Shown here piece after piece: positions 1 through 64,000 of a stretch of DNA of 64,000 nucleotides. The notes beneath the pieces were generated by a model that was given only the letters and a program-made list of their open reading frames with translations, searched no databases and was not told the origin of the DNA. How positions within the stretch are numbered: the stretch's first letter is position 1; each line of letters begins with the position of its first letter. This stretch comes from an uncultured delta proteobacterium. GTDB lineage: Bacteria; Desulfobacterota; RBG-13-43-22. The DNA is taken from positions 96,001-160,000 of the forward strand of contig CAWDKY010000053.1 in the NCBI GenBank assembly GCA_963802945.1, in the 5' to 3' direction. The position numbers and the translations under genes were made by a program.

Positions 1-534
1 GATACCGGAGCTATAGCCGTAGGCCAGCTCTTTGTCTCCAGATCTTACTGTCCCCACCACCGAAGGGAAATTCAGATTCAGGTTGACGCCATCGAAGAGG
101 TCGTATTTTTTGTGAGCGGCAACAAAGTTCATCATCGCCCGGCCAGCGCTGACCCGCATTCCTAAATCAGTGGGCGTCATTGGGATAAACTTCGGCTCGT
201 CACCGGTGGTGCCGCGCGTAATTGCCCAGCCGACCGGGTCTTCATTAAGCAAAAACCTGATGTTGCCCGCCATAACCTTCTGTACCATTGGCTTGACATC
301 TTCGTAGGTGATGACAGGAAATGATTGTCGGTAGGACTGAATATCCATTACCTTACCGACGCTGTGCTGGTTTCCGTAATCGGTCTGAGCGTAAATTTTC
401 AGTAGTTTATTGAGCACGGTTTTTTGCGCCTGTGACGGCTGAGCGACCGCACCATGCCACGGCTGTAACATCAATCCGAGAAATTGCGCCATTTCCTGCG
501 GGTCATGCTGTTGCAATGATATACCTTCGCGCAT
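1..534 (-). CDS. GH3 (acyl acid-amido synthetase) family protein, runs off the window start
   Basis: Hand translation from ATG at 534: MREGISLQQHDPQEMAQFLG...AQTDYG...YRQSFPVITYEDVKPMV...WAITRGTTGDEPKFIPMT. The T-x-G-T-T...PKFIP and FPVITYED segments match GH3 N-termini. Absent from the ORF track because there is no stop in the window. Confidence 0.75.
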   Translation of the reverse strand, partial: MREGISLQQHDPQEMAQFLGLMLQPWHGAVAQPSQAQKTVLNKLLKIYAQTDYGNQHSVGKVMDIQSYRQSFPVITYEDVKPMVQKVMAGNIRFLLNEDPVGWAITRGTTGDEPKFIPMTPTDLGMRVSAGRAMMNFVAAHKKYDLFDGVNLNLNFPSVVGTVRSGDKELAYGYSSGI

Positions 535-1193
535 TGAAATAAATGAAGTTGTTAATGGCCTGCTACCAGTATGATAGGACTCCCGCTATTTACCAATCCG
601 GGGTCGGTCTTCAGTCTGCGTTCCATTTCAACCAGAGTTGACCAAGCGCAAACATTCGCGGCAATGGTCTCGCCAGCGTTTGCTCGTTCCCCAATAGTTG
701 GGCTTTCCATGATACAGCTCCTTGAAGATGAAAGCAAGCCGGGTTCAGGACTATAATCTTGCGAATCTGGGGACACCTTACTAATTTCTTAGTGAATGGT
801 CTGGGGAGTAGGTCTAGAATTTTGCACACTGCGGTGTATTAAAACAGAACACCGGAGCAGGGTTTTTCATAAGCACACAATAGAATCAGGTCTTTTATCA
901 TGGTGTCAACTTTCTGTCTGATGATATTATTTTCTTTGGATGTGCACAGACAATAAATATAGTAGTGTTCTGCTAACTTTAAACCCTTATCATTCGCTTT
1001 TAGTCAAGGACCCAATCAAAACTTAGAGGTGAAATCCTAAAACAAAAAGGGTCTGCCAGTTCTTTACATACCTCTTGCAAATAAAATTCATCCGGGCTAA
1101 TCTTGCGCTTATTCAAGAAAGCCATTGAAACAGGTAACCAAAAAGGACAAATTGGATCGTACCTTTGGGTTTATCTGGTTCTCTAGAGGGAAA

Positions 1194-1685
1194 ATGCTAA
1201 ATTTCAATATAGTTATAATATTTTCTAAAATTATCTCAGGTGGCCAGACCGGAGTTGATAGGGCAGCCCTAGACGCAGCCTTAGAACTTGGTATTCCTTG
1301 TGGGGGCTGGTGTCCGAATGGCCGAAAGGCCGAGGATGGCCCAATTGACCTTAAGTATCCACTCAAAGAAACTCTCTCCCCCAATTACCCTCATAGGACG
1401 GAGAAGAATGTAAGGGAAGCTGATGGAACCCTTGTTTTGACTAAGGGACCAGTAAGCGGGGGTACTGCCCTAACAGTACAGTTAGCCATTGAATATAAAA
1501 AACCTTATCTGATAATTGACTTAAACAACAAAATAGATCCCCTTATGGCCAGAGAATGGGGAGAGAAACACAATATTGAAATTCTTAATGTGGCCGGACC
1601 AAGTGAAAACACGATTCCGGGGATTCATGACCAGGCAGCGCAATTTCTCAAAGAATTATTAGGGAGGGCCGTATCGGATGAATGA
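1194..1685 (+). CDS. Putative molybdenum carrier / SLOG-family protein
   Basis: IISGGQTGVDRAALDAAL...GGWCP.GRKAEDG...RTEKNV..ADGTL...LNVAGP motifs. GAGGG precedes ATG 1194 (the ORF track starts at 1125). Confidence 0.8.
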   Translation: MLNFNIVIIFSKIISGGQTGVDRAALDAALELGIPCGGWCPNGRKAEDGPIDLKYPLKETLSPNYPHRTEKNVREADGTLVLTKGPVSGGTALTVQLAIEYKKPYLIIDLNNKIDPLMAREWGEKHNIEILNVAGPSENTIPGIHDQAAQFLKELLGRAVSDE

Positions 1686-1757
1686 GAAGGTGTTCGAGAT
1701 TGACAAGGATGCCCTCAAGATGGCTTTGAAGGGGTTAGTGGGAAGAGGATCAAAAAT

Positions 1758-1790
1758 AAAAAACCCCCTCCGGATGAGAGGGGGTTTTTG
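1758..1790. terminator. Bidirectional intrinsic terminator
   Basis: AAAAAACCCCCTC-cggatga-GAGGGGGTTTTT hairpin between convergent genes. Confidence 0.75.
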
Positions 1791-1812
1791 TATTATAAAA
1801 ATCAGGTCTGTT

Positions 1813-3634
1813 TTAAAAAGCCGCTTCCGGAATGTCGATGGCCGAGGTGTCTTCCAACTCAAGGCTGAGATGACGGGCAAAGACATTGGGCAGGATATTT
1901 CGGCAGAAGAATTTGACCGTTTCTATTTTCCCGCGGTAGAAGATACCGTCAGCCGAATCAGCAGCAACGCCCTTCAACTGTTCCCGGGCCACTAGGCCCT
2001 CTTCCAACATCAGATTGGCCATCAGGGTTTCGGCGAAACAATCCAGGAAACGGGTAGCGGTTAAAGGTACCAATCGGATCTTCTCTCCCGAAAAATACTG
2101 CATATAGCGGGTCGGGAAATCATTGGTGGCCTGGGCCGCTTTGAGAAGAAGTTCACAATCCTTTCCAAAATCCGGATCAACTTTATGCTGTTCGGCAAAG
2201 GTCATAATCCCCTGGATCCAATCCTGATAAGTCTGGCCGCCGTTCAGGGTCAGCTTTCGGCCAAACAGGTCCTGGGCCTGAATATAATTGGTCCCTTCCC
2301 AAATGGAAACGATCTTGCAGTCTCGGGCATATTGCTCCACCGGGAACTCCTGGCAGTAACCCACGCCGCCCAAAACCTGGATGGCATCCCGGATCAACAT
2401 GTACCCGAAGTCGGAAATATAGGCCTTGACTAAGGGGGTCAGCAGCTCCACCTGGCTGTCGGCCTTTTTTCGGGCGGTCTCGTCGGGATCGTACTCCGAA
2501 ATATCGATCAGATAGAAAAGCTTGCCGATCATGGCCCGCATGGCCTCTGTCCCTGATTTCAAGTTCATGAGCATCCGCCGCACGTCTTCATGTTGAATAA
2601 TCGTCACGGACGCCCCTCGACGATTGGTAAGCAGAGGCCCCTGAACCCTTTCTTTGGCGTATTGGCGGGCAGTGTCGTAGGCGGCGGCCGTCAAGCCCAG
2701 GGTTTGGACCCCACAGCCCATCCGGGCTTCATTCATCATCTCAAACATCCTGGCCATGCCGCTGTGAGGTTGACCCAGCTAGGATGCCCCGGCAGCCCCC
2801 TTTTTCCCCGAAGATCAGGGAGGCAGTGGAGGAGCCGTGGATGCCCATTTTATGTTCAATGCTGCTGCAAAAGACATCGTTGGGTTCCCCCAGGGTTCCA
2901 TCGGGATTGACCCAGATCTTGGGCACGATAAAAAGAGAAATCCCTTTGGTCCCCGGCGGGCCTCCTTCGATCTTGGCCAGGACCAGGTGGATGATGTTTT
3001 CCGCCATATCATGATTGCCGCAGGTAATAAAACACTTGTTACCTTCAATTTTATATATTCGTGGATCTTTGGAATTCGGGTCAGGCAAGGCCTTGGCTCG
3101 CGTGTTGCCCACATCAGAGCCGGCATTAGGTTCAGTCAGACACATGGTGCCGGTCCATACGCCGGTATTCAATTTTTCCAGGAAAAGGGCCTTGTCCTCC
3201 TCAGTCCCGTAATGTTCAATGACCCGGGCGTTGGAAATACTGAGGCCCGGGTAAGTCATAAAGGCCATATTGGCGGCGATAAACAATTCGTTGATCAATC
3301 CGGTCAAGGCATTCGGCAGGCCCTGCCCCCCAAAAGCGGGGGTGCCGTTCAGAGAGATCCAGCTGTTTTCCTTCATCACCTTCCAGACCTGATGAAAGGA
3401 TTCGGGGACCTTGACCTCTCCATTGTCATAGGTACAACCTTCCTTGTCCCCATCCTGATTGGTCGGGCCTATGACTTCTTTACTGACCTTCATAGCCTCC
3501 TGGATGATCATCTCAAAATCATCCAGACTGAAGTCCTTGAAGGCCTCATACTTCAAAAGATCGGCGACTTTGAGATATTCAAAAAGAACAAACCTCAGGT
3601 CCCGATCGTCTCGGTTGAAAAAATTTGTACCCAT
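1813..3634 (-). CDS. Acyl-CoA dehydrogenase (~600 aa type), split by one frameshift near 2780
   Basis: ORF 2741..3634 (MCLTEPNAGSD, GNKCFIT, EHKMGIHGS) plus ORF 1813..2757 (MFEMMNEAR, QVLGGVGY, SIWEGTNYIQ). Removing one base at ~2780 gives GILLGQPHSGMARMF. Confidence 0.9.
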
Positions 3635-3739
3635 AAAACTCCTCCTTATTTAAGATCAAAAATTCTCTAGATACCGGCTGAAGTTTATTTCGAATTAAAG
3701 TGTAGTGTCTCAATAACAGGTTACAATAGTTCTTCTGCC

Positions 3740-3952
3740 GTCATTCCCGCGAAGAGACTGTGTCGCAATTCCCTTTTTGTCATTCCGTGCAAGCGAAGCG
3801 CGACGAGGAGCCTGCCCCGGACTCGATCCGGGGGAATCCAGGGGATATGGGTCTGGTTCCCGGCTTTCGCCGGGACGACGTCTGGATGCCGGCTTTCGCC
3901 GGCATGACGGCCCTGTCCGCTATTACGACACAGCCTCCAAGTCCGGAATGAC
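3740..3952. repeat. REP-like palindrome containing a MITE-like insert (3754..3937)
   Basis: Outer GTCATTCCCGCGAA...CGGAATGAC, inner terminal inverted repeats GAGACTGTGTCGCAAT...ATTACGACACAGCCTC. A related copy lies at 61051..61239. Confidence 0.75.
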
Positions 3953-4116
3953 GAGACTGTAAAGTAGCTATTGTTAAAGTACACTAATCAACCGGAATGA
4001 CAACAAAAGAATTTTTGTTTTGTTTTTTCTGTATTATATACAATTAAAGAACAAAATGGAAGAATAATTGAAGAAAGACCTTGAAGGATTGGTAAAAAAC
4101 AGGATAAAATCAATCC

Positions 4117-6116
4117 ATGAAGCAAGCCTTTAAACTCATTTCCGAATTCCTGCCCAAGGGAGATCAGCCCCAGGCCATTGAACAATTAATTCAGGGTGTT
4201 GACCAGGGATTGGGTCATCAGGTGTTATTGGGGGTCACCGGTTCAGGGAAGACCTTCACCATGGCCCAGGTAGTAGCCCGGGTTAATAAGCCGACCTTGG
4301 TCCTGGCCCCGAACAAGACCCTGGCCGCCCAGCTTTATGGAGAATTCAAATCCTTTTTCCCGGAAAATGCGGTGGAATATTTCGTCAGTTATTATGACTA
4401 TTACCAACCCGAGGCCTACCTCCCCCAGACCGACACCTACATCGACAAGGACTCTTCCATCAACGAAGCCATCGATAAAATGCGCCATTCGGCCACCCGA
4501 TCATTGTTGACCCGCAGCGATTGCCTGATCGTGGCTAGCGTCTCTTGCATTTACGGCCTGGGCTCCCCGGAAGCCTACCAGGGGATGCTCTTGTCTTTAA
4601 AAGAAAACCAGGAAATAAAAAGAGAAGAAGTTCTCATCCAACTGGTGTCCATGCTATATGAACGAAACGACTTCGACTTCCATCGGGGAACCTTTCGGGT
4701 CCGAGGTGATGTGGTGGAAGTTTTTCCGGCTTACGAAGAAGATCAGGCCCTGCGTATCAACTTCTTCGGCGATTCCATCGAATCCCTTTCCATAATCGAT
4801 CCCTTGCGGGGCAAAAAAATCGAACGATTGGAACAGATTCATATCTTCCCCAACAGCCATTATGTGACTTCAGAGGAGAGAATGGAACAGGCCTTTCAAG
4901 CCATCGAACAAGAACTGGAAGAACGGATTGTTTTTTTTCGCTCCCGGAGATAAATTACTGGAGGCCCAACGCATCGAAGAACGGACCCGGTTCGATCTGG
5001 AAATGATGAAGGAACTTGGCTATTGTCACGGTATAGAAAATTATTCCCGTCATCTCACCGGCCGGCAGCCCGGCCAGCCCCCCCCTACCCTGCTGGAATA
5101 TTTTCCCAGAGACTTTCTCCTTTTTATTGACGAAAGTCATTTGGCTGTACCTCAACTCCAGGGCATGTATCGGGGGGACCGATCCCGCAAACAGACCCTG
5201 GTCGATTACGGCTTCAGGCTCCCTTCGGCCCTGGACAATCGTCCCTTGAATTTCAAAGAATTTGAAAACCTGGTCAATCAGGTCATTTATGTCTCGGCCA
5301 CTCCGGCCGAATATGAGCTGAGAAAATCAGAGGGAGTGGTGGCCGAACAGGTCATCCGGCCCACGGGATTGATGGATCCCCAAATCCAGGTCTTTCCGGC
5401 CGACAATCAGGTGGAGCATCTGAAAAAAGAGATTGACAAAACGGGTCTCCCGCCAGGAGCGGATTCTGGTCACCACCCTGACCAAACGTCTGGCCGAGAA
5501 TCTGACCGAATATTACCAGGAATTAGGGATAAAGGTCCGCTATCTTCATTCCGATATCGATACCCTGGAGCGGATCGAGATCCTTCGGGATTTACGTCTG
5601 GGGGCCTTTGATTGCCTGGTCGGGATCAATCTCCTGCGGGAAGGGCTGGACCTACCCGAAGTCAGCCTGGTGGCCATCCTGGATGCCGACAAGGAAGGTT
5701 TTTTACGCTCCACCCGATCCCTGATCCAGACCTGCGGCCGGGCCTCTCGAAATATTTCCGGAGAAGTCTATTTTTATGCCAACCAGATCACCCGTTCCAT
5801 GCAGGAGGCCATCGATGAAACGGAAAAACGCCGGGCCATTCAAACAGCCTACAATAAAAAAAATAAAATAACACCCACTTCCATAAAAAAATCGATCCAG
5901 GATATCATGGCTTCGGTCTATGAGGCCGATTACGTTACTGTTCCCATTGCCAAGGATAAACAAAAGGAATTTGCCGAGCCCGAGCAGATCCCACAACTGA
6001 TCAAACAACTCAGAAAAAGGATGAAAGATGCGGCTACCCGGCTGGATTTTGAAGAGGCCGCTGAACTGCGGGACCGGATCAAGGTTTTGCAAGAAGAGGA
6101 ATTGCTGTGGAAATGA
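4117..6116 (+). CDS. uvrB: Excinuclease ABC subunit B, two apparent frameshifts (~4945, ~5440)
   Basis: [36 protein letters not shown] and C-terminal FEEAAELRD, spread over three overlapping ORFs. Confidence 0.95.
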
Positions 6117-6123
6117 TAAAAAC

Positions 6124-6155
6124 AGGTGTAAGGTTCAAGGTACAAGGTACACGGA
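6124..6155. repeat. Degenerate 7-mer tandem repeat (AAGGTAC-like)
   Basis: aggtgta-aggttca-aggtaca-aggtaca-cgg just after the uvrB stop. Complementary CCTTGTA-type runs occur at ~9925-9970. Confidence 0.55.
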
Positions 6156-6241
6156 AAAGGTAATAACATATTTTTCTCTCCGTGGGGTTTATAGCCCATA
6201 ACTCTTTGCCTTTTGCCTGATTACTAAACAAGGAGGAAACC

Positions 6242-7675
6242 GTGATTAATTATTATGCCCTTGGGGCTTTTCTTGTAGGACTTATTTTCGGCACAGTATT
6301 AGCCTGGATAATCTTCCGGCTGAAAACCTCTCAGAAAATTTCCGAAGGCATCCAGCCCTATCAATCGGAAATGGCCGTCTTGGGGGAACGCATCAAATCA
6401 CGAGAATCCGAGCTCCAGGGTTTGACGTCCGACAACCGAGAACTGGAAATGGAAGTGAATAGATTAAGGGAAGAGAATAGCAATCTGAAACAGGTCCAAA
6501 CCGAACTGGAAACCCTGTTGCATAAAGAACGTCAGGCCATGGAGGAAAAAATTGCGCTCCTGAATGAAGCTTCTAAAAAAATGGAGGATGCCTTCAAGGC
6601 CTTATCGGCTGAATGTTTAAGAAGCAATAATCAGCAGTTTTTAGACTTGGCCAAGGCCACCCTGGAAAAATTTCAGTCCGAGGCCAAAGGAGATCTGGAG
6701 CAGCGTCAAAAAGCCGTGGAAGGCACCATCGCCCCTTTAAAGGAAACCCTGGAAAAATATGTTCAACAGGTCCAAGCCATGGAAATGTCCCGCCAGCAGG
6801 CTTACGGCAGTCTGAGTCAGTATTTGGAATCCATGGCTGTTGCTGAAAAACAGCTCCAACAAGAAACCGGTAACCTGGTGAAGGCCTTGAGATCTCCCCA
6901 GGTCCGGGGAAGATGGGGGGAAATCACGCTAAAACGGGTGGCTGAATTGGCCGGCATGTCCGAACATTGTGATTTTTTTGAGCAGGAATCGGTGAAAAGC
7001 GAGGAAGGGAATTTACGCCCGGACATGAAGGTTCAATTGCCCAACAAAAAAGTGGTAGTCGTGGATTCCAAGGCCCCCTTGCAGTCCTATTTGGATTCCC
7101 TCGAGGCCCCGACCGAGGAGGAACGAAAAACCAAACTGCGGGACCATGCCCGTCTCATACAGACACACATGCAAAAACTTTCCGCCAAAAATTACTGGGA
7201 TCAGTTCTCCGAGGCCCCGGAATTTGTCATCCTTTTTTTACCGGGAGAAAATTTCTTCAGCGCCGCCCTGGAACAAAACCCTTATTTGATCGAAGAGGGA
7301 GTGAATCAAAAAGTCATTCTGGCCACACCCACCACCCTGATTACACTTTTGCGGGCCGTTGCCTATGGCTGGCGTCAGGAGGCCCTGACTGAAAATGCCC
7401 AGGCCATCAGTGAAATGGGAAAAACCCTGTATGAACGTCTGGTCAAGTTGGCCGTCCACTTTGCCGAGTTGGGAAGGTATCTCGATAAGTCTCTTCATGC
7501 CTATAATGAGGCCGTCGGCTCCTTGGAAAGTCGGGTCCTGGTGTCTGCCCGGCGTTTTAAGGAACTGGGCATCAGTTCCAAGGCCAATGTCCCTGAATTA
7601 CGCCCTTTGGAAAATAGCGCCCGAAATTTTCAGTCACCGGAGTTTGATACCGAAAAAGATATAGTGGAGGTATGA
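6242..7675 (+). CDS. rmuC: DNA recombination protein RmuC
   Basis: N-terminal TM segment plus coiled coil, RGRWGE, RPD, VDSK, FVILFLPGE and ILATPTTL motifs. Confidence 0.93.
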   Translation: MINYYALGAFLVGLIFGTVLAWIIFRLKTSQKISEGIQPYQSEMAVLGERIKSRESELQGLTSDNRELEMEVNRLREENSNLKQVQTELETLLHKERQAMEEKIALLNEASKKMEDAFKALSAECLRSNNQQFLDLAKATLEKFQSEAKGDLEQRQKAVEGTIAPLKETLEKYVQQVQAMEMSRQQAYGSLSQYLESMAVAEKQLQQETGNLVKALRSPQVRGRWGEITLKRVAELAGMSEHCDFFEQESVKSEEGNLRPDMKVQLPNKKVVVVDSKAPLQSYLDSLEAPTEEERKTKLRDHARLIQTHMQKLSAKNYWDQFSEAPEFVILFLPGENFFSAALEQNPYLIEEGVNQKVILATPTTLITLLRAVAYGWRQEALTENAQAISEMGKTLYERLVKLAVHFAELGRYLDKSLHAYNEAVGSLESRVLVSARRFKELGISSKANVPELRPLENSARNFQSPEFDTEKDIVEV

Positions 7676-7947
7676 AAACTGTTAAAAATAAAGCCTTCTG
7701 AGCCGGTTGCGGCCGATAAAAATTTGTGGTTTTATATTTATATTATCGATAAAACATAAACCTTTTTCTTCACATGTTTTGTTATTTCTCCTTGTCTCCT
7801 CTTATGGGCTTGTTTTTACCCGAAAGGCAAAGAGATCTTTTTGACCAGGCTATTTCCTTCCCAACTCTTAATTTTTTCTTGTATTTTTCGTGTTATCGCC
7901 TATGATTTCCTCATGGGAAATTAGAAAAAACAGAAGGGAGTCCGCCT

Positions 7948-9849
7948 ATGGCTCTGGGACTGGATAACGGCCTTTTTCAGGAAATGAAAAAAGGGGTTCC
8001 GGAAAAGTTCATCTCCGAAGAAGAAATTTTCAGTCATATCCATCGGGGCGACCGCATTTTTATCAGCACCGCCTGCGGTGAACCCCAATATCTGGTTCAA
8101 TCCCTGATTCGTTTTGTGGAATCAAACCCCAAGGCCTTTTTTGATGCGGAAGTCCTTCATGTCTGGACCCTGGGGGTCGCTCCTTATACGGATGAAAAAT
8201 TTAAAACCAATTTCCGCCATAATTCTTTTTTTGTTGGTAACAATTCTCGGGAGGCAGTCAATCGGGGGCTGGCCGATTATACGCCTATATTTCTATCCAA
8301 TGTTCCCGAATGGTTCCGCCGAGGGCTGGTCCCTATCAATGTAGCCCTGATCCAGACTTCCCTGCCGGACAATCATGGCTATTTAAGCCTAGGAATCAGC
8401 GTGGACATTGTGAAAGCCGCTTTGGAAAACGCTTCCCTGGTCATTGCCCAGGTCAATCCCAATATGCCCCGGGTTCATGGGGATGGATTCATCCATATCA
8501 ACGACATCAATTTTCTTATCTATCATGATGAGCCTCTTCTGGAATATGAAGCGGTTGCTCCTAACGAAACGGCTCAACTGATCGGGAAATACGTGGCCCG
8601 CATTGTCCAGGATGGGGATACCATTCAGGTGGGCTATGGGAGTCTGCCCAATGCCATTCTGGATAACTTGAGTCAAAAAAAACATCTCGGAGTTCACACC
8701 GAATTACTGACCGATGGTTTAGTGGAATTAATGAAAAAAGGCGTGATCGACAACAGTCGAAAGACCTTAAACCGGGGTAAAACCGTAGCCACCTTCTGTA
8801 TGGGCCACCGGAAGACTTACGAGTTCATCGACGACAATCCAAGCATCGAATTCCGGACGATCGATTATACCAATAATCCCCTGATGATCGCCCAACAAAA
8901 AAACATGACCGCCATCAACAGTGCCCTGGAGATCGATCTGACCGGACAGGTCACCGCCGAATCCCTGGGCAAGACCTTCTACAGCGGGATCGGAGGGCAG
9001 GCGGATTTCATGCGTGGGGCCGTTCTGGCCCCGGGCGGCAAAAGCATCCTGGCCATCCAGTCCACTGCCGAATGGGGCAAGGTGTCCCGCATTGTTCCCT
9101 TCCTGCGGGAAGGAGCCGGTGCAACCCTCCTCCGCGGCGATGTTCATTATGTGGTGACGGAATACGGGATCGTCTACCTTCATGGGAAAAATATTCGAGA
9201 ACGGGCCATGGCTTTGATTTCCATTGCCCATCCTGATTTTCGCCCCTGGTTGATTGAAGAAGCCAAAAAGGCCAATCTCATCTATGGGGACCAGGCCTTC
9301 ATCCCCGGCGAAAAGGGAGAATATCCGGAACATTTGGAAATCTATCGAACTACACCAAAAGGGCTACAACTCTTCCTTCGGCCGGTAAAAATCAGTGATG
9401 AGCCTTTATTAAAAGATTTTTTTTACTCCCTCTCCGATCAAAGCATGTATCGCCGGTTCATTTCTTTTCGCCGGGATATGCCCCACGAGCGGCTGCAGGA
9501 ATATGTGATTATCGATTATACCAAGGAAATGATCATCCTGGCCTGCGTCAAAGAAGGGGAAATGGAAAAAGTCGTCGCCATCGGACAATATTATATCGAC
9601 CCCAATACCCACAGCGCCGAAGTGGCCCAGGCTACCCGTGAAGAATATCAGGGAAAAGGGATCGGCACGGAACTGCTTCTATATCTAACCTATCTGGCCA
9701 AACGGGAGGGTCTATTAGGTTTTACAGCCGAAGTCCTAATCGAAAACAGACCGATGCTCCATTTATTTGAGAAGATGGGGTTTGACATACAACGGCAAGG
9801 AGCACAAGGGGTATATGAATTAAAGATGACCTTCCGGGAGACAGGATAA
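7948..9849 (+). CDS. Acetyl-CoA hydrolase / 4-hydroxybutyrate CoA-transferase-like protein fused to a C-terminal GNAT domain
   Basis: IQVGYG, LGVHTEL, EIDLTGQV, SGIGGQADF, VVTEYG. C-terminal YQGKGIG and NRPMLHLFEKMGF (GNAT). Confidence 0.9.
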   Translation: MALGLDNGLFQEMKKGVPEKFISEEEIFSHIHRGDRIFISTACGEPQYLVQSLIRFVESNPKAFFDAEVLHVWTLGVAPYTDEKFKTNFRHNSFFVGNNSREAVNRGLADYTPIFLSNVPEWFRRGLVPINVALIQTSLPDNHGYLSLGISVDIVKAALENASLVIAQVNPNMPRVHGDGFIHINDINFLIYHDEPLLEYEAVAPNETAQLIGKYVARIVQDGDTIQVGYGSLPNAILDNLSQKKHLGVHTELLTDGLVELMKKGVIDNSRKTLNRGKTVATFCMGHRKTYEFIDDNPSIEFRTIDYTNNPLMIAQQKNMTAINSALEIDLTGQVTAESLGKTFYSGIGGQADFMRGAVLAPGGKSILAIQSTAEWGKVSRIVPFLREGAGATLLRGDVHYVVTEYGIVYLHGKNIRERAMALISIAHPDFRPWLIEEAKKANLIYGDQAFIPGEKGEYPEHLEIYRTTPKGLQLFLRPVKISDEPLLKDFFYSLSDQSMYRRFISFRRDMPHERLQEYVIIDYTKEMIILACVKEGEMEKVVAIGQYYIDPNTHSAEVAQATREEYQGKGIGTELLLYLTYLAKREGLLGFTAEVLIENRPMLHLFEKMGFDIQRQGAQGVYELKMTFRETG

Positions 9850-9894
9850 CAGATCCCTAATAGGGTTTAAAGAAGCTCTCGAAGCTGCCGATTT

Positions 9895-9970
9895 AAGGTA
9901 TAAGGTGGGCGGTACATGGTTTTTCCTTGAACCTTGTACCTTGTACCGTTTCTTGAACCCTCGAAACCTA
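9895..9970. repeat. Inverted arrangement of degenerate 7-mer repeats between convergent genes
   Basis: aaggtat-aaggtgg-gcggtac ... ccttgaa-ccttgta-ccttgta-ccgttt. Confidence 0.5.
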
Positions 9971-10009
9971 TTTTCATACTAAACCTTTGTCAAGCTGCTT
10001 TTTGGAAAT

Positions 10010-11290
10010 CTATTCCCTTCCAATTGCCCTCTCAACCTTATAGCGGGCGATCATATAATTGTACAAGGCCTGGCTGTAATCGTTTTCAGCCTGAAGATAG
10101 GAACTTCGGGCATCGGTGATATCCAGCATAGCCCCCACTCCGGCCTTGTAACGCCCTTCGGCCAGATCCAGATTCTCTTTGGCACTCCGCAAGGATTCCT
10201 TGGCTACATCGATCTGTTTTTCCGCCAACACTTGATTGAGGTACTGGCTTTGAAGATTACTGATCACTTGCAGTTTCTGGATCTCTTCGTTCGCCTTGGC
10301 CTGGCTTAGATTAGCCTGGATTTCAGCCAATTTGAACTCTTTTAGAAAACCGGTAAAGATCGGGATATTCAATTGCAGGCCCACATTCCAGGTCTCATCA
10401 TTGTTATAATAGGTGCCGACGTTCCGCCCATATTTGGCTGTGCCGGTCAGGGTAGGCCAAAATTCCCTCTTGGCCTCTTTTTCTTGGACCTCCCAATACT
10501 TGATAGTAACCCTGAGCCGGTTTAATATCGGATCCTTCTCCAAGGCCTCCTTCTGGAGATCTTCCAGTTTCCAATCTACCCGACCTGCTTCCAGGTCGTC
10601 TTTTAAAGTATAACCTTTGGGCTGATCTAAACCCATGGCTGCCGCCAAGGTAACCCACCCTACCCGTACGTTGTTCTCTGCCTGAAGCAAGACCTTTTGG
10701 GCGGTGATGACCGTCACTTCAGCCTGGGTCACATCTATCCTGGCCTTCAATCCTACCTGGTAAAAACCCTGGGCCTGGTTAAAATGCTCACGGGTTCTTT
10801 CCAAGTCCTCTCGACTAAACGTAACCACCCGTTGGGCCAGTAAAACCCCGTAATAAGCTTGCCGAATATTATCGATCACTGAAAGTCGGGTATCTTTTAA
10901 GGTCCACTGATAGGTCTTCAAATCTTCCTTCGAAGCCTGAATTGTATATTCACGACGTCCGAAATCGTAGATATTTTGCGACAGGCCGAGATAATAAGTG
11001 GTAAGATCGGTAGGTGGAATATTCACTCCAGGAGGAGCATTAGTTAAGGAACTCAGGCTGCTGTAACGGTTGTAATCCGTCTCACCAAAGAGGGTAGGAT
11101 AATAAGTGGACTGGGTTTGCTTTACCCGGGCCTTCGCCCCTTCAATCCCTTGCACGGCTGCCTGGATCGTTGGATTCTGCTTCAATCCAATGTCCACACA
11201 AGTCTTCAGATCCCATTCCTCGGCCGATACCATCCGGCAGATAAAAAGGCAGAACAATAAAGTTAAAAATACAACAACCTTCTTTTTCAT
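10010..11290 (-). CDS. TolC-family outer membrane efflux protein
   Basis: Signal peptide, two OEP repeats (NP...; AYYGVL; RYKAGVG...D...A..Y..A.Y..ERAIG). Confidence 0.88.
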   Translation of the reverse strand: MKKKVVVFLTLLFCLFICRMVSAEEWDLKTCVDIGLKQNPTIQAAVQGIEGAKARVKQTQSTYYPTLFGETDYNRYSSLSSLTNAPPGVNIPPTDLTTYYLGLSQNIYDFGRREYTIQASKEDLKTYQWTLKDTRLSVIDNIRQAYYGVLLAQRVVTFSREDLERTREHFNQAQGFYQVGLKARIDVTQAEVTVITAQKVLLQAENNVRVGWVTLAAAMGLDQPKGYTLKDDLEAGRVDWKLEDLQKEALEKDPILNRLRVTIKYWEVQEKEAKREFWPTLTGTAKYGRNVGTYYNNDETWNVGLQLNIPIFTGFLKEFKLAEIQANLSQAKANEEIQKLQVISNLQSQYLNQVLAEKQIDVAKESLRSAKENLDLAEGRYKAGVGAMLDITDARSSYLQAENDYSQALYNYMIARYKVERAIGRE

Positions 11291-11416
11291 AATTCTCCCT
11301 CATACTATATTTACTCTTAATATGAATAAATTTTTCGTCGTTAAGCTTTCAGCTTTCGGAGGAAAATTTTCTTCACTCTTCACTCCGAAATCCAAAATCC
11401 GCATTCTAAAGTTTGT

Positions 11417-12674
11417 CTATCTCTTCCTCACCGTCTCCCCTTCGGCCACTACCAAACTCTTAAAATCTCCTGCCTCGACCGCCGGGTATATGACGGAGTT
11501 GCCGGAAATCAGGGTTTTTGCAGGTATAGACGCCCCTTTGCCGATCAAGGTTAAACCTTCTTTTAACTGCCCGGGGAATTCCCGGTTCGGAAGGACCGCC
11601 TGGCCGACTATCTTGGCTTGTTTCCCTATACGAACCTTTTTATCAATAATAACTCGTTCCAGATAGGCCCCGGCCTCTACTTGACAGTCGTGCATAAGAA
11701 TGGAATTGAAGACCTGGGCACCTTTGCCGACCCGGACACCGGGTGAAAGAACAGATCCATCTACCCTACCCTCAATAATAGTGTCGGCCGAGAGAAAAGA
11801 TCGAGCTACCTGGGCATTTTTTTCGATGATAACCGCCGGGCGGTCCCCCTTCAATCCCTCTTCTTCCAGGTTGGTTTGCACACCCCAGGCTTCAGGATTT
11901 AATCCGGAGTTTGGATTTAAGAGATCCATATGGGCCTCAAAATAAAAGGCCAGGGTTCCCACATCCCGCCAGTATCCTGAAAATGGGTAGGCAAAAACAC
12001 GATCCTTTTTTATAATCGAAGGGATAAGATCACGGCCGAAATCCATGGCCGACGGATCCTGTAAGGCTTTTATCAAATAGGGGGTTTGAAAAACATAGAT
12101 ACCAAGGGAAGCCAGGGTCCCTTTGGGCTCTTTGGGTTTTTCTTCCCATCCCCTGATTCGTCCTTGTCCGTCCGCCTGGGCAGTCCCGAAATGAACCAAT
12201 TGTTTTCTGGGCACCTCCATCATGGCCACGGTCAAGTCGGCTCGATTCTGTTTATGATAGGCGATCATCGGGGCATAATCCATATGATAGATATGATCGC
12301 CGGATACGATCAGGATATTCTCCGGTTCATAGCGGTCTAAATAGCTCATGTTCTGCCGCAAGGCATCGGCCGTCCCCTTATACCAGTCGGAGTCTTTGTC
12401 TGCCGGTATGGGGGGGCAGAATTTTAATGCCCCGGTTCCGGCCTTCAAAATCCCAGGCCTTGCCCAACCCGACGTGGCTCATCAAAGAAAGGGGTTTATA
12501 TTGGGTTAAAACGCCTATACGTTCCAGCCCCGAATTCATAATATTGCTTAAAGTAAAATCAATAATCCGATAGATCCCGCCAAAAGGCACAGCCGGTTTG
12601 GCCCGGACATCAACCAGGACATTCAGCCGACTGCCTTCTCCGCCGGCCAGTAACATGACCAGGGTATTAATCAT
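11417..12674 (-). CDS. glgC: Glucose-1-phosphate adenylyltransferase, frameshift near 12400
   Basis: [55 protein letters not shown] 12674 overlaps the upstream stop (ATGA). Confidence 0.9.
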
Positions 12675-13948
12675 GATATCGTCTCTCCGGAAGGGATTTG
12701 AGAAGAATAAAAGGCGTTTTCTTCCAAGAAGGGGTAAAGGATACAATTAGCCCCGACTTGAATCCGGGAAGGGAGATGGGTATTCCTTCCGATAACCGTA
12801 AGACCGGAAGACAATAAATGGGGGAAGCTTCGATTGGGTATTAGATGAGTCCCGCCCCCGATCCGGGCCTTTTCTCCGATTTTTACCCCGTTGTCAGTGA
12901 TTGTTTTTTTGACCATGGCCCCAGATTTTATGAGGGTATCAAAAAAAAGGATCGAATCCTCAACCACAGCCCCTTTTTCGACCTGAACTCCGGGAAACAA
13001 AACGCTCCGTTTAACCGTTCCCTCCACTCGGCAACCGTGGGTCAATAAGACCTGATCCAGACAGGCGTCAGGTCCGATCAAAGCCGGCTGCCGTTCTTGA
13101 ATCCGTTCGTGTTCCAGGTTGGTTCGAATTTGCCATTGTTTCAGGTTGATCTTGGGCGCCGCCCCGAACAGATCCATATGGGTCCGCCAATATTCGTCCA
13201 GGGTACGGGTATAGCCCCAGTATCCGGAGAAGGTATATCCGAAGGCCCGGCTTTGATGAACCAGCGAAGGAAAAATATCCCGACCAAATTCAATGCCCTC
13301 TTGGTGGGGATGGGTTTTTTTAAGAATTTTAAGCAAAACTTCGGTCTTAAAAAGATAGATGGTCAAAGAGGCCCATTGAGACCCAGGCTCAGACGGTTTT
13401 TCCTGATAGGAAGTCAGTCGCCCGCCAGGCCGGCCTTCTTTTTCTTCCATGACTCCCAACCCAAAGCGATGGGCCTCTTTTTTGGGGACTTTGATAAAAC
13501 CGGCCGTGACATCAGCCTTTTGTTCCAAGTGAAACTGGATTAACTCACGATAGTCCATCCGATAGATGTGGTCCCCGGAAAGGATCAAGACCAGATCCGG
13601 GTTGTTCTCATAAATGAAATCCAGGTTATGGGCCACGGCATCGGCCGTCCCTTTATACCAATCGGAATCTTTTTGACCGGTAGAAGGGGGCAGCAAGGTC
13701 AACTGACGGTGACGCCCGGTCATGTCCCAGGAGGCCCCATTGCCGATATGGGTGATCAAAGAAGCGGAACGATATTGAGACAGGACCCCCACTTGCCTTA
13801 TTCGGGCATGCATCAGATTGCTTAAGGCAAAATCGATCACCCGGTAATTCCCGCCAAAAGGCAAAGCGGATTTAGGCCGGTCAAAGGTCAGAACACTGAG
13901 TTCATCCACCCTGCCCCCGGCCAGCACAAAGGCCAGAATTTCGGCCAT
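12671..13948 (-). CDS. Second GlgC-like protein with degenerate substrate loop (GlgD-like)
   Basis: LAGGRVDEL and [10 protein letters not shown] replace GGx[19 protein letters not shown] and SGDHIY are retained; YWGYTRT replaces YWRDVGT. Confidence 0.8.
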
Positions 13949-14214
13949 CCCAAAACCTCCCTTTGATAATCTGATTATTTTTAACCTCTAATCCCTGGTG
14001 ATGTCAATTGTTACTTTTACAAGTATGATATATATAATATTTATAGGGTTAATAATATTTGAAAACCCCCGTATAACCTTTTTTTGAAGATAAAAAGGGG
14101 GATTAAAAATGGAAACCTCTGCTTTCAGACGACTTATTTTTTATGACGTGAATACTCTATTAATGAAAGACAGGTTTTAACCCTGCTGTTATTGAAGGGT
14201 GACATCGAAGAGTA

Positions 14215-14285
14215 CTTCCTTGAAGTCATGCAAGTTCCATTTGTGAAAAATCCGAAGAGTACAAACAATAATCGATAATGGTGTG
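14215..14285 (+). repeat. Fragment of the island spacer element (copy A)
   Basis: cttccttgaagtc...ttccatttgtgaaaaatccgaagagtacaaacaataatc matches 21466-21525 and 25825-25860 (gaagagtacaaacaataatc is identical to the latter). Confidence 0.6.
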
Positions 14286-14389
14286 GCTTTCCCTCCAAAA
14301 GAATCTTTTTTAATCCTTGAGCACGAAAAAAGTTCTTTTTTTCTCCTTGGTCAACGATCCCTTTTTAATCATGCTTCGGGTAACATTTT

Positions 14390-14630
14390 TTATGAGGCAA
14401 TCCTACCTCCTTACCCAACAGAGAAACCGGGATCCCTTCTTATAACCTCAACTTCACACATCGAAGCTTTAACTTAAACCCATACCGCTTCCCATAACGG
14501 CTTTCTTTCCTTTTACCCCTCTTCTTTACTTCTTCAACTTCTTCCATTGGCACACCCCTTTTCCCTTCTCAGGAGTGTCACCCATTTTATCCTTCTTTTT
14601 TATCTCATGATCTGGTAGTGTAATTATCAC
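14390..14630 (-). mobile_element. Truncated transposase N-terminus (HTH-like; IS481/IS3-like remnant)
   Basis: ATG 14547: MEEVEEVKKRGKRKESRYGKRYGFKLKLRCVKLRL*EGIPVSLLGKEVG resembles the RYxxEFKLxxV start of transposase HTH domains. Contains an in-frame stop. Confidence 0.45.
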
Positions 14631-14788
14631 CGGAATAAACTCCGTCGAGAGATTTAGGGGTCGGGACGTGAAGATTTGGATCGGTGGAATAGTGAGTTTT
14701 TTAAAGGGAGGAAAATACTGTTACTGAATCCATGGGGTGAACAGGGATACCCAGTTTTAGATCACAATATGGAATGGGAGGCGTTATC

Positions 14789-16411
14789 ATGGCTACCACA
14801 ACAAAGAATCGACTCGAAGGAGTTCTGCCTCGCCTGTCCGACTACGTGAAACGGGCGGCCGCGCGGGATCCGAACAGACCAGCGTTCATCTATCATGACA
14901 AGGAATACTCCTATGCCGAGTTTGTAAAGGACGCTCAACAGATGGCCAAGTACTTACTTAAAATAGGAGTTAAAAAGGGTGACCGGTTGGGCTATGTTAT
15001 GAACGGTCGCCCGGAGTTCTTCTGTTTTTACATGGCCGCTTCCATGGTCGGAGCGATTATCGTCGGCATGGGCACGCGTTTCACAGCACATGAGATGGAG
15101 TATGTTCTTAACAACTCCGGAGCCAGCCATGTACTGACACTGTACGGGTTGGGAGACGTGGCAAACTTCCAAGAACGGCTGGGGCAAGCTCTGACCAAGT
15201 GCTCCTCGGTCCAACAAGTATGGGTAGTGGGCGGACCGGCGGAACTTCCCGACGCCCTGACCTTGAATGAGATCATGCAGGCCGACTACTCGGCTTATGA
15301 CCAGGCCCTGAAGGACAGAGAAGCCCAGGTCGGACTGGACGACGGTCTGCTTATTGTTTACACATCCGGCACCACCGGACAGCCCAAGGGCGCATTGTTG
15401 ACCCACAGGAGCGTGGTCTGTCAATCGCTGGTGCTGATTGACGAGCTTGGTGCCCCCACCGGGATTACCCCGGACGACAAGCTACTGCACCACGTCCCGG
15501 TCAACCATGTAAGTGGAGCCACCGAGCTTGGAGCAGCTCCCCTCATAGCCGGCTCCACCTTGGTCGTTATCGACCAATTTAGTCCGGTGGAAACCCTGGA
15601 GAAGATGCAGAAGTATAAGGTGACCATATTCGCTGGTGTCCCGACCATGTATGTTATGGAATTCAATCTGCCCAACTTCAAGGACTATGATCTATCCTCC
15701 GTGCGTTTCTGCATGGTTGGCGGATCAATGGCCCCCAAGGAAATCCTGGAGAAAATGAAGGAACTCACTCCCTACTGCAACAATCCGCTAGGATTGACGG
15801 AGACCGCCGGTCTTATCACGTATAGTGACATAGGGACCAGCGTTGATAATCTTAACAAGACCGTGGGTAAGTGCGCCCCTGAGTTTCAGATGAAGCTGGT
15901 CGACAGGAATCGCAAGGAAGTCCCCCGGGGCACTCCGGGAGAAATCGCCTACCGCGGCCCCACGGTTATCAAGGAATACTACAAGATGCCGGAAGCCACC
16001 GCTGCCGCCATTGACCAAGATGGTTGGCTGTATTCCGGAGATGTGGGCATCATTGACGAAAATGGCGACCTGCGACTGGTGGGCAGATCCAAGGAAATGT
16101 ACATCACCGGTGGCGAGAATATATACCCGGCGGAAGTCGAAGAGTATATATCCAGGTATCCCGGCGTCGCACTGGTGGCACTGGTTCCGGTTCCCCACGA
16201 CGTAATGGGTGAAGTGGGACGTGCCTACATTGTACCGAAGCCCGGCGCAACCCTGGATGACAAGGCCATACAGGAATACCTGAAAGAGTTCCTGGCCCCT
16301 TACAAGATTCCCCGGCAGTATGTGTTCAAAGAGTCGTTGCCCATGACCACCCTAGGCAAGATCGAGAAAAAGGTTATTCGCCGGGAATTGGAGAAAGAAC
16401 TGCAGAAATAG
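14789..16411 (+). CDS. Acyl-CoA synthetase (AMP-forming, class I adenylate-forming)
   Basis: YTSGTTGQPKG, GLTETAG, WLYSGDVG, GGENIYPAEVE, LAPYKIPR, GKIEK. Confidence 0.92.
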   Translation: MATTTKNRLEGVLPRLSDYVKRAAARDPNRPAFIYHDKEYSYAEFVKDAQQMAKYLLKIGVKKGDRLGYVMNGRPEFFCFYMAASMVGAIIVGMGTRFTAHEMEYVLNNSGASHVLTLYGLGDVANFQERLGQALTKCSSVQQVWVVGGPAELPDALTLNEIMQADYSAYDQALKDREAQVGLDDGLLIVYTSGTTGQPKGALLTHRSVVCQSLVLIDELGAPTGITPDDKLLHHVPVNHVSGATELGAAPLIAGSTLVVIDQFSPVETLEKMQKYKVTIFAGVPTMYVMEFNLPNFKDYDLSSVRFCMVGGSMAPKEILEKMKELTPYCNNPLGLTETAGLITYSDIGTSVDNLNKTVGKCAPEFQMKLVDRNRKEVPRGTPGEIAYRGPTVIKEYYKMPEATAAAIDQDGWLYSGDVGIIDENGDLRLVGRSKEMYITGGENIYPAEVEEYISRYPGVALVALVPVPHDVMGEVGRAYIVPKPGATLDDKAIQEYLKEFLAPYKIPRQYVFKESLPMTTLGKIEKKVIRRELEKELQK

Positions 16412-16437
16412 CGGAACGAAACCCATCCGCAAGTTAC

Positions 16438-16476
16438 AAGCCGCCGGAGTTCACTAGAGCCCCCGGCGGCTTTATT
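16438..16476 (+). terminator. Intrinsic terminator
   Basis: AAGCCGCCGG-agttcactagagcc-CCCGGCGGCTT followed by TATT, just after the synthetase stop. Confidence 0.65.
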
Positions 16477-16484
16477 ATCAACAT

Positions 16485-16885
16485 AGCCTCCCTGGTAAGA
16501 AATCTGTCCCCGGACCCGTCATCGCCATCCAAACCTTTGGGGACTTCTTGGGATTCAACTCCCACGGCCATGCTCTGGTTACCGACGGCTGTTTCTCCAA
16601 GAAGGGCTTATTTAAGGTCGCCCCAGCTGTTAAGCTTAGATATCTGGAAAAAATCTTCAGATCCAAAGTCCTTACCTTGCTACTCTCCAAAGGTAAGATC
16701 ACTCCCGACCATATTAATCTGCTGAAATCCTGGAAACATTCCTGGTTTCAGGTCTTTTGTGGCCCAAGAATTCTGCCCAGAAAAAAAGAGGCCATGGAAA
16801 ATCTGGCCCGCTATATCATCCGAGCCTCTTTCTCGCTGGAACAACTGACCTATCTCCCGGAAGATTCCCGGATCATCTTCAGCCT
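16485..16885 (+). mobile_element. IS91-family (HUH/Y2) transposase internal fragment
   Basis: PGPVIAIQTFGDFLGFNSHGHALVTDGCF...HSWFQVFCGPRI...MENLARYIIRASFS: HxH motif and LARY..R catalytic-Tyr motif. N- and C-termini are absent. Confidence 0.85.
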
Positions 16886-16904
16886 CGTCTGACCTTGAGG
16901 CAGT

Positions 16905-17470
16905 TTGAAGATATCAAACGGTAATAGATGATTCAAACACATGTTCCCGTCGAAGATTCGTAGGTGTAATCAACAGACATAAAAATATCATTAAATATTA
17001 ATTGGTTAGGAGAATAGGTTCCGGGATCTCAACGCCTGTCTCGTTTAAATTTCCCGGACCTTTTTCCTTCCATTGCATAGCTATCCATTTCCGTTTGAAA
17101 TCTTCATAAGGGATGTACGCCCCCAATGCTTTAAATCAGCAATTTGATGAGTAAACTTCTTGGCCAATAGGTAATTTGGTTTGTTGATTACCATTAGAAA
17201 TCTGGCGGGTTTGGTGGTCTTAATTGGGAAAAACGTGGGCTACTTTTTAGGGGATCGGAGACTATTTGCAACATTTCTTCCTAAAATGTTGATTTTAAAT
17301 TTTGGCTCTTTATACCATATTACAAACGGTAATTAATCTGTAAAGTCCAGCCCTGCATAGTCCAGTTTTCTTAAGAAGACATTCTCCTTGACTCCTTGCC
17401 TTCCCGAACTGTTTTTCTTCTTGATCATGACATTATATTATCTTATACTCTTTCCATTCAAAAGAAAAGT
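16905..17470 (+). repeat. Island spacer element (copy B)
   Basis: gatatcaaacggtaat...ttcgtaggtgta...ggtcttaattgggaaaaacgtgggctactttttaggggatcggagactat...acatttcttcct...ttatactctttccattcaaaagaaaa, colinear with 21131..21710. Confidence 0.75.
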
Positions 17471-17497
17471 TTTGCAAATTTTTTAAGGAGCCCCAAC

Positions 17498-17625
17498 ACG
17501 TTTTCACTAAAAAACATTGTGGTCCCCACAGATTTTTCCGAATATTCGAACAAGGCACCGCAAAACGCAATAGACATCCCTAAACAATTCAAAAGCAAAA
17601 TCTATCTACTACATGTGGTCGGAAG
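17498..17625 (+). pseudogene. Universal stress protein N-terminal remnant
   Basis: AAGGAG RBS, then ACG in place of a start codon, then FSLKNIVVPTDFSEYSNKA...KIYLLHVV (USP signature). Truncated. Confidence 0.7.
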
Positions 17626-17740
17626 AGTAAGATTGAGGGGGGCGATTCGGGCGGTCGATATGTCTTGATCCTGGCATTTGTTACTTTGAAAATGTCTTTT
17701 GAGCTTTAACAGTGAAAACACATTGATGAGGAGGGAATCA

Positions 17741-19021
17741 ATGAAAAGAAAAATATTAAGATATAATATTTTTTTGTGTATTGCCGTATTTATTACGTGC
17801 ATGATTGTCCTGTCCGGTTCCGTCGGGGAGTCTTTGGCTAAAGAGCCCATCAAGATTGGATTAATCGGCTCTCTTTCAACCCCTACCGGCGCAACCAACA
17901 AGGCCTCACTGGAAATTAGCATAGATGAGATCAACAAGGCGGGCGGCATCCTGGGCAGGCCAGTTGAACTGATCACGGAAGATTGGAAACTTCAGGTCCC
18001 GCTTGCGGTGGCCGCCTACAAAAAACTGGTGATGAGTGACAAGTGCCTGCTTATCTTTACCGAGGGGACAGAGGGAAGTATAGCCTGCGCTCAGGAGGGT
18101 GAACGGCTCTATCCAAGTTACCCCCATCTGATGTTTGCCATCTGGACCGCGCATGCAGGGTTTACCGATCTTGTAGCCAATGACTATAACAAGTATAAAT
18201 TCTTGTTCCGCTTGCATCCGCGAACGGAAGACTTCTATGATCCCGATCTTAAGAATTTGGAATTCTTCACTGAAACGATAGGGACGAAAAAGCTCGCCCT
18301 AGTGATCGAGGATATGGGCTGGTCGGAGGTCTACCGTAAAGGGAAACCCGGCGTATTTCCATCACTGAAGGAATATTTCGAGAAAAACGGCATCAAGGTC
18401 GTTTACGATGTTGTTGTGGACTACAAAGAAAAAATGTACTTTCCGATTTTAGAGAAAGTGGCCGCGAGCGGCGCTGATACCATCTTTTGGTTAACGGGGT
18501 ATGGCGATACAAATCTGATGGTGAAACAGTGGGCGCAATCGGCGGCCAAGGATATCGATAGCGTCTTCTTTTCCGGCATTTGTAGTTACGCGGCCTTCTG
18601 GAAGATGACCGGTGGGCAGGCTCTGGGCGTAACCGCCGGGTGGCCGGAAATCATAATCCCCTTTACAAAATGGACGAAGCCTTTTTTGGATAAATTAAAA
18701 ATGAAGGGCGCTGGCTTGAGCGTCTCCGCTTACGGTGCATATGACGGTCCTTGGGTTCTGAAGGAAGCCAGCGAAAAGGCGGGCAGCGCCGATGATGTAG
18801 AGAAATTGATCAAGACCATCGAGGGCGGCAAATTTCAGCACGCATTCTGGGTCTGGAGTTTCACCAAGCGGCATGACACCAGGAAGTTTCCCCGGTTTCA
18901 GGGCCAGTTTCAGGAGAACGGACGGTATGTCCTTGTTCACCCCGATTATCTCGTTAAAATCACCAATCCTAAAGATAAATACGTTCGAGTCAAGGAGTTG
19001 AGGAAAAGAGCAGAAAAGTAA
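17741..19021 (+). CDS. ABC transporter substrate-binding protein (LivJ/branched-chain type), orphan
   Basis: Signal peptide, EPIKIG, DEINKAGGILGRPVELITED, YDG motif. No permease or ATPase nearby. Confidence 0.85.
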   Translation: MKRKILRYNIFLCIAVFITCMIVLSGSVGESLAKEPIKIGLIGSLSTPTGATNKASLEISIDEINKAGGILGRPVELITEDWKLQVPLAVAAYKKLVMSDKCLLIFTEGTEGSIACAQEGERLYPSYPHLMFAIWTAHAGFTDLVANDYNKYKFLFRLHPRTEDFYDPDLKNLEFFTETIGTKKLALVIEDMGWSEVYRKGKPGVFPSLKEYFEKNGIKVVYDVVVDYKEKMYFPILEKVAASGADTIFWLTGYGDTNLMVKQWAQSAAKDIDSVFFSGICSYAAFWKMTGGQALGVTAGWPEIIIPFTKWTKPFLDKLKMKGAGLSVSAYGAYDGPWVLKEASEKAGSADDVEKLIKTIEGGKFQHAFWVWSFTKRHDTRKFPRFQGQFQENGRYVLVHPDYLVKITNPKDKYVRVKELRKRAEK

Positions 19022-19049
19022 ATGACGTGCCGGGATGAGCCAATATTGC

Positions 19050-19310
19050 GCCTGAGAATATTGGCTCATTATTCGACCGGTTTGGGATGATGGGCGTCGA
19101 TGAGCCGGAAAGGGAATTGTTACTACCATTACAACGCCCATATGGAAAATTTCTGGAGTGTCCTGAAAAATGAACAGGTAAATCATTTTCGTCATGCAAC
19201 CAAACAAGAAGCTATACAGGACATTACACAGTACATCGGGATTTTTTATAACCGGCAAAGAAGGCAGGACAGGCTCGGGTTTCTATCTCCCGCCTTTGTT
19301 GAACGATAAT
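19050..19310 (+). mobile_element. IS3-family integrase-core (OrfB) C-terminal remnant
   Basis: SMSRKGNCY..NAHMENFWSVLKNE...YIGIFYNRQRRQDRLGFLSP. Confidence 0.85.
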
Positions 19311-19737
19311 TCTAAAAACGACTGGCAGTATAAAATATTCGGCCCATCTGAGCGGAAAAGATCGACTGGATTAACTCATTAATAATCTGGATACTCTTCG
19401 AAATAGTCCAAAAATTTTAACTAGCCCTATCTCCAGTAAGTATTGTTGTCAGCCACTCATGTAAAAAATTTTTGCATGAAAAAGGCAGCATAAAAAAATG
19501 ACAGTTTTGATGCAAAATTCAGGTAATAAATATCCGGCTATTTGTATTCCTAACCACGCTCTTGAAATCCGGTCAGCCATTTCTAATAATGTTTTTTTGA
19601 TACTTCATGATGGGTAATTTTTAATGCTTTTATGGCTAAATTCCTCCTCCATTCTTTTTTGGGAAGAAATTTATACTATACCGCTAATGTCGACTTATTT
19701 TTGCTGTTCACTATAGTAAAGCAAAAGGAGGAAAACG

Positions 19738-20943
19738 ATGAATTTTCACTTCACAGAGGAAGAGCTTGCTTTAAAAAAAATATATGACGATTTTTTCAGG
19801 GAGGAAATGAAAAACGCTCCTCCCATAATTCTAAAAGGGGGATTGGATGCGCAATATTCGAAGGAGGGTTACCCATTCAACCGATACATGAGAAAAAAGT
19901 TGGTTGAGAAAGAGTGGTTGGTGCAACACTGGCCGAAGGAATACGGGGGCAGGAATGCTTCCTTGACTGAACAAGTGATCTTTAATGAGTCGATGGCCTA
20001 TTTCGGTGCCCCTGGCCTAAATGTTCAGGGTGTAAAAATGTTCGGGCCTGCCGTTTTGCTCTATGGTACGGAGGAACAGAAAAAAAGGATAGTAATACCC
20101 ATCGCCAAAGGCGAGGTTGAGTACTGCCAGGGATGGACGGAACCGAATGCAGGGTCGGATCTGGCCTCCTTGAAAACCACCGCGATTAAAGATGGAGAAT
20201 ATTATGTCGTCAACGGGCAAAAGACTTGGATTACCGGTGCCCATGTCGCCGACCGCATGTTTTTATTAGCCCGCACTAATCCTGCTGAAAAGCGAAACCG
20301 GGGACTATCCGTCTTCAATGTCGATCTTTCTTTGCCCGGGATTGAAATCAGGCCTATCCATTTTATGAACCATACGCTCTTATACAACGAAGTTTTTTTC
20401 ACCGATTGCCGGATTCATGAATCCGAGAGGATAGGGCCGGAAAATGAGGGCTGGCAGCAGACCCGGGACACCATGAACTTTGAAAGATCGGGAATCGATA
20501 GAATTGCCGAAATAAGACGATATTTTGAACAAACCTTAGACTATATCAAAACAACCAAACGCAACGGCCAATACCTCTGGGAAGATCCTCTCGTCCGCCA
20601 GAAAATTGGAAAAATATATGCTGAAATGGAAGCAAGCAAATCCCTGGCCTATAAAACGGCTTGGCTGCAGAAAGTAGGAAATTTGCGTTTTTCGCCTGCT
20701 GCAGCCTCTGAAGTGAAAGTCTTAAGAACGGAAGTCATGCAGCACCTGACTAATTTTACCTTGGAAATTATGGGATTCCCCGGGAATCTGGAGGCTTCCC
20801 CGTGGGCTCCGTTCAATGGCACCATGATCGAGAGTTATCAATCCGTCATGGGATCCATCATTTGTGCCGGTTCCAACGAAATTCAACGGAATATTATCGC
20901 CTGGGTCGGCTGCGGTCTGCCGAGATTAAAAGGACAAGGATAA
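19738..20943 (+). CDS. Acyl-CoA dehydrogenase (heteromeric FadE-like type)
   Basis: CQGWTEPNAGSDLASL, NGQKTWIT, NEVFF, MNFER, IICAGSNEIQRNII. Confidence 0.92.
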   Translation: MNFHFTEEELALKKIYDDFFREEMKNAPPIILKGGLDAQYSKEGYPFNRYMRKKLVEKEWLVQHWPKEYGGRNASLTEQVIFNESMAYFGAPGLNVQGVKMFGPAVLLYGTEEQKKRIVIPIAKGEVEYCQGWTEPNAGSDLASLKTTAIKDGEYYVVNGQKTWITGAHVADRMFLLARTNPAEKRNRGLSVFNVDLSLPGIEIRPIHFMNHTLLYNEVFFTDCRIHESERIGPENEGWQQTRDTMNFERSGIDRIAEIRRYFEQTLDYIKTTKRNGQYLWEDPLVRQKIGKIYAEMEASKSLAYKTAWLQKVGNLRFSPAAASEVKVLRTEVMQHLTNFTLEIMGFPGNLEASPWAPFNGTMIESYQSVMGSIICAGSNEIQRNIIAWVGCGLPRLKGQG

Positions 20944-20957
20944 AAGGAGGACGAAAT

Positions 20958-21110
20958 ATGAATCTTGATTTTACATCGGAACAAAACATGCTGAGGTTCG
21001 GGCCGCAAAGAAGAGTCCCCGGAAAATCTGAAAAAGGCCGAGTCATGTTTCGGGAGATGGGCTTGGATTATTGGCTGGCTAAGGCTCAGGAGACGCTGGC
21101 GATGCTGTAG
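20958..21110 (+). pseudogene. Chimera: first 13 codons of a partner acyl-CoA dehydrogenase joined to a TPR-protein C-terminal tail
   Basis: AGGAGG RBS, MNLDFTSEQNMLR (ACAD-type start), then ...GRVMFREMGLDYWLAKAQETLAML* (typical end of adenylate cyclase/AAA/TPR proteins). Confidence 0.65.
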
Positions 21111-21130
21111 AGAATTTGAGGAGTTTCCAT

Positions 21131-21710
21131 TGCACATTTCAAACAGTAATCGTTGATTTTTAGGACTGGCTTCTTAAAACATTTGTAGGTGAATTCAATT
21201 AAGGTCGAAATAGTATTAAAAATTAGCATGTTATGAGAAAGCTGTTGAACCTAATATTTTCTTTCCTGTTTTATTTTCCAATCCTATATCTCTCCATTTC
21301 TTCTCCTATTTATTTCCCTTTGAACTCTTTATAGAATGGCTATCATTTACTGAAAATAATCGGATTGTCCTATTAATTACTATTTGAACTCTGAAGATTT
21401 TGGGGGTCTTAATTTGAAAAAATGAGGACTACTTTTGAGGGGACCGGGGACTATCTGAAACATTTCTTCCTGAAATCCTCAACCTTCCATTTTTGAAAAA
21501 ATACAAGAATTCAATCCGTAATCGTTATCAAGTCGGCAGGAAATTTAAACTATCGGCAAACCAACCAGAAACCCCCACCCAACCCATCCCTTGAATTCCA
21601 GAGTGACTTCTAGGACTCCCAGCTTCCTTACCATTGCTTTCCGCCTTAGTTTTCTCCTTGACACTCTCTTTTTCTTGTCCTATATTTTTTCCAACAAAAA
21701 ACAAACCCTT
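21131..21710 (+). repeat. Island spacer element (copy C, most complete)
   Basis: gcacatttcaaacagtaatcgttgatt...ttgtaggtgaat...ggactacttttgaggggaccggggactat...aagtcggcaggaaatttaaac...aaccaaccagaaaccccca...ctcccagcttcc...TTGACA-17-TATATT. Confidence 0.8.
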
Positions 21711-21788
21711 CAAGAAGTAACATGTCCAGACCATGTCGCAAGTTAATCATTTAAAGAACGATGTTAAAATAAAGTATTAGCCGGAAAG

Positions 21789-22379
21789 ATGGTGGTTGAA
21801 ATGATTAAAAAAATACGATTTATTGTTGTACTGGTAATTTTTCTCATGTTTTTATTGGGTATATCCTTAATTTTCTCATTTCAGCAAACTTCTGCTCCTG
21901 TACCTCCCAATATTACCATTGAACCGCCCGATCCGTCTTTGCCGGCCGAAGCTAAACTCCTCACGGGGAAGTGGGCTGGAAAGTGGAATTCAAGATACGG
22001 GTGGGATTGTTTACTGTATGTGGAGAAAGTTGACAAAGATTCCGCCCAAGTCGTCTATTCCTGGGGAGAGTATAATACCTCAAAAATGAGTTGCCATTGT
22101 GACCCGAATTGGGCAAAGGTACAAAAGTCCAAAGTAATCTATCAGGAAGGGAAGGCAACCATTGAATTTATTACACCCATTCTCCAGAGTAAGCACTTTA
22201 AAAAGGAAACGCATACGTTGTCCGGGGAAGACGAAGGATGGGTCAGTAACAGTCCTAAAGGCCACGCTCATTACGATTTTTCTTTTTCAGTAGAAAAAAC
22301 CGAACCTAATACAATGAAAGGACATTTCATAAGTGGGAAAAACAGCTATCTATTTATTAAAATGAAAAAGATCGATTAA
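21789..22379 (+). CDS. Hypothetical membrane-anchored/secreted protein
   Basis: 196-aa ORF with N-terminal hydrophobic helix, LTGKWAGKW beta-rich segment and a CHC motif. Confidence 0.65.
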   Translation: MVVEMIKKIRFIVVLVIFLMFLLGISLIFSFQQTSAPVPPNITIEPPDPSLPAEAKLLTGKWAGKWNSRYGWDCLLYVEKVDKDSAQVVYSWGEYNTSKMSCHCDPNWAKVQKSKVIYQEGKATIEFITPILQSKHFKKETHTLSGEDEGWVSNSPKGHAHYDFSFSVEKTEPNTMKGHFISGKNSYLFIKMKKID

Positions 22380-22408
22380 ACCTCCTAAAACGGCCCTTGC
22401 TGCTCTTG

Positions 22409-22500
22409 TGAGGTGGTCCCCAAAAATTGGACAATTTGATAAGCTCTGATAAACAGGGAGTGTCGATGGAATAATAAACCCCATTTCTCAAGAAAGAGGT
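22409..22500 (+). mobile_element. Solo IS3-type terminal inverted repeat/left end
   Basis: TGAGGTGGTCCCCAAAAATTGGACAA (TG start). A near-identical copy is at 35386. Confidence 0.6.
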
Positions 22501-22593
22501 GGAGTTTTTTCATTTTTGCTCGCGTCATTGTCCCGAAGGTGAAGGAATTGTGCGAAAAATCTTCCCTTCAAGAATGTTTGTTGCGATGGACTG

Positions 22594-22932
22594 TTACCCT
22601 TCTTTATTCTGCGGTTTTTCTTTTATTTCTATTCTTTTTTTTAAATTCGCAATTGGTGCTGCCTTGAGTTTCATGGCGTAATTAAGGTCTATCAAACTAA
22701 TTTTTACTCGGTCGCCTTTTTGGATCAACTCATGAACCGATGTTGAATCTAACCTGGCAATAATTCCCCGTTCTTCAACAAGAACCGGGAAAAATATTTT
22801 TTCGCCAGTTGCAGTCGGATCGCCTATGATAGTTCCGATAGCTTCCGTGGTAGATTTTTGGTTACTGCAAGAATAAATAAATAAAAGAGTAAGACAGATG
22901 AGGAGCACGTTAAAGCCAATTTTTCTTTACAT
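22594..22932 (-). pseudogene. Small lipoprotein with a nonsense codon at position 2
   Basis: AGGAGG RBS, ATG(22932) TAA AGA AAA ATT GGC..., in frame with LLICLTLLFIYS-C (lipobox-like). Confidence 0.55.
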
Positions 22933-23162
22933 GGATTCCTCCTGAATTGTTGTTGAGTTAGGTTTTGGGCTTCCAATAAGATTAGTTTAGAGAGGCAGTT
23001 TTGTCAAATCACTCAATTATTTGTATTAACCCGCGCACAGTGATGAGATTTATAGCGAGACACATGGTAAAAACTTAAATGTGAAAGTCAGGCTTTGACT
23101 ATACAATCATTGTCAAGTTTGATGGTGACTTCTTCCTTTTAAAGAACATATTTAAGGAAAAA

Positions 23163-24548
23163 TCATCTACAGGCGGATTTTCTCTTTTCTCTTCTAAAAA
23201 ATAAATACACCAGGATACCGGCACCAATGGTGACCAGACCTCAAAGGGAAGTGATTGGCCGGTTCTGTATGGAAAAGTAGGCGATCCACAGGTTGCCGGC
23301 GATGAAAATGATCGGTGTAACCGGATAGCTGAATGTTTTGTAAGGAGACACTAAGGCTTCTTTTTTAAGTCTGAGGGTCACTAAGCCCAAAACAGTCAGC
23401 ATGGCAAAGAGGGCCAGCGTGAACCCGATATAAATAAGGAGCTTTTCAAAAGAGGAGGTTAAGATAAACAGGATAGCAATCGCCGCTTGTAGGAAAATGG
23501 AAAAGGCCGGTGTTTTATATTTCGGATTGATCCGACCGAAAAGTTTGAAAAAGACATTGTCTTTGGACATGGCGTAATAAACCCGTGGCCCGGTCAGAAT
23601 CATGGCGCTAAGGGCCGACAAGATGCCTACGGCAATGGCCCCGCCGAAGTATTTCCCAATATTTTTACCGAAGAGAGAAGAGGCCGATGTTGCTCCGACT
23701 TCCAGGACACCGCTCATCTGGCCGGCCGGGAGGGCATAGATGTAAATTACATTGAGGAGCAGGTATAATATTAAAACCAACAACGTGCCGGTGAACAGGG
23801 CGACGGGAATATTTCTGGACGGATTTTTGATTTCACTGCCGAGATAAGCTGCGGCATTCCAGCCGCTATAAGCAAAAGATACAAAAATAAGGGATACGGC
23901 AAACTTGCCCTGAAACAAAGACGTCAACGAAAAATCAATGGAGAAATGAGATAAGGATCCGGTTCCGAACAGGAAACCGCCAGTAATGAAGAGAACAATG
24001 ATTAATATTTTAAATAAGGTCAATGTGTTTTGAACCCGACTGCCGACCTTGATGCTGTGATAATGAACCAACGAAAGGATAACGATAGCAGCAATCGCTG
24101 TTAGATTGATCGGGGAAACCGTCAATAGGGTAAGGCCGGAAATAGTTAGACTGAATTGGGGATGGGCAGGAAGGGGAAAGATGCTGCCGCTGTAAGTGGC
24201 AAAGGCGATGGCCGATGCGGCAATGGGAGCGGAAAAACCCACCAACAGAGATATCCAGCCAGAAAGGAAGGCCACTAACTTTCCAAAACTTTCCCGCAAA
24301 TAAACATATTCGCCCCCGGCTTCAGGAAAAGCAGCCCCCAATTCCCCATAACAAAGAGCGCCGCAGAGGGCGAAAATACCTCCTATTAGCCAGCAGAGCA
24401 GCAAAATCATCGGATGCCCCAATTCTTGAATGATGAAGCCCGAGGTGGTGAAAATACCCGTCCCTATCATATTGGCTACAACCAGAACTGTGGCCGTGAA
24501 AATACCGATCTCCCTTTTAAGACTTTGGTTATTCATGTAATTTTTCAC
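23163..24548 (-). CDS. APC-family amino acid permease with an in-frame TGA at 23241 before the last TM helix
   Basis: MIGTGIF, YGELG..FPEAGGEY, FAYSGWN, EIKNP, GPRVYYAM. Reading past TGA gives GLVTIGAGILVYLFFRREKRK. Confidence 0.85.
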
Positions 24549-24582
24549 AACGGCTCTCTTCTAAAAAGTGGAGTATAATAGT

Positions 24583-25554
24583 CTAATGTTTTTTAGTGAT
24601 CACGGCATGTGCTATTCGAGCACCAGACACGTCACCGGCAATCGCCCCGCTACTGTCTATGAGATACATCTTTTGCATCTCAAAACCTCCTACGTCCGAA
24701 AGAAGCTCAAGCCTCCTATCTTTTAAAAAGTCTTCTAATTCCCAGGGATTAATGCCATATATATAAGGCTCGCCATGACTTGCAACGACTCTTGCTAAAG
24801 TGTACGCCGATCGCTCAAAAACAATACTATGAAGATAAGATTTAGTGATGTATTCAAAAATTACTGAGCTTTCAGGTGCACTTTGTTCAGCAATAAATTT
24901 AAGTGTCCCGTCTACTGCTTCTTTAGTCAAATACATCGTAACACCTTCCCATATGAAAAGTGTTTTTTTTGTTTTATCATAACCCACCTTCATTAGCGCG
25001 TCTTCCAGGCTTTGCTTCTCAAAGTCAATGGCAATATAGATGACATAGGAGGGTAGCGCCCCGAATATTTTAGCTACGATTTCTTTCTTCCGTCCAATCA
25101 TTGCCGGCATATCCAATTCAAAGAATTTTACATTGGGCATGGTATCATGAAAACGATACGCTCGAGTATCATAACCAGCACCCAAATTAACAACCTGTTT
25201 TATTCCTTTGGCGCCTTCGTCTTTCAAAACAGCATCAATACGTTTAGTTCTCGCTGTCATCCAATAATACCCAGAACCGACGAGAAATTTTAGTTTCGGT
25301 GATCTCTTGCGTATATCTTCTATTGTGACCTTAGATTTATCCCAAAAATCAGGACTGATAAACTTTTCAGCAAGATAGTCGGGATTGCGTATTTTCTCGT
25401 CTTGTTCATAAGCGCCAACTGCGCGTGAGAAAGCAGCCAATTCGGCTGTCCAGGATGGTTTTTCCGGACCAATTGCATAAGAAGGGGCAGGTGCTAAAAA
25501 CAGAAAAATTTGGAATATTGCGGAAAGCATGCTGATTATGAGAAGGTTATACAT
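24583..25554 (-). CDS. SAM-dependent methyltransferase (LCM/O-methyltransferase type) with N-terminal signal-like peptide
   Basis: ARTKRID, QVVNLGAGYDTRAYR, FELD, IDF and FIWEGVTMYL motifs. Hydrophobic N-terminus ending APSYA. Confidence 0.85.
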   Translation of the reverse strand: MYNLLIISMLSAIFQIFLFLAPAPSYAIGPEKPSWTAELAAFSRAVGAYEQDEKIRNPDYLAEKFISPDFWDKSKVTIEDIRKRSPKLKFLVGSGYYWMTARTKRIDAVLKDEGAKGIKQVVNLGAGYDTRAYRFHDTMPNVKFFELDMPAMIGRKKEIVAKIFGALPSYVIYIAIDFEKQSLEDALMKVGYDKTKKTLFIWEGVTMYLTKEAVDGTLKFIAEQSAPESSVIFEYITKSYLHSIVFERSAYTLARVVASHGEPYIYGINPWELEDFLKDRRLELLSDVGGFEMQKMYLIDSSGAIAGDVSGARIAHAVITKKH

Positions 25555-25769
25555 AAACTCTTTCCTCCTTAATAAAGAAGATTAAACCACCAGCTCTGTT
25601 GTGCGAACCTAATGGGCTCTGCCGGTTAAGGGTGATAAAATCTTCGAAGCCTTAGGTCGGCGGGATTCGCTATTGTGGCTGCTATATTAACGTCTCCCGA
25701 GGGCTTCGTCAAAAGAAAATTAAGAGCCCTGATTCCCTTACAATCTATTTAGATACTCTCCGAGCCGCC

Positions 25770-26040
25770 TCATCTTCTGGTGGTGCGGACTGTTAACTTC
25801 TTTCTGTAATCCTCAAAATTCGATTTTGAAAAAACCAGAAGAGTACAAACAATAATCCTCATCATGGTAGGGAAAAATTTAAACCATTGGCAAACCAACC
25901 AGAGCCCCCACTCAAACCTAAACCCTTGAATTTCAGATAGACTACTCGGATTCTCAGCTTCCTTCCCCTTGCTTTCCGACTTGTTTTCACCTTGACTCAA
26001 TCTTTTTCTTGTTTTATACTCTCCCCATTAAAAAGAAAAG
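25770..26040 (+). repeat. Island spacer element (copy D, 3' half)
   Basis: atttaaaccattggcaaaccaaccagagccccca...gaatttcagatagactactcggattctcagcttcc (EFQIDYSDSQLP)...TTGACT-17-TATACT...aaaaagaaaa. Confidence 0.8.
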
Positions 26041-26108
26041 TCGGATCATTTAAAATCTTTCTTCTCCAGGGTAGGATACATTCAAATTTCAGTAAGGAGG
26101 TATTTGGT

Positions 26109-26420
26109 ATGAAAAAAAGTATTGCAATCTGTATATTGATTTTTTTCTTTCTTTTAATTGTCTTTCCAAAACACACCATGGCTGCATCGCCAGGTGGCAT
26201 CATCGGTGGCGAGATTGTAATGGTAATAGGGACGATGCTTTTACTTCTTTTAATGTCGGAAGAAAATCCTTTTCACAAAGATAAAGAGAAGAAGGAAGAA
26301 AAAGTCTCAAAACATTCCGACTGGGAGATCCAACCCTTGACCAATACAACTTCATTCCAATTGGCCAATGAGAGCCAACAAAAGGAAGTGAATATTTTCC
26401 CTTTGACGATACAGTTTTAA
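26109..26420 (+). CDS. Small hypothetical membrane protein
   Basis: AGGAGG RBS, MKKSIAICILIFFFLLIVF signal-like segment and a second hydrophobic helix. Confidence 0.55.
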   Translation: MKKSIAICILIFFFLLIVFPKHTMAASPGGIIGGEIVMVIGTMLLLLLMSEENPFHKDKEKKEEKVSKHSDWEIQPLTNTTSFQLANESQQKEVNIFPLTIQF

Positions 26421-26438
26421 TCTTGGTCTCATTAGGTG

Positions 26439-26585
26439 TTAATGCTGACCAGGAAGCAGGCTATGTTCCTGGGATAGAAAATAGTGAGGTCCACCACCTG
26501 ATTTGTTTTTGATTTTACCCTCGACCAGCAGGGCCACCTCAAACTTCTGTTTGGAGATGTCAATCCCAAGGGTCGATGTGGGCAT
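26439..26585 (-). pseudogene. IS110-family recombinase N-terminal remnant
   Basis: GAGGGA RBS, MPTSTLGIDISKQKFEVALLVEGKIKNKS (GIDxxK, first catalytic Asp of the DEDD domain). Homology is lost after ~29 aa. Confidence 0.8.
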
Positions 26586-26634
26586 GTCAATTCCCTCTTT
26601 CAATCAGAAGAGACGTCTGATGAGTAAAAGCCTT

Positions 26635-26810
26635 ATCCGAATCAACCTTGCAAGTACAAACTCATTCCAATTATGGAAGGTTTCTGATACCGTACGAGTT
26701 GCTGAACAAAGCAAAGGGAAGAGGATCTAATCTACAAGACATGCTCTTAGGCATCAGGTGAAATACAAATTCTCTCTTCCCATATTACCCCAGCATCCCA
26801 GGGTATTTTA
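26635..26810 (-). ncRNA. Putative IS110 (IS621-like) bridge RNA in the element left end
   Basis: On the minus strand: 5' hairpin TACCCTGG/CTGGGGTA; target loop closed by GGGAAGAG/CTCTTCCC containing GT-ATTTCACCT ... TGTAGATT; donor loop ACGGTATC ... TTCCA-taat-TGGAA ... TTGCAAGGTTG. Motif order matches the IS621 bridge RNA as recalled (GTAGATT, ACAGTATC, TTGCAAGGTTG). Confidence 0.75.
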
Positions 26811-26838
26811 TATCACTTGATAATCCATTAGAACACAA

Positions 26839-26950
26839 GGTGTACTCGTTAAATTCTGTACGGTATGACTATTTTTTAGAAAACTTGTTGAGTTCTTCCC
26901 GAAGTCAGCAAGCCTTCGTTTTGGATAGAACAAAAGAGTTCAACAGTAAT
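26839..26950 (+). repeat. Island spacer element (copy E), cut at its GTAGGTG core by the IS110 left end
   Basis: ggtgtactcgttaaattctgtacggt...cttcccgaag...aagagttcaacagtaatc matches 30540-30560, 35521-35580 and 21466-21522. Confidence 0.7.
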
Positions 26951-27134
26951 CAACGAAAAAAATTGATACTTGCGGGACTTAAAAAGGGCAACGGCACGAT
27001 TTACCCATATTGGGTATATTGGCCAGGGGAAGTTAAACGGAAAGGGGGTATTTGTCCGATTTGTGATATTACAGAGTTAGAGATTTAGCCAAGCTGAACC
27101 CGTTTGATAATATTTTTACATCTATTGAGGGTAC

Positions 27135-27845
27135 TCAGGTCTTTTTTGCTACAACATAATAGAGCGCAACCGTCTCCTTGGAGGGCAGGTACCAAGGCCA
27201 GTCTTCCCCCGTTGGCTGCGTGTCCACGAGATCGATCCAACGAAAAGGCTTGATCAACTCGACACGAAAATGCTCCATAGATCTTCTGGCCATCTCTTGA
27301 ATCTCATGGCGTTTGAACACTACCCGCGCTGGTTTTGCACCTGGCTTGTGCTCAATCACGACGTTGCCACGGAATTCGGTCTGGGTCCCTTTGATCTTAT
27401 ATGTACCGCGCGTATGAAGAGAAAAAATTACTTCTTGTTTCGAAACTCGGGCCAGTTCTTTCAGCGCTCTCTCCACATCCCCTAACAGATAAAATAGCGT
27501 TTCCGCACAGAAGACCCGATCCACCGAGTCATCGGGCATCGGCAGGTGGAGTATATCAGCCAGGACAAGGCACACGTTAGGATAGCCGTTTGCCAATTCT
27601 GCGCTTTTAGCAAGCGCAACAGACGAAAAATCAATGCCAATAAACAAACCGCTTGGGCCACATCTCTTCATTAAATCGTGCAGATAAAAAGTATGTCCGC
27701 AGCCCACATCGCAGATTGTTTCTCCCGGCCTGATCTTCTCAATAGCGAGTTGATAAAAATAGCGGCCAGCTGCCTTTCCCTCCTTGGCTTGATCACTGAA
27801 GATCCTATCCCAGGTTACTCGCGCTTTATCTTCTCCTGACGTCAT
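27135..27845 (-). CDS. Class I SAM-dependent methyltransferase
   Basis: ICDVGCG, GIDFS, ADILHLPMPDDSVD, ALKELARV. Confidence 0.85.
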   Translation of the reverse strand: MTSGEDKARVTWDRIFSDQAKEGKAAGRYFYQLAIEKIRPGETICDVGCGHTFYLHDLMKRCGPSGLFIGIDFSSVALAKSAELANGYPNVCLVLADILHLPMPDDSVDRVFCAETLFYLLGDVERALKELARVSKQEVIFSLHTRGTYKIKGTQTEFRGNVVIEHKPGAKPARVVFKRHEIQEMARRSMEHFRVELIKPFRWIDLVDTQPTGEDWPWYLPSKETVALYYVVAKKT

Positions 27846-27992
27846 TTCCTCTTTATAACCTCAGGATGGTTAGCAAGTCTACAACCGACGTAACCGATTT
27901 GAGGTTTACTTCCCGCGTCTTGGCAGGCGAGATATCCAATCAAAAGAATTCTTGCCTTCTGCCTGGCACCGTTATTGCCTTGAATCCGTACG

Positions 27993-28397
27993 TCATTTAT
28001 GATGGCAGGTATTGCACCGTTCAAAGTTTTGCTGATGATGACAAGCAAGAAAGCAAGTATCTACATTGACCTTGGACAAATCGATTTTCCCCTTGGGTGG
28101 AATCGGATGCGTACTGTGACAGTCGGTACAATCCGGCACATTCTCGACCTTCTTTTCGTTATGTGGTATGAACCGGTGTGGGTTGATCATTTCGCCACTG
28201 GATGCCTTAAAGGACGGCTCCTTGGAAGCTAGTTTGTCAAATGATCCCCCGTGGCAGGTCAAGCAGGCTGTTGGTCCTTTTGCCGCTTCGTTGGCAGCAT
28301 CGGCAAACTTTATGGAGTGAGCCAGATATCCACCGCGAATGGAGGCCAAAACAAGAAATGCCCCGCACAGGACCAGTCGTTTAGCTTTTGTTTTCAT
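27993..28397 (-). CDS. Small periplasmic tetraheme cytochrome c
   Basis: Signal peptide; CLTCH, CTDCH, CFLACH (CX3CH), CNTCH; NPH motif. Confidence 0.85.
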   Translation of the reverse strand: MKTKAKRLVLCGAFLVLASIRGGYLAHSIKFADAANEAAKGPTACLTCHGGSFDKLASKEPSFKASSGEMINPHRFIPHNEKKVENVPDCTDCHSTHPIPPKGKIDLSKVNVDTCFLACHHQQNFERCNTCHHK

Positions 28398-28612
28398 GCT
28401 GTTTGTTCAGTCTAATGTTTTCGTCCTCAATTGGAGCAAGTCAATGGTCTAAGGTGAGGGTTGGAATAGGGTGGACCATGGGTTTTCAGGCCCACCCTAT
28501 CTCGATTTATAGCCGGTTATCAGAGGCATCCGAGGTGTTAAAAAACTTACAGTATTCGCTCGCGCCTCATCAGCCGACAAGTTCCAGGGATCGTGTCCCA
28601 AAGAGTGACCAA

Positions 28613-30199
28613 TTACTTCCAGGGTTTTTCAGCCGCTGCATTCCGTCCGGCAATACGACCAAAGGCCAGGCACTCGCCGATATTTCCGCCGCCGTTATAC
28701 AGGAACGAATACATCGACCCCAATTCACCGGCACTGTAAAGTCTTGGGATGGGCTTATCGTCGGGATCGACAATTTGCGCCTTGGCGTTGCGCTTGGGAC
28801 CGCCTTGCGTGTTCAAAATGCCGAGCGAGAGCCTCATAGCATAAAACGGCCCTTGTTTGATCGGCCCCAAGTTAGTCGCGGATCTGCCGAATTCGGCGTC
28901 AACGCCTTTGTTGCAGGCATCGTTCCATTTGTCCACCGTCTTCGTGAGGTTCTTGGGGTTTACATTGATTTTTGCGGCTAGGTCGGCGATGGTATCCGCC
29001 TTTTGGATCCAGCCCTTGGCAACCTCATCACTACAGTCTTTGCTGAACTGCATCTTTTTCACAACAGACGCCCAACCCATCACCCTGGCAAGCCCAAAGG
29101 GTGACCCGGCCTTGTTATCCATGATGAGGTAGGCAGGCACGGGCAGCGGAGTCGGACGCCAGACAGAGTTGAGTTTCATATAGCCGTGGTTAGAGCGGGT
29201 GTCTTCGTCGAAATAACGATTGCCGTCTCCATCCACATAGATATAACCCGCTAAAGGCTTCCCATCCACCTTGGCGGTATTTGGAAAACATAATAACCCA
29301 AAATCGGTATTCGGGACCTTAAAAGCTGGCATCATTCCGGATTGGGCGCTCATGTGCCAGAGATTTGCGCCGACCTTGATGGCCATCTTTACACCGTCGC
29401 CGGTATTGTATGGTGTGCCGAACGGCGCTATTTCCGGGATTGCGTTATAGTCACGAATCATCTGCGGATCGTTCTCATAACCACCGCAGGTCATGACAAC
29501 GGCCCGCTTGGCTTTAATAGCAAATGGCTTGCCGCCACGCTCCGCGATCACGCCTAAGATATCTCTTGTCTTCGGATCCTGGACAAGGTTTTTCGCGGCA
29601 GTGGTAAAAAGAACCTCGATCCCTCTTTTGTTCACCGCAGCCTGAAGAACTTTCCATAGCCGTTCCTGCCCCCACCCTCCTGGGGATGCGAAATAGGTCT
29701 TAGATGAATCAGAGCCCGGAAATTCTGGAAATTCGGGTGAGCAGAATGCGCTCTGCGGATTAGCAAGCGACGGGTTACCTCCAATCCTTTTGACCCAATC
29801 GGCGTTTTTTCCCATCTCATCGGCCCAGACTGTCAGTATGTCATCAGGAATTGGCATTCCATCCGCCATCGCCTTCATGTAGGTAATGGCTTTGCCAGCC
29901 GGTGTAGGGTTAAACCAAAGATTCCCCGCTACGCGGGTGTTGCCGCCCTCTTCACCTTCGGGAGCCTTCTCGATTATAAGAACCTTTGTTCCGGCATCCG
30001 CTGCGGTAATAGCAACGGACGCACCTGCACCTCCGTAACCAATAACGACTACATCGACGGCCTTATCCCACTTTTTGGGAATAGAAACAGCGGCCTCCGT
30101 CGGGGTAGTGCTCAACGCGGTGGTAGCCGCGACAGCCGCACTTGCAATGGCGGCATCCTTGAGGAATTCTCTACGCGTCATCTTGTTCTTTTTTAACAT
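28613..30199 (-). CDS. Tat-exported FAD-dependent oxidoreductase (flavocytochrome c / FAD_binding_2 family)
   Basis: TRREFLK Tat motif, DVVVIGYGGAG, GGNT, NTGDG, TQGGP, IPRLYSAGE. Confidence 0.88.
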   Translation of the reverse strand: MLKKNKMTRREFLKDAAIASAAVAATTALSTTPTEAAVSIPKKWDKAVDVVVIGYGGAGASVAITAADAGTKVLIIEKAPEGEEGGNTRVAGNLWFNPTPAGKAITYMKAMADGMPIPDDILTVWADEMGKNADWVKRIGGNPSLANPQSAFCSPEFPEFPGSDSSKTYFASPGGWGQERLWKVLQAAVNKRGIEVLFTTAAKNLVQDPKTRDILGVIAERGGKPFAIKAKRAVVMTCGGYENDPQMIRDYNAIPEIAPFGTPYNTGDGVKMAIKVGANLWHMSAQSGMMPAFKVPNTDFGLLCFPNTAKVDGKPLAGYIYVDGDGNRYFDEDTRSNHGYMKLNSVWRPTPLPVPAYLIMDNKAGSPFGLARVMGWASVVKKMQFSKDCSDEVAKGWIQKADTIADLAAKINVNPKNLTKTVDKWNDACNKGVDAEFGRSATNLGPIKQGPFYAMRLSLGILNTQGGPKRNAKAQIVDPDDKPIPRLYSAGELGSMYSFLYNGGGNIGECLAFGRIAGRNAAAEKPWK

Positions 30200-30489
30200 T
30201 TGGATTTCTCCTTTCTGCAATTCGTTCATTGATATAAAGACAACATCTTGCCTACAATTTACGTGGCAACAATAGCATCCTTTATCCGTCCACGATCATG
30301 TCAGCTTGGAGAACTTGGAGTGAGTGGAGTGATTTAAAGTAATTGTAAATATAGGTTTCGGCATTGTCAATAAAATAAACAAGGTTGTTTAAGGTGCATA
30401 TTTGAGTAATGTGCCTGCACTTTATTCGGGTTAAAAGATGGACCAGAATCATCCTAACTTGCACACCCCCTAAGCTTAACAATATCGAT

Positions 30490-30790
30490 TAATAATTTCT
30501 ATTTTTCTCATAAACCATAACTTCACGCTTCGTAGATATTCGTTAAATTCGGTACGGTGAGGCCATGTTTGAAAAAATTGAGGATTTCTCCCGTATTCTT
30601 CAAAATTCTCTTTTTGAAAAACCTAAGACTTCAAATAGTAATCCTCATCAAGTCGGCAGGAGATTTAAACCATTGGCCAATCAACCAGAAATCCCCACCC
30701 AAACCTAAAGCCCCCGAACTTCAGATAGACTACTTGGAATCCCAGCTTCCTTTCTATGAGGAAACCCAAGATTAGGATTTCGGAGTTTCC
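30490..30790 (+). repeat. Island spacer element (copy F)
   Basis: ttcgtagatattcgttaaattcggtacggt...taatcctcatcaagtcggcaggagatttaaaccattggccaatcaaccagaaatccccaccc...ELQIDYLESQLP. Confidence 0.75.
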
Positions 30791-31202
30791 TCATATCATT
30801 GAACCCCTCTATCTTGCCTTATGCCCCAATCTTGGCTCATACGCCAAAAGCCGCAAATCCCTCAGATCCAGCGGTTCCATTGAGTGGGTGCTGGAGAGGT
30901 TGTCCATTTAAAGGTAGGTGGAAGCCCTAGAGGATGGATAATGAATTCAGGCTTGGTGACGCCCAAAGTGGAACAGACCAGCCCTTCCAGGGCCTGTAGT
31001 AGCAACCCAAAAAGTAATTTGGCTGGAAAGCTACAGTTTTTTAAACGAAACTAATAATCTCGGATACTCACGGGCCTTTTTTCTAGCCGAGGCCTTGGGC
31101 TGGTTCCGTCACCGGCAACAATAGACCTTGAAAAAAGTAAACAAAAAGTATAACTTTAAAATATGTATTAATATATAATACAGCGTAGTTAGGAGAAATA
31201 CA

Positions 31203-32456
31203 ATGCCGATGACAGTTGCCGAGAAGATACTAGCCAAAACTTCGGGCAGAGAAAGCGTAAGGCCCGGCGAATATGTTACGGCCACTATAGACAAGTTCAT
31301 GTGCCATGAAGCGTTTGCGGCCGTTTACCTGAACCTTATATCGGTCGGAATCACCCAAATACCATATGCCGACAGGGTATTGGTCTTCCTCGACCACTAT
31401 GTACCGGCTCCGACTCAACGTGCCGCGGCAATTCATCAGTTGGTACGGAGCGGTGTCGAGAAATTGGGCATTATACATTATCACGGCGAACGCGTGGGAA
31501 TCGCCCACCAGGCAATGATGGAGCTGGGGCACGTTCATCCCGGTGAACTTATCGTTGGAACTGATTCACATACCTGCACTTATGGAGCTCTAGGCGCTGC
31601 GGCCACAGGTATAGGCATTTCCGAAATGACCTATGCGATCGCGACCGGCGAATTGTGGTTTCGTATTCCCGAGACCATACGGATTGTCCTATCCGGTCAA
31701 ATCCGATTTCCGACCATGTCCAAAGACATCATCTTGGCAATCGCGGGGGACTTTTCGTCTGAAGTTGCGCAGTATAAATCGATTGAATTTGCGGGTCCAG
31801 CTGCTCAGGCCATGAGTATTGACAGCAGGATAACCATGAGTAACATGTCGGTGGAAATCGGCGCCAAGTTCGGGCTTTTCGAGTTCGACGACAAGGCTTC
31901 CTTATATCTCGGACCTGCAAGTGTTGGCCTGTCCGGTGTGTATGCTGACATAGATGCGCAATATGAAAAAGTGTATCAGATAGAAGTAGGGAATGTCGAG
32001 CCACAGGTAGCTTTACCCCACTCTGTTGACCACGTTAAACCGGTGTCTCAAGTTAAAGACGTGCTGATAAATCAGGCGCTATTGGGCTCCTGCACAAATG
32101 GCCGTCTCGAAGACCTCGAGATAGCCGCATCTCTTATTAAGGGGAGGAGAATACATGACCAGGTTCGTATGCTTGTTATTCCTGCTTCCTGGAACATATA
32201 TCAACGCGCCTTGGCAAATGGGACACTCTCGACGCTGGTTGAAGCCGGCGCCTTGGTCTTAAATCCCGGATGTGGCCCTTGTTTTGGATCTTACGGAGGA
32301 CTGCTTGCTCCTGGAGAACGCTGCATCTCTAGCACCAACAGAAATTTCAAAGGACGCATGGGCAGCAGTGAGGCAGAGGTATATTTGGCTTCACCCGCCA
32401 CGGTCGCAGCGTCTGCCCTAACAGGCCAAATAACAGACCCGCGGGAAATTATGTAG
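31203..32456 (+). CDS. 3-isopropylmalate/homoaconitate/dimethylmalate dehydratase family, large subunit
   Basis: DH, GIAHQ, GTDSHTCTYGA, GSCTNGR, CGPCFG, STNRNFKGRMG. Confidence 0.92.
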   Translation: MPMTVAEKILAKTSGRESVRPGEYVTATIDKFMCHEAFAAVYLNLISVGITQIPYADRVLVFLDHYVPAPTQRAAAIHQLVRSGVEKLGIIHYHGERVGIAHQAMMELGHVHPGELIVGTDSHTCTYGALGAAATGIGISEMTYAIATGELWFRIPETIRIVLSGQIRFPTMSKDIILAIAGDFSSEVAQYKSIEFAGPAAQAMSIDSRITMSNMSVEIGAKFGLFEFDDKASLYLGPASVGLSGVYADIDAQYEKVYQIEVGNVEPQVALPHSVDHVKPVSQVKDVLINQALLGSCTNGRLEDLEIAASLIKGRRIHDQVRMLVIPASWNIYQRALANGTLSTLVEAGALVLNPGCGPCFGSYGGLLAPGERCISSTNRNFKGRMGSSEAEVYLASPATVAASALTGQITDPREIM

Positions 32457-32471
32457 GCAAGAGAGAGATCA

Positions 32472-33011
32472 ATGAATGAGATAAAAGGGAAAGTCTGGAA
32501 ACTGGGAAACAATATTGATACAGATCTCATTGCACCTGGGCAGTATCTGGATGCTCCAATGGATGAGGTGGCCAAGCACGTATTTGAGAGTATTAGGCCA
32601 GAATTTGCAAAAGAGGTGCATAAAGGTGACATCCTTATTGCGGGTAGAAATTTCGGATGCGGCTCAAGCCGGGAGAATGCCCCTGAGGCGCTTAAAAAGC
32701 TAGGCATTGGCTGCATCGTAGCCGAATCATTTGCACGTATCTTCTTCCGCAATTCGATTGCGATAGGTCTTCCGGTTGTCATATGCCACAACATTTCATC
32801 GGTGTTTAACGAAGGAGAAATTGCCAGCATAGACTTCAGACAAGCATGCATTCAGAATATTTCCAAAGGGGTCGAGATTCACGGTGAGACCTTCTCGGAT
32901 GAAATATTGTCTATAGTGGAGAGCGGAGGAATCCTAGAAAAGATCAAACAGAATAGAAAATCATTGAAAGGAGGCAATTGTGAAACGCAAGAAATTACGG
33001 ACAAAGATTGA
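32472..33011 (+). CDS. Dehydratase small subunit (LeuD/DmdB type)
   Basis: NIDTDLIAP, NFGCGSSRE, SFARIFFRN. Confidence 0.92.
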   Translation: MNEIKGKVWKLGNNIDTDLIAPGQYLDAPMDEVAKHVFESIRPEFAKEVHKGDILIAGRNFGCGSSRENAPEALKKLGIGCIVAESFARIFFRNSIAIGLPVVICHNISSVFNEGEIASIDFRQACIQNISKGVEIHGETFSDEILSIVESGGILEKIKQNRKSLKGGNCETQEITDKD

Positions 33012-33843
33012 AACTAAAAATTTTGTCCAGGCACCGGGCGTTTATGACTCTCTGACGGCGAAGATTGTTGAGGCGCAGGGGTTTGATGCCCTATACATGA
33101 CCGGCTACGGGACGGCAGCCAGCAAATTCGGGCTACCTGATACGGGATTCCTTACTCTAACCGAAATGGTGGATAACGCAGGCCGCATTGCCGATGCCGT
33201 AAATATCCCCCTGATCGCTGATGCCGATACGGGATACGGGAATGCCATAAACGTTGTACGCACGGTCCGCGAATTTGAGAAGGCCGGGGTGGCTGCCATC
33301 CATATTGAGGATCAGACCTGGCCCAAGCGATGTGGACATATGGCTGGCAAGAGCGTCATCGACGCCAAAGAGATGGTCGCGAAGATCAAAGCCGCGGTGG
33401 ATGCCCGTATAGATCCGAATTTTCTTATTATAGCCAGGACTGATGCACTCGCCACCCACGGATTTGAACAGGCCATCGAACGCGGACAGATGTATGCCCA
33501 GGCTGGCGCAGATATCCTCTTCATCGAGGCTCCAATTAATAAGGAGCAGGTTGAACAAATTCCACGGTTGCTATCTCCCAGGCCCACCCTTTTGAATTTG
33601 GCCCCCCGCACTCCAAATTTTTCCCGTGAAGAGATAGAAAACATGGGGTATGCCGTTGCTATCTATCCCGGGGTCTGTCTGGCCGCGGTGATTTCCGCCT
33701 GCACCGAGGAAGTAAAAAGGCTGAAGGAAACCGGCAAATCGCGTGATTGGGGCGACTCGTTGCAATCGTTTCTCGATCTCAATAATTTTTTGGGCGTCAA
33801 TTATTACAATGAACTGGAACAAAAGTATAAAGCCCAGGATTAA
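32980..33843 (+). CDS. Isocitrate lyase/PEP mutase family lyase (PrpB / 2,3-dimethylmalate lyase-like)
   Basis: DADTGYG, IEDQ..PKRCGH, IIARTDA. Confidence 0.92.
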   Translation: MKRKKLRTKIETKNFVQAPGVYDSLTAKIVEAQGFDALYMTGYGTAASKFGLPDTGFLTLTEMVDNAGRIADAVNIPLIADADTGYGNAINVVRTVREFEKAGVAAIHIEDQTWPKRCGHMAGKSVIDAKEMVAKIKAAVDARIDPNFLIIARTDALATHGFEQAIERGQMYAQAGADILFIEAPINKEQVEQIPRLLSPRPTLLNLAPRTPNFSREEIENMGYAVAIYPGVCLAAVISACTEEVKRLKETGKSRDWGDSLQSFLDLNNFLGVNYYNELEQKYKAQD

Positions 33844-33909
33844 ACGGACCATCGGCCTTCCGGCCAAGTGAAGGCTGGTGTAAGAATAAAAATAAAATTG
33901 GAGGAAATT

Positions 33910-35349
33910 GTGGATAGATTAAAAGTGTCGGCCTCTCGTGAGGCAAGTGATCCCAACGGGCCGACTGGACGTCTGGCGACATGGTTGACAAATCTTAAAC
34001 TGGAGGATGTACCAGCCCCCGTACAAGAAAGGGCCAAATACCTGATGCTGGATGGACTGGGATGTGCCATCGTTGGAGCCAAATTACCGTGGTCGATTAC
34101 AGCGGTAGATACCGTGTTACCTCTCGAAGGCCGGGGTGATAAGACGGTCATCGGCTGGGGAATAAAGACCAGCACGCCCGGGGCCGCTCTTTTAAACGGT
34201 ACATTTATCCAGGGCTTTGAGCTTGATGATTTCCATCCCCTTGGCATTCTCCACAATGCATCGTTAGTGGTTCCGTCTTTACTGGCTTGCGCCGAGCAAA
34301 TCGGAGATGTCAACGGAGATCAACTTCTCAAGGGGATGATCGCCGGTTTTGAAGTAGGTCCCAGGGTCGGCATGGCCTTACATGGCGGTGAAATGTTGAC
34401 TAGGGGATGGCATAGCGGATCGGTTTTTGGAACGTTCGCCAGTGCTGCCGCCGCAGGCACCCTTCTTAAGCTTGATCCCGCCGGATTTGAGGACGCCCTG
34501 GGCCTGGCCGGGACACAGTCCGCCGGATTGATGGCCGCGGAGTTTGAAGCCATGAGCAAGCGCATGCACCATGGTTTCAGCTCCCGGAACGGTCTCTATG
34601 CGGCCTTTCTGGCGGCCGGCGGTTACACAGGTATAAAGCGGGTCTTTGAACGCCCTTATGGAGGTTTTCTTTCCACCTCCGGCGAAGGGCACTCCCCTGA
34701 CGAGTCACAAATCTGTGATACGCTGGGCAAGGTATGGGAAACAGATCGCATCACCCTTAAGCCCTACGCGGCCCAGGGCGGACTTCATAACCCACTGGAC
34801 TGCCTATTCGAAATCAGCACCAAGCGGCCTCTCCATGCCGATGAAATAGAAAGCATCGATATCGAGCTCTCGGAATCCATGTTCCATCATGGATGGTGGA
34901 TTTTAGAACGCCCCTTATCGACTATTGGAGCGCAAATGAACGTTGCTTATGTCATCGCTGTGGCGATATTGGACGGGGCCGTCCTGGTTCAGCAGTTTTC
35001 GCCGCACCGCATTGGTAGCGATGATGTCTGGGAACTCATTCCCAAAATTACCGCCCATCATAACCCGGAGTTTGACGCTCTCGGTCCTATGGGCCGCGGG
35101 CGCACCCGTTTAAAGATAAAATTCAAGGATGTCAGCATCCTTGAATCGATCAGGATGGTTCCCCGTTCCATCGAAAAGCCCCTCAGTAATCAGGAGATAG
35201 CAGAGAAATACCGGGCTTTGACCCATGGACTGATTGATCAACACCGGCAGGCGGAGATTGAAGCGAAAGTGGTCTCCTTGGAAAAACTGCGCAATATCAG
35301 GGAATTAATCGCCTTGCTGGCCGATCCGGTAGGATCTGCCTTCGAATAG
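33910..35349 (+). CDS. MmgE/PrpD family protein, cis-aconitate decarboxylase (CadA)-like
   Basis: ERAKYLMLDG, FIQGFELDDFH...LH, GWHSG, KRMHHGF..RNG, ERPYGGFL, QMNVAY. GGAGG RBS before GTG 33910. Confidence 0.85.
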   Translation: MDRLKVSASREASDPNGPTGRLATWLTNLKLEDVPAPVQERAKYLMLDGLGCAIVGAKLPWSITAVDTVLPLEGRGDKTVIGWGIKTSTPGAALLNGTFIQGFELDDFHPLGILHNASLVVPSLLACAEQIGDVNGDQLLKGMIAGFEVGPRVGMALHGGEMLTRGWHSGSVFGTFASAAAAGTLLKLDPAGFEDALGLAGTQSAGLMAAEFEAMSKRMHHGFSSRNGLYAAFLAAGGYTGIKRVFERPYGGFLSTSGEGHSPDESQICDTLGKVWETDRITLKPYAAQGGLHNPLDCLFEISTKRPLHADEIESIDIELSESMFHHGWWILERPLSTIGAQMNVAYVIAVAILDGAVLVQQFSPHRIGSDDVWELIPKITAHHNPEFDALGPMGRGRTRLKIKFKDVSILESIRMVPRSIEKPLSNQEIAEKYRALTHGLIDQHRQAEIEAKVVSLEKLRNIRELIALLADPVGSAFE

Positions 35350-35385
35350 CCATGGTTCCGTCCACAAACAATAAAAGAGGTGATC

Positions 35386-35460
35386 TGGGGTGGTCCCCAA
35401 AAATTGGACAAGGTGATAAGCCCTGAGTTAGCCCAAAGGAAGCGGCGATGTCCAACCATT
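35386..35460 (+). mobile_element. Solo IS3-type left end (second copy)
   Basis: TGGGGTGGTCCCCAAAAATTGGACAA..tgataagc.ctga, as at 22409. Confidence 0.6.
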
Positions 35461-35464
35461 TCTC

Positions 35465-35600
35465 CCATATTTCCATCCGTACTCGTTAATTTTTCGGTTT
35501 ATCTGTTTAAAGCATTAGTAGGTGTACTCGAGGAATTCGCTAAAGTAAGACCATTTTCGAGAAAACTTGAGGGCTTCTTCCTGTAATGTTGTTTTTCTTA
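35465..35600 (+). repeat. Island spacer element (copy G, 5' part; uninterrupted equivalent of the IS110 site)
   Basis: atatttccatccgtactcgttaatt...cattagtaggtgtactcg...gaccattttcgagaaaacttgagggcttcttcctgtaatgttg. Confidence 0.65.
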
Positions 35601-35719
35601 TTTTATAAATTTATGCAACCTTTCAATCAGAAATAATCAAAAAAGCTGAACTCAAAATTAATATGTGGTACAAGTATTTGGGACAGGTATGCTTCAATAC
35701 AAAATAGCAGGGTGGCGTA

Positions 35720-36109
35720 ATGAATAAACAATTACGAAGCATAATTGCGGTAATACTCACTTGCATTTGGGTGAATGCATCTGAGTTTTTTAGAAATGAG
35801 ATTCTTCTAAAAACATATTGGGTTGACCATTATCAATCACTCGGAAATGCTTTTCCCTCTGAACCGAAGAATGGAATGATATGGTTTGCATGGGGATTAT
35901 TGTTTGCCATAGCTATTTATTTAATCTCAAAAAAATTCAATTTAATACAAATGGCACTCATCAGTTGGCTTATGGCATTTGTTTTGATGTGGGTTGTTAC
36001 TTTGAATCTAAACGTACTCCCAATTGCTATTCTTATTTATGCTGTTCCACTGAGTCTGTTTGAAGCCTTTCTGGGTTCTTATATTTGTATAAAGATATCT
36101 CCAAATTAA
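35720..36109 (+). CDS. Hypothetical 4-TM membrane protein, integron-cassette-like
   Basis: AT-rich, four hydrophobic helices, attC-like site 6 bp after the stop. Confidence 0.7.
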   Translation: MNKQLRSIIAVILTCIWVNASEFFRNEILLKTYWVDHYQSLGNAFPSEPKNGMIWFAWGLLFAIAIYLISKKFNLIQMALISWLMAFVLMWVVTLNLNVLPIAILIYAVPLSLFEAFLGSYICIKISPN

Positions 36110-36115
36110 TTGAAC

Positions 36116-36173
36116 ACATAACCCACCAATCAACCGGACGACTTTCATTAAGCGGTTATCCGTGGCGTTTCAT
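36116..36173 (+). other. attC-like site
   Basis: ACATAAC...AATCAACCG...CGGTTAT...GTTTCAT: AAC/GTT core with L boxes showing an extra base. Confidence 0.55.
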
Positions 36174-36286
36174 CTTTAAAATAATAATTTATCAAATTAA
36201 GACATTTCAAAGTCGTTTGTTTTCTTCCATTAATATAAAAAAGGAGGTTCTTATCAATAAAGAATACCTGTGACGAAAAATAATCC

Positions 36287-36334
36287 TTGACAAACAATAA
36301 ATGTGTGGATATATATATGCATAAGAACATATAT
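36287..36334 (+). promoter_or_regulatory. sigma70 promoter overlapped by a palindromic operator (likely PadR autoregulation)
   Basis: TTGACA (36287), 17 bp, TATATA; inverted repeat ATATATG-N8-CATATAT at 36313-36334. Confidence 0.6.
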
Positions 36335-36357
36335 TCACCATAACATAATGAGAAAAA

Positions 36358-36927
36358 ATGTCTTTACCGCACGCACTGCTCGGATTGCTGAGTTACAGAC
36401 CAACGACCGGATATGATTTGAAATTGGCTTTTGCCAGTTCAATCGGAATGTTCTGGGACGCTTCCTTGCCCCAAATTTACAGGACTTTAGGACAAATGGG
36501 AAAAAACGGCTGGTTGTCTTATCGTATCGAGCAACAAAACGGCAAACCAAACCGTAAAATCTATAGCCTTACCGCTTCAGGCAAAAAAGAATTAAATGAA
36601 TGGTTAAGTAAGCCGCTGGAATTTCCTAAGGTAAGAAAGAATGAGATGCTGATAAAAATATTCTTCGGCAACAAAATCAGCAAGAAAGATTTAATAAAAC
36701 ATTTCAAAGAATGGCGTGGCAGTGCAGCCTCATTGCAAAAAAAATTAGAAAAGGACGTCAAGCCGATTGTCGCTCACTATGGTGACGTAACAGGCGCAAA
36801 GAATGATATGTATTTCTGGCTTTTAACCGCTGATTATGGACGGCGGCACGCCAAAATGATTGTGGAATGGTGTGATTCCGCGTTGGATTTTCTAGAAAAA
36901 GGGGAAAAGATTAAAATTAATAGATAA
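36358..36927 (+). CDS. PadR-family transcriptional regulator
   Basis: MSLPHALLGLL...TGYDL...WDASLPQIYRTL...KPNRKIYSLT..GK.EL..WL. Confidence 0.93.
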   Translation: MSLPHALLGLLSYRPTTGYDLKLAFASSIGMFWDASLPQIYRTLGQMGKNGWLSYRIEQQNGKPNRKIYSLTASGKKELNEWLSKPLEFPKVRKNEMLIKIFFGNKISKKDLIKHFKEWRGSAASLQKKLEKDVKPIVAHYGDVTGAKNDMYFWLLTADYGRRHAKMIVEWCDSALDFLEKGEKIKINR

Positions 36928-37061
36928 GAAAACAACTTGTGAATTTTAAAATTATCCGGGAGGAGTTATTTCATCATTTGGAGACTTTAGATTTAAAAAT
37001 ATTTTTGGAAGAAATAATATCTGTTCAATAATTGCATCACATAAATCATGAGGAGGATGAA

Positions 37062-38126
37062 ATGAAAGTATTGGCCCTTAATTCCAGTGCCAGAGTCGGG
37101 GATGTGAGCAAAACAGAAATTATGCTGGACTGTCTGGTCCATGGGATGCGTGAGGCCGGGGCCGAAGTAGAAGTCATTAACCTGCAAAAAAAGAAAATCA
37201 GATACTGCAGCGGATGTTTCACCTGCTGGACCAAAACTCCCGGTCTGTGCATTCACAAAGATGATATGACCAAGGAAATCTTTCCCAAATGGTTAGCCTG
37301 CGACCTGTGTGTGCTGGCTACCCCCCTTTTTCATTATACCATCAATGCCCTAATGAAAACCTTTATCGAAAGAACCCTTCCGGCCGCCTTGCCTTTTTTC
37401 GTGGAAAGAGACGGGGTCACAAGGCATCCTCGTCGGTACGAATTGCCTTTGGTGGCTGTAGTTTCCGTGGCCGGGTTTCCCGAGGAAAGTGTTTTCGATC
37501 AGCTCAAGCCTTATATAAACTTCTTATTCAGAGACCGATTGGTAGCTGAAATTTATAGAACCTCGGCGGAAATCCTTCGAGCCGACACCAAGAACGAAAA
37601 ACTAAGGGACATCCTTGCGGCCACAATCCAGGCGGGAAAAGAATTAGTTAAAACTGGAAAAATTTCTCCGGAGACCATGGAAAGGATCAAAAACCCCATA
37701 ACCGACTTCAAAAAAATGGCACCGATTGGAAATTGCGCCTGGCAAACCTGTATTGACGAGAGAGTTACCATGGGAGAATTTCAAAAACGGAATATGGTGC
37801 CCCGTCCCGATTCGATTGGAACATTCCTGGCTATCATGAAGATGGCTTTCAACCCCACAAAGGCTGGAGATGCCAAAGTGACCATGCAGTACAACTTCTC
37901 CGGCCAGGTGGAAGGCCGCTGTTATTTTTCCATTGAGAATGGAGAATTAAAGGCAGAGGAGGGGCAAATTGCCAACCCTGACTTGACTATTGAAACACCT
38001 TTTGAAGTTTGGATGGATATCCTTACCGGTAAAGCCGAAGGGGCTCAGATGCTGATGGACGGCAAATATTCAGTCTCCGGCCAAACAGACCTGCTTCTCA
38101 AAATGAACCAATTCTTCGGGGAATGA
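37062..38126 (+). CDS. Iron-sulfur flavoprotein (flavodoxin-like) fused to an SCP2 sterol-carrier domain
   Basis: MKVLALNSSAR, CSGCFTCW...C..KDDM, ATP, MKTFIER. C-terminal PDLTI...W.DI..GK.EG.QMLM.GKY.V.G. Confidence 0.85.
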   Translation: MKVLALNSSARVGDVSKTEIMLDCLVHGMREAGAEVEVINLQKKKIRYCSGCFTCWTKTPGLCIHKDDMTKEIFPKWLACDLCVLATPLFHYTINALMKTFIERTLPAALPFFVERDGVTRHPRRYELPLVAVVSVAGFPEESVFDQLKPYINFLFRDRLVAEIYRTSAEILRADTKNEKLRDILAATIQAGKELVKTGKISPETMERIKNPITDFKKMAPIGNCAWQTCIDERVTMGEFQKRNMVPRPDSIGTFLAIMKMAFNPTKAGDAKVTMQYNFSGQVEGRCYFSIENGELKAEEGQIANPDLTIETPFEVWMDILTGKAEGAQMLMDGKYSVSGQTDLLLKMNQFFGE

Positions 38127-38149
38127 ACTATGACGGCTTCTCAAAATGA

Positions 38150-38335
38150 GGCGTGCATTCCGGACCGCTGCCGGCTACAGTTGGCCGAACTGCTCAGGCC
38201 ATAAGCCACCTCGACTTTTCCAACGCTGAGTTCCATGACATGAAAATGCAGCCATCCCTGGAAAGAGCATTGAGGCATAAAGAGATATTAAAGGAATAAG
38301 ATTATGGCCTTGCCTTTTTACGCACATTTCAATCG
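38150..38335 (+). pseudogene. TPR-protein C-terminal remnant followed by GCACATTTCAA
   Basis: RLQLAELL...AISHLDFSNAEFHDMKMQPSLERALRHKEILKE*, homologous to 41390..41656. Confidence 0.7.
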
Positions 38336-38383
38336 GAGCATTGCCTGGTTGGAACGCATCAAATCTTAATAAGGAGCAAGGAA

Positions 38384-39748
38384 ATGACAACTGCAGCGGA
38401 AGCATTAAGCGAATTCACCTATAATCTCAAGTACGAAGATCTTTCGAATGGCGTTGTTAAAAAAAGTAAGCAATTACTCCTGGACACTCTGGGCTGCGCG
38501 CTCGGCGGATACTTAAGCGAGCCAAGCCGTATTGTGCGAAGCATGGTCAAGGATCTGGGGGGCAGACCCGAAGCGACTGTTATCGGGAGCGGAGACAGGA
38601 CTTCCAGCCCGAACGCTGTTCTGGCAAATTGTGTCATGGTTCGGTATCTGGATTTTATGGATATTTACTTTAATAAGGATGGTTGTCATCCAAGTGAGAA
38701 CATTCCTACGGCTTTAGCCGTGGGAGAACGGACCCAAGCCCTTGGCAAGGACCTGTTAACGGCCATCGTGATTGGATTCGAAATACAGCAGCGGTTCGCC
38801 GACGCCATACCCTGTCATTTATTACAATGGCATCATGTGACCATTGCCGGATATGTTACACCTCTGATAGCCGGCAAGTTGCTCGGGTTGAACCAAGATC
38901 AATTAACCCATGCCGTCGGCATTTCTGGGAGTCATAATCACGCCCTTGCTGACTTACTGGGCGAATGGTGGCGAGGGACTGGCCAAATCAGTATGATGAA
39001 GGCTATTGGTTATGGATTCGGTTCCCAGAGCGGGATCATAGCTGCACTCCTGGCCCAGAAGGGCTTTACCGGGCCGAACACGATCATTGAGAGTTTTGGC
39101 CGGGTGGTGGCCAAGGAAGAGAACTTGGCCCCAATCATTAGCGGTGGGGATCGATTTAAAATTCTAGATACCAGTCTCAAGGCCTATCCCTCCGAGTACC
39201 TATCGCAAAGTTCCTTAGACGCCATGTTCGAGTTGATCAGGAAGCACAACATCCAAGCTGAGGACGTCGAAGCTATCAATATCAAAACCCACTCATACGT
39301 ATCCATCCTGACCCAGCTGTCATCCTACAAACCAGAAACACGGGAGTCTGCAGACCACAGCCTGCCTTACTGTCTAGCTGTGGGCCTGATCGAGGGCGAG
39401 CTTGGACCGGACCAGTTCAAACGAGAACAATGGAAGGACCCAAAGGTCCTTGACTTGATGTCTAGGATCAAGATCGAGATCGATAAGGAACTTAGCGCAC
39501 TCTATCCCCCGGCCAGACCGGTGATCCTGGAAATCAGAATTAAGAATGGAGAATGCTATAAAACCCGCGTAGATTATCCACGGGGCGATCCGCATAACCC
39601 GATGACGGACAAGGAAACCGAGGCCAAGTTTAAGAAACTGGCCGGGAATTTAATCCAGGAGAGTCAGATGCGGGAGATTATTGACCTTGTCAATCATATC
39701 GAAGAGATTTCCAACGTGTCGGAATTGATGGAGCATCTGGTTGTTTAA
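38384..39748 (+). CDS. MmgE/PrpD family protein (2-methylcitrate dehydratase-like)
   Basis: LLDTLGCA, RYLDFMD...CHPSENIP, TRESADHSLPY, PRGDPHNPM. Confidence 0.9.
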   Translation: MTTAAEALSEFTYNLKYEDLSNGVVKKSKQLLLDTLGCALGGYLSEPSRIVRSMVKDLGGRPEATVIGSGDRTSSPNAVLANCVMVRYLDFMDIYFNKDGCHPSENIPTALAVGERTQALGKDLLTAIVIGFEIQQRFADAIPCHLLQWHHVTIAGYVTPLIAGKLLGLNQDQLTHAVGISGSHNHALADLLGEWWRGTGQISMMKAIGYGFGSQSGIIAALLAQKGFTGPNTIIESFGRVVAKEENLAPIISGGDRFKILDTSLKAYPSEYLSQSSLDAMFELIRKHNIQAEDVEAINIKTHSYVSILTQLSSYKPETRESADHSLPYCLAVGLIEGELGPDQFKREQWKDPKVLDLMSRIKIEIDKELSALYPPARPVILEIRIKNGECYKTRVDYPRGDPHNPMTDKETEAKFKKLAGNLIQESQMREIIDLVNHIEEISNVSELMEHLVV

Positions 39749-39807
39749 TCAAGGGTTGGAATGCCGTTACCCATAACAACCTGTTTGGATGTATGGCAGG
39801 GCGATGA

Positions 39808-39877
39808 GCATCTTCAGCAAGTAGGAGACACAAAGGGCTTTTTTTAGTTTGTAGATATTAGTATTGGCCTGCGTGGA
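39808..39877 (+). repeat. ~70-bp direct repeat, copy 1
   Basis: gcatcttcagcaagtaggagacacaaagggctttttttagtttgtagatattagtattggcctgcgtgga, about 4 differences from 41328..41398. Confidence 0.9.
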
Positions 39878-39956
39878 CGACTTTCTCACAGGGAATTTTG
39901 GCCTGATTTTTGGCCGTCGTTAATACTTAATATTTGGGTAAAAGGAGGAATTAAAT

Positions 39957-41186
39957 ATGATTAAAAAAACGATTCACCTGATACTTGTTATTGCTGTTGC
40001 CGTTTCTTTCTGGGTTTGTTTTGACACTTTATCCGCTGCGGCGGCGGATCCGTCCCTCAGCCCTTTTCAAGATGTGGAGAACTTCGGACCACTAAGAAGG
40101 CTAATGGTCTGGTCGCCGAGACAAAAACTGGCCGGCTTCCGAAACATAAATAAACTCTATCCAACCAGAAAGGTCGAGCGGGGGGACCATGTCTATCCCC
40201 TTTGTCAAGAGCCCATAGATTTATCCGGGGTGCGCTACGAGGTTAACGGAAAAACATATACGTTTAATGATTTTATCTCTCACAATAAGGTTGTGGGGTT
40301 TTTGGTCATTAAAAATGATCGAATCGTGGCAGAACGTTATGAAATGGGGAATACGGACACCGCACGGTGGATCGCCTTTTCCGTTACCAAATCAGTGGTT
40401 CCCTTGTTGGTGGGGGCGGCGATTCATGATGGCTTCATCAAAAGCATCGATGATAAATTAACCGATTATATCCCTCAATTAAAAGGATCAGCCTATGATG
40501 CAGTTTCCATTCGGAACTTGCTTCAGATGGCGTCGGGAGTGGAATGGAATGAAGATTACATGGACCCCAAATCAGATGTGAATACCATGCCTATGAGCGA
40601 CATGGTGAAGTTTTACGAGTTTCTCAGCAAGAAAAAGCGGGTAGCCAAGCCGGGTGAGAAATTTAACTATAATACCGCTGAAACAAGTCTTGCGGGAGCG
40701 GTAGTGCGAGCTGCCATTGGAAATAACCTGTCCACTTATCTGTCGAATAAAATCTGGGAGCCTTTTGGAATGGAATCAGACGGCTACTGGTGGCTTCAAG
40801 GACCGGGCGGAGGTGAGATTGCCGGAATGGGTCTCAATGTAACCCTCCGAGATTTTGGACGTCTCGGGCTCTTTGCCTTGAATGAGGGAAAACTTGCCAA
40901 TGGCGTCCGCGTCCTGCCTGAGAATTGGATGAAAGAATCAACAACTCCATCCAAAGGCTATCCGGGCTATGGCTATTTCTGGTGGCTTGGGATGAATGGG
41001 AAAAAAAATGTTTATTCAGCACGGGGAATTTTCGGCCAGCTCATATACATCGATCCGGATCAGAATCTGGTCATCGCCACTCAGAGTATATGGGACTACC
41101 CTGTGTCAGATTTATTTGAGTCGCATCGGAATGCATTTGTGACCGCGGTTGATGATTATCTCCGCACCCATGGGCCTAAAAATTGA
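39957..41186 (+). CDS. Secreted serine hydrolase (class C beta-lactamase / 6-aminohexanoate-dimer hydrolase family)
   Basis: Signal peptide, FSVTKS (SxxK), LLQMASG, FNYN (YxN), YGYFWW, ARGIFGQ. Confidence 0.9.
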   Translation: MIKKTIHLILVIAVAVSFWVCFDTLSAAAADPSLSPFQDVENFGPLRRLMVWSPRQKLAGFRNINKLYPTRKVERGDHVYPLCQEPIDLSGVRYEVNGKTYTFNDFISHNKVVGFLVIKNDRIVAERYEMGNTDTARWIAFSVTKSVVPLLVGAAIHDGFIKSIDDKLTDYIPQLKGSAYDAVSIRNLLQMASGVEWNEDYMDPKSDVNTMPMSDMVKFYEFLSKKKRVAKPGEKFNYNTAETSLAGAVVRAAIGNNLSTYLSNKIWEPFGMESDGYWWLQGPGGGEIAGMGLNVTLRDFGRLGLFALNEGKLANGVRVLPENWMKESTTPSKGYPGYGYFWWLGMNGKKNVYSARGIFGQLIYIDPDQNLVIATQSIWDYPVSDLFESHRNAFVTAVDDYLRTHGPKN

Positions 41187-41320
41187 AAAAGAAAGTCCTT
41201 GGTCAACTCCAGGCATCTTTATTATGAGCATTAACCTTGCCAAGCGCAGAGACATGTTACAAAAATTATCTAATGTGAAATGGGATATTTTGGTTTTTGA
41301 TAAAAGCCATTTGTTATTGA
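41187..41320 (+). pseudogene. SNF2/helicase internal fragment
   Basis: SPWSTPGIFIMSINLAKR...WDILVFDKSHLL, resembling a decayed WDxxxxDEAH motif. Confidence 0.45.
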
Positions 41321-41327
41321 ATGGTGT

Positions 41328-41398
41328 GCATCTTCAGCAAGTATGAGACACAAAGGGCTTTTTTTTAGTTTGTAGATTTTAGTATTGGCCTGGGTGGA
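41328..41398 (+). repeat. ~70-bp direct repeat, copy 2
   Basis: Near-identical to 39808..39877; runs directly into the TPR remnant. Confidence 0.9.
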
Positions 41399-41656
41399 GC
41401 GGCGGCTCTGCTGGGCCGATATGAAGAGGCCCGGAACCATTACCAGGAAGCCATCAAGGCCTGCACAGAGATGAAGTTTAGGCCGGAGCTGGCGCTGAGT
41501 CGCCTTGAGCTTGCGGAGTTGTTGCTGAAGCATTATCCGCAGGAAAAGTCGGAGGCTATCGCCGCCTTGGACTTCGTCATCCCCGAATTCCGTGACATGA
41601 AGATGAACACCTACCTGGAACGGGCGCTCAGACACAAAGAGATATTAAAGGCATAA
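41390..41656 (+). pseudogene. TPR-protein C-terminal remnant (adenylate cyclase/AAA/TPR type)
   Basis: LGGAAALLGRYEEARNHYQEAIKACTEMKFRPELALSRLELAELLL...EFRDMKMNTYLERALRHKEILKA*. No N-terminus. Confidence 0.75.
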
Positions 41657-41677
41657 GGCTTTGACTCTGCTTTTTTA

Positions 41678-41790
41678 ATGCACATTTCAAAGGTGAAAGC
41701 TTCAAAAAATATTTTAAAGCTCTCCAGCAAATTCTATCCCGATCAAATAAGCTCCTAAAACTTATAAAATTGGTTATGCCCCTCTATTTT
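41678..41790 (+). repeat. Degenerate start of the island spacer element (probable right island boundary)
   Basis: tgcacatttcaaa...aaacttataaaattggttatg resembles 21132... and 16993 (aaatattaattggttagg). Confidence 0.45.
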
Positions 41791-41903
41791 AAGGGTCTCT
41801 AGCCTTGACCTTTAGATTTTCCTAACTTTATTTCAGTCCAAGACATAAATTTAAAGTCCTATTAGTCGGGCGTGATATTTAAAAAAATCAATCGAAGTAA
41901 CTA

Positions 41904-41932
41904 TTGACCAAATCTAACAAAAAACCTATAAT
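41904..41932 (+). promoter_or_regulatory. sigma70 promoter
   Basis: TTGACC-17 bp-TATAAT upstream of the yjbQ-like gene. Confidence 0.6.
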
Positions 41933-41973
41933 GATGTTAAGGAGTTAATCTTGATTTTTTTAGAAAGGAACAG

Positions 41974-42390
41974 GTGAAGAGTTATCGTAAAGAATTTTGG
42001 ATTCAGGGGCCGACAAGCAGGGCCTTTATCAACATCACTTCCCAGGTGGAAGAATGCCTGAAAGAAAGCGGCATCCAGGAAGGACTGGTCCTGGTTAATG
42101 CCATGCACATCACCGCTTCTGTTTTTATCAACGACGACGAACCGGGACTTCATCAGGATTATGAGCGCTGGCTGGAAAAACTGGCCCCCCACGAACCGGT
42201 TTCGCAATACCACCATACTATAGGGGAAGATAACGCCGATGCCCACTTGAAACGTCAGGTCATGGGTCGGGAAGTGGTGGTTGCTGTGACCAAGGGGAAA
42301 TTGGATCTCGGCCCCTGGGAGCAGATCTTTTTTGGGGAGTTTAATGGAAAAAGGAAAAGAAGGATCTTAATCAAAATTATTGGAGAATAG
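41974..42390 (+). CDS. yjbQ: YjbQ/UPF0047 family protein
   Basis: [31 protein letters not shown]. Confidence 0.9.
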
Positions 42391-42410
42391 AATCAAGGAG
42401 GGAAAACACC

Positions 42411-42740
42411 ATGAGCGATTCTCATTACCCCAAAGACGGGCCAAAAAATTTTCAAAAACTGATGGAACTGAACAAGGACCTCTTTACTTCTTTTTTGACC
42501 TTCAATCAGAAAGTCTTTGAGCAAGGAAAACTGTCTGCTAAAATGAAAGAACTGGTGGCCGTAGCCTGCGCCCACATTACCCGCTGCCCTTACTGCATTG
42601 ACGGCCACACCAAGATGGCCAAACAGATGGGGGCCACTGATGAAGAAATCGCCGAATGTATTTTTGTGGCTGTGGCCATGAACGCTGGGGCCTCTTTTGC
42701 CCATTCCTGTATTTCGATGGAAGCGCTGACGCAAAAATAG
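42411..42740 (+). CDS. Carboxymuconolactone decarboxylase/AhpD family protein
   Basis: KELVAVA......CPYCIDGH......GAT.EEI.E. Confidence 0.9.
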   Translation: MSDSHYPKDGPKNFQKLMELNKDLFTSFLTFNQKVFEQGKLSAKMKELVAVACAHITRCPYCIDGHTKMAKQMGATDEEIAECIFVAVAMNAGASFAHSCISMEALTQK

Positions 42741-42807
42741 CATTCGTCGTTCAGTGTTCGGCGAAATCCGTCTATGCGCCTGGCTAAAAAAGTAAAAGGA
42801 AAGTGCT

Positions 42808-43422
42808 ATGCCCAAACAATGGAAATGCACGGTCTGCGGCTATATCCATGAAGGGAAGACACCGCCTGATGTTTGCCCGGTCTGCGGGGCCATCAAGTAT
42901 CAGTTTATCCTCTATGAAGATCTGCCTAAAGATCTGGAAAAACGACTTAGAGAGGCCTTTGCCGGCGAATCCAAGGCCTATGTCCGAAACACCGCCTTTG
43001 CCCATCAGGCCGAGAAAGAGGGCTATCCCCAGATCGCCCGACTCTTCCGGGCCGTGGCCGAGGCCGAAAAGGTCCATGCCGAGGAATACCTCAAATATCT
43101 GGAAGGGATGGTCGGAAAAACGGAAGACAACCTGAAGGCTGCCTTTGAAAATGAGCTCCGGGCCAAGGCCGAGTTTTACCCGGAATTCATCAAAGAGGCC
43201 TTTGCCTTCAAACGGGAGGATGTAGCCTGGAGCTTTATTCGTTCCCGCGATGTGGAGGAACGACATGCCGTATTATACAAAGACGCACTGACGGCCATGT
43301 TGTCGGACAAAGCCTTCCCCTACTACGTCTGCCCGGTCTGCGGTTATGTTTTTGAAGATAATTTGCCCGACCAGTGTCCGGTCTGCGGGGCCAAAAAAGA
43401 AAAATTCAAAAAGATTGTATAA
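42808..43422 (+). CDS. Rubrerythrin with N- and C-terminal rubredoxin-like domains
   Basis: CTVCGY..CPVCG, AFAGES, EKVHA, EERH, CPVCGY..CPVCG. Confidence 0.92.
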   Translation: MPKQWKCTVCGYIHEGKTPPDVCPVCGAIKYQFILYEDLPKDLEKRLREAFAGESKAYVRNTAFAHQAEKEGYPQIARLFRAVAEAEKVHAEEYLKYLEGMVGKTEDNLKAAFENELRAKAEFYPEFIKEAFAFKREDVAWSFIRSRDVEERHAVLYKDALTAMLSDKAFPYYVCPVCGYVFEDNLPDQCPVCGAKKEKFKKIV

Positions 43423-43534
43423 CCCGTCCAATGGTCAGGGCAGTAATGTCAAAAAATTTGTTTCCAGAAAAGGTCACTAAAGCGCTTCCATTTTTCTTTC
43501 AGTTGAGAGGCAGGGGCTACGGATACCAGTAGGC

Positions 43535-43743
43535 TCAATCAACCGCCAAAATCACATTCGACGCCGTGATAACCGCATAAACCTTCTTGCCTTTTTTGAG
43601 GCCCAGGTTCTCAGCCGATGACTTGGTAATGATGGAAACAATCTCATTGCCGTTCGGTAAGCCGATCAGCTCCTCTGAGTTGACTGCCCAAGAGTCACCT
43701 GCTTTACCTTACCCTTTAACACATTTCGTGCGCTTAATTTCAT
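43535..43743 (-). CDS. Molbindin (Mop/TOBE domain protein), one-base deletion in a G run at ~43688
   Basis: GAGGAG RBS, MKLSARNVLKGKVKQVTLG / AVNSE...IVSIITKSSAENLGLKKGKKVYAVITASNVILAVD*. Not in the ORF track. Confidence 0.85.
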
Positions 43744-43840
43744 CTCCTCACACCGCCCAACCGCCTACCTCAGGCACGGGCAAAAAAACAAGACTATGTT
43801 TTAAAGGAAAACGGTATTTTCATTAAAACACTTAATAATA

Positions 43841-43869
43841 TTGACAAGTATATTATTACAGAATATAAA
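43841..43869 (+). promoter_or_regulatory. sigma70 promoter for the ALDH-ADH cluster
   Basis: TTGACA-17 bp-TATAAA. Confidence 0.55.
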
Positions 43870-44016
43870 ATATAGTTAAAAGAATTCTACCCAAAATCAA
43901 CCTTATAAAATTACATTTTTCATTTGCAGTTGTCGTTTTCCCACTAAAGTAAAAATTATCTGCCATTTTTTGCTATAAAAAAAGATTCATTGAAGAAAAA
44001 TAACGAATAGGAGGTT

Positions 44017-46683
<2,667 letters not shown>

Positions 46684-46764
46684 AAAAGGATTGAAAAAAA
46701 CTGATTTTCAAAAAAAATGTTTAATAAGGATAACAGTTAATAGGATACGGAAAAACTCTTTTTT

Positions 46765-46904
46765 ACAGGTTGCTCAAAGAGGTTTAGATACAAGACGTCC
46801 CGAAATCCCGAGGAATGAGTCGTACACAGAAGTACGCCGCAATGACGAGGGATGAGGGCAATCCCGCCGTTGGCGGGATAGATAAATCTTTTTCGGCAAC
46901 CTGT
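46765..46904. repeat. MITE-like element with terminal inverted repeats
   Basis: ACAGGTTGC...GCAACCTGT ends, internal hairpin ATCCCGCC-gtt-GGCGGGAT. Confidence 0.6.
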
Positions 46905-46920
46905 TAACTAGGAGGGATAA

Positions 46921-47253
46921 TTGGATCCCATCATCGTTCTGGAGCCGGATGCGGATCAGGCCATAAGATTGTTTTTCCGCGAACAAGGATTCCAAAAACC
47001 CTTGCGTATCGATCTCCAATCCAGCGGGTGTTGCGATCCATCCTTAGGCCTGAGGGTGGACGCCATCCGCGAATTCGATCTAGTACAAGAGCTTAATGGA
47101 TTGACTTTCGTCATCAGTCCTGAGACTTTTCATCTTGTGGGTAATATCAGGATATCCTATGAAGACAGCGCCGACAAAAAAGGTTTTATGATCCTTTCAG
47201 AAAAGCCTGTAAGCGAGTGGGACGGATTCGGGGTCAGTGACATTAGACTCTGA
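46921..47253 (+). CDS. HesB/IscA-like small protein
   Basis: AGGAGG RBS, PLRI....SGCCDPSLGL.VD...D......GLTFVI...IRISY...GF. Confidence 0.7.
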   Translation: MDPIIVLEPDADQAIRLFFREQGFQKPLRIDLQSSGCCDPSLGLRVDAIREFDLVQELNGLTFVISPETFHLVGNIRISYEDSADKKGFMILSEKPVSEWDGFGVSDIRL

Positions 47254-47361
47254 CTCGATTTCCTGGGAGCAGAAGAGAAAAACCATCCAAGCGAAATGCA
47301 CTTATCAGCTTCGCACTAAAAAATTCTATTACAGAAGACCAACCAATAGGAGGGGACTATT

Positions 47362-50013
47362 ATGGACCATTATAAACTCTTTATTGATGGGGAGTTTGTG
47401 GATGCGCAGGATGGCAGGAGTTTTGAATCGATCGATCCGGGCACTGAAATGCCAATCGCAACGGTCGCCCAGGCAGGGTTGGCCGATGCCGAAAAGGCTA
47501 TAGCTGCGGCACGCAAATCTTTCGACAGCGGGGTTTGGAGCGGCCTGACGACTGAAGCAAGAGCGGAAAAGATATACCATTTTGCCAATCAGGTTACGTT
47601 ACAGGGTATGCGCCTGATATTTACTGAATCTATGGATTCCGGGCAGCCGATTCGTCTGGCCATGGCAGCCGCTATAACCGGCCCTCCTCTGCTGAACAAC
47701 CTCGCTGCCTATGCTAAAAATAAATTTCCCTGGGAGGAAGAAATTCCTTATTCCGGGAACCCTTTTGCCCCAGGGCGTGATTTTATCCGCCGAGAACCGA
47801 TCGGTGTATGTGTTGGGATTATCCCCTGGAATTTTCCTCTGTACATGGCCTTCTGGAAGATCGCCCACGCCATCGTTATGGGAAACTCGATCGTCTTAAA
47901 ACCCGCTTCGGCCACACCCCTCAGCGTACTTATTTTGGCAGAAGCGGCCAAAGCGGCCGGTATTCCTAAAGGGGTTATCAACATTATTCCCGGACCGGGT
48001 GGAGAATTGGGTAAAATATTATGTACCCATCCCAGCGTGGATAAGATCGCCTTTACCGGCAGTACGGAGGTCGGCAGGGAAATCATGAAAATGGCTTCCG
48101 AAACGGTTAAAAAAGTAACCCTCGAACTGGGCGGCAAGTCGGCCAACATTATCCTTGATGATGCCGATTTGGATTTGGCTGCTAATGGTGCTGTTTTAGC
48201 AACGTTTTTGCATCAAGGGCAGATATGTGAATCCGGAACCAGAATCTTGGTTTCGGCTAAAATCTATGATGAATTCCTTGATAAGCTGAAAAAAAGAACC
48301 GAGGAGCTTAGAGTAGGTTATCAAGTCCTTCCGACATCTCATCTGGGACCGCTGGTAAATAAAGCCCAATTAGCGACCACGGAGAAATATGTCAAGCTGG
48401 GCCTGGAAGAAGGGGCGGAGCTGGTTACCGGTGGGAAGCGTGTCGAGGTTGAAGGCATAAAAGGAGGGTTCTATTACGCTCCGACCCTGTTCTCCAAGGT
48501 GAACAATAAAATGCGCATTGCCCAGGAAGAGATTTTCGGCCCCGTAGCCTGCGTTATAAAAGTTAACAGCGACGAAGAAGCCGTCGAAGTAGCCAATGAC
48601 TCTGTCTATGGTCTTGCGGGGGGTATTTTTTCTACCAACCACACTCGGGCCCAGCGCCTGGTACGATCCATACGCACTGGAACCATGTGGATCAATAACT
48701 ACCACGTCTTTGGCGACTTCTGTCCCTTCGGCGGATATAAACAGTCCGGTTTTGGACGGGAATTTGGTGAAAGCGGTTTAGCCGAATATACACAAATTAA
48801 GAGGGTGCATGTGGCTTATTTCCCGGACAATATCAGAATCGGGCTCCTTTCCGATATCCGGAATCCATCATCGTTTCAATACAATTGCCCGACAAACGTT
48901 ATATCCGGCTATGGAAGTCTCTCGGCCATCTATAAGGAAATTGTCAATCTGGGCGTTAAAAGGGCCCTGGTTTTAACGGATCCCGGTGTGAGAAAAGCCG
49001 GACTCACACAACTGGTCCAGGATGCGCTGGTGGAATTTTGCGTAGGCGTCTTCGATGATATTCCCCAGGATACCGATCTGGATACGGTTGACGCCGCGGT
49101 GGCCATGGCCCGAGAACTCAGGGCGGATTGTATTGTTAGTGTCGGCGGCGGGAGCGTTATTGATACTGGCAAAGCGGTATGTGTGACTTTAAAGAACGGC
49201 GGCCGGGCAATGAACTATATTGCCTTCTCCCGGCTCCAGGAACCACAGACGCCCCACATTGTTATTCCCACCACCTCAGGAACAGGAAGTGAAGTGACCA
49301 GCGTGGCGGTCATAAAAAGCAAGGATGTCGGCCGTAAGGTCTATATAGCTGATGTACGGATCGTGCCCAATACGGCTATCCTTGATCCGAGATTCACCGT
49401 GAGTCTGCCTCCGGGATTAACTGCGACAACGGCTATGGATGCTATGACGCATGCCGTTGAAGCCATGACCAGTATTAGATCCAATCATATTTGTGACGGC
49501 CAGGCTATGCAGGCGATCAGGCTTATTAAGGAAAATCTACCGATCGCTGTTACTAATGGCAAGAATAAAACTGCCCGTCAGAACATGCAGATCGCCGCCA
49601 CTATGGCCGGATGGGCCTTTACCGTCGCCCAGGTAGGTTTGGCCCATGCTATGGCCCATACCTTAGGGGCTTTAAACAATATTCCCCATGGAGCGGCCTG
49701 CGGAATTGTCCTTCCGAAGGTCATGCGGTATAATGCCGAATTTGCTGCCGATAAGCTGGCTATGGTAGCTCAGGCTTTGGGGATCATGACCCCCGATATG
49801 GATAAAAAAACAGCGGCTATGGCCGCCGCCGCCGACATAGAATCCTTGATGAAAAAAGTAGGGCATCCCCTGAGACTTCGGGATATGGGCGTGCTGGAAA
49901 ATCAACTCGATATGTGCGCCTTACACGCTATGGGCGATATGGCCTCGATGTTTAATGCCCGGCCGGTAGGCGGGCCGCAGGAAATTATAGACCTCTATAA
50001 AGAAGCTTATTGA
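47362..50013 (+). CDS. ALDH-FeADH fusion (copy 2)
   Basis: Same motifs as copy 1 (GQICESG, EEIFGPV, GGGSVID, GLAHAMAH), colinear paralog. Confidence 0.92.
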   Translation: MDHYKLFIDGEFVDAQDGRSFESIDPGTEMPIATVAQAGLADAEKAIAAARKSFDSGVWSGLTTEARAEKIYHFANQVTLQGMRLIFTESMDSGQPIRLAMAAAITGPPLLNNLAAYAKNKFPWEEEIPYSGNPFAPGRDFIRREPIGVCVGIIPWNFPLYMAFWKIAHAIVMGNSIVLKPASATPLSVLILAEAAKAAGIPKGVINIIPGPGGELGKILCTHPSVDKIAFTGSTEVGREIMKMASETVKKVTLELGGKSANIILDDADLDLAANGAVLATFLHQGQICESGTRILVSAKIYDEFLDKLKKRTEELRVGYQVLPTSHLGPLVNKAQLATTEKYVKLGLEEGAELVTGGKRVEVEGIKGGFYYAPTLFSKVNNKMRIAQEEIFGPVACVIKVNSDEEAVEVANDSVYGLAGGIFSTNHTRAQRLVRSIRTGTMWINNYHVFGDFCPFGGYKQSGFGREFGESGLAEYTQIKRVHVAYFPDNIRIGLLSDIRNPSSFQYNCPTNVISGYGSLSAIYKEIVNLGVKRALVLTDPGVRKAGLTQLVQDALVEFCVGVFDDIPQDTDLDTVDAAVAMARELRADCIVSVGGGSVIDTGKAVCVTLKNGGRAMNYIAFSRLQEPQTPHIVIPTTSGTGSEVTSVAVIKSKDVGRKVYIADVRIVPNTAILDPRFTVSLPPGLTATTAMDAMTHAVEAMTSIRSNHICDGQAMQAIRLIKENLPIAVTNGKNKTARQNMQIAATMAGWAFTVAQVGLAHAMAHTLGALNNIPHGAACGIVLPKVMRYNAEFAADKLAMVAQALGIMTPDMDKKTAAMAAAADIESLMKKVGHPLRLRDMGVLENQLDMCALHAMGDMASMFNARPVGGPQEIIDLYKEAY

Positions 50014-50034
50014 AAAGATTAATTTTATGGACTT

Positions 50035-50082
50035 GCCAGGAAGTTTTTTCTTGCACCTAAGACTCCAGAAAAACTTCCTGGC
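50035..50082. terminator. Inverted repeat between convergent genes
   Basis: GCCAGGAAGTTTTT...AAAAACTTCCTGGC. Confidence 0.55.
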
Positions 50083-50233
50083 TTCCAAGCTGTTTATTTC
50101 TTTTTTATCTTTTTAACACCTCTTTTATTCCCCTGCTTCTTTTCCCTCAACATTTTCGATATGTCTTTTTGTCTTCTTGAAATCTTCTCTTTAGACATTG
50201 CGTTTTCCCCTTGTCATAAAAATTCTTGTATCT

Positions 50234-52921
50234 TTATTTTAAATCCGCCCAGTTGTTTCCCTGAGAAAGTTGCACTACCAACGGAACCCGGAGGGTGAGG
50301 ACCCCTTCCATGATTTCCCGGACCAGAGTCGAAAGACGAATGGATTCCTTTTCCGGGTATTCAAAGACCAGTTCATCGTGGACCTGGAGGAGCATCCGCG
50401 ATTCCATTTTTTCCCGGGTCAGGGTTTCATGAATACGGATCATGGCTATTTTGATCAGATCGGCGGCCGTGCCTTGAATCGGGGTATTGATGGCTGTTCT
50501 TTCGGCAAACTGCCTGACTGCCCGGTTGGAACTGTTGATATCATCCATATGCCGGCGGCGGTTGAACAGGGTGGTCACCATTTGCGTCCGACGTGCCTCG
50601 GCCAGAGTGTCTTCAATGTACTGCTTTACTTTCCCGTACTTTAAAAAATACTGGTCAATCATAACCCGAGCCTCCCGGTTGTTGATCCCCAGTTCCCTGG
50701 AAAGACCGAAGGCACTCATCCCGTAAAGGATGCCGAAATTGATCACCTTGGCCTGACGCCGCATTTCTGAGGTGACTTCCTGAGGTGTGCATCCGAACAA
50801 TTCGGCCGCAGTACGGCTGTGAATGTCCTGTCCCTCTTGAAAGGCTTCAATCAAAGTTTTGTCTTCACTGTAATGAGCCAGGATGCGAAGCTCGATCTGC
50901 GAATAGTCAGCGGAAAGCATCTTCCAGCCCGCCTCCGGGATAAAGGCCTGACGGATCCGCCGGCCTTCTTCAGTCCGGACAGGAATGTTCTGCAGATTGG
51001 GTTCGCTGCTGCTCAAACGCCCGGTAGCGGTAATAGTTTGATTGAAAGAGGTATGCAGACGCCGTGTTTTGGGCAAGATCAGTTTGGGCAGGGCATCGAT
51101 GTAAGTGGATTTGAGTTTGCTCAAGGAGCGATAGTTCCAAACCTCGGCCGCCAGAGGGTGGTGGAGGGACAGATCCTTGAGGACTTCGGCATCGGTGGAA
51201 AAGCCGGTTCGGCCCTTGGTCTTTTTCCCTTGGGGGAGCTTTAGTTTTTCAAAAAGGATATGGCCCAACTGCTGCGGTGAATTGAGGTTGAACCGCTCTC
51301 CGGCCATTTGATAAATCTGTTCTTCCGCTTGGAACAGACGAACATCCATCTCTTTGGAAAAATCAGCCAAGGCCTGGGCATCCAAGCGGACCCCGTGCAT
51401 CTCCATTTCCGCCAGGACGGGCATCAGAGGCATCTCCATTTGTTGAAAGAGCTCATCCAGCCCTTCTGTTTCAAGTAATGGACGCAGTCTTCCTGCAGCG
51501 GCCAAGGTGGATTCAGCGTCTTCAGCCCCATAGGCGATGGCCTCATCAACAGGAACCTCACAAAAATTCTTGGCCTTGGCCCCAGTTCCGACCACTTCTT
51601 TATAAGTGGTCAAACGACGATTTAAATAATCCAGAGCGATCTGATTCAGGCTGTGGGTCCTACGTGAAGGGTTCAGGAGATAAGAGGCGATCATGGTATC
51701 GAAGGCTTTGCCTTTATAAGCCAGCCCGTACCGTTTGAGAATGATCCATTCATACTTGATGTTCTGACCGATCTTTTCTATACCTGGGTCTTCCAGAACC
51801 CCTTTCAATAATTGCAAAACCTCGGATAAAGGAAGCTGAGTCAGGACGCCCAGATAGGTATGGCCCACCGGGATATAAACCGCCCTGCCCTCCTCATAGG
51901 AGAGTCCGATCCCCACGATTTCGGCCTTCATGGGGTCTTCGGAGGTGGTCTCCAGGTCCAGCGAAACCCGTCCGGCCTTTTTGATTTTTTCAACAAAAGA
52001 GACCAGCTCATTCCAATCCGTAATACCTTTGTAGTCCATTAAAACAGGTTTTTTTGCCGCCTCCCCTCCCCCCAGGTCCTCAATAAATTTTTTGAAACCC
52101 AGTTCCTGAAAAAGTGCTTTCAGACGAGGTGTGTCCTTAGGTTGGATTTTGAGATCTGTTGCCGAAAGATCCAGAGGGACCTTGCTGTCCAAAGTGACCA
52201 GGGTGCGGGAAAGCAGGGCCTGTTCTTTGTATTGAAGCAATTTCTCTTTTAATTTGGGTGGGGTGACGGGGGTGGCTTCGTCCAGAATATTTTCTAATGA
52301 TCCATGGGCCTGAATCAGCTTAACGGCGGTTTTTTCCCCGATACCGGGAACACCGGGGACGTTGTCACTGCTGTCTCCAGCCAGGCCCATGATATCTACT
52401 ATTCTTTCCGGCCTGGTCCCGAATCGTTCCCGAACCGTCTCCAAATCAAAGACCTGATCCTTCAAGGTATCCCACATCCGGATATGGGGAGAGATCATCT
52501 GCATCAAATCCTTGTCTCCGGAGACCATGACCACCTCAAACCCTTTAGCCTCAGCCTCTTTGGCCAGCGTGGCGATGATATCATCGGCCTCTACACCCTG
52601 TTTTTCCAGAATCGGCAGGCCATAACAGCGGCTGACTTCTTTGATGTAAGGGATCTGGACGATAAGGTCATCGGGCATGGACGGCCTATGGGCTTTGTAT
52701 TCGTCATACATTTCATGCCGGAAGGTCGGCCCTTTGGCATCAAAGACCATGGCCAGAAAGTCAGGTTTTTCCTGTTCGATGATCTTTCGAATCATCTGAA
52801 CAAATCCGAAGACGGCCTGGGTGGGCATCCCCTTAGAATTGGAAAGGCGGCCTATGGCAAAAAAGGCCCGATAAATATAGGAGCTGCCGTCGATCAGATA
52901 GAGCTTGGGTCGGTCGGTCAT
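50234..52921 (-). CDS. polA: DNA polymerase I
   Basis: LIDGSS..YRAF, EADD, GDSSDNVPG, DLET, TGRLSSSEPNLQNIP, ADYSQIELR, AK.INFG..YG, LLQVHDEL. Confidence 0.98.
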   Translation of the reverse strand: MTDRPKLYLIDGSSYIYRAFFAIGRLSNSKGMPTQAVFGFVQMIRKIIEQEKPDFLAMVFDAKGPTFRHEMYDEYKAHRPSMPDDLIVQIPYIKEVSRCYGLPILEKQGVEADDIIATLAKEAEAKGFEVVMVSGDKDLMQMISPHIRMWDTLKDQVFDLETVRERFGTRPERIVDIMGLAGDSSDNVPGVPGIGEKTAVKLIQAHGSLENILDEATPVTPPKLKEKLLQYKEQALLSRTLVTLDSKVPLDLSATDLKIQPKDTPRLKALFQELGFKKFIEDLGGGEAAKKPVLMDYKGITDWNELVSFVEKIKKAGRVSLDLETTSEDPMKAEIVGIGLSYEEGRAVYIPVGHTYLGVLTQLPLSEVLQLLKGVLEDPGIEKIGQNIKYEWIILKRYGLAYKGKAFDTMIASYLLNPSRRTHSLNQIALDYLNRRLTTYKEVVGTGAKAKNFCEVPVDEAIAYGAEDAESTLAAAGRLRPLLETEGLDELFQQMEMPLMPVLAEMEMHGVRLDAQALADFSKEMDVRLFQAEEQIYQMAGERFNLNSPQQLGHILFEKLKLPQGKKTKGRTGFSTDAEVLKDLSLHHPLAAEVWNYRSLSKLKSTYIDALPKLILPKTRRLHTSFNQTITATGRLSSSEPNLQNIPVRTEEGRRIRQAFIPEAGWKMLSADYSQIELRILAHYSEDKTLIEAFQEGQDIHSRTAAELFGCTPQEVTSEMRRQAKVINFGILYGMSAFGLSRELGINNREARVMIDQYFLKYGKVKQYIEDTLAEARRTQMVTTLFNRRRHMDDINSSNRAVRQFAERTAINTPIQGTAADLIKIAMIRIHETLTREKMESRMLLQVHDELVFEYPEKESIRLSTLVREIMEGVLTLRVPLVVQLSQGNNWADLK

Positions 52922-53254
52922 GAAAATTTTTCCTTTTGAAAAATTCGGCCGGTTCGGGGTCGTCTTTCCAGGTTATGAAATAATTGTATTTTAGCTTTTT
53001 TGGGTTTATAATGAAAGTGTTAAATCTTTAAAGACAGATGAGCAGTGAAGGGGACAATTTGAGCGTAAGTAAAATGGTCAAACCATGTAAAATAACTGAA
53101 CAGCCCAATGATTTCCTTTTTGGCAATCGAAATCTCATGAGGAACAGATTGATGTCTCAAAACAAATTCGTCAACAATACAACCAATGAAGATATCAGGC
53201 TGAGTTAAGATTTCAAAGAGTTTATAAAATTAAACCAATAGTTAAAAAGGAGGA

Positions 53255-54811
53255 ATGGCCATGAATTATCCTGAGACAAAATTTGAAAAAGATTTTGGGC
53301 CCGGCCCTGAGGCCAGAGTGGAACTGAAAAATGGACGTTTTATAGATGTGGTCAATGGACGTTTTTTTGATGCCGGTATCAGCCTCATGATTCAAGGCTC
53401 CAAAATAATATCGCTGGCCAAAACCTCTGAGCCCGGCGGGATCAAGGCCGACTTCACCGTCGATTGCCAGGGAAAGACCGTTATACCGGGATTGTTCAAT
53501 ACCCATTGTCACATCACGATTACTGCCCCGACCACGCTTCCGGACAGGAAGGATATCAAAGGGTTCAAGGCTTACAGCGATAAACAAATCGAGAAGAACA
53601 TGGCCGAATGTCTGATCCACGGCATCACCACCATAAGGGATGCCTATGCCGAAGATCTGCGCCGGACCAGGCTTCTCAGGGATCGGATTGCTAAAGGTGA
53701 AATCCCCGGCCCCCGTTTCTTACAATCCATCGTCGTTGGTCCTCCTGGGGGATATTTACTGGAGAAGGTTGGATTGGTCGCGAGGTGGATGAGGTCGGCT
53801 TTGGGCATCCCTTCTGTCGCCCATACCCTCCCCTACAGCGGTGGGGTTGAATTCCCGATCGAGGCCTCGGAACAACAGGTCAGGGATGCAGTGGACAGGG
53901 CCATCGATGAACGCGGTGCCGAAGTGATCAAAATCGGTGAGCAGAAAGAAAATATGACCAATTATAAGCCCACCTCGACCATCATGACCCAGAATCAAAT
54001 GAATGCCATTGCCGATCAGGCCAGAAAACGGGGCTTGAAATCGACCATTCATCAGGTTTCCATCGCCTCATTCAAAAAGGCCGTGGAGGCCGGGATTTCC
54101 TCCCTGGCCCATCTTCCCAGAGATGGGGTTCTCTCCCAGCAAGATATCGAAGCTTTTTTGTCAAAAGGCTGCTTCAGCGATCCGACCCTGTCAGTACCCT
54201 ATGATGTCAGTTTTAAGGTCAAAGGAGAGCCCTCCTCTGAAGATCCCGATATGAACCTGTTGACAGAGTTCAGAAACCGGGTCCATAGCACTCTGGTGGA
54301 TGAATATTGGATTCCTGAATTCAAAGCAGGGGCGCAAAAACATTACGACAAGGCCAACTCGGGAAAAATGAAGGTCTTTGGGTTCATGCCCATGACCACC
54401 ATGTTTAAATATTATGCCCCAGCTGCTGTTTACGGCGCCAGGAATATCCGTCTTCTGTTTAAAAACAAGGCAAAGATAACCCTCTCAAACGACGGCGGCA
54501 TTCCCCCCTGCACCCCGGCCATGATGCAGCAGGAGATCGATCTTTTCGATTTGTTTCTCAACCAAGCCGCGGGTGAGAAAATCTTTACCGGTGCAGACGC
54601 CATAAAAATAGCCACGATCAACAGTGCAACCTGCCTGGGGCTGGAAAAGAATCTCGGTTCCATTGAAACCGGAAAGACCGCCGATCTGGCCCTGGTGGAC
54701 GGAGACCCATTCCAGGATCCTCATATAGTGGGCAGCCGGGTAGCCGCCCTTTTCAAAGATGGTAGGTTGGTTATCAACAACTGCGGGCTGAAAATGGAGA
54801 AGGCGGGTTAA
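53255..54811 (+). CDS. Amidohydrolase family protein
   Basis: PGLFNTHCH, HGITTIRD, SLAH, NDGG, GSIETGKTADL. Confidence 0.88.
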   Translation: MAMNYPETKFEKDFGPGPEARVELKNGRFIDVVNGRFFDAGISLMIQGSKIISLAKTSEPGGIKADFTVDCQGKTVIPGLFNTHCHITITAPTTLPDRKDIKGFKAYSDKQIEKNMAECLIHGITTIRDAYAEDLRRTRLLRDRIAKGEIPGPRFLQSIVVGPPGGYLLEKVGLVARWMRSALGIPSVAHTLPYSGGVEFPIEASEQQVRDAVDRAIDERGAEVIKIGEQKENMTNYKPTSTIMTQNQMNAIADQARKRGLKSTIHQVSIASFKKAVEAGISSLAHLPRDGVLSQQDIEAFLSKGCFSDPTLSVPYDVSFKVKGEPSSEDPDMNLLTEFRNRVHSTLVDEYWIPEFKAGAQKHYDKANSGKMKVFGFMPMTTMFKYYAPAAVYGARNIRLLFKNKAKITLSNDGGIPPCTPAMMQQEIDLFDLFLNQAAGEKIFTGADAIKIATINSATCLGLEKNLGSIETGKTADLALVDGDPFQDPHIVGSRVAALFKDGRLVINNCGLKMEKAG

Positions 54812-54841
54812 AGGTTTAGTTTCAAGAAAGTCTTACTGGTT

Positions 54842-54882
54842 CTCAAAATGGGCTACGGATTATCATCCGCACCCCATTTTGA
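54842..54882. terminator. Hairpin after the amidohydrolase gene
   Basis: CTCAAAATGGG..CGGAT-tatc-ATCCG..CCCATTTTGAG. Confidence 0.55.
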
Positions 54883-54898
54883 GGGCGCGAAGCGTCCT

Positions 54899-54954
54899 CG
54901 ACAACAACGAGTTCACTGTGATCTTTAGCGATCCGGCGGAACGATTCGTTGGGC
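54899..54954 (-). other. attC site 1
   Basis: Minus strand GCCCAAC-N5-GTTCC...GATC/GATC...TGAAC-N5-GTTGTCG, just downstream of the methyltransferase stop. Confidence 0.65.
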
Positions 54955-54972
54955 TTTTCTGGTGTGTGCTGC

Positions 54973-55737
54973 TCATTTCTCTCCCCGTATCATCGCCATA
55001 GTTCCCAAAATGAAAGGTACCTTCAACAGGGGTGGGATAAAGGGCGAGTTTCTGGTTTGAATGAGCTCCACTTTGGTTGTTCCCCAGCTCTTGATAGTGG
55101 TGACTAACGCATCTGGATCGCCATACATCTTCTTGATGAGGAATTCGTCTTGAAAAGCGAACTTGCCACCTTTCTTGAGAACCCGCAAAGCTTCACGAAT
55201 AACCTCACGCTTGTCTCTGACACCGCCGACCTCGTGGAAGACAAAATTGCTCACGGCCGCATCGAAGTATTCGTCAGGGAATGGCAATGATGCGGCGCTG
55301 CCTTTCTGGAAGGTTACGCGGTCACTGACTCCTTCAATCGCGGCGTTGCGTTCGCAGACCTTCTTCGAGTAATCCCACTTCTTTCCCCAATAGTCTACCC
55401 CGAAGACTTGTGCCCTACCGTGCTTCTGAGCCAGTTTGATGGCCAGGGCTCCGTTCCCGCACCCTATGTCCACGGCTTTGCCTTCTCCATTCCAGTCCAA
55501 ATGCTCTAAAACGAGCCGCCAAATGGATTCTTGCACATTTCCTGCTTTAGGGGAAAGCTTGAAGCGAACATACCATAGAAAGGCGGCGACCAGCACGAAG
55601 AATGCAGCCAGAATCAACAGGAAAGACCACATGAGACTCGATGCCAGGAACAGGAGTGCTATGGCGAGAGGAACATAAATCATCGGTTTTGGAGTCCAAT
55701 TGCCATAGTCTGGATTCTCTCTGATCTGTCCGTTCAT
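54973..55737 (-). CDS. Class I SAM methyltransferase with N-terminal TM hairpin (gene cassette)
   Basis: VDIGCGNG, GVDYW, SLPFPDEYFD, FHEV, RVLKKGG. Confidence 0.88.
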   Translation of the reverse strand: MNGQIRENPDYGNWTPKPMIYVPLAIALLFLASSLMWSFLLILAAFFVLVAAFLWYVRFKLSPKAGNVQESIWRLVLEHLDWNGEGKAVDIGCGNGALAIKLAQKHGRAQVFGVDYWGKKWDYSKKVCERNAAIEGVSDRVTFQKGSAASLPFPDEYFDAAVSNFVFHEVGGVRDKREVIREALRVLKKGGKFAFQDEFLIKKMYGDPDALVTTIKSWGTTKVELIQTRNSPFIPPLLKVPFILGTMAMIRGEK

Positions 55738-55768
55738 ATGCTCCAGTCCTTCATGTTTGCTTGTTGTA

Positions 55769-55886
55769 ACCCAACATAGAGTTCAGTGCACGCCGCCCCG
55801 AATCAGAACGAAGGTAGCAGTTCATTTGGACTGATCCCGCGCTTTAGAACCAATCTCAGGCGTTGCACTGCAACGACTTGTTAGGT
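55769..55886 (-). other. attC site 2
   Basis: Minus strand ACCTAAC-aagtc-GTTGCAGTGCAACGCC...GGCGTGCACTGAAC-tctat-GTTGGGT: RYYYAAC/GTTRRRY core with extrahelical bases. Confidence 0.85.
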
Positions 55887-57012
55887 GTTTCACTACAAGT
55901 CCATCCAGCCAGCTGATCATCTCATTTACGGCGAGAAGATGGTTTCCAACTTGGCAGTGCTGTTCCCCGCCTTCTGTTTCTGTAAACAGCCTCGCTACTA
56001 CTGAGGAAGCGCCTGTTAATGCTTCCTTTTGCCTATAATAGTGATTCGTAGGGATGTAATGATCCTTTTCCCCTGCCAGCAGAAGCACGTCCTGTTTGAC
56101 CAAGTGCGATATGGCTTTCATCGTGTGCAGAGACAATGCTTGGTAGAAGTCAATTGGCATCCGTGTCCCCGTTATGTACATCCCGTGGGCGACCGCCCAA
56201 TCAAGCAAAAGACTCCTTTTTCGAAGCCGAGCTACGAGGGCATTTGCAAGTCGTTGGGCATTGAGCGATATTAACAATTTGAAGATATTTCGGATAGGCT
56301 GCGGCATTGGGCGGGTCATTACTTCGAGTCCATCAAAACATACGTCATAGGCTATCACCCGGCTTATGCGAGGTTCGAAAGCGGCAGCTCGCAGAGCAAG
56401 ATAGCCACCCCATGAGATGCCTAGGAGCGTTACGTCAACCAGACTGAAATAGTCCAGAATACTTTTGACGGGCTTTTCCCATTCATGAGTAAATTTCAAC
56501 CCCCGCTTGAGCGCGGTGCCCTGCCCGGGACCTTCGAATAGAATCACCGAATAGCCAGCCTTTGGAATCTGCTTGACTGTCAAATAGAACTCTTCCATGA
56601 AGGAGTCATATCCACCGTGGGCAACAATGATGGCCTTTTCCGTTTGCGAACGAAGGTACATCACTGGGAGTGTACTCCCCTGATAAGGAACCTCATGCCT
56701 AGTAAAATTATCCCCTTCCGTGGCTCTGTTAAAGCACTTGAGAAATGATTTATAGCAGGTCAGTTTTTCCTTATGATCTTCTTTCAAGAAGAACTCGGCC
56801 ATGCGATAGGCATAGGAGGCATTCATGAAACGGCCTTCGGCCTCTGCTTCATGAGCCAAACTCAGCCAACCGACATACCAATCATCATAGTCGCGGACCG
56901 TGGCAAGCATGTCTTTGATATCATGAATCCGGCCTGCAGACTCGCCGTATGTGAGCACACGGTTGGCTTGGAAATTCATCCCTACGTCCGGATGAAGATG
57001 GTAGTATGGCAA
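55822..57012 (-). CDS. Alpha/beta hydrolase (gene cassette)
   Basis: HGGYDS..EE, FEGPGQG, GISWGG, GEKDH, HCQ. Reads into attC 2. Confidence 0.88.
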   Translation of the reverse strand: MPYYHLHPDVGMNFQANRVLTYGESAGRIHDIKDMLATVRDYDDWYVGWLSLAHEAEAEGRFMNASYAYRMAEFFLKEDHKEKLTCYKSFLKCFNRATEGDNFTRHEVPYQGSTLPVMYLRSQTEKAIIVAHGGYDSFMEEFYLTVKQIPKAGYSVILFEGPGQGTALKRGLKFTHEWEKPVKSILDYFSLVDVTLLGISWGGYLALRAAAFEPRISRVIAYDVCFDGLEVMTRPMPQPIRNIFKLLISLNAQRLANALVARLRKRSLLLDWAVAHGMYITGTRMPIDFYQALSLHTMKAISHLVKQDVLLLAGEKDHYIPTNHYYRQKEALTGASSVVARLFTETEGGEQHCQVGNHLLAVNEMISWLDGLVVKHLTSRCSATPEIGSKARDQSK

Positions 57013-57034
57013 CAGAACTTCCTTTCTTTGAAAC

Positions 57035-57126
57035 CTCTAATGCGGCGTTGACCCGTGGCCCACAGCTTGCGGGGCCTTTAGACCCAGGCAAGCAAGTGAC
57101 ATCGGTGTCCAATGGCCTGGTTGGCG
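57035..57126 (-). other. attC site 3 (degenerate, R' GTT changed to ATT)
   Basis: Minus strand CGCCAAC...TTGGAC...GTCAA..ATTAGAG. Confidence 0.55.
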
Positions 57127-57240
57127 AACGCCTGCGGCGGAGCCGGCCGGGACATGGAACCGATAGGGGCAACGCCCAATTGGCGACGCCGCAGGCGGCG
57201 CCAACAAGTTATCCTAAAGTTTTTCTGTACAACACTACAA
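57127..57240 (-). other. ORF-less ~80-bp cassette and candidate attI-like site
   Basis: GTTGGCG at 57205-57199 is the exact complement of the attC 3 R'' CGCCAAC. Internal IR GCCTGCGGCG/CGCCGCAGGC; preceded by AT-rich ...GGATAACTT-GTT. Confidence 0.45.
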
Positions 57241-57568
57241 TTTAAAATCTAAATTGGGGAAGGCAACCCTGATCATTTTTCTGTTTGTGATAACTTATGG
57301 TTTACCCAACCCTTCAAATGCTTTGTAACCTATTATAAATGATAAATATTCTCTTGCCAAATTATTTTTATTGCCAAAATTATTGATAATGCAATCAAGA
57401 AACCGGGGCTTCTTGGCAAGCGGCATTATTCAGCCAAAACCCGCGGAAAATAAATAATGGTTGACATTTTATAAGAACAGCATAAAAATTAAATATTATT
57501 TAATCATAATTGAGTTATGGCTTTGCGATAAAAACAACCCTTAACAAGATTTCTATGGGAGGACAGTC

Positions 57569-60052
57569 ATGAGTTTAGCCGAACGAACAATAGGTCCAAA
57601 GGTTTCTCCGCCACCTTCGCGGGTGACCAAGGAGATGAGGAAAAGTATTGTTTACCAAAACAAGAGCAGTAGAGGCTCGGGAAGGATCGAAGCCGCCAAA
57701 GGGAATGTGACCCGGGTTAAGGAAGAGGGGCGCAATCCTTATCGTGATGAGGTTAAATTGTGCATTGAACGGGCGCGGTTGATTACCGAAGGGTATCAAG
57801 CCTCAGAAGGAGAGCCCATGGTCCTCCGGCGGGCCAAGGCCATGGCCCACTTTCTGGACAATCGAACCCTCTACATCTTACCTAACGAACGTATCGTCGG
57901 AAATGTCTCCAGTGAACCTTGCTCCATGATCACCTTTCCTGAAAAATGGAGCAGTTGGCTGGACAAGGCCATCGACACCGAGTACAGCCAATTAGTTACC
58001 GATGAAAAACGGGAGGAACTCCACCGGATCCATAAATACTGGAAAGGGAAATCGGTTCACGGCATGGAGCGCAATCTCTTGCCCAAGGACATCCTCTACT
58101 ACTGGTTTTATCCCAACCAGGGTGTCTTCTTGTGGCGCCATGGCGGCCATGTGGGTTCGCCGAATTACACCAGAATTTTCCAAACCGGCTTGAAGGGGAT
58201 CATCGCCGACGCCAAAAACAAGCTGGATGAAATCAAATCCGATCCGGAACTCTATTTGCATACCCGGGAATTTCTCAAGAAAAAAGCCTTTTATGAGGCG
58301 GTGATTATTTCTTCCGAAGCGGTGATTCGTCAGGGCAAAAGGTTTTCAGAGCTTGCCAGGCAAGAGGCGGCCAAGGCCACGGATCCCAAGAGAAAGGCGG
58401 AGCTGGAGGAAATGGCCGAGGTTTGCGCCTGGGTGCCGGAAAATCAACCCCGTACCCTTCATGAGGCCTTGCAGTTCTATTGGTTTATCAATCTGGTGGT
58501 CCGTGTGCTCGACATTCAGACCTCCGGTAATGGCGACCGGGTGGACCAGATCTTTTATCCCTTTTACAAAAAGGATAAGGAAGATGGCCTGTTGACTTAC
58601 GAGCAGGCCCAGGAACTGGTGGAGCACCTGCTGCTTAAATTCAATGAAGAAGGGGCTTTGATTCCCCCCTCTCACCCCTCGGCCGGGCCTTTGATCACCC
58701 GCGTGGTAACCATAGGAGGGGTGGATACCGAAGGTGTTGACGCCACCAATGAAATGACCTATATCATCATGGATGCCAAAGACGAGGTGGGTTTCAATCA
58801 ACCGGCCCTGGCCGTCAGGCTCCATCCGCAAACACCCCAAAGTTTGTATCGAAAAATCATCTCCTCATTGCTTAAACAACCCGGTGTTTATTCCTTTTTT
58901 AATGACAATATGATGATCCCCTTCCTGATGAACCTCGGCCTCCCCCTGGAAGATGCCCGGGATTACGGGACCGACGGCTGTATGCGATGGATCGTACCCG
59001 GCAAGGCCATGTGTCAAAGGGCCTTGGGAGGCACCTTTGTCCTTCCCAAGTGCTTTGAATACGCCTTGTACCAGGGAGTGGATAAATTCAGCAATAAACA
59101 GGTCGGGGCCAAAACCACGGACCCCTTGACCTGGACCTCGGTGGATGATGCCATGCAGGCCTACCTGGAGCAGGTAAAATTCTTTTTACACAAACTGGTG
59201 ACCATCTATAATCTCGTCGATGCCTTGGAAGAAGAATGGTTGCCCCAGCCCTTTCTCTCGGCTGTGGTGGACGGCTGTCTGGAAGCCGGGAAAGACTGTC
59301 GCGAGTTCAAATATTATCATAATACCATCATTCAACCAGTCGGCCAGGTCACGATCATCAATTCCCTGGCGGCCATTAAGAAGCTGGTGTTTGACGAGAA
59401 AAAGGTTAAGATGGCCGACCTTCTTGAAGCCTTGAAAAACAATTGGGAAGGCAGGGAAGATCTGCGTCAGCAATTTATTAATGACGCACCCAAATGGGGC
59501 AATGATGAAGATTATGTGGACCTCATCGGCCGGGAATTCTACAAGAAGACCAACCAGGCCTTTAAAAGCTTTAAAAATATCTGGGGCTGGCCCTTCAATG
59601 AAGACGGGACCGGGGCTTCTTCCTATTACGATTACAGCGGGATGACCGGGGCCACACCCGACGGCCGGAAGGATCTGGATTTGTTTAATGACGGAACCGT
59701 ATCTCCGGTCATCGGCACGGATAAGAAAGGTCCTCTGGCTACCATGAAATCCATCAGCAAGTTAGACCACGCCGGAACTTTCACCCACCTGTTCAACCAA
59801 AAATTCACTCCTCAAGAGCTGAAGAAGAACAACGGGGCCAATTTCATCTCCCTGCTGAAGACCTTTGTTGATCTTGGCATTCACCACACCCAATTTAATG
59901 TTATCGACCGGGAGACGTTGCTCGATGCTCAGATGCATCCGGATCAATATTCCGATCTGGTGGTCAGGACTGCCGGGCTGGCGGCTTATTTTGTGGATAT
60001 GACCAAAGGAGTGCAGGACCAGATCATTGAGAGAACAGAATTAAGTCTTTAA
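57569..60052 (+). CDS. Glycyl radical enzyme of unknown class
   Basis: ERARLITE, LRRAKA, GRxDQ-like GDRVDQ, PKWGND, GATPDGR, HTQFNV. Gly loop LVVRTAGLAAYF, Cys loop DGCMRW. Confidence 0.9.
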   Translation: MSLAERTIGPKVSPPPSRVTKEMRKSIVYQNKSSRGSGRIEAAKGNVTRVKEEGRNPYRDEVKLCIERARLITEGYQASEGEPMVLRRAKAMAHFLDNRTLYILPNERIVGNVSSEPCSMITFPEKWSSWLDKAIDTEYSQLVTDEKREELHRIHKYWKGKSVHGMERNLLPKDILYYWFYPNQGVFLWRHGGHVGSPNYTRIFQTGLKGIIADAKNKLDEIKSDPELYLHTREFLKKKAFYEAVIISSEAVIRQGKRFSELARQEAAKATDPKRKAELEEMAEVCAWVPENQPRTLHEALQFYWFINLVVRVLDIQTSGNGDRVDQIFYPFYKKDKEDGLLTYEQAQELVEHLLLKFNEEGALIPPSHPSAGPLITRVVTIGGVDTEGVDATNEMTYIIMDAKDEVGFNQPALAVRLHPQTPQSLYRKIISSLLKQPGVYSFFNDNMMIPFLMNLGLPLEDARDYGTDGCMRWIVPGKAMCQRALGGTFVLPKCFEYALYQGVDKFSNKQVGAKTTDPLTWTSVDDAMQAYLEQVKFFLHKLVTIYNLVDALEEEWLPQPFLSAVVDGCLEAGKDCREFKYYHNTIIQPVGQVTIINSLAAIKKLVFDEKKVKMADLLEALKNNWEGREDLRQQFINDAPKWGNDEDYVDLIGREFYKKTNQAFKSFKNIWGWPFNEDGTGASSYYDYSGMTGATPDGRKDLDLFNDGTVSPVIGTDKKGPLATMKSISKLDHAGTFTHLFNQKFTPQELKKNNGANFISLLKTFVDLGIHHTQFNVIDRETLLDAQMHPDQYSDLVVRTAGLAAYFVDMTKGVQDQIIERTELSL

Positions 60053-60065
60053 GTCGAGAATAATT

Positions 60066-60115
60066 CACCCCCACCCCTGCCCTCCCCCCTCGGAGGGGGA
60101 GGGTGCGGAAGGGGG
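60066..60115. repeat. GC-rich palindromic intergenic element
   Basis: CACCCTGCCCTCCCCCCT-cgg-AGGGGGAGGGTG. Confidence 0.5.
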
Positions 60116-60205
60116 AATTTTAAAACTCCGTGGTTCCCTCCTTAAACAATCATTTTGAGTTTAATAAAGCATTCCGTTCTTCATGTTAAACAGCAAGGAG
60201 ATGCA

Positions 60206-61006
60206 ATGGAATTCGATAAAATGTTTTTAAAGGAAGAAGAAGGTATTGCCACCTTGACCTTGAACAATCCGGACAAGCTCAATGCCATGTCCACCGAGAT
60301 GTGGAATGATTTTCGGACGATCATCGACCACATCCAGGGGAATCTTGAAATTAAAGTACTGGTGATCACCGGGTCCGGCCGAGGATTTTGTTCAGGATCA
60401 GATGTAGGAGCCAGATTGGCGGCCAATATCGAAGGGCGCGGGCCGAAAAAGACCCAGGCCGACCTGCTGGAAGGAACCGGTTACGCAGCTAAGGTGATCA
60501 GGGATCTGGAAATCCCCATCATTGCGGCGATTAACGGTGTGGCTGCTGGTGCGGGCCTTTCCATGGCCTTGCTTAGTGATATCCGCATTGCCTCGGAAAC
60601 CGCCCGTTTTGGGGCCATTTGGGTCCGGGTCGGTTTGATCGGCGACCTGGGAGCCACTTTACTGCTGCCGCAACTTATAGGACCGGATAAGGCCTTTGAG
60701 ATGCTGACCACCGGGATCATGATTGATGCCCGGGAGGCGGAACGGATCGGACTAGTTACCCGTGTGGTTCCTTCCGAGGCCTTGTTGACCTCCGCCTATG
60801 AACTGGCCGGGAAACTGGCCAAAGGGCCGGCCTTATCGATCAAGTTAATGAAAAAGGCTATCTATAAAGGGCTTCGGCACAACGACCTTCAAGCCCAACT
60901 GGATTTTGAAAGCTTTGCCCAGGGGGTATGCCGTCAATCCGAAGATCATCGCGAAGGCGTCAGGGCCTTTATGGAAAAAAGAGTAGCCCAGTTCAAAGGG
61001 CTGTAA
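60206..61006 (+). CDS. Crotonase-superfamily protein (PaaG-like)
   Basis: LNNPDKLNA, FCSGSD, AAINGVAAGAG, GLIGDLG, EGVRAFMEKR. Confidence 0.9.
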   Translation: MEFDKMFLKEEEGIATLTLNNPDKLNAMSTEMWNDFRTIIDHIQGNLEIKVLVITGSGRGFCSGSDVGARLAANIEGRGPKKTQADLLEGTGYAAKVIRDLEIPIIAAINGVAAGAGLSMALLSDIRIASETARFGAIWVRVGLIGDLGATLLLPQLIGPDKAFEMLTTGIMIDAREAERIGLVTRVVPSEALLTSAYELAGKLAKGPALSIKLMKKAIYKGLRHNDLQAQLDFESFAQGVCRQSEDHREGVRAFMEKRVAQFKGL

Positions 61007-61050
61007 GACATTTATCCTATTAAGGACAAAAAAGAAGGTTATCATTTGGG

Positions 61051-61239
61051 GTCATTCCGGTGAAGAGACTGTGTCGTAATTATATTTTTGTCATTCCGTG
61101 CAAGCGAAGCGCGACACGGAATCCAGTATTTTCATTAAGTTCTGGATGACGGCTTTGATGGCGCTGTCCGCTATTACGACACAGTCTCGAAGGCCGGAAT
61201 CCAGAGGTTTTCCTGGACTTCGGCTTCCGCCGGAGTGAC
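61051..61239. repeat. REP-like palindrome with MITE insert (61065..61188) and GAA target duplication
   Basis: GTCATTCCGGT-GAA-[GAGACTGTGTCGTAAT...ATTACGACACAGTCTC]-GAA-GGCCGGAATCCAG. Confidence 0.8.
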
Positions 61240-61294
61240 GTGTTTGGGACCTTTGATAAACCTGTGAACTGAATTGGTTAGATCTAAAAAATTG

Positions 61295-62224
61295 ATGGAC
61301 AACAATAAACCGGAGCTTCGGTCGGACCGGGGATCGATTTTTCTTATTCAGAGTTTCAGCACTAATGATGGTCCGGGAATAAGGACCACGGTCTTTACCA
61401 AAGGGTGTCCCCTTAAGTGCCTGTGGTGCCACAATCCTGAATCCGCCAACAGCTTCCCGGAACTGATGATCCATGATGACCGCTGTATCGGCTGCCTCAA
61501 ATGTCTTGAAGTCTGTCCGAAAAAGGCCATTACCTTTCATCCGGAAAAAGGCAGGAGGATCATTCGGAATCGTTGTAATCGGTGCCTGGATTGCGTTGCC
61601 GTTTGCCCGGCCAAATCTTTGACTGCGGTGGGTGAAATCATGACCGTTGAGCAAGTGATGGCCGAGATCAAAAAAGACGAGCTTTTTATCCACCGCTCCG
61701 ACGGCGGCGTGACTATTTCCGGCGGAGAACCTTTGGCCCAAGCCCCATTTGTCCTGGAACTTTTGAAGGCCTGCCGAGAGCGGGGGTTACATACCGCTTT
61801 GGACACCAGCGGTTATGCACCCTGGTCCACGTTGGAAGAGATACTTAATTATGTCGACCTGGTTTTATTTGATATCAAACATATGGATCCAAAGGTCCAT
61901 ACACAGGTCACCGGGGTCAGCAATGCCTTGCCTCTTTCCAACTTGCGGCGCATCCCGCGGAATATCCCCATCTGGCTGAGGCTGCCCCTCATCCCTGGCT
62001 ATAATGATTCCTTAGAGAATCTGGATAAAGTGGGGGCCTTAAGCCGGGAAATAGCTGCGGAAAAAATTTCTCTTCTGCCCTTTAATCGCTATGGGGACGG
62101 AAAATATCTGAATTTGGGCCGGAAGATACCACTGCCGGGGATCGAAATGTTTAGCCGGGGAAAGATTGAGGAAATCAAAGTGGTTCTGGAAAAGTCGGGG
62201 GTACCGGTAACCATTGGAGAATAG
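61295..62224 (+). CDS. Glycyl-radical activating enzyme (radical SAM with ferredoxin insert)
   Basis: DGPGIRTTVF.KGCPLKCLWCHNPE, two CxxCxxCxxxCP motifs, GGVTISGGEP, DTSG, DIK. Confidence 0.95.
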   Translation: MDNNKPELRSDRGSIFLIQSFSTNDGPGIRTTVFTKGCPLKCLWCHNPESANSFPELMIHDDRCIGCLKCLEVCPKKAITFHPEKGRRIIRNRCNRCLDCVAVCPAKSLTAVGEIMTVEQVMAEIKKDELFIHRSDGGVTISGGEPLAQAPFVLELLKACRERGLHTALDTSGYAPWSTLEEILNYVDLVLFDIKHMDPKVHTQVTGVSNALPLSNLRRIPRNIPIWLRLPLIPGYNDSLENLDKVGALSREIAAEKISLLPFNRYGDGKYLNLGRKIPLPGIEMFSRGKIEEIKVVLEKSGVPVTIGE

Positions 62225-62233
62225 AAAAACATA

Positions 62234-62320
62234 GACTGAAGACCGAAGACTAAAGGCTGAAAGAACTGCGAAGAAAACTTTTTTCATTTTTTCCTTCAGC
62301 CTTCAGCCTTAACACCTAAA
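62234..62320. repeat. Inverted 7-mer repeat cluster
   Basis: gactgaa-gaccgaa-gactaaa-ggctgaa ... ccttcag-ccttcag-ccttaac. Confidence 0.55.
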
Positions 62321-62336
62321 AAACGGAGGTAAGATA

Positions 62337-63131
62337 ATGGCAACAGACCAAGTTGTTCTCGTAGAAACCAAAAACAGGATTTGCGTATTGACCTTTAATC
62401 AACCGGATAAACTGAACGCCATGAACGATGTCATGGCCGTGGCCTTCAGTTCCGCCATTGACCAAATCAAGAAGAATTCGGAACCCAAAGTGTTGATCCT
62501 TACCGGTGCCGGCCGGTCTTTCAGCGCCGGCGGCAACCTGGATAAGATGAGGGGCAATGTGGGCTCAAACCCGGCCAAACGCAAAAAAGAGTCTTTCGCC
62601 TTTTATAATTCTTTTCTGCGTCTGATGGATCTGGAAATTCCGACCATCGCTGCCATCAACGGCCATGCCATCGGCGCCGGGGCCTGCGTCAGCCTGGCCT
62701 GCGACATGAGAATAGCGGCCACCAACAGCAAGATCGGTTTCACCTTCGCCAAGATCGGGCTTCATCCCGGAATGGGCGCGGAATACTTCCTTACCAGATT
62801 GATCGGCCGGGCCAGGACCTTTGAACTTTTGATGACCGGGGATATCCTCTCCGCCGAAGAGGCCTTTCGTATTGGGCTGGTCAATCATCTCAGCCCGCCG
62901 GAAAAATTGATGGATCATGCCCTCGAACTGGCTGGAAAAATCGCCGCCATGCCGGTTTTACCCATCAGGATGCTTAAGGAATCCATCGACGCCGCCACCA
63001 GAAACACCCTGGCTGAAACCTTGCACCGGGAAGCGACTTATCAGGCCTTATGTTATATGACCACGGACATTATCGAAGGAATCGATTCGACCAAAGAAAA
63101 AAGGCCAGCAAAATTCAAAGATGAATATTAA
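62337..63131 (+). CDS. Crotonase-superfamily protein
   Basis: FNQPDKLNA, FSAGGN, AAINGHAIGAG, GLHPGMG. Confidence 0.9.
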   Translation: MATDQVVLVETKNRICVLTFNQPDKLNAMNDVMAVAFSSAIDQIKKNSEPKVLILTGAGRSFSAGGNLDKMRGNVGSNPAKRKKESFAFYNSFLRLMDLEIPTIAAINGHAIGAGACVSLACDMRIAATNSKIGFTFAKIGLHPGMGAEYFLTRLIGRARTFELLMTGDILSAEEAFRIGLVNHLSPPEKLMDHALELAGKIAAMPVLPIRMLKESIDAATRNTLAETLHREATYQALCYMTTDIIEGIDSTKEKRPAKFKDEY

Positions 63132-63160
63132 TCGAAGAGGTTTGACAGGGCTGTGCAGAT

Positions 63161-64000
63161 TTAAGGCATTTTACACCGCTTTTTTAATGCCGCCACGTCA
63201 TCCGGAGCCAGCTCCAGTGCCTTGGACTTAATCAGCCGGTACATAACAGCATCCTCGTTCTGACTGTGGTCCAGGCCCAGGACATGGCCGAATTCATGGG
63301 CAAGCACGCGGACCAGCCGGTAGTCGTTATCAAACTGAAAAATGGTAATGGACTGCCGGCCATTCTGGTTTTCATAGTGGCCTTCACAGAACTTAGGCCC
63401 AAGGGCCTGGCCCAGACTCTGATGGTTGCCCAAATCCAGGTTGTAATCGGATGCGATTTCATTAATGACCACCACCAAGCTGTTGATCGTATCCGCCAGT
63501 CTTTTAAGTTCCTCCTGCTGTCCCTGCAGATGATCACGCAGTGCATTCAATTCATTTTTTTCATTCAACAGCCGCGAGTGGATGCTTTCAGAAACTACTC
63601 CGCTTCGGTTCCAGGATTCGGCTTCCCTATTGAAAGTGTTCATCCGGGCATTGAAGGCATTAAAGTCAGCAGCCAAGGATATATTTTTTTGTTCATATTC
63701 TGCTTTTAAATTTTCACAGTCTGTTTTTAATTCCTCATAGGAATCTTTGGAACGGTCAATTTTATAATGGAGCTTTTTTAAGTTGTCCGTTGCCTGCTGC
63801 CTGTAGTCATAAACCAGGTTGACCTCGACGACACCTTCAAGATCTTCTCGAAAAAGTTCCCGGGAAAAGGGTTTCCCCCACATGGCCGCCGCCATATTCA
63901 CGGCTGTTCTAAATTCCTGACGGGTTAACCCGAACCTTTCATCCATTTTACCGATACGAAAAGTTATTGGTTCCTGACAGGGCCTTGGCATTCGGAAATA
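63161..64000 (-). CDS. Matrixin-family metalloprotease with coiled-coil insert (5' end outside the window)
   Basis: HEFGHVLGLDH...AVMY (metzincin motif and Met-turn). Open to the window edge. Confidence 0.85.
   Translation of the reverse strand, partial: YFRMPRPCQEPITFRIGKMDERFGLTRQEFRTAVNMAAAMWGKPFSRELFREDLEGVVEVNLVYDYRQQATDNLKKLHYKIDRSKDSYEELKTDCENLKAEYEQKNISLAADFNAFNARMNTFNREAESWNRSGVVSESIHSRLLNEKNELNALRDHLQGQQEELKRLADTINSLVVVINEIASDYNLDLGNHQSLGQALGPKFCEGHYENQNGRQSITIFQFDNDYRLVRVLAHEFGHVLGLDHSQNEDAVMYRLIKSKALELAPDDVAALKKRCKMP

What the first reader, a model, noticed from the sequence alone, without database searches (positions are those of the whole stretch)
14100..41800. 27-kb cassette-like island punctuated by one recurrent, same-orientation non-coding element: candidate uncharacterised gene-capture array
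Seen: between the glgC pair and yjbQ lie unrelated 1-4-gene modules. At their junctions are degenerate copies of one element, all on the + strand: ~14215, 16905-17470, 21131-21710, 25770-26040, 26839-26950, 30490-30790 and 35465-35600, with start-only traces at ~38321 and ~41679. Shared blocks, not all in every copy: ACATTTCAAACRGTAATCGTTGATT; (C/T/A)GTAGGTG(T/A)A; GGACTACTTTT..GGGG..CGGRGACTAT; TTCTTCCTG.AAT; AAGAGT.CAAA..TAATC; AAGTCGGCAGGA.ATTTAAAC; AACCAACCAGA..CCCCA; a terminal TTGAC-17-TATACT..AAAAGAAAA. Genes are often cut next to these junctions (ACAD partner, USP, TPR tails, IS91 fragment). Inference: the element marks repeated insertion or capture events, like an integron array but with non-attC sites. 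The GGACTA direct repeats resemble arm-type sites of tyrosine recombinases. No intact recombinase is in the window, so it would act in trans.
Basis: partly seen in the sequence, partly recalled or inferred. Interest (0 to 1): 0.85.

Follow-up and report, generated by a model that had tools for sequence, protein, structure and literature searches.

The report
Leftover ends of an IS91-type jumping gene
The repeated "element" between the gene modules is the decayed tail end of a rolling-circle insertion sequence (IS91 family) that litters this genome, so the island is a known kind of rearrangement hotspot, not a new gene-capture machine.

Summary
The repeats are real, all on the + strand, and lie at synteny breaks. 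They are not an uncharacterised recombination site.

One intact copy (1.7 kb, 444-aa TnpA) lies on another contig. Genome-wide there are about 180 fragments. These include 127 copies of the last 89 nt but only 1 copy of the left end. That terminal unit carries a sigma-70-like promoter pointing outward. In 111 of 127 copies the next gene downstream is co-oriented.

The glgC-yjbQ interval holds different genes in all five genus relatives examined. The junctions also hold IS3 debris and truncated USP and TPR genes.

Closest precedents are the IS801 right-end "miniature" fragments and the ISCR1 outward promoters. The integron-like and tyrosine-recombinase readings are not supported. An ISCR-like capture role remains possible but unshown.

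An earlier report of this scan (e1-4369229) reached the same IS91-end reading on other DNA of this genome.

The parts
12671..13948 (-). glgC-type gene, the conserved left flank of the island. The island starts at about 14021.
   Evidence: Pfam NTP_transferase. Syntenic at 75-94% nt identity in 12 of 12 genus relatives, with homology ending at about window 14020.
14214..14282 (+). Short IS91-family fragment covering only the start of the abundant 'R' unit (blocks D/E).
   Evidence: 77% identical to 25796-25868, E 2.7e-6; family D7.
16467..16880 (+). IS91-family transposase fragment, residues 148-285 of the intact 444-aa TnpA.
   Evidence: tblastn 83% aa identity. 85% nt identity to C25:40798-41208. 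Pfam Y2_Tnp. NF033538 partial match.
16905..17393 (+). Variant 3' region of the IS ('L' part, blocks A-C) plus decayed R.
   Evidence: 62% identical to 21130-21522. In G010:C25 the same sequence follows TnpA residue 382 directly.
17394..17476 (+). Terminal 89-nt unit, the right (oriIS-side) end of the IS, with an outward promoter-like site (TTGATC-17-TATACT).
   Evidence: Terminal-unit HMM E 9.8e-11; promoter scan site 17421-17449.
17510..17628 (+). N-terminal stump of a universal stress protein gene, cut at 17628.
   Evidence: Pfam Usp positions 3-39 of 141. The unit plus this USP start recurs at C15, C72 and C29, always ending at 17628 in window coordinates.
19100..19309 (+). IS3-family transposase C-terminal fragment.
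   Evidence: Pfam rve_2; NF033516 positions 305-367 of 369.
21130..21629 (+). L part plus R part of the IS. R holds the remnant of TnpA residues 378-427.
   Evidence: tblastn 21503-21634, 48%. Alignment to the C25 IS. The sharp left edge of R lies near 21460.
21630..21710 (+). Terminal 89-nt unit with TTGACA-17-TATATT; the next gene starts at 21789.
   Evidence: HMM E 4.1e-14. Promoter scan 11 of 12. Homology of the downstream gene to G005 starts at 21734.
22409..22449 (+). IS3-family left-end fragment.
   Evidence: 90% identical to 35386-35426. The same motif heads intact IS3 copies at C17:420127 and C45:7231.
25665..25963 (+). 5'-truncated IS body: TnpA residues 317-334 and 396-425.
   Evidence: tblastn; 63% identical to C25:40380-40706.
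25964..26048 (+). Terminal 89-nt unit with TTGACT-17-TATACT.
   Evidence: HMM E 1.9e-16; promoter scan 10 of 12.
26838..26951 (+). Internal piece of the L part; no IS terminus.
   Evidence: 71% identical to 30537-30643 and 76% to 35520-35581.
30537..30800 (+). L-middle plus R up to TnpA residue 441; lacks the terminal unit.
   Evidence: tblastn residues 397-441, 62%. 81% identical to C25:40332-40458. No terminal-unit hit.
35386..35620 (+). IS3 left end fused to the start of the L part.
   Evidence: The same fusion recurs at about 15 genomic sites.
38190..38299 (+). C-terminal stump of a TPR-protein gene; a different repeat family from the IS.
   Evidence: 73% identical to 41553-41690; translation.
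41378..41656 (+). C-terminal 92 residues of a TPR-protein gene.
   Evidence: Translation. Sub-threshold TPR_12 match, 26.5 bits against a 30.1 cut-off. Copies in G010 and G005.
41974..42390 (+). yjbQ (UPF0047), the conserved right flank. The island ends at about 41954.
   Evidence: Pfam. Homology to G008, G012 and G005 resumes at about 41955-41972.

Best explanation
The recurrent element is the 3' portion of an IS91-family insertion sequence, a HUH-type rolling-circle transposon. The intact form is 1.7 kb. It has a 131-bp left end, a 444-aa TnpA gene and a 230-bp right end.

In the island it survives as seven old, decayed, 5'-truncated or internally deleted fragments, all in one orientation. 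They sit at the joints between accessory gene modules, alongside IS3 debris and truncated host genes.

Three fragments keep the IS's last 89 nt. That unit carries an outward-facing sigma-70-type promoter that reads into the next gene.

Shown:
- Homology of the fragments to the IS.
- The ends of the IS.
- A genome-wide excess of right ends over left ends.
- The orientation bias of right ends towards downstream genes.
- Variability of the glgC-yjbQ interval among relatives.

Inferred:
- The right-end fragments arose as in IS801, by rolling-circle transposition that starts at the right end and stops early, followed by decay.
- They persist because the terminal promoter drives the neighbouring gene.
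- They serve as breakpoints for rearrangement.

The island is therefore a plasticity zone marked by IS remains, not a dedicated capture array.
For: Identity of the element:
- The C25 IS matches window pieces collinearly. TnpA residues 148-285, 317-334, 378-427 and 397-441 are found on the + strand, with nt matches.
- The right terminus aligns.
- TnpA scores 174 bits on NF033538 (IS91 family) against a cut-off of 125. It has Zn_Tnp_IS91 plus Y2_Tnp domains.
- The HxH motif and the Tyr in the LARYIIR stretch are kept in the full-length relatives aligned; only the P-H-x-H columns are invariant across all 10 rows.

Boundaries of the IS:
- They were set by comparing the two intact copies, G000:C25 and G010:C24.
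- No terminal inverted repeats were found.

The L blocks:
- They follow TnpA residue 382 directly in G010:C25 and at C14:130563-130953.

Genome-wide pattern:
- 127 terminal units against 1 left end.
- Coverage of the IS by fragments rises from 0-3 over most of the 5' half (up to about 7-10 just before its midpoint) to 20-31 near the right end.
- 62 of 127 units still have IS body directly upstream, with a median of 168 nt.
- R copies share one left edge.

Promoter reading:
- 114 of 127 units keep TTGNNN-16..18-TANNNT, and the two hexamers are the best-conserved columns.
- The next downstream gene is co-oriented in 111 units, opposite in 15 and absent in 1 (p = 3e-19).
- 105 downstream genes fall into 73 singletons, with a largest cluster of 6.

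The island:
- G008 has 26.4 kb of other genes between glgC and yjbQ and no IS91 debris there.
- G004, G010 and G012 share genes with G008 in this interval.
- G005, 94% identical in the flank, differs at both edges.
- Modules 23161-25573, 27140-30203 and 21734-22379 occur elsewhere in relatives, and their homology stops within about 300 nt of the IS fragments.
- Two G008-interval genes sit in G000 beside another IS91 cluster on C14.

Literature (passages read):
- IS801 makes 229-, 360- and 679-nt right-end fragments in vivo (PMC3189936).
- IS91 ends, target tetranucleotides and one-ended transposition (PMC13181058).
- The ISCR1 oriIS region carries functional outward promoters (PMC6218425).
Against: - No transcription data. 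No RNA run holds this DNA, so promoter activity is inferred only.
- The L part (about 330 nt) is absent from both intact copies. Its origin as a variant 3' region rests on two contiguous examples.
- Gene calls behind the orientation count come from a crude longest-ORF caller.
- The target tetranucleotide and the absence of target duplication could not be established from two intact copies.
- Co-orientation of all 7 island fragments is not fully explained. Four of them lack the promoter unit, so selection for promoter direction cannot account for them.
- Genome-wide, adjacent fragments within 10 kb are co-oriented in 64 of 82 pairs, or 83 of 96 with all queries. The gene-strand baseline is 0.65.
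- This is a metagenome-assembled genome with 6.7% contamination, so some small contigs may be strain variants.
Confidence: 0.78

Rival explanations
1. ISCR-like capture array. The IS right ends are not passive debris. TnpA supplied in trans starts at a right end, runs leftwards into neighbouring DNA (one-ended transposition), and may stop at the next co-oriented right end. Modules bounded by right ends would then move as units, and co-oriented arrays would build up stepwise.
For: - Arrays of co-oriented fragments that keep the right end, with 1-4 kb of unrelated cargo between them, recur in the genome. Examples are C30:272-303 kb, C17:41-55 kb and C15:380-397 kb.
- G007:C165 has three less-decayed copies with 1.6-2.1 kb of cargo between them.
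- The ratio of 127 right ends to 1 left end fits elements that do not need a left end.
- In the C30 array, single-gene blocks that are 90-97% identical in G005 lie on at least 13 different G005 contigs. One pair is in reversed order, and a 3.7-kb extra segment lies between two genes that are adjacent in G000.
- The units are only about 75-85% identical to each other. By inference, this is poor substrate for homologous recombination.
- One-ended transposition occurs at 1-10% in IS91 (PMC13181058).
- Variable co-oriented genes lie on the oriIS side of ISCR1 (PMC6218425).
Against: - No [cargo + right end] unit was found duplicated within the genome, apart from likely strain-variant contigs.
- Four of the 7 island fragments lack the right end and so could not initiate.
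- Breakpoints such as the USP cut at 17628 and the G000/G005 indel at L040 14017-14126 do not coincide with right ends.
- Blocks shared between G000 and G005 keep the unit together with its downstream gene at least as often as with the upstream one.
- The island copies are old, at 62-85% identity.
- Other IS families are also present at the joints.
Confidence: 0.15
2. Integron-like array. The element is a recombination site for a tyrosine or other site-specific recombinase encoded elsewhere.
For: - Same orientation of the copies, position at junctions and variable cargo.
- An earlier scan note (e1-3097153) describes a non-integron repeat-bounded array elsewhere in this genome. I did not test it.
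Against: - The sequence is transposase-gene and IS-end DNA.
- No shared hairpin among the terminal units.
- GGACTA is not enriched.
- 4 PF00589 matches in the genome, none on this contig.
- Copies differ in length from 70 to 1000 nt and in which blocks they contain.
Confidence: 0.02
3. Host regulatory module. The repeat is a native shared promoter and leader of a regulon, and the IS merely picked it up.
For: - Strong conservation of the -35 and -10 hexamers.
- A co-oriented gene follows within 150 nt in 63 of 127 copies.
Against: - The unit forms the exact right terminus of both intact IS copies, and their homology stops at its last base.
- 62 of 127 units are preceded by transposase remnants.
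- The downstream genes are unrelated: 73 singletons among 105.
- The unit also accompanies relatives of this IS in other Thermodesulfobacteriota assemblies.
Confidence: 0.03

Closest known systems
IS91 family insertion sequences (IS91, IS801, IS1294): HUH rolling-circle elements
   Same: - TnpA with Zn_Tnp_IS91 plus Y2_Tnp domains, above the NF033538 cut-off.
- Two unlike ends and no terminal inverted repeats.
- The right end greatly outnumbers the left end.
   Different: - Only 29-31% aa identity to the annotated IS91-family transposases listed from Pseudomonas, Azonexus, Caballeronia and Piscinibacter plasmids.
- The best plasmid match is 54%, in Trichlorobacter lovleyi.
- Target tetranucleotide and activity are unknown.
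- The host is an uncultured Thermodesulfobacteriota lineage.
IS801 'miniature sequences': 229-, 360- and 679-nt right-end fragments made by one-ended transposition (Bardaji et al. 2011, PMC3189936; passages read)
   Same: - Fragments share the right terminus and vary at the left.
- The left edges are recurrent.
- The fragments are associated with variable regions.
- That paper also concludes that most fragments in genomes reflect reorganisation and serve as recombination regions.
   Different: - Here the copy number is far higher: 127 right ends against 1 intact element.
- Copies sit almost always just upstream of a co-oriented gene.
- No mobility has been shown here.
ISCR1 and its oriIS-side outward promoters PCR1-1 and PCR1-2 (Lallement et al. 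2018, PMC6218425; passages read)
   Same: The right-end region carries outward promoter(s). [quoted passage not shown]
   Different: - TnpA is not in the ISCR clade: NF052416 scores 127 bits against a cut-off of 925.
- There is no link to class 1 integrons or resistance genes.
- The intact copies keep a conserved left end.
Integron cassette arrays and CALINs
   Same: Co-oriented repeats lie between unrelated gene modules in a variable locus.
   Different: There is no intI, no attC-type hairpin and no promoterless-cassette logic. The repeat is IS-derived.
Putative mobile promoters ('Promoter reuse in prokaryotes', PMC3575422; only the search listing and the start of the abstract were seen)
   Same: Near-identical promoter segments lie upstream of unrelated genes.
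   Different: Here the source of the promoter is identified as the terminus of a specific IS.

Membership tests
IS91 family IS | Transposase of the IS91 type (zinc-binding N-terminal domain plus Y2_Tnp HUH domain) | tested here: met
   The C25 protein has PF14319 (5e-20) and PF04986 (7.7e-22). NF033538 scores 174.1 bits against a cut-off of 125. The window fragment 16467-16880 matches the same models in part.
IS91 family IS | HUH motif and catalytic tyrosine(s) | tested here: inconclusive
   The P-H-x-H columns are invariant across all 10 aligned sequences; the Tyr in the LARYIIR stretch is kept in the 9 rows that are intact there. Whether a second catalytic Tyr exists could not be judged without a numbered reference. 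The two-tyrosine rule is recalled, not checked.
IS91 family IS | Two functionally different ends and no terminal inverted repeats | tested here: met
   The ends were defined by the G000:C25 and G010:C24 comparison. None of the 25 inverted-repeat pairs joins the two termini.
IS91 family IS | No target-site duplication; a specific tetranucleotide next to the right end | tested here: inconclusive
   Only two intact copies are available. Their flanks diverge right after the shared last bases and show no obvious duplication. No GTTC or CTTG abuts the end in either copy.
IS91 family IS | One-ended products: fragments sharing the right end with variable left ends | tested here: met
   127 right ends against 1 left end. 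Fragment coverage rises towards the right end. The left edges are recurrent. This is a pattern only; the process was not observed.
IS91 family IS | Transposition by a rolling circle | not testable with these tools
   Needs a mating-out or trap assay.
ISCR elements | Transposase within the ISCR clade | tested here: not met
   NF052416 (ISCR clade Ia) scores 126.9 bits against a cut-off of 925. Only this one clade model was on hand.
ISCR elements | Outward promoters at the oriIS side with variable co-oriented genes downstream | tested here: met
   Met in silico only: 114 of 127 units keep the two hexamers, and 111 of 127 have a co-oriented next gene.
Integron / CALIN | IntI-type tyrosine recombinase at or near the array | tested here: not met
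   4 PF00589 matches in the genome, none on contig C53.
Integron / CALIN | attC sites: short imperfect palindromes that fold as hairpins | tested here: not met
   Four terminal units folded as DNA gave z-scores of -0.6, -0.9, -2.4 and +0.5 with no shared structure. The repeats are 70-1000 nt of transposase-derived DNA. No attC model was run.

The most novel reading that the evidence does not exclude
Right-end miniatures of this IS91-family element are a working system, not just fossils. The 89-nt terminus would deliver a promoter to about 100 genes. In co-oriented arrays it would also serve TnpA as both start and stop site, as the origin of a rolling-circle plasmid does. Segments between two termini could then be excised and re-inserted. 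This would be a rolling-circle counterpart of integron cassette shuffling in uncultured Thermodesulfobacteriota. The strongest hint is that the C30 array is reshuffled between two genomes that are 90-97% identical in the shared genes.
Probability: 0.15. Interest if true: 0.7.

Novelty: new member of a known kind. Interest (0 to 1): 0.38.

Why it matters
The finding explains a striking repeat pattern without invoking a new recombination system. It identifies a previously undescribed IS91-family element in an uncultured sulfate-reducer-related lineage.

The less ordinary part is scale. One IS terminus sits upstream of roughly 100 unrelated genes, about 3% of the crude gene set. It outnumbers the other terminus 127 to 1, and it clusters in regions whose gene order differs even between close relatives.

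If the terminal promoter is active, much of this organism's accessory gene expression is wired through transposon remains. If TnpA still acts on the solo ends, the arrays would be a chromosomal analogue of ISCR-driven gene assembly outside the clinical setting.

Three literature searches turned up no report of an IS91-family end amplified on this scale. These searches were narrow.

Tried and rejected
- Rfam at gathering thresholds: 0 matches in the window.
- tRNA/tmRNA scan: none.
- Protein-coding reading of the L part on the minus strand. Two of three ORF peptides (45-52 aa) are unique to this copy. The third recurs only as far as the DNA repeat does. Dropped.
- Replication-linked orientation, as in IS200/IS605. 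Terminal units are co-oriented with the G-rich strand in 36 of 69 cases and all loci in 47 of 89, against 64% for genes. No link.
- Search for [flank + right end] duplicates within the genome. Only overlapping windows, likely strain-variant contigs and one other multicopy IS were found.
- RNA evidence: no RNA holder listed. Only two DNA runs held 5-10% of the words.
- Earlier findings by sequence: nothing.
- Pfam on the 42-aa minus-strand ORF 14443-14568 and on 20998-21153: nothing usable.
- IS left end searched with nhmmer --max at E <= 10: only itself and one weak hit, E 0.009.
- Origin of the L part in an intact element. It is not in either intact copy or in the 68 related loci, apart from two weak hits.


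Full report
OBSERVATION

The region between the glgC pair and yjbQ does contain a recurrent sequence in one orientation. The repeat finder and a self-BLAST of 13-43 kb return only direct matches among 14214-14282, 16905-17470, 21130-21710, 25666/25798-26041, 26838-26951, 30537-30800 and 35520-35581. Identities are 62-80% and E-values run from 1e-44 to 3e-6.

It encodes the C-terminal tail of a TPR protein and shares only an 11-mer with the main element. No Rfam family or tRNA lies in the window.

WHAT THE ELEMENT IS

A Y2_Tnp fragment lies directly before the first copy. The genome has one full-length gene of that family, at C25:40321-41655, encoding 444 aa.
- That locus matches window pieces on the + strand in collinear order.
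- tblastn places TnpA residues 148-285 at 16467-16880 (83%), 317-334 at 25665-25718, 378-427 at 21503-21634, 405-425 at 25901-25963 and 397-441 at 30665-30799.
- The protein has Zn_Tnp_IS91 and Y2_Tnp domains. It scores 174 bits on NCBIfam NF033538 'IS91 family transposase', cut-off 125.
- The P-H-x-H columns are invariant across all 10 aligned sequences, and the Tyr in the LARYIIR stretch is kept in the 9 rows that are intact there.

Comparison with the only other intact copy found in 14 genus genomes (G010:C24, 89% aa) sets the IS at C25:40091-41786. It has 131 bp before the gene and 230 bp after it, and homology stops at the last base of the promoter-like terminal block. The two termini are not inverted repeats.

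The first blocks (A-C, my 'L' part) are absent from both intact copies. However, they follow TnpA residue 382 without a break in G010:C25:3302-3973 and at C14:130563-130953. I read them as a variant 3' region of the same IS. This part is the least secure.

About 15 L copies are fused to the left end of an IS3-family element, as at 35386-35620.

GENOME-WIDE PICTURE

- Using only island-independent queries (the C25 IS and a profile of the last 89 nt), there are 182 fragment loci, 84 on + and 98 on -.
- The 89-nt terminal unit has 127 copies. The left end has one.
- Fragment coverage of the IS climbs from 0-3 over most of the 5' half (up to about 7-10 just before its midpoint) to 20-31 near the right end.
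- 62 of 127 units still have IS body directly upstream, median 168 nt.
- The abundant 'R' form has one shared left edge.
- R copies share features that differ from the intact gene, so already-truncated forms were probably copied.

This is the pattern described for IS801. In that element, 229-, 360- and 679-nt right-end fragments transpose in vivo and made up 26% of IS801 events (PMC3189936, passages read).

THE TERMINAL UNIT AS A PROMOTER (INFERRED)

- 114 of 127 units keep TTGNNN-16..18-TANNNT. The two hexamers are the best-conserved columns.
- The scan tool flags all three window copies.
- With a crude longest-ORF gene set, the next gene downstream is co-oriented in 111 units, opposite in 15 and absent in 1. 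63 start within 150 nt (p = 3e-19).
- Looking upstream instead shows no bias.
- The 105 downstream genes fall into 73 singletons, and the largest cluster has 6 members.

The closest precedent is the oriIS region of ISCR1, whose two outward promoters raise expression of variable downstream genes 13- to 15-fold (PMC6218425, passages read). No RNA data could be found.

THE ISLAND

The flanks are syntenic in all 12 genus relatives for glgC and in G008, G012 and G005 for yjbQ.
- In G008, glgC and yjbQ are 26.4 kb apart. Of the window ORFs of at least 90 aa, only the flanking genes and one weak hit (38%) match that interval. It contains no IS91 debris.
- G004, G010 and G012 share genes with the G008 interval.
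- G005, 94% identical in glgC, diverges at both edges, and its contigs end close to both edges (about 370 and 590 nt beyond). It lacks the island cargo at the nucleotide level.

Three modules occur elsewhere in relatives, and their homology ends within about 300 nt of an IS fragment:
- 23161-25573 in G010, with one gene inverted.
- 27140-30203 in G012.
- 21734-22379 in G005.

Two genes of the G008 interval lie in G000 at C14:131792-133377, next to another IS91 cluster.

The joints also hold an IS3 transposase stump (19100-19309), IS3 end fragments, a USP stump cut at 17628 and two TPR tails.

The island has 5 independent-query loci against a mean of 1.09. 55 of 1643 windows reach that count.

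ORIENTATION

All 7 island fragments are on the + strand (0.016). Genome-wide, neighbours within 10 kb agree in 64 of 82 pairs, or 83 of 96 with all queries. Neighbours further apart agree in 28 of 51.

For terminal units alone the figure is 34 of 45 against a gene-strand baseline of 0.65 (p = 0.09). For promoter-bearing copies, co-orientation therefore largely follows gene direction. For the promoter-less pieces it is not explained. There is no link to GC skew.

AGAINST THE INTEGRON-LIKE READING

- GGACTA is not enriched: 15 found against 16.8 expected.
- None of the genome's 4 tyrosine-recombinase matches is on this contig.
- The terminal units share no hairpin.

WHAT REMAINS OPEN

Co-oriented arrays that keep the right end, with short cargo between copies, recur in this genome. 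One is seen in G007:C165 in a fresher state.

In the C30:270-290 kb array, gene-sized blocks that are 90-97% identical in G005 lie on at least 13 G005 contigs. One pair is in reversed order, and a 3.7-kb extra segment separates two genes that are adjacent in G000. These arrays are therefore highly dynamic.

Whether TnpA drives this (ISCR-like one-ended transposition, perhaps stopping at the next right end), or whether it reflects recombination and decay, cannot be told here. I found no duplicated [flank + right end] units, and several breakpoints lie away from right ends.

An earlier report of this scan (e1-4369229) reached the IS91-end-with-promoter reading on six copies elsewhere in this genome. 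I tested it independently and it holds.

The IS has relatives in many uncultured Thermodesulfobacteriota assemblies. Nine loci from six of those assemblies carry the same terminal unit at E below 1e-10.

VERDICT

This is a real and well-described pattern, with an ordinary explanation at its core: IS91-family remains in a plasticity zone. The less ordinary side-result is the genome-wide scale of right-end amplification upstream of genes.

Noticed in passing
G000:C25:39319-39525 and 41841-42047 (locus L001/L026): The only intact IS, together with a co-oriented 159-aa ORF downstream of its right end, is bracketed by 207-bp direct repeats that are 98% identical. This could be the scar of a circle integrating by homology or of a read-through product.
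   Followed up: partly
G000:C30:270000-289999 (L040) compared with 14 G005 contigs (L109-L122): A 20-kb run of + strand genes has 7 terminal units. Gene-sized blocks that are 90-97% identical in the closest relative are scattered over at least 13 of its contigs. One pair is in reversed order, and a 3.7-kb extra segment lies between two genes that are adjacent in G000.
   Followed up: partly
G007:C165:1-9500 (L039): Three co-oriented, 5'-truncated IS91-family copies that keep the right end lie about 3 kb apart. Between them are an SDR gene (starting 35 nt after the IS end), a cNMP-binding fragment, an rve fragment, a SCO4226-like gene, another transposase stump and a RelE/HTH pair.
   Followed up: partly
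window 46737-46907: A different short repeat of about 170 nt, with more than 20 places in G005 and several in G004, G008, G010 and G012 at 78-90% identity.
   Followed up: no
window 39805-39877 and 41325-41398: A 74-nt direct repeat, 93% identical, containing a T-run. It lies after the PrpD-like gene and after the beta-lactamase-fold gene.
   Followed up: no
window 14400-14620: A non-coding stretch upstream of the AMP-binding gene is 87-91% identical to stretches in G004 (two places) and G011. A 42-aa minus-strand ORF there has no Pfam match.
   Followed up: partly
G000:C15:414842, C17:420566, C27:174728, C32:83552: Four copies of an ORF of 289-341 aa with a weak IS3-model match. Two of them share an 897-nt stretch at 100% identity, so this is probably a currently active IS of another family.
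   Followed up: no
window 11417-12746, minus strand: The second glgC-like gene is read as two overlapping ORFs (11417-12448 and 12378-12746). Both match one gene region in relatives. G008 is also split, but at a different point.
   Followed up: no
window 41389-41691 and relatives: The TPR-tail segment is itself multicopy, with 5 places on G010:C23 and others in G005, G004 and G000:C25. In several genomic copies of the L part, a terminator hairpin and T-run directly precede the same GCACATTTCAA start.
   Followed up: partly

Follow-up and report, generated by a model that had tools for sequence, protein, structure and literature searches.

Among the IS110-family elements, IS621 of Escherichia coli (PDB 8wt6) encodes in its left end a bridge RNA that has a 5' stem-loop and then two guide loops, and its core is CT. 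According to the available part of its description, IS621 targets REP elements (PMC11208160). ISCro4 (PDB 9t56) is another member with a solved structure. ISPpu9 and ISPpu10 of Pseudomonas putida also belong to the IS110 family and occupy a single fixed position in a REP-type repeat; the text available on ISPpu10 maps every insertion to a single conserved intergenic sequence. For ISPpu9, the accessible portion of the published account (PMC12288879) reports orphan ssr9 small RNA genes away from the IS, one of them linked to a truncated transposase fragment, and places Ssr9 downstream of the transposase gene, where it is not required for transposition.

The locus described here lies on the minus strand of the window, i.e. 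the whole stretch of 64,000 nucleotides that was analysed, and it is an ordinary decayed element of the IS621 clade with a surviving bridge RNA. Positions 26839-26499 very probably represent the decayed left third of an IS621/ISCro4-type IS110 element, in which the RNA is orphaned and most likely inert. The full-length recombinase of this element, found on a metagenome contig (L031), aligns with that of IS621 end to end and has the same two Pfam domains. Here, too, the left end encodes the RNA, which has a 5' stem-loop and two guide loops, and CT is the core; the aligned relatives share the donor arm ACGGTAT/ACAGTAT as well as the motif UUGCAAGG, and in both systems the target is a multicopy extragenic repeat. 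ISCro4 is the best solved-structure match to the L031 recombinase, a likeness that comes from the protein alone. There are, however, clear differences. DNA identity to IS621 is below blastn detection, with no match in 5,426 E. coli genomes, and the enterobacterial plasmid relatives share about 46-48% protein identity with the L031-type recombinase. The target here is a lineage-specific repeat of about 170-260 nt without a predicted palindromic fold, and the window copy has lost its recombinase. Unlike the orphan genes of ISPpu9, the orphan here is the left-end bridge RNA itself, and the core is CT, while that of ISPpu9 and ISPpu10 is AG.

In a full-text literature search, the terms 'orphan bridge RNA', 'orphan bRNA' and 'standalone bridge RNA' occurred in no paper. 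The nearest precedents, as far as the available parts of those sources go, are the orphan ssr9 genes of ISPpu9 and recombinase-only IS110 elements that are taken to use RNA in trans. The locus by itself is a dead transposon end whose biology is already explained by the published IS621 work. It also shows that the bridge-RNA guide code is readable from raw sequence well enough for the exact prediction of an unseen IS end, and it adds to the IS621 clade an environmental Desulfobacterota-type lineage with its own landing-pad repeat.

The element fragment and its bridge RNA

The features of the locus are as follows.

26840-26965, minus strand: left half of the target repeat, ending in the left target arm AGTACAC (repeat-model nhmmer match and copy alignment)
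26838-26839, minus strand: CT core at the junction of the target and the IS left end (CAC-CT-TGTG junction in 8 of 8 distinct left ends)
26499-26839, minus strand: IS fragment with the left end, the bridge RNA and the first 29 codons (blastn against L031)
26827-26832, minus strand: TCTAAT, the likely -10 of a circle-junction promoter whose -35 would lie in the missing right end, as judged from the ends of L031 and a second metagenome copy, L032
26807-26815, minus strand: TGATATAAA, which resembles an extended -10 and directly precedes the 5' stem-loop of the RNA, conserved in all copies and labelled as a putative promoter by eye
26628-26804, minus strand: bridge RNA gene with 5' stem-loop, target-binding loop and donor-binding loop (206.5 bits with covariance model R1; RNAalifold consensus)
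26499-26585, minus strand: first 29 codons of the DEDD recombinase (tblastn), after which the frame crosses unrelated DNA to a stop at 26439

Three metagenome contigs (L030, L031 and L032) were found with a 20-nt left-end pattern, to which TGATATAAA belongs. L031 is a complete element with left end, RNA, a 322-aa ORF and right end; L032 is full-length and frameshifted, and L030 ends at IS position 506. In blastn against L031, window positions 26839-26499 correspond to IS positions 1-341 of a 1237-bp element (88.6% identity over 341 nt; the length includes both CT cores). The L031 ORF has the IS110-family succession of a DEDD/RuvC-like domain (PF01548, 92.4 bits) and Transposase_20 (PF02371, 92.7 bits), and its residues 5-320 match both the IS621 transposase (E 5.3e-78) and ISCro4 (E 3.7e-79). 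The junctions of L031 and L032 also display the core dinucleotide on both sides and the site-specific insertion of the family. The domains establish the type of the element; the window copy, a remnant with codons 1-29 only, is not autonomous.

Read on the minus strand, the repeat DNA runs to AGTACAC (26846-26840) and is followed by CT (26839-26838), by TGTGTTCTAATGG (the IS sequence begins TGTGTTC right after the core), by the stem-loop and the two stem-enclosed loops, and by an ATG at 26585. The 54-aa ORF at 26439-26603 opens with MPTSTLGIDISKQKFEVALLVEGKIKNKS and contains no Pfam domain. Its first 29 recombinase codons align with residues 1-29 of the full-length protein, 26 of which are identical (89.7%, tblastn with the L031 protein). 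The fragment breaks after ...AAATCA at 26499, and the DNA beyond is unique in the genome: 26041-26497 is single-copy, and 26100-26497 had no match among the places listed. Contigs assembled over the stretch from four sequencing runs yielded only related IS copies of other samples, among which X3 and X4 carry on beyond 26499 with intact-IS sequence. Each of the 24 listed runs contains a small share of the stretch, at most 13% of its words, and no RNA run was among those listed.

Covariance model R1 was trained on three copies, namely the window RNA and those of two genomes of the same genus (G013 and G003). The window RNA, as one of the three training sequences, scores 206.5 bits over the full model, and the three independent metagenome copies reach 198-212 bits. 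R1 also matches four of six distant plasmid IS110 loci (Leptolyngbya 33.8, E. coli plasmid 18.8, Pantoea 14.7 and Salmonella 14.4 bits), in each case over the full model, on the coding strand and ending 14-32 nt before the recombinase start. The RNA has the placement of an IS621-type bridge RNA, in the left non-coding end and upstream of the recombinase gene on the same strand, in the window and in L030, L031, L032, L033, L035, L037 and L038. One more R1 match in the window (59959-60098, 15.4 bits) falls within a long ORF of glycyl-radical-enzyme-like sequence and was dismissed as chance.

The two-loop architecture with covariation was obtained from RNAalifold and from a ten-sequence alignment fitted to the model. 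Standard pairs fill 398 of 440 cells (90.5%) and compensatory changes occur at 32 of the 46 pairs. Both counts lean towards structure, since the alignment follows the model and close kin account for six of its ten rows. Left out of the count were five rows of alignment A3, comprising four reverse-strand matches and the window 59959 match. When the 3' partner was slid by 1-3 columns, pairing was 35-53% with 4-11 compensatory pairs, and 500 column shuffles gave a mean pairing of 72% and a maximum of 21 compensatory pairs. The window RNA has standard pairing at 43 of the 46 model pairs, while copies beside longer recombinase genes keep 44-45. The fold of the single sequence is weak evidence by itself (z = -1.78), as 11 of 200 shuffles fold equally well.

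Rfam at gathering score gave no match in the whole window, and relaxing the threshold to E up to 10 in 26000-27200 brought up just three eukaryotic families (snoRNA, miRNA), all at chance level. This negative result carries no weight at the locus, because Rfam was equally blind, at E up to 0.1, to six loci with IS110 genes. Rfam 15 seems to have no model able to see this class of RNA.

Guide code, IS ends and the target repeat

The guides were located in the two loops as follows.

26756-26764, minus strand: left target guide plus core, ATTTCACCT (ATTTCAC-CT); the same columns in L033 equal its left flank
26732-26738, minus strand: right target guide CTTGTAG, predicting the right arm CT-ACAAG; the L033 columns match its right flank
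26686-26693, minus strand: left donor guide ACGGTATC, equal to the right end ACGGTAT-CT of L032 and of C53:48463-49191
26647-26651, minus strand: right donor guide GCAAG, pairing with the left-end CT-TGT through one G:T wobble

The names and the orientation of the guides partly follow the IS621 papers. The assignment holds because the homologous columns of L033, a distant relative (TTCACGG-CT, TATGAAG and ACAGTATC) match its own junctions, CTCACGG-CT-TGTATG and ACAGTAT-CT-TCATAG. The left target guide of L033 shares eight consecutive bases with the flank (TCACGG-CT), its right target guide TATGAAG is the exact reverse complement of the flank CT-TCATA, and its left donor guide ACAGTATC is also exact. 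GCAAG is the reverse complement of CT-TGC, while the IS left end begins CT-TGT; the motif UUGCAAGGU at this guide is conserved in eight of the ten aligned RNAs. The window RNA is thus predicted to specify the target ATTTCAC-CT-ACAAG and the donor ACGGTAT-CT-TG(T/C).

The IS ends agree with the donor guides. The right end of L032 reads ...AACGGTAT-CT and then ACAAGTC, and the right-end fragment on the contig of the window reads ...AACGGTAT-CT and continues with ACTACTC and the right repeat half. In L031 the end is ...AACAGTAT-CT, then ACTAATC, so that ACAGTAT-CT matches the donor guide at six of seven bases, the remaining one being a single transition compatible with G:T wobble. L031 and L032 have the pattern LT-CT-TGTG...GTAT-CT-AC. 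Among the distinct left junctions, all eight read CAC-CT (window, C64:14361, C16:285022, G013, G003, L030, L031 and L032; C16:313617, a twin of C64:14361, was not counted separately), and all five right junctions start with AC.

The target guides likewise match the target arms. The left arm agrees with the guide at 5-6 of 7 bases in all six guide-retaining copies, and the right arm at four of five bases in L031 and L032. The flank fits the copy's own guide better than the other guide variant in four of these six copies and equally well in one. In the window copy the fit is worse: its left flank AGTACAC agrees with its own guide ATTTCAC at 5/7 bases and with the variant AGTGCAC at 6/7. Either the guide has drifted after insertion or the RNA of another copy placed the IS here. 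Positions 2 and 4 vary in guides and targets alike, in six copies, which are too few to claim covariation.

These results confirm the original observation and support its interpretation in part. It had described an IS110 left end of IS621 type with a two-loop bridge RNA and a truncated recombinase; the full-length match to L031, the R1 scores and the 29 codons all agree with it. The coordinates it gave on the minus strand for flank, core and guides, including TGTAG at 26736-26732, are correct throughout, and the near-targets AATTCAC-CT-ACAA, ATTACAC-CT-ACGA and AGTACAC-CT-ACTA read as quoted. The right end ACGGTAT-CT, which it derived from the donor guide, was recovered exactly in L032 and in the right-end fragment of the genome. 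The covariance-model search that it proposed succeeded with the custom model R1, Rfam giving no match, and its proposal to find full-length copies and tabulate their insertion sites produced the uniform junctions given above. As for the target guides, their positions were right, as L033 demonstrates; the insertion site of the window copy itself fits the guide at only five of seven left-arm bases.

The left flank of the insertion belongs to a repeat, with an nhmmer match of the repeat model at 26965-26828 (model positions 15-156, E 4.6e-14). The profile, built from eight uninterrupted copies and used at E up to 1e-3, has 93 matches on 29 contigs of the genome, of which 44 span the core. The target had been proposed to be a spacer element of an island; a multicopy site at CAC-CT-AC was indeed found, but the repeat is spread genome-wide. 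By BLAST, 7 of the 13 other genomes in the genus have it (8 of 14 with our own), and it is abundant only in G000 and G005. Five of the eight left junctions fall inside significant profile matches, and those of L032, G013 and G003 have weak or no similarity to the profile. The junctions support the view that insertions are aimed at one position, CAC-CT-AC, of a multicopy repeat.

All three genome sites with one mismatch to the predicted 14-mer, and 10 of the 36 with two, lie inside repeat matches, which cover well under 1% of the genome (an estimate from 93 short matches in 4.37 Mb rather than a computed value). The total of 39 sites with at most two mismatches is not clearly above that for shuffled arms (16.4 ± 9.6, maximum 46); therefore, the signal lies in where the sites fall. 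An exact ATTTCAC-CT-ACA site occurs at C57:10441, and a scar at C64:14361 is flanked by ATTTCAC-CT. The targeting by this IS had also been taken to support a conserved functional site at the GTAGGTG core of the repeat. We do not share this interpretation, as the use of a multicopy site does not demonstrate that the core is functional; the repeat has no Rfam match, RNAalifold on nine copies predicts no pairs and hence no consensus fold, and the possible reading frames contain stops on reading. For the empty site, the methyltransferase/cytochrome cassette beside the insertion has no orthologue in G005, G010, G013 or G003, where only repeats matched.

Loss of the recombinase and the fate of the RNA

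The L031 protein was searched against the whole assembly with tblastn, and no intact cognate recombinase was found. The search yielded residues 1-29 at this locus, a frameshifted fragment of residues 86-322 at C53:48463-49174 and two distant IS110 matches. PF01548 matches on C32, C14 and C17, considered as full-length copies within the genome, proved on sequence reading to be unrelated IS110 members. An intact copy is also absent from 21 genomes of the family (our own and 20 others), where the remains of the cognate recombinase are the fragment of our genome and, in G005, a piece of 71% identity that contains a stop codon. The source genome was assembled from a metagenome, in 72 contigs and with an estimated contamination of 6.7%, and such assemblies tend to drop intact multicopy IS; intact copies may therefore have escaped assembly.

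Other incomplete copies are known. G013 (two near-identical contigs) retains IS positions 1-217 and G003 positions 1-209, both in the same genus and neither with an adjacent recombinase ORF; these were the only copies revealed by the left-end pattern in a scan of genome contigs, and their records are titled 'uncultured delta proteobacterium'. A right-end fragment, IS positions 510-1237, is located at C53:48463-49191, on the opposite strand of the same contig, about 47.5 kb upstream of the window and 74 kb from the left fragment. It is 90.1% identical to L031 and its reading frame is shifted near residue 128.

By analogy with the published IS621 work, the element would have been inserted at the CAC-CT-AC core of the multicopy intergenic repeat through bridge-RNA-guided recombination, in which the target loop pairs with the repeat, and the joined IS ends pair with the donor loop. 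A later loss would have removed all sequence past IS position 341, including recombinase residues 30-322 and the right end with the -35, and a structurally intact, orphaned bridge RNA gene remains. In the right end, TTGACA (L031) or TTGATA (L032) precedes the end of the core by 12 nt, and with 5 nt of the left end this makes a 17-nt spacer. TTGACA, 17 nt and TCTAAT may thus form a junction promoter once the IS ends are joined, and the consensus -35/-10 spacing fits the junction-promoter model of IS621 as presented in the available text (PMC11208160). In its resident context, a promoter scan of 26400-27000 detected no sigma-70-type promoter; IS621 RNA is weakly expressed from resident loci, according to the accessible portion of PMC13626964. 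The orphan RNA is most likely inert at present, because its partner enzyme is absent and the strong promoter needs a junction that this copy cannot form. The RNA gene is not visibly degraded and keeps the -10-like motif, so the sequence alone leaves some room for activity.

The original prediction had suggested that the RNA could still guide a recombinase in trans. A weak resident promoter would then serve the orphan RNA, an unassembled copy or an incoming element would supply the enzyme, and insertions or rearrangements at the repeat would result. We regard such use, and with it these consequences, as very unlikely. The structure is intact in the window (43/46 pairs) and in the orphan RNAs of two more genomes of the genus (G013 44/46, G003 42/46), and near-perfect targets exist (the exact site at C57:10441 and the scar flank at C64:14361). 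Moreover, the bridge RNA of IS621 works when expressed in trans, according to the available part of PMC11208160, and recombinase-only IS110 elements without a 5' untranslated region are reported in the accessible text of a preprint (10.64898/2026.08.14.744561). The proposal is opposed by the lack of an intact cognate recombinase in the assembly and in the 21 family genomes, by the lack of a sigma-70-type promoter in the resident context, and by sequence conservation: compared with L032, the RNA region has 159/177 identities and the adjoining dead coding stub 121/129, so that the RNA is not better conserved. In addition, the finding of left-end orphans is expected by design, as the searches started from the left-end sequence. 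A broader idea is that three genomes of the genus maintain their orphan bridge RNAs as stand-alone guides, aimed at the multicopy repeat of the lineage; for this we likewise see only a slight chance. If true, stand-alone guides could programme an incoming or unassembled cognate recombinase and steer insertions or rearrangements to the landing pad, or they could act as decoys.

The left and right fragments of the contig might, alternatively, be one copy split by an inversion with a breakpoint inside the IS. They lie on one contig in opposite orientation and without overlap, they adjoin complementary halves of the repeat (left half 26840-26965, right half C53:49190-49288), and their divergence from L031 is similar (88.6% and 90.1% identity). 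GC skew was uninformative on this point. However, collinearity with the closest relative, G005, extends from C53:45872-48432 directly to 54561-55842 with the orientation unchanged, and only a 6.1-kb segment, starting with the right fragment, is missing from G005. The 4.3-4.8-kb direct periodicity of the island repeats also continues unbroken across 26498. Because G005 is collinear there, the DNA just inside the supposed inversion is in the ancestral orientation. This collinearity favours separate, independently truncated copies and makes the inversion improbable, if somewhat less so than use of the RNA in trans. Least probable of all would be a non-autonomous, MITE-like mini-element with both recombination ends, mobilised by full-length copies. 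Three recombinase-less copies do occur in three different genomic contexts, but none of them ends in the donor left arm ACGGTAT-CT, and without a right end there is no donor junction for the donor loop of the RNA. Their breakpoints also differ (IS 341, 217 and 209, with L030 at 506) and run into unrelated DNA. With differing breakpoints and the right end absent, we discarded the mini-element and retain independently decayed copies of a full-length IS as the preferred explanation.

Short left-end stubs in the genome

Two short stubs of the left end occur in the genome, with the form LT-CT-[first 36-46 nt of IS]-CT-RT. At C64:14361, a continuous repeat unit (nhmmer E 6.3e-28) has a 38-nt insert exactly at the core, made up of left-end nucleotides 1-36 plus CT, after which the sequence continues with ACTAATG. 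At C16:285022, the left end breaks off at an internal ...GACG-CT, and ACAAC is where the repeat picks up again. Both stubs break precisely at the IS boundary on the right and, on the left, at a CT within the left end. The arms beside these internal CTs resemble neither guide. The other four truncations (IS 341, 506, 217 and 209) have no clean CT junction.

A full-text search found no paper joining IS110 with 'imprecise excision', 'excision scar' or 'pseudo-core'. 'Half-match' excision by IS621 is reported in a preprint whose available part does not describe such stubs. With mutated ends, the ISPpu9 transposase was observed to use neighbouring core dinucleotides for recombination, the accessible portion of that report likewise describing no such stubs (PMC12288879). 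From their junctions, the two stubs look like recombinase products rather than random deletions, and they may be natural footprints of mis-paired excision by the bridge recombinase at CT dinucleotides of the left end. Together, the orphan RNAs, the right-end fragment and the two CT-to-CT stubs form a small natural record of the death of such elements, and may also record off-register recombination at core dinucleotides.

Truncated right and left ends of the element

There is one right-end fragment of the IS110-family element (1237 bp in its full-length copy, L031) on the contig that holds the window, located 47.5 kb upstream of where the window begins:

Contig C53, 48463-49191, + strand: right-end fragment, element positions 510-1237, 90% identical to L031

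A frameshift was found near residue 128, and the terminus reads ACGGTAT-CT-ACTACTC, beyond which lies the right half of the target repeat. The 6.1-kb segment that starts with this fragment is absent from G005, the closest relative. Independent truncations of the element occur at C53:48463 (element position 510) and near 3450 of metagenome contig L030 (position 506), at most 4 nt apart, which may reflect chance or a fragile or insertion-prone site.

Two short left-end stubs were detected in the same genome:

Contig C64, 14323-14361: left-end stub, element positions 1-39, with a twin at C16:313579-313617
Contig C16, 285022-285075: left-end stub, element positions 1-48

Both stubs (C64 and C16:285022) have the layout left target arm-CT-[start of the left end]-CT-right target arm, and the C64 stub is embedded in a repeat unit that is intact apart from the stub itself. 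Recombination at CT dinucleotides within the left end may have left them behind as footprints. Contig C64 is 95.7% identical to C16:306907-316088 across 9.2 kb and is probably a strain-variant contig, in agreement with the 6.7% contamination estimate of the assembly.

Small internal pieces of the left end were found in three unrelated contexts:

Contig C14, 174525-174567: element positions 140-182
Genome G011, contig C304, 8883-8945: element positions 187-249
Genome G013, contig C207, 26200-26234: element positions 63-97

The C14 piece was seen again, together with its flanks, in contigs of sequencing run X1.

Target repeat and other repeats of the window

The intergenic target repeat is modular, about 170-260 nt long, and a whole-genome nhmmer search gave 93 matches over 29 contigs. 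Its copies in the window are:

35415-35655: target repeat
30537-30652: target repeat
26828-26965: target repeat
21132-21196: target repeat
17272-17353: target repeat

A GATTAC..TTTGAAAT-like motif occurs in it as a direct repeat with a spacing of about 150 nt. The target repeat had no match in Rfam, and a search for a consensus fold gave none.

Repeat modules of another set (families D1, D3 and D4) occupy window positions 25570-26060, and each of the 13 other genomes of the genus has numerous matches to them. A 41-nt repeat is present at 22409-22449 and 35386-35426 (the pair being 90% identical) and also at about 1760-1800 of L014, some 25 nt past the truncation point of the orphan left end in genome G003. 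This 41-nt repeat possibly represents one end of a different mobile element.

A putative neighboring recombinase gene and unrelated IS110-family genes

The orphan left end in G013, whose locus is on two contigs, is separated by about 150 nt from a gene that, by eye, looks like a tyrosine recombinase:

Contigs L013, 471-1358, and L019, 1858-2763: putative tyrosine recombinase gene, about 295 aa

The genome carrying the window also harbors IS110-family recombinase genes unrelated to the element, two with an open frame and one broken:

Contig C32, 111.4-112.8 kb: IS110-family recombinase gene
Contig C14, 31.57-32.59 kb: IS110-family recombinase gene
Contig C17, 27.6-27.9 kb: IS110-family recombinase gene

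Follow-up and report, generated by a model that had tools for sequence, protein, structure and literature searches.

In Eubacterium barkeri, the nicotinate fermentation has a dimethylmaleate branch which Alhapel et al. in 2006 are said to have described and which reportedly consists of the isomerase Mii, the hydratase DmdAB and the lyase Dml. Itaconate and methylsuccinate are also degraded by a CoA-dependent route, for which an excerpt of PMC12290011 gives Ict, Ich, Ccl and Mcd together with the MmgE/PrpD-family methylsuccinate isomerase Msi. As far as an excerpt of PMC9875883 states, the known CoA-dependent itaconate cluster uses neither citraconate nor (R)-citramalate. The characterised MmgE/PrpD-family enzymes all act via a C2 enolate of a 1,4-dicarboxylate, according to part of PMC12290011. 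The window, the whole stretch of 64,000 nucleotides analysed here, contains four intact co-directional genes on the plus strand at 31203-35349, which encode LeuC-type and LeuD-type proteins, a lyase of the PEP-mutase/isocitrate-lyase family and an MmgE/PrpD protein. Our data suggest that this operon most likely breaks down a small branched acid, for example itaconate, to pyruvate and a short acid in a CoA-independent manner. To our knowledge, the four-gene operon has never been characterised. The genes and the elements flanking them are as follows.

30537..30752, no strand: non-coding repeat element that lies upstream of the operon (direct-repeat families D1, D3, D5)
31203..32456, plus strand: aconitase-family hydratase, large subunit (LeuC/DmdA-type), 417 aa (Pfam Aconitase, 4.8e-92)
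32472..33011, plus strand: small subunit (LeuD/DmdB-type), 179 aa (Aconitase_C, 5.9e-18)
32980..33843, plus strand: C-C lyase of the PEP-mutase/isocitrate-lyase superfamily, dimethylmalate-lyase/petal-death-protein-like, 287 aa (PEP_mutase, 7.2e-52)
33910..35349 (longest open reading frame from 33868), plus strand: MmgE/PrpD-family enzyme (MmgE_PrpD_N, 8.4e-67; MmgE_PrpD_C, 2.8e-32)
35386..35581, no strand: non-coding repeat elements immediately downstream of the operon (families D11, D8)

The original prediction had placed four tightly linked genes here, and both the genes and their coordinates were confirmed. The lyase gene and the small-subunit gene share 32 nt, AGGAG lies 7 nt 5' of the large-subunit ATG, and the GTG start of the lyase is preceded by AGGAGG. 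In the case of the MmgE/PrpD gene, the true start is more likely to be the in-frame GTG at 33910 than 33868, because GGAGG lies 5 nt 5' of it and the resulting 479 aa equal the length of the homologues, compared with 493 aa from 33868. Forty of the 79 window ORFs of at least 110 aa, mostly non-nested, were scanned, and leuA, leuB and prpC were not found among these 40, in agreement with the earlier claim that the operon lacks them. The repeat elements at 30537-30752 and 35386-35581 are the two boundaries of a cassette. Families D1, D3 and D5 have more copies at 21314-21629 and 25798-25964, and the copies align; downstream, 35386-35426 is 90% identical to 22409-22449 (D11) and 35520-35581 is 76% identical to 26838-26899 (D8). 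A TTGAC-N17-TATACT-like stretch was observed in the other copies of the upstream element.

The operon was not found in the relatives examined (0 of 40) and is an accessory cassette in the present genome. It may have been acquired horizontally, arriving without its usual regulator and transporter. No regulator, transporter or PEBP gene was found in the window beside the operon, and its function in the present host is therefore uncertain. The leuA-leuC-leuD-leuB set of the genome sits on contig C17. Contig C15 carries a LeuC-LeuD-lyase trio without MmgE/PrpD, indicating that the hydratase and the lyase are a unit by themselves.

Linkage was assessed in 65 loci whose homologue reaches 50% identity or more and which extend 4.5 kb or more to both sides of it. 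LeuC, LeuD and the lyase all lie within 4.5 kb of MmgE/PrpD in 47 of these loci, at least one partner does in 54 and none in 11, which is linkage far beyond chance. The gene set spans phyla, with many soil bacteria among its carriers, and conservation of the neighbourhood, a check proposed with the original prediction, was thus borne out. The gene order is lyase-leuC-leuD-mmgE in Proteobacteria and mmgE-lyase-leuC-leuD in Actinobacteria, and the order in the window differs from both. Clustering of the flanking ORFs gave only eight recurrent families, MmgE/PrpD, LeuC, the lyase, a GntR/UTRA regulator, LeuD, PEBP, MFS and TctC; in this clustering there was no regular CoA ligase, CoA transferase or dehydrogenase, and prpC was not regularly linked to the module in other genomes. 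In 46 of 159 loci the module has a PEBP-family gene next to it, and in one fungal subgroup the orthologue carries a fused PEBP domain. PEBP has no part in the three-step scheme that we prefer, which counts against the scheme.

The module comes with uptake-type receptors (TctC, ABC binding protein) and HutC-type GntR repressors, and this argues against a biosynthetic direction, in which the lyase would join pyruvate and a carboxylate, LeuCD would dehydrate the product and MmgE/PrpD would finish an itaconate-like compound for export. The MFS transporters that adjoin some modules could be exporters, and the fungal relatives of MmgE/PrpD are biosynthetic enzymes. However, thermodynamics disfavours a condensation that proceeds without activation by CoA, and we regard synthesis as the least probable of the readings considered.

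No NCBIfam equivalog fits the MmgE/PrpD protein; its sole match, the PrpD model, scored 35.5 bits against a cut-off of 950. The protein shares 23% identity over 244 residues with E. coli PrpD and 42-48% over the full length with fungal CadA-like proteins (42%, full length, in the case of the SpoK-named protein). The fungal comparison set was made up of proteins annotated in their sources as 'immune-responsive protein', 'cis-aconitate decarboxylase' or SpoK; it did not include A. terreus CadA. The sequence tree places the window protein in a bacterial clade (29 rows, support 99/96) that is sister to the fungal CadA-like clade (100/100), the two being joined with 100/99, and E. coli PrpD lies far outside both. 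This placement and the identity of 23% over 244 residues indicate that the protein is not PrpD; grouping with canonical PrpD, named beforehand as the contrary outcome, gave way to a position beside the fungal clade. The six peptide segments that had been quoted as following CadA are all present in the translation. Over their 65 residues, five fungal CadA-like proteins match at 46-51, which upholds the likeness for these proteins, A. terreus CadA itself being outside the comparison. The PrpD-like paralog at 38384 matches at 17 and is unlike the segments, as had been predicted, and E. coli PrpD matches at 14.

Of 47 polar positions that hardly vary within the bacterial clade, all three fungal subclades share 36 and E. 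coli PrpD only 9. The latter value and the low identity to PrpD speak against a PrpD-like dehydratase, which would dehydrate a tertiary hydroxy acid whose stereochemistry the Fe-S hydratase is unable to accept, for example (S)-citramalate to citraconate; LeuCD would then give the (R)-isomer and the lyase would cleave it, in the logic of the methylcitrate cycle applied to a dicarboxylate. This three-enzyme logic equals that of PrpD, aconitase and PrpB, the lyase pocket suits citramalate-type substrates, and part of PMC12290011 gives dehydration as established in the MmgE/PrpD family. As the nearest characterised relatives are decarboxylases and epimerases, with no dehydratases, we consider a dehydratase distinctly unlikely. 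An epimerase would invert one stereocentre so that a substituted malate or succinate could reach the hydratase-lyase pair in either isomeric form. IDS epimerase is indeed the nearest solved structure (6.4e-35, followed by CAD/IRG1 at about 1e-23), and epimerases (IDS epimerase, methylsuccinate isomerase) form an established branch of the family in the same excerpt of PMC12290011. However, Tyr145 of IDS epimerase, described as its second catalytic base, aligns with Met in the window protein, and identity to this enzyme is low compared with that to the fungal proteins, so that an epimerase is very unlikely. H103, H159, K207 and K272, which are shared with CAD, have also been reported in IDS epimerase, and H103, K207 and K272 also in 2-methylcitrate dehydratase (PMC6789909). 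These residues are non-discriminating between the activities of the family because those enzymes carry them too. The sequence would fit an isomerase, a decarboxylase and a dehydratase alike, and cannot tell between them.

A CadA-type decarboxylase would convert cis-aconitate (or an alkyl-aconitate) to CO2 and citraconate, from which LeuCD and the lyase would yield pyruvate and acetate. In one sub-version itaconate would be formed and then isomerised, perhaps by the PEBP partner; in a variant LeuCD would also make aconitate from citrate, so that overall citrate would yield CO2, pyruvate and acetate with no citrate lyase involved. The sister fungal clade includes proteins named cis-aconitate decarboxylase and SpoK, and the 36 shared polar positions agree with such an activity, but the fungal relatives in the tree, which does not contain A. 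terreus CadA, are only presumed decarboxylases. JGI labels many members 'aconitate decarboxylase', although these labels are automatic. Position 209 is D in 29/29 bacterial and 8/8 PEBP-type fungal proteins but S in 6/6 SpoK/CAD-named proteins, and the latter group may therefore differ in function from the D-bearing proteins. TctC tricarboxylate-type receptors adjoin some modules, and in a Roseomonas locus (L043) the module has a PrpF-family isomerase upstream of it, both in line with decarboxylation. Aerobic carriers, however, can route cis-aconitate directly into the citric acid cycle, and a dedicated operon would therefore seem unneeded. On balance we hold a decarboxylase to be unlikely.

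The large subunit of the hydratase passes NF001614 (522.5 bits, cut-off 385) and stays under the cut-off of the LeuC equivalog TIGR02083 (433.9, cut-off 610.65). The small subunit passes TIGR02087, 'LeuD/DmdB family' (187.7, cut-off 108.95), and is under that of the leuD equivalog TIGR02084 (171.9, cut-off 245.85). The nearest structures are those of the M. jannaschii isopropylmalate/citramalate isomerase, 4nqy/4kp1 for the large subunit (6e-117, with homoaconitase 4kp2 second at 3e-98) and 3vba for the small subunit (1.2e-45). The large subunit carries GSCTNG and GCGPCFG motifs, and the specificity loop of the small subunit is DTDLIAPGQYLDAP. This loop differs between the module lineages, with YLD in the window, AMK in actinobacteria and RIERLT in proteobacteria, and they may therefore not all share one substrate. 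The window LeuC is 53-54% identical to paralogs in its own genome and at most 43% to other module LeuCs. Because three unrelated LeuCD lineages partner one conserved MmgE/PrpD, and the Bradyrhizobium module copy clears the NCBI bacterial leuC and leuD cut-offs, ordinary isopropylmalate isomerases would already possess the hydratase activity that is needed.

The lyase has A. niger 2,3-dimethylmalate lyase (3fa3, 2e-62) and petal death protein (1zlp, 1.6e-61) as its top structures, with methylisocitrate lyases ranking behind them. In the window and two other lineages, the top structures of the lyases are dimethylmalate lyase, petal death protein or oxaloacetate hydrolase. We assign pocket roles to PrpB positions 186, 212, 234, 236, 241 and 270, as Liu et al. 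2005 are reported to have described them. The window lyase retains the KRCGH loop, all catalytic residues and the methyl pocket (F186, L234 as I, P236), and it carries A, A and F where E. coli PrpB has T212, R241 and R270. Among 40 module lyases, position 212 is V in 40, 241 is G or A in 23 and 270 is V, P, L or I in 38. Since the residues holding a third carboxylate are gone and the methyl pocket is kept, the pocket would fit a 2-methyl substrate without a third carboxylate, of citramalate type; R or K at position 241 in 11 of the 40 counts against this. The lost residues also bear on the ordinary lower half of the 2-methylcitrate cycle, in which a dehydratase, an aconitase stand-in and a 2-methylisocitrate lyase would dispose of propionyl-CoA. 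The three enzyme families are identical, and prpB (TIGR02317) is the top NCBIfam match of the lyase, which keeps the KRCGH loop. Nevertheless the score of 281 is under the prpB cut-off of 354.4, neither the PrpD nor the PrpB equivalog model is passed, and the MmgE/PrpD protein is distant from E. coli PrpD. The genome (marker completeness 100%) gave no match to PF00285, the citrate synthase family, and prpC is not a regular neighbour elsewhere. The ordinary cycle is therefore disfavoured and highly improbable.

For the route that we prefer, we infer every reaction, substrate and the direction. It would be a self-contained, catabolic, CoA-independent and redox-neutral sequence of three steps. 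The MmgE/PrpD enzyme would convert an imported acid to a 2-methylmaleate-type acid, preferably by a 1,3-proton shift from itaconate (3-alkyl-itaconate) to citraconate (2-methyl-3-alkylmaleate), by way of the dienolate to which loss of CO2 would also lead in the related fungal decarboxylases. The Fe-S LeuCD-type hydratase would then add water to give (R)-citramalate (or a 2,3-dialkylmalate), and the isocitrate-lyase-family enzyme would cleave this to pyruvate and acetate (or a longer carboxylate). The general scheme of an MmgE/PrpD step, alkylmaleate hydration and pyruvate-forming cleavage is probable, and the specific version with an itaconate isomerase is possible but doubtful. A compromise between the two is put forward tentatively as the best explanation overall. 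Comparative evidence supports the maleate-type acid, the hydration and the pyruvate-forming cleavage without CoA of the original prediction, but its tricarboxylate start is no more favoured than a dicarboxylate, for example itaconate.

The CoA-dependent itaconate route shares with this operon branched C5 dicarboxylates, an MmgE/PrpD-family enzyme and an end in pyruvate and a C2 unit, but it has a CoA transferase, a CoA hydratase and a CoA lyase, none of which is in the window operon. In PMC12290011 a tyrosine is described as the second base in both Msi and IDS epimerase, whereas the window protein has Met at this site, as read from the IDS epimerase alignment only. The lower half of the 2-methylcitrate cycle (PrpD, AcnB/AcnA, PrpB) shares the families, the logic of unsaturated acid, rehydration and pyruvate cleavage, and the KRCGH loop. 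It differs in that the window hydratase is of the two-subunit isopropylmalate-isomerase type, the lyase is without T212, R241 and R270, and the genome is without a methylcitrate synthase match. The M. jannaschii isomerase is the top solved match for both hydratase subunits, but the window pair lies outside any leucine or isoleucine operon and has YLD in the small-subunit loop where the M. jannaschii enzyme has YLV. Fungal CadA/SpoK proteins form the sister clade (100/99, 42-48% identity, A. terreus CadA being outside the comparison), and PEBP is fused in one fungal subgroup and lies beside the gene in bacteria. Unlike them, the bacterial protein has a hydratase and a lyase as partners in an operon that looks catabolic, and no citrate synthase or exporter partner. 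In E. barkeri the first enzyme is a PrpF-family isomerase rather than an MmgE/PrpD protein, and the upstream nicotinate genes (B12 mutase etc.) are neither in the window operon nor regularly linked to it. By its described chemistry, however, the E. barkeri branch has the same order as proposed here, from an itaconate-type to a maleate-type acid, LeuCD-type Fe-S hydration and cleavage to pyruvate and a carboxylate, and the window operon resembles it in a small subunit that passes 'LeuD/DmdB family' and a lyase whose top structure is 2,3-dimethylmalate lyase.

The operon at 31203-35349 is a real, intact and widely conserved catabolic module, uncharacterised so far, that joins known enzyme families in a new combination; its substrate we infer. 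It consists of four co-directional ORFs with tight spacing, and all four proteins align end to end with their relatives without interruption. Families were assigned with Pfam and NCBIfam.

Genes of the operon
31203-32456, + strand, aconitase-family large subunit (LeuC type), 417 aa
32472-33011, + strand, small subunit (LeuD type), 179 aa
32980-33843, + strand, PEP-mutase/isocitrate-lyase-family protein (lyase), 287 aa
33868-35349, + strand, longest ORF of the MmgE/PrpD protein; likely start GTG 33910 (479 aa)

Shine-Dalgarno-like sequences stand ahead of genes 1-3 (AGGAG at the first, AGGAGG at the third). For the MmgE/PrpD protein the in-frame GTG at 33910 is the likely translation start, because it is preceded by GGAGG and the resulting 479 aa match the homologue length. 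The original prediction described four tightly linked genes without leuA, leuB or prpC, and this was borne out. Among the 40 window ORFs scanned we found none of these three genes, no CoA transferase, no regulator of the type seen with the module elsewhere, and no B12 mutase or PrpF domain. No Rfam family matched at gathering threshold between 26000 and 42000, and promoter and terminator scans stayed within shuffled expectation (8 vs 9.5, sd 3.2, and 9 vs 7.0, sd 2.7). The sequencing runs listed for the operon are three DNA runs (shares 0.22, 0.09 and 0.09) and no RNA run.

On both sides the operon is flanked by non-coding elements of a kind that also stands between other gene groups over roughly 17-42 kb of the window. 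They are about 250-400 nt long, keep a single orientation and separate gene groups, and some copies terminate in a promoter-like stretch, TTGAC-N17-TATACT.

Recurrent non-coding elements
17184-17470, 21314-21707, 25798-26041, 26838-26899, 30537-30752, 35386-35581, 38196-38320 and 41553-41677

The four-gene operon is one unit of an element-separated array. No orthologue of its MmgE/PrpD protein at E 1e-60 or better turned up in 40 relatives, of which 13 belong to the genus, 7 to the family and 20 to the phylum. The absence from these relatives and the bracketing elements together indicate an acquired cassette. For this genome the result is modest, since the operon here is an accessory cassette without the usual regulator or transporter.

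Other units of the window were inspected as well. A 538-aa FAD_binding_2 flavoprotein of the fumarate/urocanate-reductase type with a twin-arginine signal (RREFLK...) is encoded at 28613-30229 on the minus strand, divergent from the operon and in a neighbouring cassette. It scores far under every curated cut-off. It could act outside the cytoplasm as a reductase of some unsaturated acid; a role as an operon-linked itaconate-type reductase is unsupported, given its place in the neighbouring cassette and the lack of any passed curated model. At 38384-39748 lies a second MmgE/PrpD paralog of 454 aa, 28% identical to the operon protein, in another cassette beside an FMN-reductase/SCP2 protein and a beta-lactamase-fold protein; it is not a canonical PrpD either (best PrpD model 117.9 bits vs a cut-off of 950). 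Tandem bifunctional aldehyde/alcohol dehydrogenase (AdhE-type) genes at 44017-46683 and 47362-50013, and a glycyl-radical enzyme with its radical-SAM activase and two crotonase genes at 57569-63131, are typical of anaerobe metabolism and unrelated to the operon. Near the start of the window, an acyl-CoA dehydrogenase is split into two ORFs (1813-3634), and a UvrB-like ORF at 4117-4953 has N-terminal domains only and is followed by an ORF at 4928-5611 without a Pfam match.

The operon MmgE/PrpD protein belongs to the superfamily (PF03972 225.4 bits, PF19305 112.3 bits, cut-off 32.1). It passes no NCBIfam equivalog, the PrpD models TIGR02330, NF006943 and NF042438 included; the sole match is NF042438 at 35.5 bits vs 950, and identity to E. 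coli PrpD (K-12 record) is 23% over 244 residues (E 2e-4). Judged by these comparisons and its place in the tree, the protein is not PrpD. Among solved structures IDS epimerase is the best match (6.4e-35); Bacillus 'IRG1' and mammalian cis-aconitate decarboxylases come next (about 1e-23 to 1e-25). From 7997 scored candidates a word-indexed search retrieved 2514 relatives, and the 120 best of these are mostly 63-81% identical and carry the JGI names 'aconitate decarboxylase' or 'PrpD'. When 50%-identity representatives were searched exhaustively, 17712 matches resulted, and the closest clusters beyond its own are 41-48% identical. Three of the nearest representatives (20 looked up) are fungal: a 'putative immune-responsive protein' of Paecilomyces variotii (48%) and proteins of Exophiala (44%) and Aspergillus section Nigri (43%). 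A profile made from these three retrieved a large fungal family that includes the names SpoK and 'cis-aconitate decarboxylase'. A. terreus CadA was absent from the named members of the 20 representative clusters and from the best 120 fungal-profile matches, and 'CadA-like' here denotes a place in the sister clade of the fungal CadA-like family; A. terreus CadA itself is not part of the comparison.

We inferred a maximum-likelihood tree from 81 proteins under LG+G4, with support given as ultrafast bootstrap / SH-aLRT. In it the window protein falls within a bacterial clade of 29 rows (support 99/96). Seventeen fungal proteins form a single clade (100/100), and the two clades join with one unnamed representative at 100/99. 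Far outside both are E. coli PrpD, the paralog at 38384 and, on contig C32 of the same genome, a third one. The original prediction had called the protein fungal CadA-like; what stands is a sister position to the fungal CadA-like clade, apart from PrpD, in a tree that does not contain A. terreus CadA. It had also quoted six segments as CadA-like and unlike the window paralog. Five fungal relatives match these segments at 46-51 of 65 residues, the comparators again being CadA-like proteins and not A. terreus CadA, and the contrast with the paralog held (17/65; E. coli PrpD 14/65). A 332-aa protein (P0019) from a 1.12-Mb contig of another record matches the window protein at 99% identity, but over only 65% of its length; in a near-identical genome the copy seems to be present, or to be called, in shortened form.

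These results bear on an ordinary methylcitrate-cycle reading of the operon, which is disfavoured by four independent tests. Among the findings against it, the PrpD equivalogs are not passed, the protein lies outside PrpD in the tree, prpC is not among the window ORFs scanned, and PF00285, the citrate synthase family, is not matched anywhere in the genome (marker completeness 100%, contamination 6.7%). The same family was matched in 13 of 14 control genomes. The organism may rely on a Re-type enzyme from a different family, or lack citrate synthase altogether.

Chen et al. (PMC6789909) name D93, T97, H103, H159, K207, K272, H277 and Y318 as critical residues of cis-aconitate decarboxylase (CAD). 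In an alignment with mouse CAD (7br9), the window protein shows E, a gap, H, H, K, K, Q and F at these positions, so that four of the eight residues of the CAD/IRG1 set are kept (H103, H159, K207 and K272). According to that paper, all four also occur in A. terreus CAD and IDS epimerase, and three of them (H103, K207 and K272) in 2-methylcitrate dehydratase. The four kept residues therefore do not reveal the reaction. Action as an epimerase, as in IDS epimerase or methylsuccinate isomerase, was considered because IDS epimerase is the best match among solved structures. The second catalytic base of those enzymes is described as a tyrosine (PMC6789909, PMC12290011), and Tyr145 of IDS epimerase is replaced by Met in the window protein (...GGEMLTRGWH...), which speaks against this reaction. 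Forty-seven polar positions are nearly invariant in the bacterial clade; 36 of them are the same in all three fungal subclades, whereas E. coli PrpD shares only 9 and the window paralog 15. Positions 189, 209 and 218 separate the groups. Position 209 is D in 29/29 bacterial and 8/8 PEBP-type fungal proteins and S in 6/6 of the SpoK/CAD-named group. According to PMC12290011, the characterised members of the family all act via an enolate beside a carboxylate of a 1,4-dicarboxylate.

Both hydratase subunits are closest to the isopropylmalate/citramalate isomerase of M. jannaschii (6e-117 and 1.2e-45), ahead of homoaconitase, and the Fe-S cysteine motifs are present. The LeuC and LeuD equivalogs are not passed (TIGR02083 433.9 vs 610.65; TIGR02084 171.9 vs 245.85), and TIGR02087, the LeuD/DmdB family, is (187.7 vs 108.95). 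The window LeuC is 53-54% identical to two paralogs of its own genome and at most 43% identical to any module LeuC elsewhere. Across modules the lineage of the hydratase partner is not uniform: LeuCD of the Bradyrhizobium module clears the NCBI bacterial leuC and leuD cut-offs, mycobacterial module LeuCD is of the archaeal type, and the small-subunit loops vary in step with the LeuCD lineage. The MmgE/PrpD protein (50-69% identity) and the lyase (42-52%), by contrast, are conserved across modules. A conserved pair of MmgE/PrpD protein and lyase combined with differing, independently recruited types of isopropylmalate isomerase suggests that the needed activity is already native to such enzymes. 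Hydration of citraconate or a similar small alkylmaleate would fit.

The best solved matches of the window lyase are A. niger 2,3-dimethylmalate lyase (3fa3, 2e-62) and petal death protein (1.6e-61), with methylisocitrate lyases weaker (3e-58 at best). The lyase of the Bradyrhizobium module is closest to dimethylmalate lyase and oxaloacetate hydrolase, and that of the Mycobacteroides module to petal death protein. The prpB equivalogs are not passed (TIGR02317 281 vs 354.4; NF008455 250.5 vs 353). E. coli PrpB served as the reference for an alignment of the window lyase with 40 full-length module lyases out of the 60 found. The catalytic set is intact in the window lyase (Y43, D58, D85, D87, E115, KRCGH, R158, E188, N210), and KRCGH and the catalytic Asp/Glu/Arg set are kept in 39 or 40 of the 40 module lyases. 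The methyl pocket is intact as well (F186, L234 as I, P236). Where PrpB has T212, R241 and R270, the window lyase carries A, A and F. Across the 40 module lyases the T212 position is V in all, the R241 position is G or A in 23, R or K in 11 and something else in 6, and the R270 position is V, P, L or I in 38. We take T212, R241 and R270 of PrpB to hold the distal carboxylate of the succinate part, and the methyl-pocket residues to make the enzyme pyruvate-forming; these roles reportedly go back to work by Liu et al. in 2005 and Grimm et al. in 2003. Because the pyruvate-forming pocket is kept and the three distal-carboxylate residues are lost, the substrate on that reading would be a 2-methylmalate whose C3 bears H or an alkyl group, for example (R)-citramalate or 2,3-dimethylmalate, and not 2-methylisocitrate.

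Homologues 50-71% identical to the MmgE/PrpD protein were located in one genome per species (79 loci) and in metagenome contigs (80 loci). Conservation of the neighbourhood, proposed earlier as a check, was evident: among the 65 loci that have 4.5 kb or more on each side, LeuC, LeuD and lyase all lie within 4.5 kb in 47, at least one partner gene is present in 54 and none in 11. In most Proteobacteria, Acidobacteriota, Binatota and others the genes run lyase-leuC-leuD-mmgE. Mycobacterium, Nocardia and their kin have mmgE-lyase-leuC-leuD instead, and this window has leuC-leuD-lyase-mmgE. Recurrent families were taken from unbiased clustering of non-overlapping flanking ORFs.

Recurrent families at the loci
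MmgE/PrpD family, 126 loci
LeuC, 73 loci
Lyase, 54 loci
GntR/UTRA regulator, 41 loci
LeuD, 36 loci (and a further cluster of 10 loci without a Pfam match)
PEBP, 24 loci
MFS transporter, 16 loci
TctC receptor, 12 loci

By tblastn the PEBP gene was found at 46 and the regulator at 57 of the 159 loci, many of which are short. No CoA-activating or redox enzyme is regularly attached among the recurrent flanking families, so the module looks self-contained. The MmgE/PrpD genes without partners have mixed neighbours (amidase, AMP-binding enzyme, TctC, PEBP) at the 7 of 11 loci viewed. PrpF was seen at one of 9 loci inspected: in Roseomonas alba (L043:1365-4027), genes for a PrpF-family isomerase and a TctC receptor lie directly upstream of lyase-leuC-leuD-mmgE, which hints at an additional isomerisation step in some carriers. 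In the fungal members P0343 (A. terreus, 643 aa) and P0374 (A. ambiguus, 539 aa) a single polypeptide combines an N-terminal PEBP domain with MmgE/PrpD; over 98 residues the A. terreus PEBP domain shows 41% identity to the PEBP of the Bradyrhizobium module. This fusion could be a merged gene model. No fused forms longer than 840 aa were found. A search of the full-text literature, with supplements and most subscription papers outside its reach, found no published account of this gene set, and a protein atlas gave generic MmgE/PrpD clusters only.

Elsewhere in this genome, a canonical leuA-leuC-leuD-leuB set lies on contig C17, away from the operon, and no PEBP gene was found in the genome. Contig C15 has a trio of LeuC (53%), LeuD (49%) and lyase (41%) in operon order without MmgE/PrpD (L173:5378-8224; 419, 174 and 319 aa, the lyase with KRCGH). 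Since the trio lacks MmgE/PrpD, hydratase and lyase form a unit of their own in this genome. It is preceded by small GIY-YIG ORFs and followed by MFS and TauE genes. More lyase copies are on contig C34; at L174:4214-12639 a LeuC copy contains an in-frame TAA, and a family III CoA-transferase and a lyase copy are each split into two ORFs. The broken genes on C34 and in the window could be assembly indel errors or decay.

Three first-step reactions could feed an alkylmaleate to the hydratase, and sequence does not decide among them. The MmgE/PrpD protein could decarboxylate an aconitate and protonate the carbon of what had been the carboxymethyl group, or it could dehydrate a citramalate isomer in a PrpD-like manner. 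We prefer an isomerase. The module is self-contained, itaconate and alkyl-itaconates are abundant as fungal products, and cis-aconitate requires no special route in aerobes, which also counts against decarboxylation. In addition, the only gene-level bacterial itaconate route known needs CoA esters and, according to PMC9875883, does not use citraconate or (R)-citramalate. In the preferred version the CadA-like MmgE/PrpD isomerase would convert itaconate to citraconate by a 1,3-proton shift, the isopropylmalate-isomerase-type hydratase would form (R)-citramalate, and the dimethylmalate-lyase-type enzyme would cleave it to pyruvate and acetate. That the operon represents the first CoA-free, redox-neutral route for itaconate and fungal alkyl-itaconates is a tentative proposal, and we consider it rather doubtful.

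If it is true, the route would enable strict anaerobes to ferment itaconate, and such fermentation, according to a 2025 paper, is not yet known for any bacterium. The bacterial ancestor of the fungal itaconate-forming decarboxylases would then be identified, and the orphan fungal dimethylmalate lyase would gain a physiological role. Itaconate, like its isomers citraconate and mesaconate, is both an immune and antimicrobial metabolite and a bulk bio-based chemical. A widespread, cofactor-light module of three enzymes would fill a gap in the catabolism of itaconate isomers, may explain acid use by soil mycobacteria, Burkholderiales, rhizobia and some anaerobes, and would supply simple engineering parts. 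The closest bacterial relatives of the fungal CadA family are now placed in a defined operon, which makes the origin of itaconate biosynthesis testable.

The operon resembles the DmdAB/Dml module in that its small subunit is in the LeuD/DmdB family and its lyase is closest to dimethylmalate lyase 3fa3, but the window ORFs scanned include neither 2-methyleneglutarate mutase nor a PrpF-type methylitaconate isomerase. Unlike LeuCD of leucine biosynthesis, the window pair fails the LeuC and LeuD equivalogs and is not beside leuA and leuB. The lyase shares KRCGH and the catalytic set with PrpB but differs from it in the replaced T212, R241 and R270. The enzyme combination of the operon is absent from every one of the closest described systems.

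What the first reader, a model, noticed from the sequence alone, without database searches (positions are those of the whole stretch)
57569..63131. Glycyl radical enzyme with non-canonical active-site loops in an operon with its activase and two crotonases
Seen: Cys loop DGCMRW, which has no adjacent Cys-Cys as in PFL, no Glu at Cys+2 as in GCVEP eliminases, and differs from the CMSP of fumarate-adding enzymes. Gly loop RTAGL replaces RVxG(Y/F). No small beta/gamma subunit genes and no microcompartment genes are nearby. Inference: an uncharacterised GRE class. Arg at Cys+2 suggests an anionic substrate, and the flanking crotonases suggest CoA-thioester chemistry.
Basis: partly seen in the sequence, partly recalled or inferred. 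Interest (0 to 1): 0.75.

Follow-up and report, generated by a model that had tools for sequence, protein, structure and literature searches.

The report
Orphan radical enzyme, hydrocarbon-activator sister lineage
This intact four-gene unit encodes an oxygen-sensitive radical enzyme and its activator from a large unstudied lineage most closely related to the enzymes anaerobes use to attach hydrocarbons to fumarate; it likely makes or breaks a carbon-carbon bond on a bulky organic acid that then enters fatty-acid-type breakdown, but its substrate is untested.

Summary
The operon and motifs are real. The Cys loop C-x-R-W is invariant in 121 of 121 family members. The odd Gly loop is only drift: 50 of 121 have RVAG(Y/F). 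The GRE passes no NCBIfam cut-off and lacks CxE and Cys-Cys. New here: its lineage is the sister of the X-succinate synthase (XSS) clade (UFBoot/SH-aLRT 100/99). AU tests reject grouping it with the eliminases and reject nesting it with the CMSP enzymes. Invariant Arg484 likely equals fumarate-binding Arg508 of BssA (MAFFT disagreed). Fumarate-side positions are conserved (0.94) and toluene-side positions vary (0.66). There are no small subunits. Crotonase 1 is PaaG-like (single catalytic Asp, no hydratase Glu) and tracks the GRE: 7 of 7 versus 0 of 7 genus genomes, plus distant cases. Crotonase 2 is linked only locally. Best reading, about 40%: subunit-free XSS-like C-C chemistry feeding beta-oxidation. 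No structure model could be run. This scan flagged the same family, and its XSS kinship, on other DNA before.

The parts
57569..60052 (+). Glycyl radical enzyme, 827 aa. Cys471 (DGCMRW), Arg473, Arg484 (RALGG), Gln589, Asp679/Thr681 (EDGT), Gly803 (RTAGL). CMRW family, sister lineage of X-succinate synthases
60206..61006 (+). Crotonase 1 (266 aa), PaaG-like. Asp147 sits at the PaaG Asp136 position; Ser119 and Trp139 replace the two hydratase Glu; likely a delta3-delta2 enoyl-CoA isomerase. Tightest partner of the GRE
61060..61250 (.). Palindromic repeat element between crotonase 1 and the activase, 47 matches in the own genome (REP/MITE-like, inferred); not part of the system
61295..62224 (+). 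GRE activating enzyme (radical SAM CxxxCxxC at 38, two CxxCxxCxxxC ferredoxin motifs at 64 and 94, GGEP at 143); passes TIGR02494
62337..63131 (+). Crotonase 2 (264 aa) with none of the three canonical acids (Cys117, Phe137, Gly145 instead); conserved Tyr90, Cys117, Cys122, Glu149 in its family; linked to the GRE only within the genus
57461..57489 (+). Sigma70-like site TTGACA-17-AAAAAT upstream of the GRE (consensus match only; 10 such sites against 5.7 expected in the region)

Best explanation
The GRE is an intact member of an uncharacterised sister lineage of the X-succinate synthases and likely performs similar radical C-C bond chemistry without small subunits: the Cys471 thiyl radical would take a hydrogen from a bulky, probably unsaturated organic substrate and add it across a carboxylate-anchored alkene such as fumarate, and the product would enter beta-oxidation as a CoA ester. 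Shown: intact GRE and activase, tree position, invariant Cys-Met-Arg-Trp and Arg484, absence of CxE and of small subunits, co-occurrence with a PaaG-type crotonase. Inferred: Arg484 (with the Cys-loop oxyanion hole, and perhaps Arg473) holds the acceptor carboxylates; Asp679 positions an Arg; the variable, roomy second pocket holds the other substrate; crotonase 1 shifts a delta3 double bond into beta-oxidation register; CoA activation is done by enzymes encoded elsewhere.
For: Tree: lineage 100/100, XSS-containing clade 100/99, union 100/99 in the careful 25-row IQ-TREE; same topology in the 46-row quick tree and the 221-row FastTree. AU test rejects lineage+eliminases, p=0.001. hhalign puts Arg484 on BssA Arg508, Met472 on Met494, Gly487/488 on the Gly511-513 loop, Gln589 on Asn615 (BssA identity and numbering). 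Arg at Cys+13 is in 69 of 87 lineage members against 4 of 120 other GREs; Glu at Cys+2 is in 0 of 87 against 79 of 120. PMC12358834 passages: BSS and MASS share only the Arg salt bridge and the Cys-loop oxyanion hole for fumarate. Across 121 members, majority-residue frequency is 0.94 at 10 fumarate-side positions, 0.66 at 7 toluene-side positions and 0.77 overall; four tandem paralogs in L015 keep CMRW and Arg484 but differ in the beta2-beta3 loop. 12 of 16 pocket positions are smaller than in BssA. An acyl-CoA gene lies within 4.5 kb of 16 of 19 CMRW loci (12 of 15 without four same-genus loci), against 32% of random windows in the own genome. Neighbours include CoA-transferases, ligases, acyl-CoA dehydrogenases, thiolase/OB-fold pairs, carboxyltransferases and a mutase.
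Against: The Arg484=Arg508 match depends on the alignment: MAFFT L-INS-i left Arg508 against a gap, and the fast MAFFT run set Arg484 against Glu510. No structure model was obtained. Tyr197, Ser199, Trp613 and Gln707 of BSS are replaced. There are no beta/gamma subunits, and BSS-beta is needed for turnover (PMC13450708 section 4.2). The operon has no CoA-transferase, ligase or acyl-CoA dehydrogenase, which an X-succinate would need next; its only partners are crotonases. The lineage is outside the CMSP clade (AU p=0.002). Arg473 and Asp679 have no counterpart in any XSS. The toluene-side positions Ile384/Phe385 fall in an indel-rich loop. Neighbour seeds came from the same loci and the baseline is one genome. 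Best sequence hits are eliminases, not BSS. PAD, IAD, AAD and MasD were not in the trees.
Confidence: 0.4

Rival explanations
1. The GRE acts inside the beta-oxidation route, on an unsaturated or carboxylated acyl-CoA (or its free diacid). It would catalyse an intramolecular radical rearrangement, either a B12-independent carbon-skeleton shift or a ring opening. Crotonase 1 supplies or removes the enoyl-CoA isomer, and carboxyltransferases or the acid-less crotonase 2 decarboxylate the product.
For: The operon's only partners are crotonases that need CoA esters. Crotonase 1 tracks the GRE. Carboxyltransferase pairs lie directly upstream in L017 and L018, and one lies opposite in L010. The pocket is roomy, the N-terminus has conserved basic residues K32, R35, R39, R59, and two Arg could hold a diacid.
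Against: No class in PMC13450708 section 5 takes an acyl-CoA substrate. In Table 2 of PMC8473912, GREs replace B12 eliminases but not B12 carbon-skeleton mutases. K32 is also in the XSS clade. Crotonase 2 is linked only in the genus and did not list methylmalonyl-CoA decarboxylase among its best 25 NCBIfam hits.
Confidence: 0.27
2. A hydrogen-atom-transfer decarboxylase of aryl- or vinyl-acetic acids, like PAD, IAD or AAD, with Arg473/Arg484 binding the carboxylate and Asp679 or His191 as proton donor.
For: AAD lacks Glu at Cys+2 (GCVLH in 7e7l) and has no small subunit; IAD uses an Arg for its carboxylate. HPAD branches next to the XSS+lineage clade (91/91).
Against: It scores 364 and 293 bits against IAD and HPAD cut-offs of 1100 and 1150. 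Decarboxylation releases a hydrocarbon and would not explain beta-oxidation neighbours (inference). PAD, IAD and AAD were not in the tree.
Confidence: 0.13
3. A 1,2-eliminase or isomerase with a rebuilt pocket, in which Asp679 (at the sulfonate-binding Arg position of IseG/IslA) or His191 replaces the CxE glutamate and the two Arg bind a carboxylate or sulfonate.
For: Best sequence hits are glycerol dehydratase and HypD. Asp679 aligns with the Arg of the isethionate lyase 5ymr. C-S lyases use two Arg.
Against: All described eliminases and isomerases keep CxE, and 0 of 87 lineage members do. AU test rejects grouping with eliminases.
Confidence: 0.12
4. The crotonases are hitchhikers in a crotonase-rich genome and say nothing about the GRE's substrate.
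For: The genome has about 43 crotonases. Only 5 of 15 non-genus CMRW loci have one within 4.5 kb. An unrelated amidohydrolase also tracks the GRE in the genus, 5 of 7 versus 0 of 7, so shared ancestry can mimic linkage.
Against: In G407 the best crotonase-1 match of 31 candidates lies 2 kb from the GRE. L017 has a 51% orthologue in the same run of genes. 10 of 120 GRE hits share an exact contig length with a crotonase-1 hit, against 0.47 expected.
Confidence: 0.08

Closest known systems
X-succinate synthases / GRE hydroalkylases (BssA/TutD PDB 4PKC/5BWE, MasD 9O8U, NMSS, HBSS, IBSS, LSS)
   Same: Sister clade. Cys-Met loop, likely the fumarate Arg (484/508), the Gly-Gly loop after beta6, an amide at Asn615, no CxE, activase with ferredoxin domain, beta-oxidation neighbours.
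   Different: CMRW rather than CMSP; extra Arg473 and Asp679; smaller pocket residues; no beta/gamma/delta subunits, BssF or adjacent BssE; about 31% identity; not nested with the CMSP enzymes.
GRE 1,2-eliminases and isomerases (glycerol dehydratase 1R8W, HypD, CutC, IseG/IslA, HpsG, YbiW, PflD)
   Same: Best sequence scores (467 bits to 1R8W); single-subunit architecture.
   Different: No CxE glutamate; other pocket residues differ; grouping rejected by AU test; below all cut-offs.
GRE decarboxylases (HPAD, IAD, PAD, AAD)
   Same: Some lack Glu at Cys+2 or a small subunit, and IAD uses an Arg for the carboxylate.
   Different: Far below the HPAD and IAD cut-offs; HPAD lies outside the XSS+lineage clade.
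PaaG (1,2-epoxyphenylacetyl-CoA / delta3-delta2 enoyl-CoA isomerase, PDB 6SL9/6SLA), for crotonase 1
   Same: Top PDB hit; keeps the Asp that is Asn in the D136N variant; no hydratase glutamates.
   Different: 203 bits against a cut-off of 345; anaerobic context without paaABCE nearby; crotonase 2 lacks even this Asp.

Membership tests
PFL-like GRE superfamily | PFL-like barrel plus C-terminal glycine radical domain with Gly, and a Cys loop | tested here: met
   PF02901 and PF01228 over cut-off; Cys471, Gly803
PFL-like GRE superfamily | Cognate radical SAM activase | tested here: met
   TIGR02494 330 bits against 174; motifs intact; orthologue in the same 7 of 14 genus genomes as the GRE
PFL-like GRE superfamily | Glycyl radical formed (EPR) | not testable with these tools
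   needs protein
X-succinate synthases | Fumarate-binding Arg (BSS Arg508 / MASS Arg492) | tested here: inconclusive
   hhalign aligns Arg484 with Arg508 and it is invariant; two MAFFT runs placed it differently; no structure model
X-succinate synthases | CMSP Cys loop | tested here: not met
   CMRW; Cys-Met shared, Ser-Pro replaced by Arg-Trp
X-succinate synthases | Small beta/gamma Fe-S subunits | tested here: not met
   none in the operon gaps, none by tblastn in the genome or in the other loci
X-succinate synthases | Phylogenetic nesting among CMSP enzymes | tested here: not met
   sister, not nested; AU p=0.002; only one BssA and one other CMSP enzyme were sampled
X-succinate synthases | Adds a C-H substrate to fumarate | not testable with these tools
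   needs assay
GRE 1,2-eliminases and isomerases | CxE motif | tested here: not met
   Arg473 in 121 of 121; motif defined in PMC13450708 sections 5.6-5.7
GRE 1,2-eliminases and isomerases | Groups with GD/HypD/CutC/HpsG/YbiW/PflD | tested here: not met
   AU p=0.001
Formate lyases (PFL, TdcE) | Two adjacent Cys on the Cys loop | tested here: not met
   GCM; 98 bits against 994
GRE decarboxylases | HPAD/IAD profile cut-off and Glu at Cys+2 | tested here: not met
GRE decarboxylases | Tree position relative to PAD, IAD, AAD | not tested
   no sequences of these three were held; only HPAD was in the tree
Aminoacyl radical enzymes | Ala/Ser/Thr in place of the radical Gly | tested here: not met
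   Gly803 in 120 of 121, one truncated
PaaG-type isomerase (crotonase 1) | Single catalytic Asp at position 136, no hydratase Glu pair | tested here: met
   Asp147; Asp in 98 of 120 homologues, 11 not parsed
PaaG-type isomerase (crotonase 1) | TIGR02280 equivalog cut-off | tested here: not met
   203 against 345 bits

The most novel reading that the evidence does not exclude
The family defines an eighth GRE class: a single-subunit relative of the hydroalkylases that acts directly on carboxylated or unsaturated acyl-CoA esters, for example as the first B12-independent glycyl-radical carbon-skeleton mutase or ring opener, and removes beta-oxidation blocks in sediment Desulfobacterota and Chloroflexota.
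Probability: 0.25. Interest if true: 0.88.

Novelty: new variant of a known kind. Interest (0 to 1): 0.62.

Why it matters
X-succinate synthases are the only known enzymes that form sp3-sp3 bonds by radical hydroalkylation, and their small subunits and hard-to-express activases limit their study (PMC13450708 sections 4.2 and 7). A large single-subunit sister lineage with its own adjacent activase is a direct route to new C-C chemistry and to the origin of fumarate addition. It is widespread and expanded in sediment anaerobes, where public records mislabel it as PFL or choline lyase. Its reaction could explain how these organisms break down organic matter that beta-oxidation alone cannot. This operon gives a compact test set: GRE, activase and a co-inherited isomerase.

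Tried and rejected
ESM Atlas gave only generic GRE clusters and held no model. No RNA holder was listed; this is no evidence on expression. Rfam found nothing in 50000-64000. The careful 46-row tree did not finish (quick tree only), so a 25-row set was used. A search of 331 genomes in the class of G404 found close members in only 3. A BssD profile search of 301 genomes gave one usable BssA locus. Rejected: Gly loop as a special feature; four-gene order as family-wide; crotonase 2 as a general partner (1 of 120 contig-length matches); crotonases as ordinary hydratases; microcompartment; XSS membership; eliminase membership. No complex was folded, since no binding is claimed. Literature: ten searches listed no paper describing this family. 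The motif search returned 2,189 papers, of which the 15 listed were irrelevant. Most subscription papers and bioRxiv supplements are not covered.
Full report
OBSERVATION. The window holds GRE (57569-60052, 827 aa), crotonase 1 (60206-61006), activase (61295-62224) and crotonase 2 (62337-63131), all on the + strand. The GRE has both Pfam domains. It stays below every NCBIfam cut-off, including the broad PFL2-3 subfamily (567 against 678 bits). The best solved relative is glycerol dehydratase 1R8W (467 bits). The activase is intact. The genome has no BMC shell gene and no BssB, BssC or BssF homologue. No small Cys-rich ORF lies in the operon gaps, whereas the same scan found both subunits beside a real BssA.

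FAMILY. One search found 2074 hits among 8000 scored candidates; the best 120 (57-96% identity) plus the query were aligned. C-x-R-W is in 121 of 121. The Gly loop varies: 50 of 121 have canonical RVAG(Y/F), and RTAGL is in 23, so it is drift. In 76 of these sequences, invariant pocket-region residues include His191, Cys471, Arg473, Trp474, Arg484, Gln589 and Asp679-Gly680-Thr681. Record titles name Thermodesulfobacteriota/Deltaproteobacteria and Chloroflexota/Dehalococcoidia. Further loci and 150 cluster representatives show a wider lineage with loops CMRW, CMSW, CMVP, CMYP and CVY that shares an Arg at Cys+13 and a DG(S/T) motif.

PLACE IN THE SUPERFAMILY. A BssA was taken from L123 (1571 bits to 4PKC; numbering offset fixed). 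HypD, CutC, HpsG and HPAD references pass NCBIfam cut-offs. GD, YbiW and PFL came from annotated plasmids; the GD label rests on its Cys-loop match to 1R8W. In FastTree on 221 rows, quick IQ-TREE on 46 rows and careful IQ-TREE LG+C20 on 25 rows, the lineage is one clade (100/100). It is sister to a clade holding BssA, a second CMSP enzyme and divergent environmental relatives (100/99), and the union is 100/99. AU tests reject lineage+eliminases (p=0.001) and lineage nested with the CMSP enzymes (p=0.002). Both groups were named after seeing the tree. MasD, NmsA, PAD, IAD and AAD were not sampled, and HPAD is a long branch.

POCKET, BY ALIGNMENT ONLY. hhalign maps Arg484 to BssA Arg508, Met472 to Met494, Gly487/488 to the Gly511-513 loop, Gln589 to Asn615, Thr681 to Gln707, Asp679 to position 705 and Arg473 to Ser495. 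Two MAFFT runs did not reproduce the Arg484-Arg508 column, so this is likely, not proven. Passages of PMC12358834 say BSS and MASS share only this Arg and the Cys-loop oxyanion hole for fumarate; PMC4848970 passages list the other contacts. Arg at Cys+13 occurs in 69 of 87 lineage members and 4 of 120 other GREs. Glu at Cys+2 occurs in 0 of 87 and 79 of 120. Asp679 is in 90% against 3%. Ten fumarate-side positions average 0.94 majority frequency, seven toluene-side positions 0.66 and the whole protein 0.77. Four tandem paralogs in L015 keep CMRW and Arg484 but differ in the beta2-beta3 loop. Twelve of 16 mapped positions are smaller than in BssA, three are larger and one is the same (volumes recalled). 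I read this as a constant anion anchor plus a variable, roomy second site (inference). Against it: Tyr197, Ser199, Trp613 and Gln707 are not kept, and Arg473 and Asp679 have no XSS counterpart.

CROTONASES. Crotonase 1 is closest to PaaG and keeps the Asp that is Asn in 6SLA, the D136N variant (PMC7497051 passages). It lacks both hydratase Glu, which points to a delta3-delta2 isomerase (inference). Crotonase 2 has none of the three acids. Among 14 genus genomes, the GRE, crotonase 1 and the activase orthologue occur in the same 7 and in none of the other 7. Crotonase 2 is in 4 of those 7 and 0 of the others; in G105 it sits with the activase about 13 kb downstream. Kin are not independent: an amidohydrolase shows 5 of 7 against 0 of 7 too. 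Beyond the genus, the best of 31 crotonase candidates in G407 lies 2 kb from the GRE, and L017 carries a 51% orthologue in the run crotonase-carboxyltransferase-carboxyltransferase-GRE-activase. Ten of 120 GRE hits share an exact contig length with one of 119 crotonase-1 hits, against 0.47 expected, including GREs at 74-75% and 58-59% identity (indirect). The same test gives 1 match for crotonase 2. So crotonase 1 is a real but not universal partner, and the four-gene order is local.

WIDER CONTEXT. An acyl-CoA gene lies within 4.5 kb of 16 of 19 CMRW loci with at least 5 kb of flank (12 of 15 without four same-genus loci; crotonase 9 of 19, or 5 of 15). The baseline is 32% and 8% for random windows of the own genome; other lineage members give 12 of 18. 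Twenty-nine duplicate or near-duplicate loci were left out, and short loci were not counted. Seeds came from these loci and the baseline is one genome, so the size of the enrichment is soft. One search scanned 88 neighbours chosen by me, mostly from the 161 listed. It found acyl-CoA dehydrogenases, CoA-transferases and ligases, thiolase/OB-fold pairs, MaoC proteins, carboxyltransferases, a flavin oxidoreductase and a B12 mutase.

MECHANISM. Shown: intact GRE and activase, sister position to XSS, no CxE, no subunits, acyl-CoA context. Inferred: Gly803 radical to Cys471 thiyl, H-abstraction from a bulky, probably allylic substrate, addition to fumarate or a close unsaturated acid held by Arg484, then CoA activation elsewhere and a double-bond shift by crotonase 1 (0.40). 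The main rival is an intramolecular rearrangement of an acyl-CoA or diacid (0.27). It fits the operon content better but has no precedent in PMC13450708 section 5 or Table 2 of PMC8473912. Decarboxylase (0.13), non-CxE eliminase (0.12) and hitchhiking crotonases (0.08) follow.

LITERATURE SEEN. PMC13450708: outline and sections 4.2, 4.3, 5 and 7. It lists seven classes and says whole clades lack validation; none matches by its stated motifs. Passages only: PMC12358834, PMC4848970, PMC12583861, PMC7701123, PMC7497051, PMC4498308, PMC8473912. Ten searches listed no description of this family. No supplements were read, and clade definitions in supplements or subscription papers could have been missed.

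EARLIER SCAN NOTES. One search, made after my tree and residue mapping, showed the same family and the XSS kinship noted on other genomes. These are repeats, not support. What this locus adds is the co-inherited PaaG-type crotonase and the conserved-versus-variable split of the pocket.

VERDICT. Real, not an artefact, and not a member of any characterised class. It works most likely like an X-succinate synthase but is not one. Interest 0.62.

Noticed in passing
window 61060-61250: Palindromic repeat between crotonase 1 and the activase, with 47 matches in the own genome; REP/MITE-like.
   Followed up: partly
window 54973-57170: Methyltransferase and alpha/beta hydrolase genes on the - strand, flanked by weak hairpins (z -1.8 and -2.5) with attC-like ends by eye. 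The first hairpin is single-copy in the genome. They sit between the amidohydrolase and the GRE, which are adjacent in L001.
   Followed up: partly
window 53255-54811: Amidohydrolase present in 5 of 7 GRE-positive and 0 of 7 GRE-negative genus genomes; adjacent to the GRE only in L001.
   Followed up: partly
window 44017-46683 and 47362-50013: Two tandem fusions of a betaine-type aldehyde dehydrogenase with an iron alcohol dehydrogenase.
   Followed up: no
G000:C24:71718-75240: A second lineage member (CVY loop, 42% identity) with its own activase in the same genome; two further GREs lie on C32 and C34.
   Followed up: partly
L015:3033-12944: Four tandem CMRW paralogs with no activase in the 18 kb locus. 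G407 holds 23 GRE matches.
   Followed up: partly
P0142, P0143, P0153, P0156, P0172, P0201: Divergent environmental GREs that branch with BssA inside the XSS-containing clade, without a full CMSP/RSEGG signature in most.
   Followed up: no
window 62337-63131 and its 117 homologues: A crotonase family with no canonical acid but conserved Tyr90, Cys117, Cys122 and Glu149; reaction unknown.
   Followed up: partly
window 2741-3634, 1813-2757 and 4117-6116: An acyl-CoA dehydrogenase and uvrB each appear split over several ORFs, possibly assembly frameshifts.
   Followed up: no
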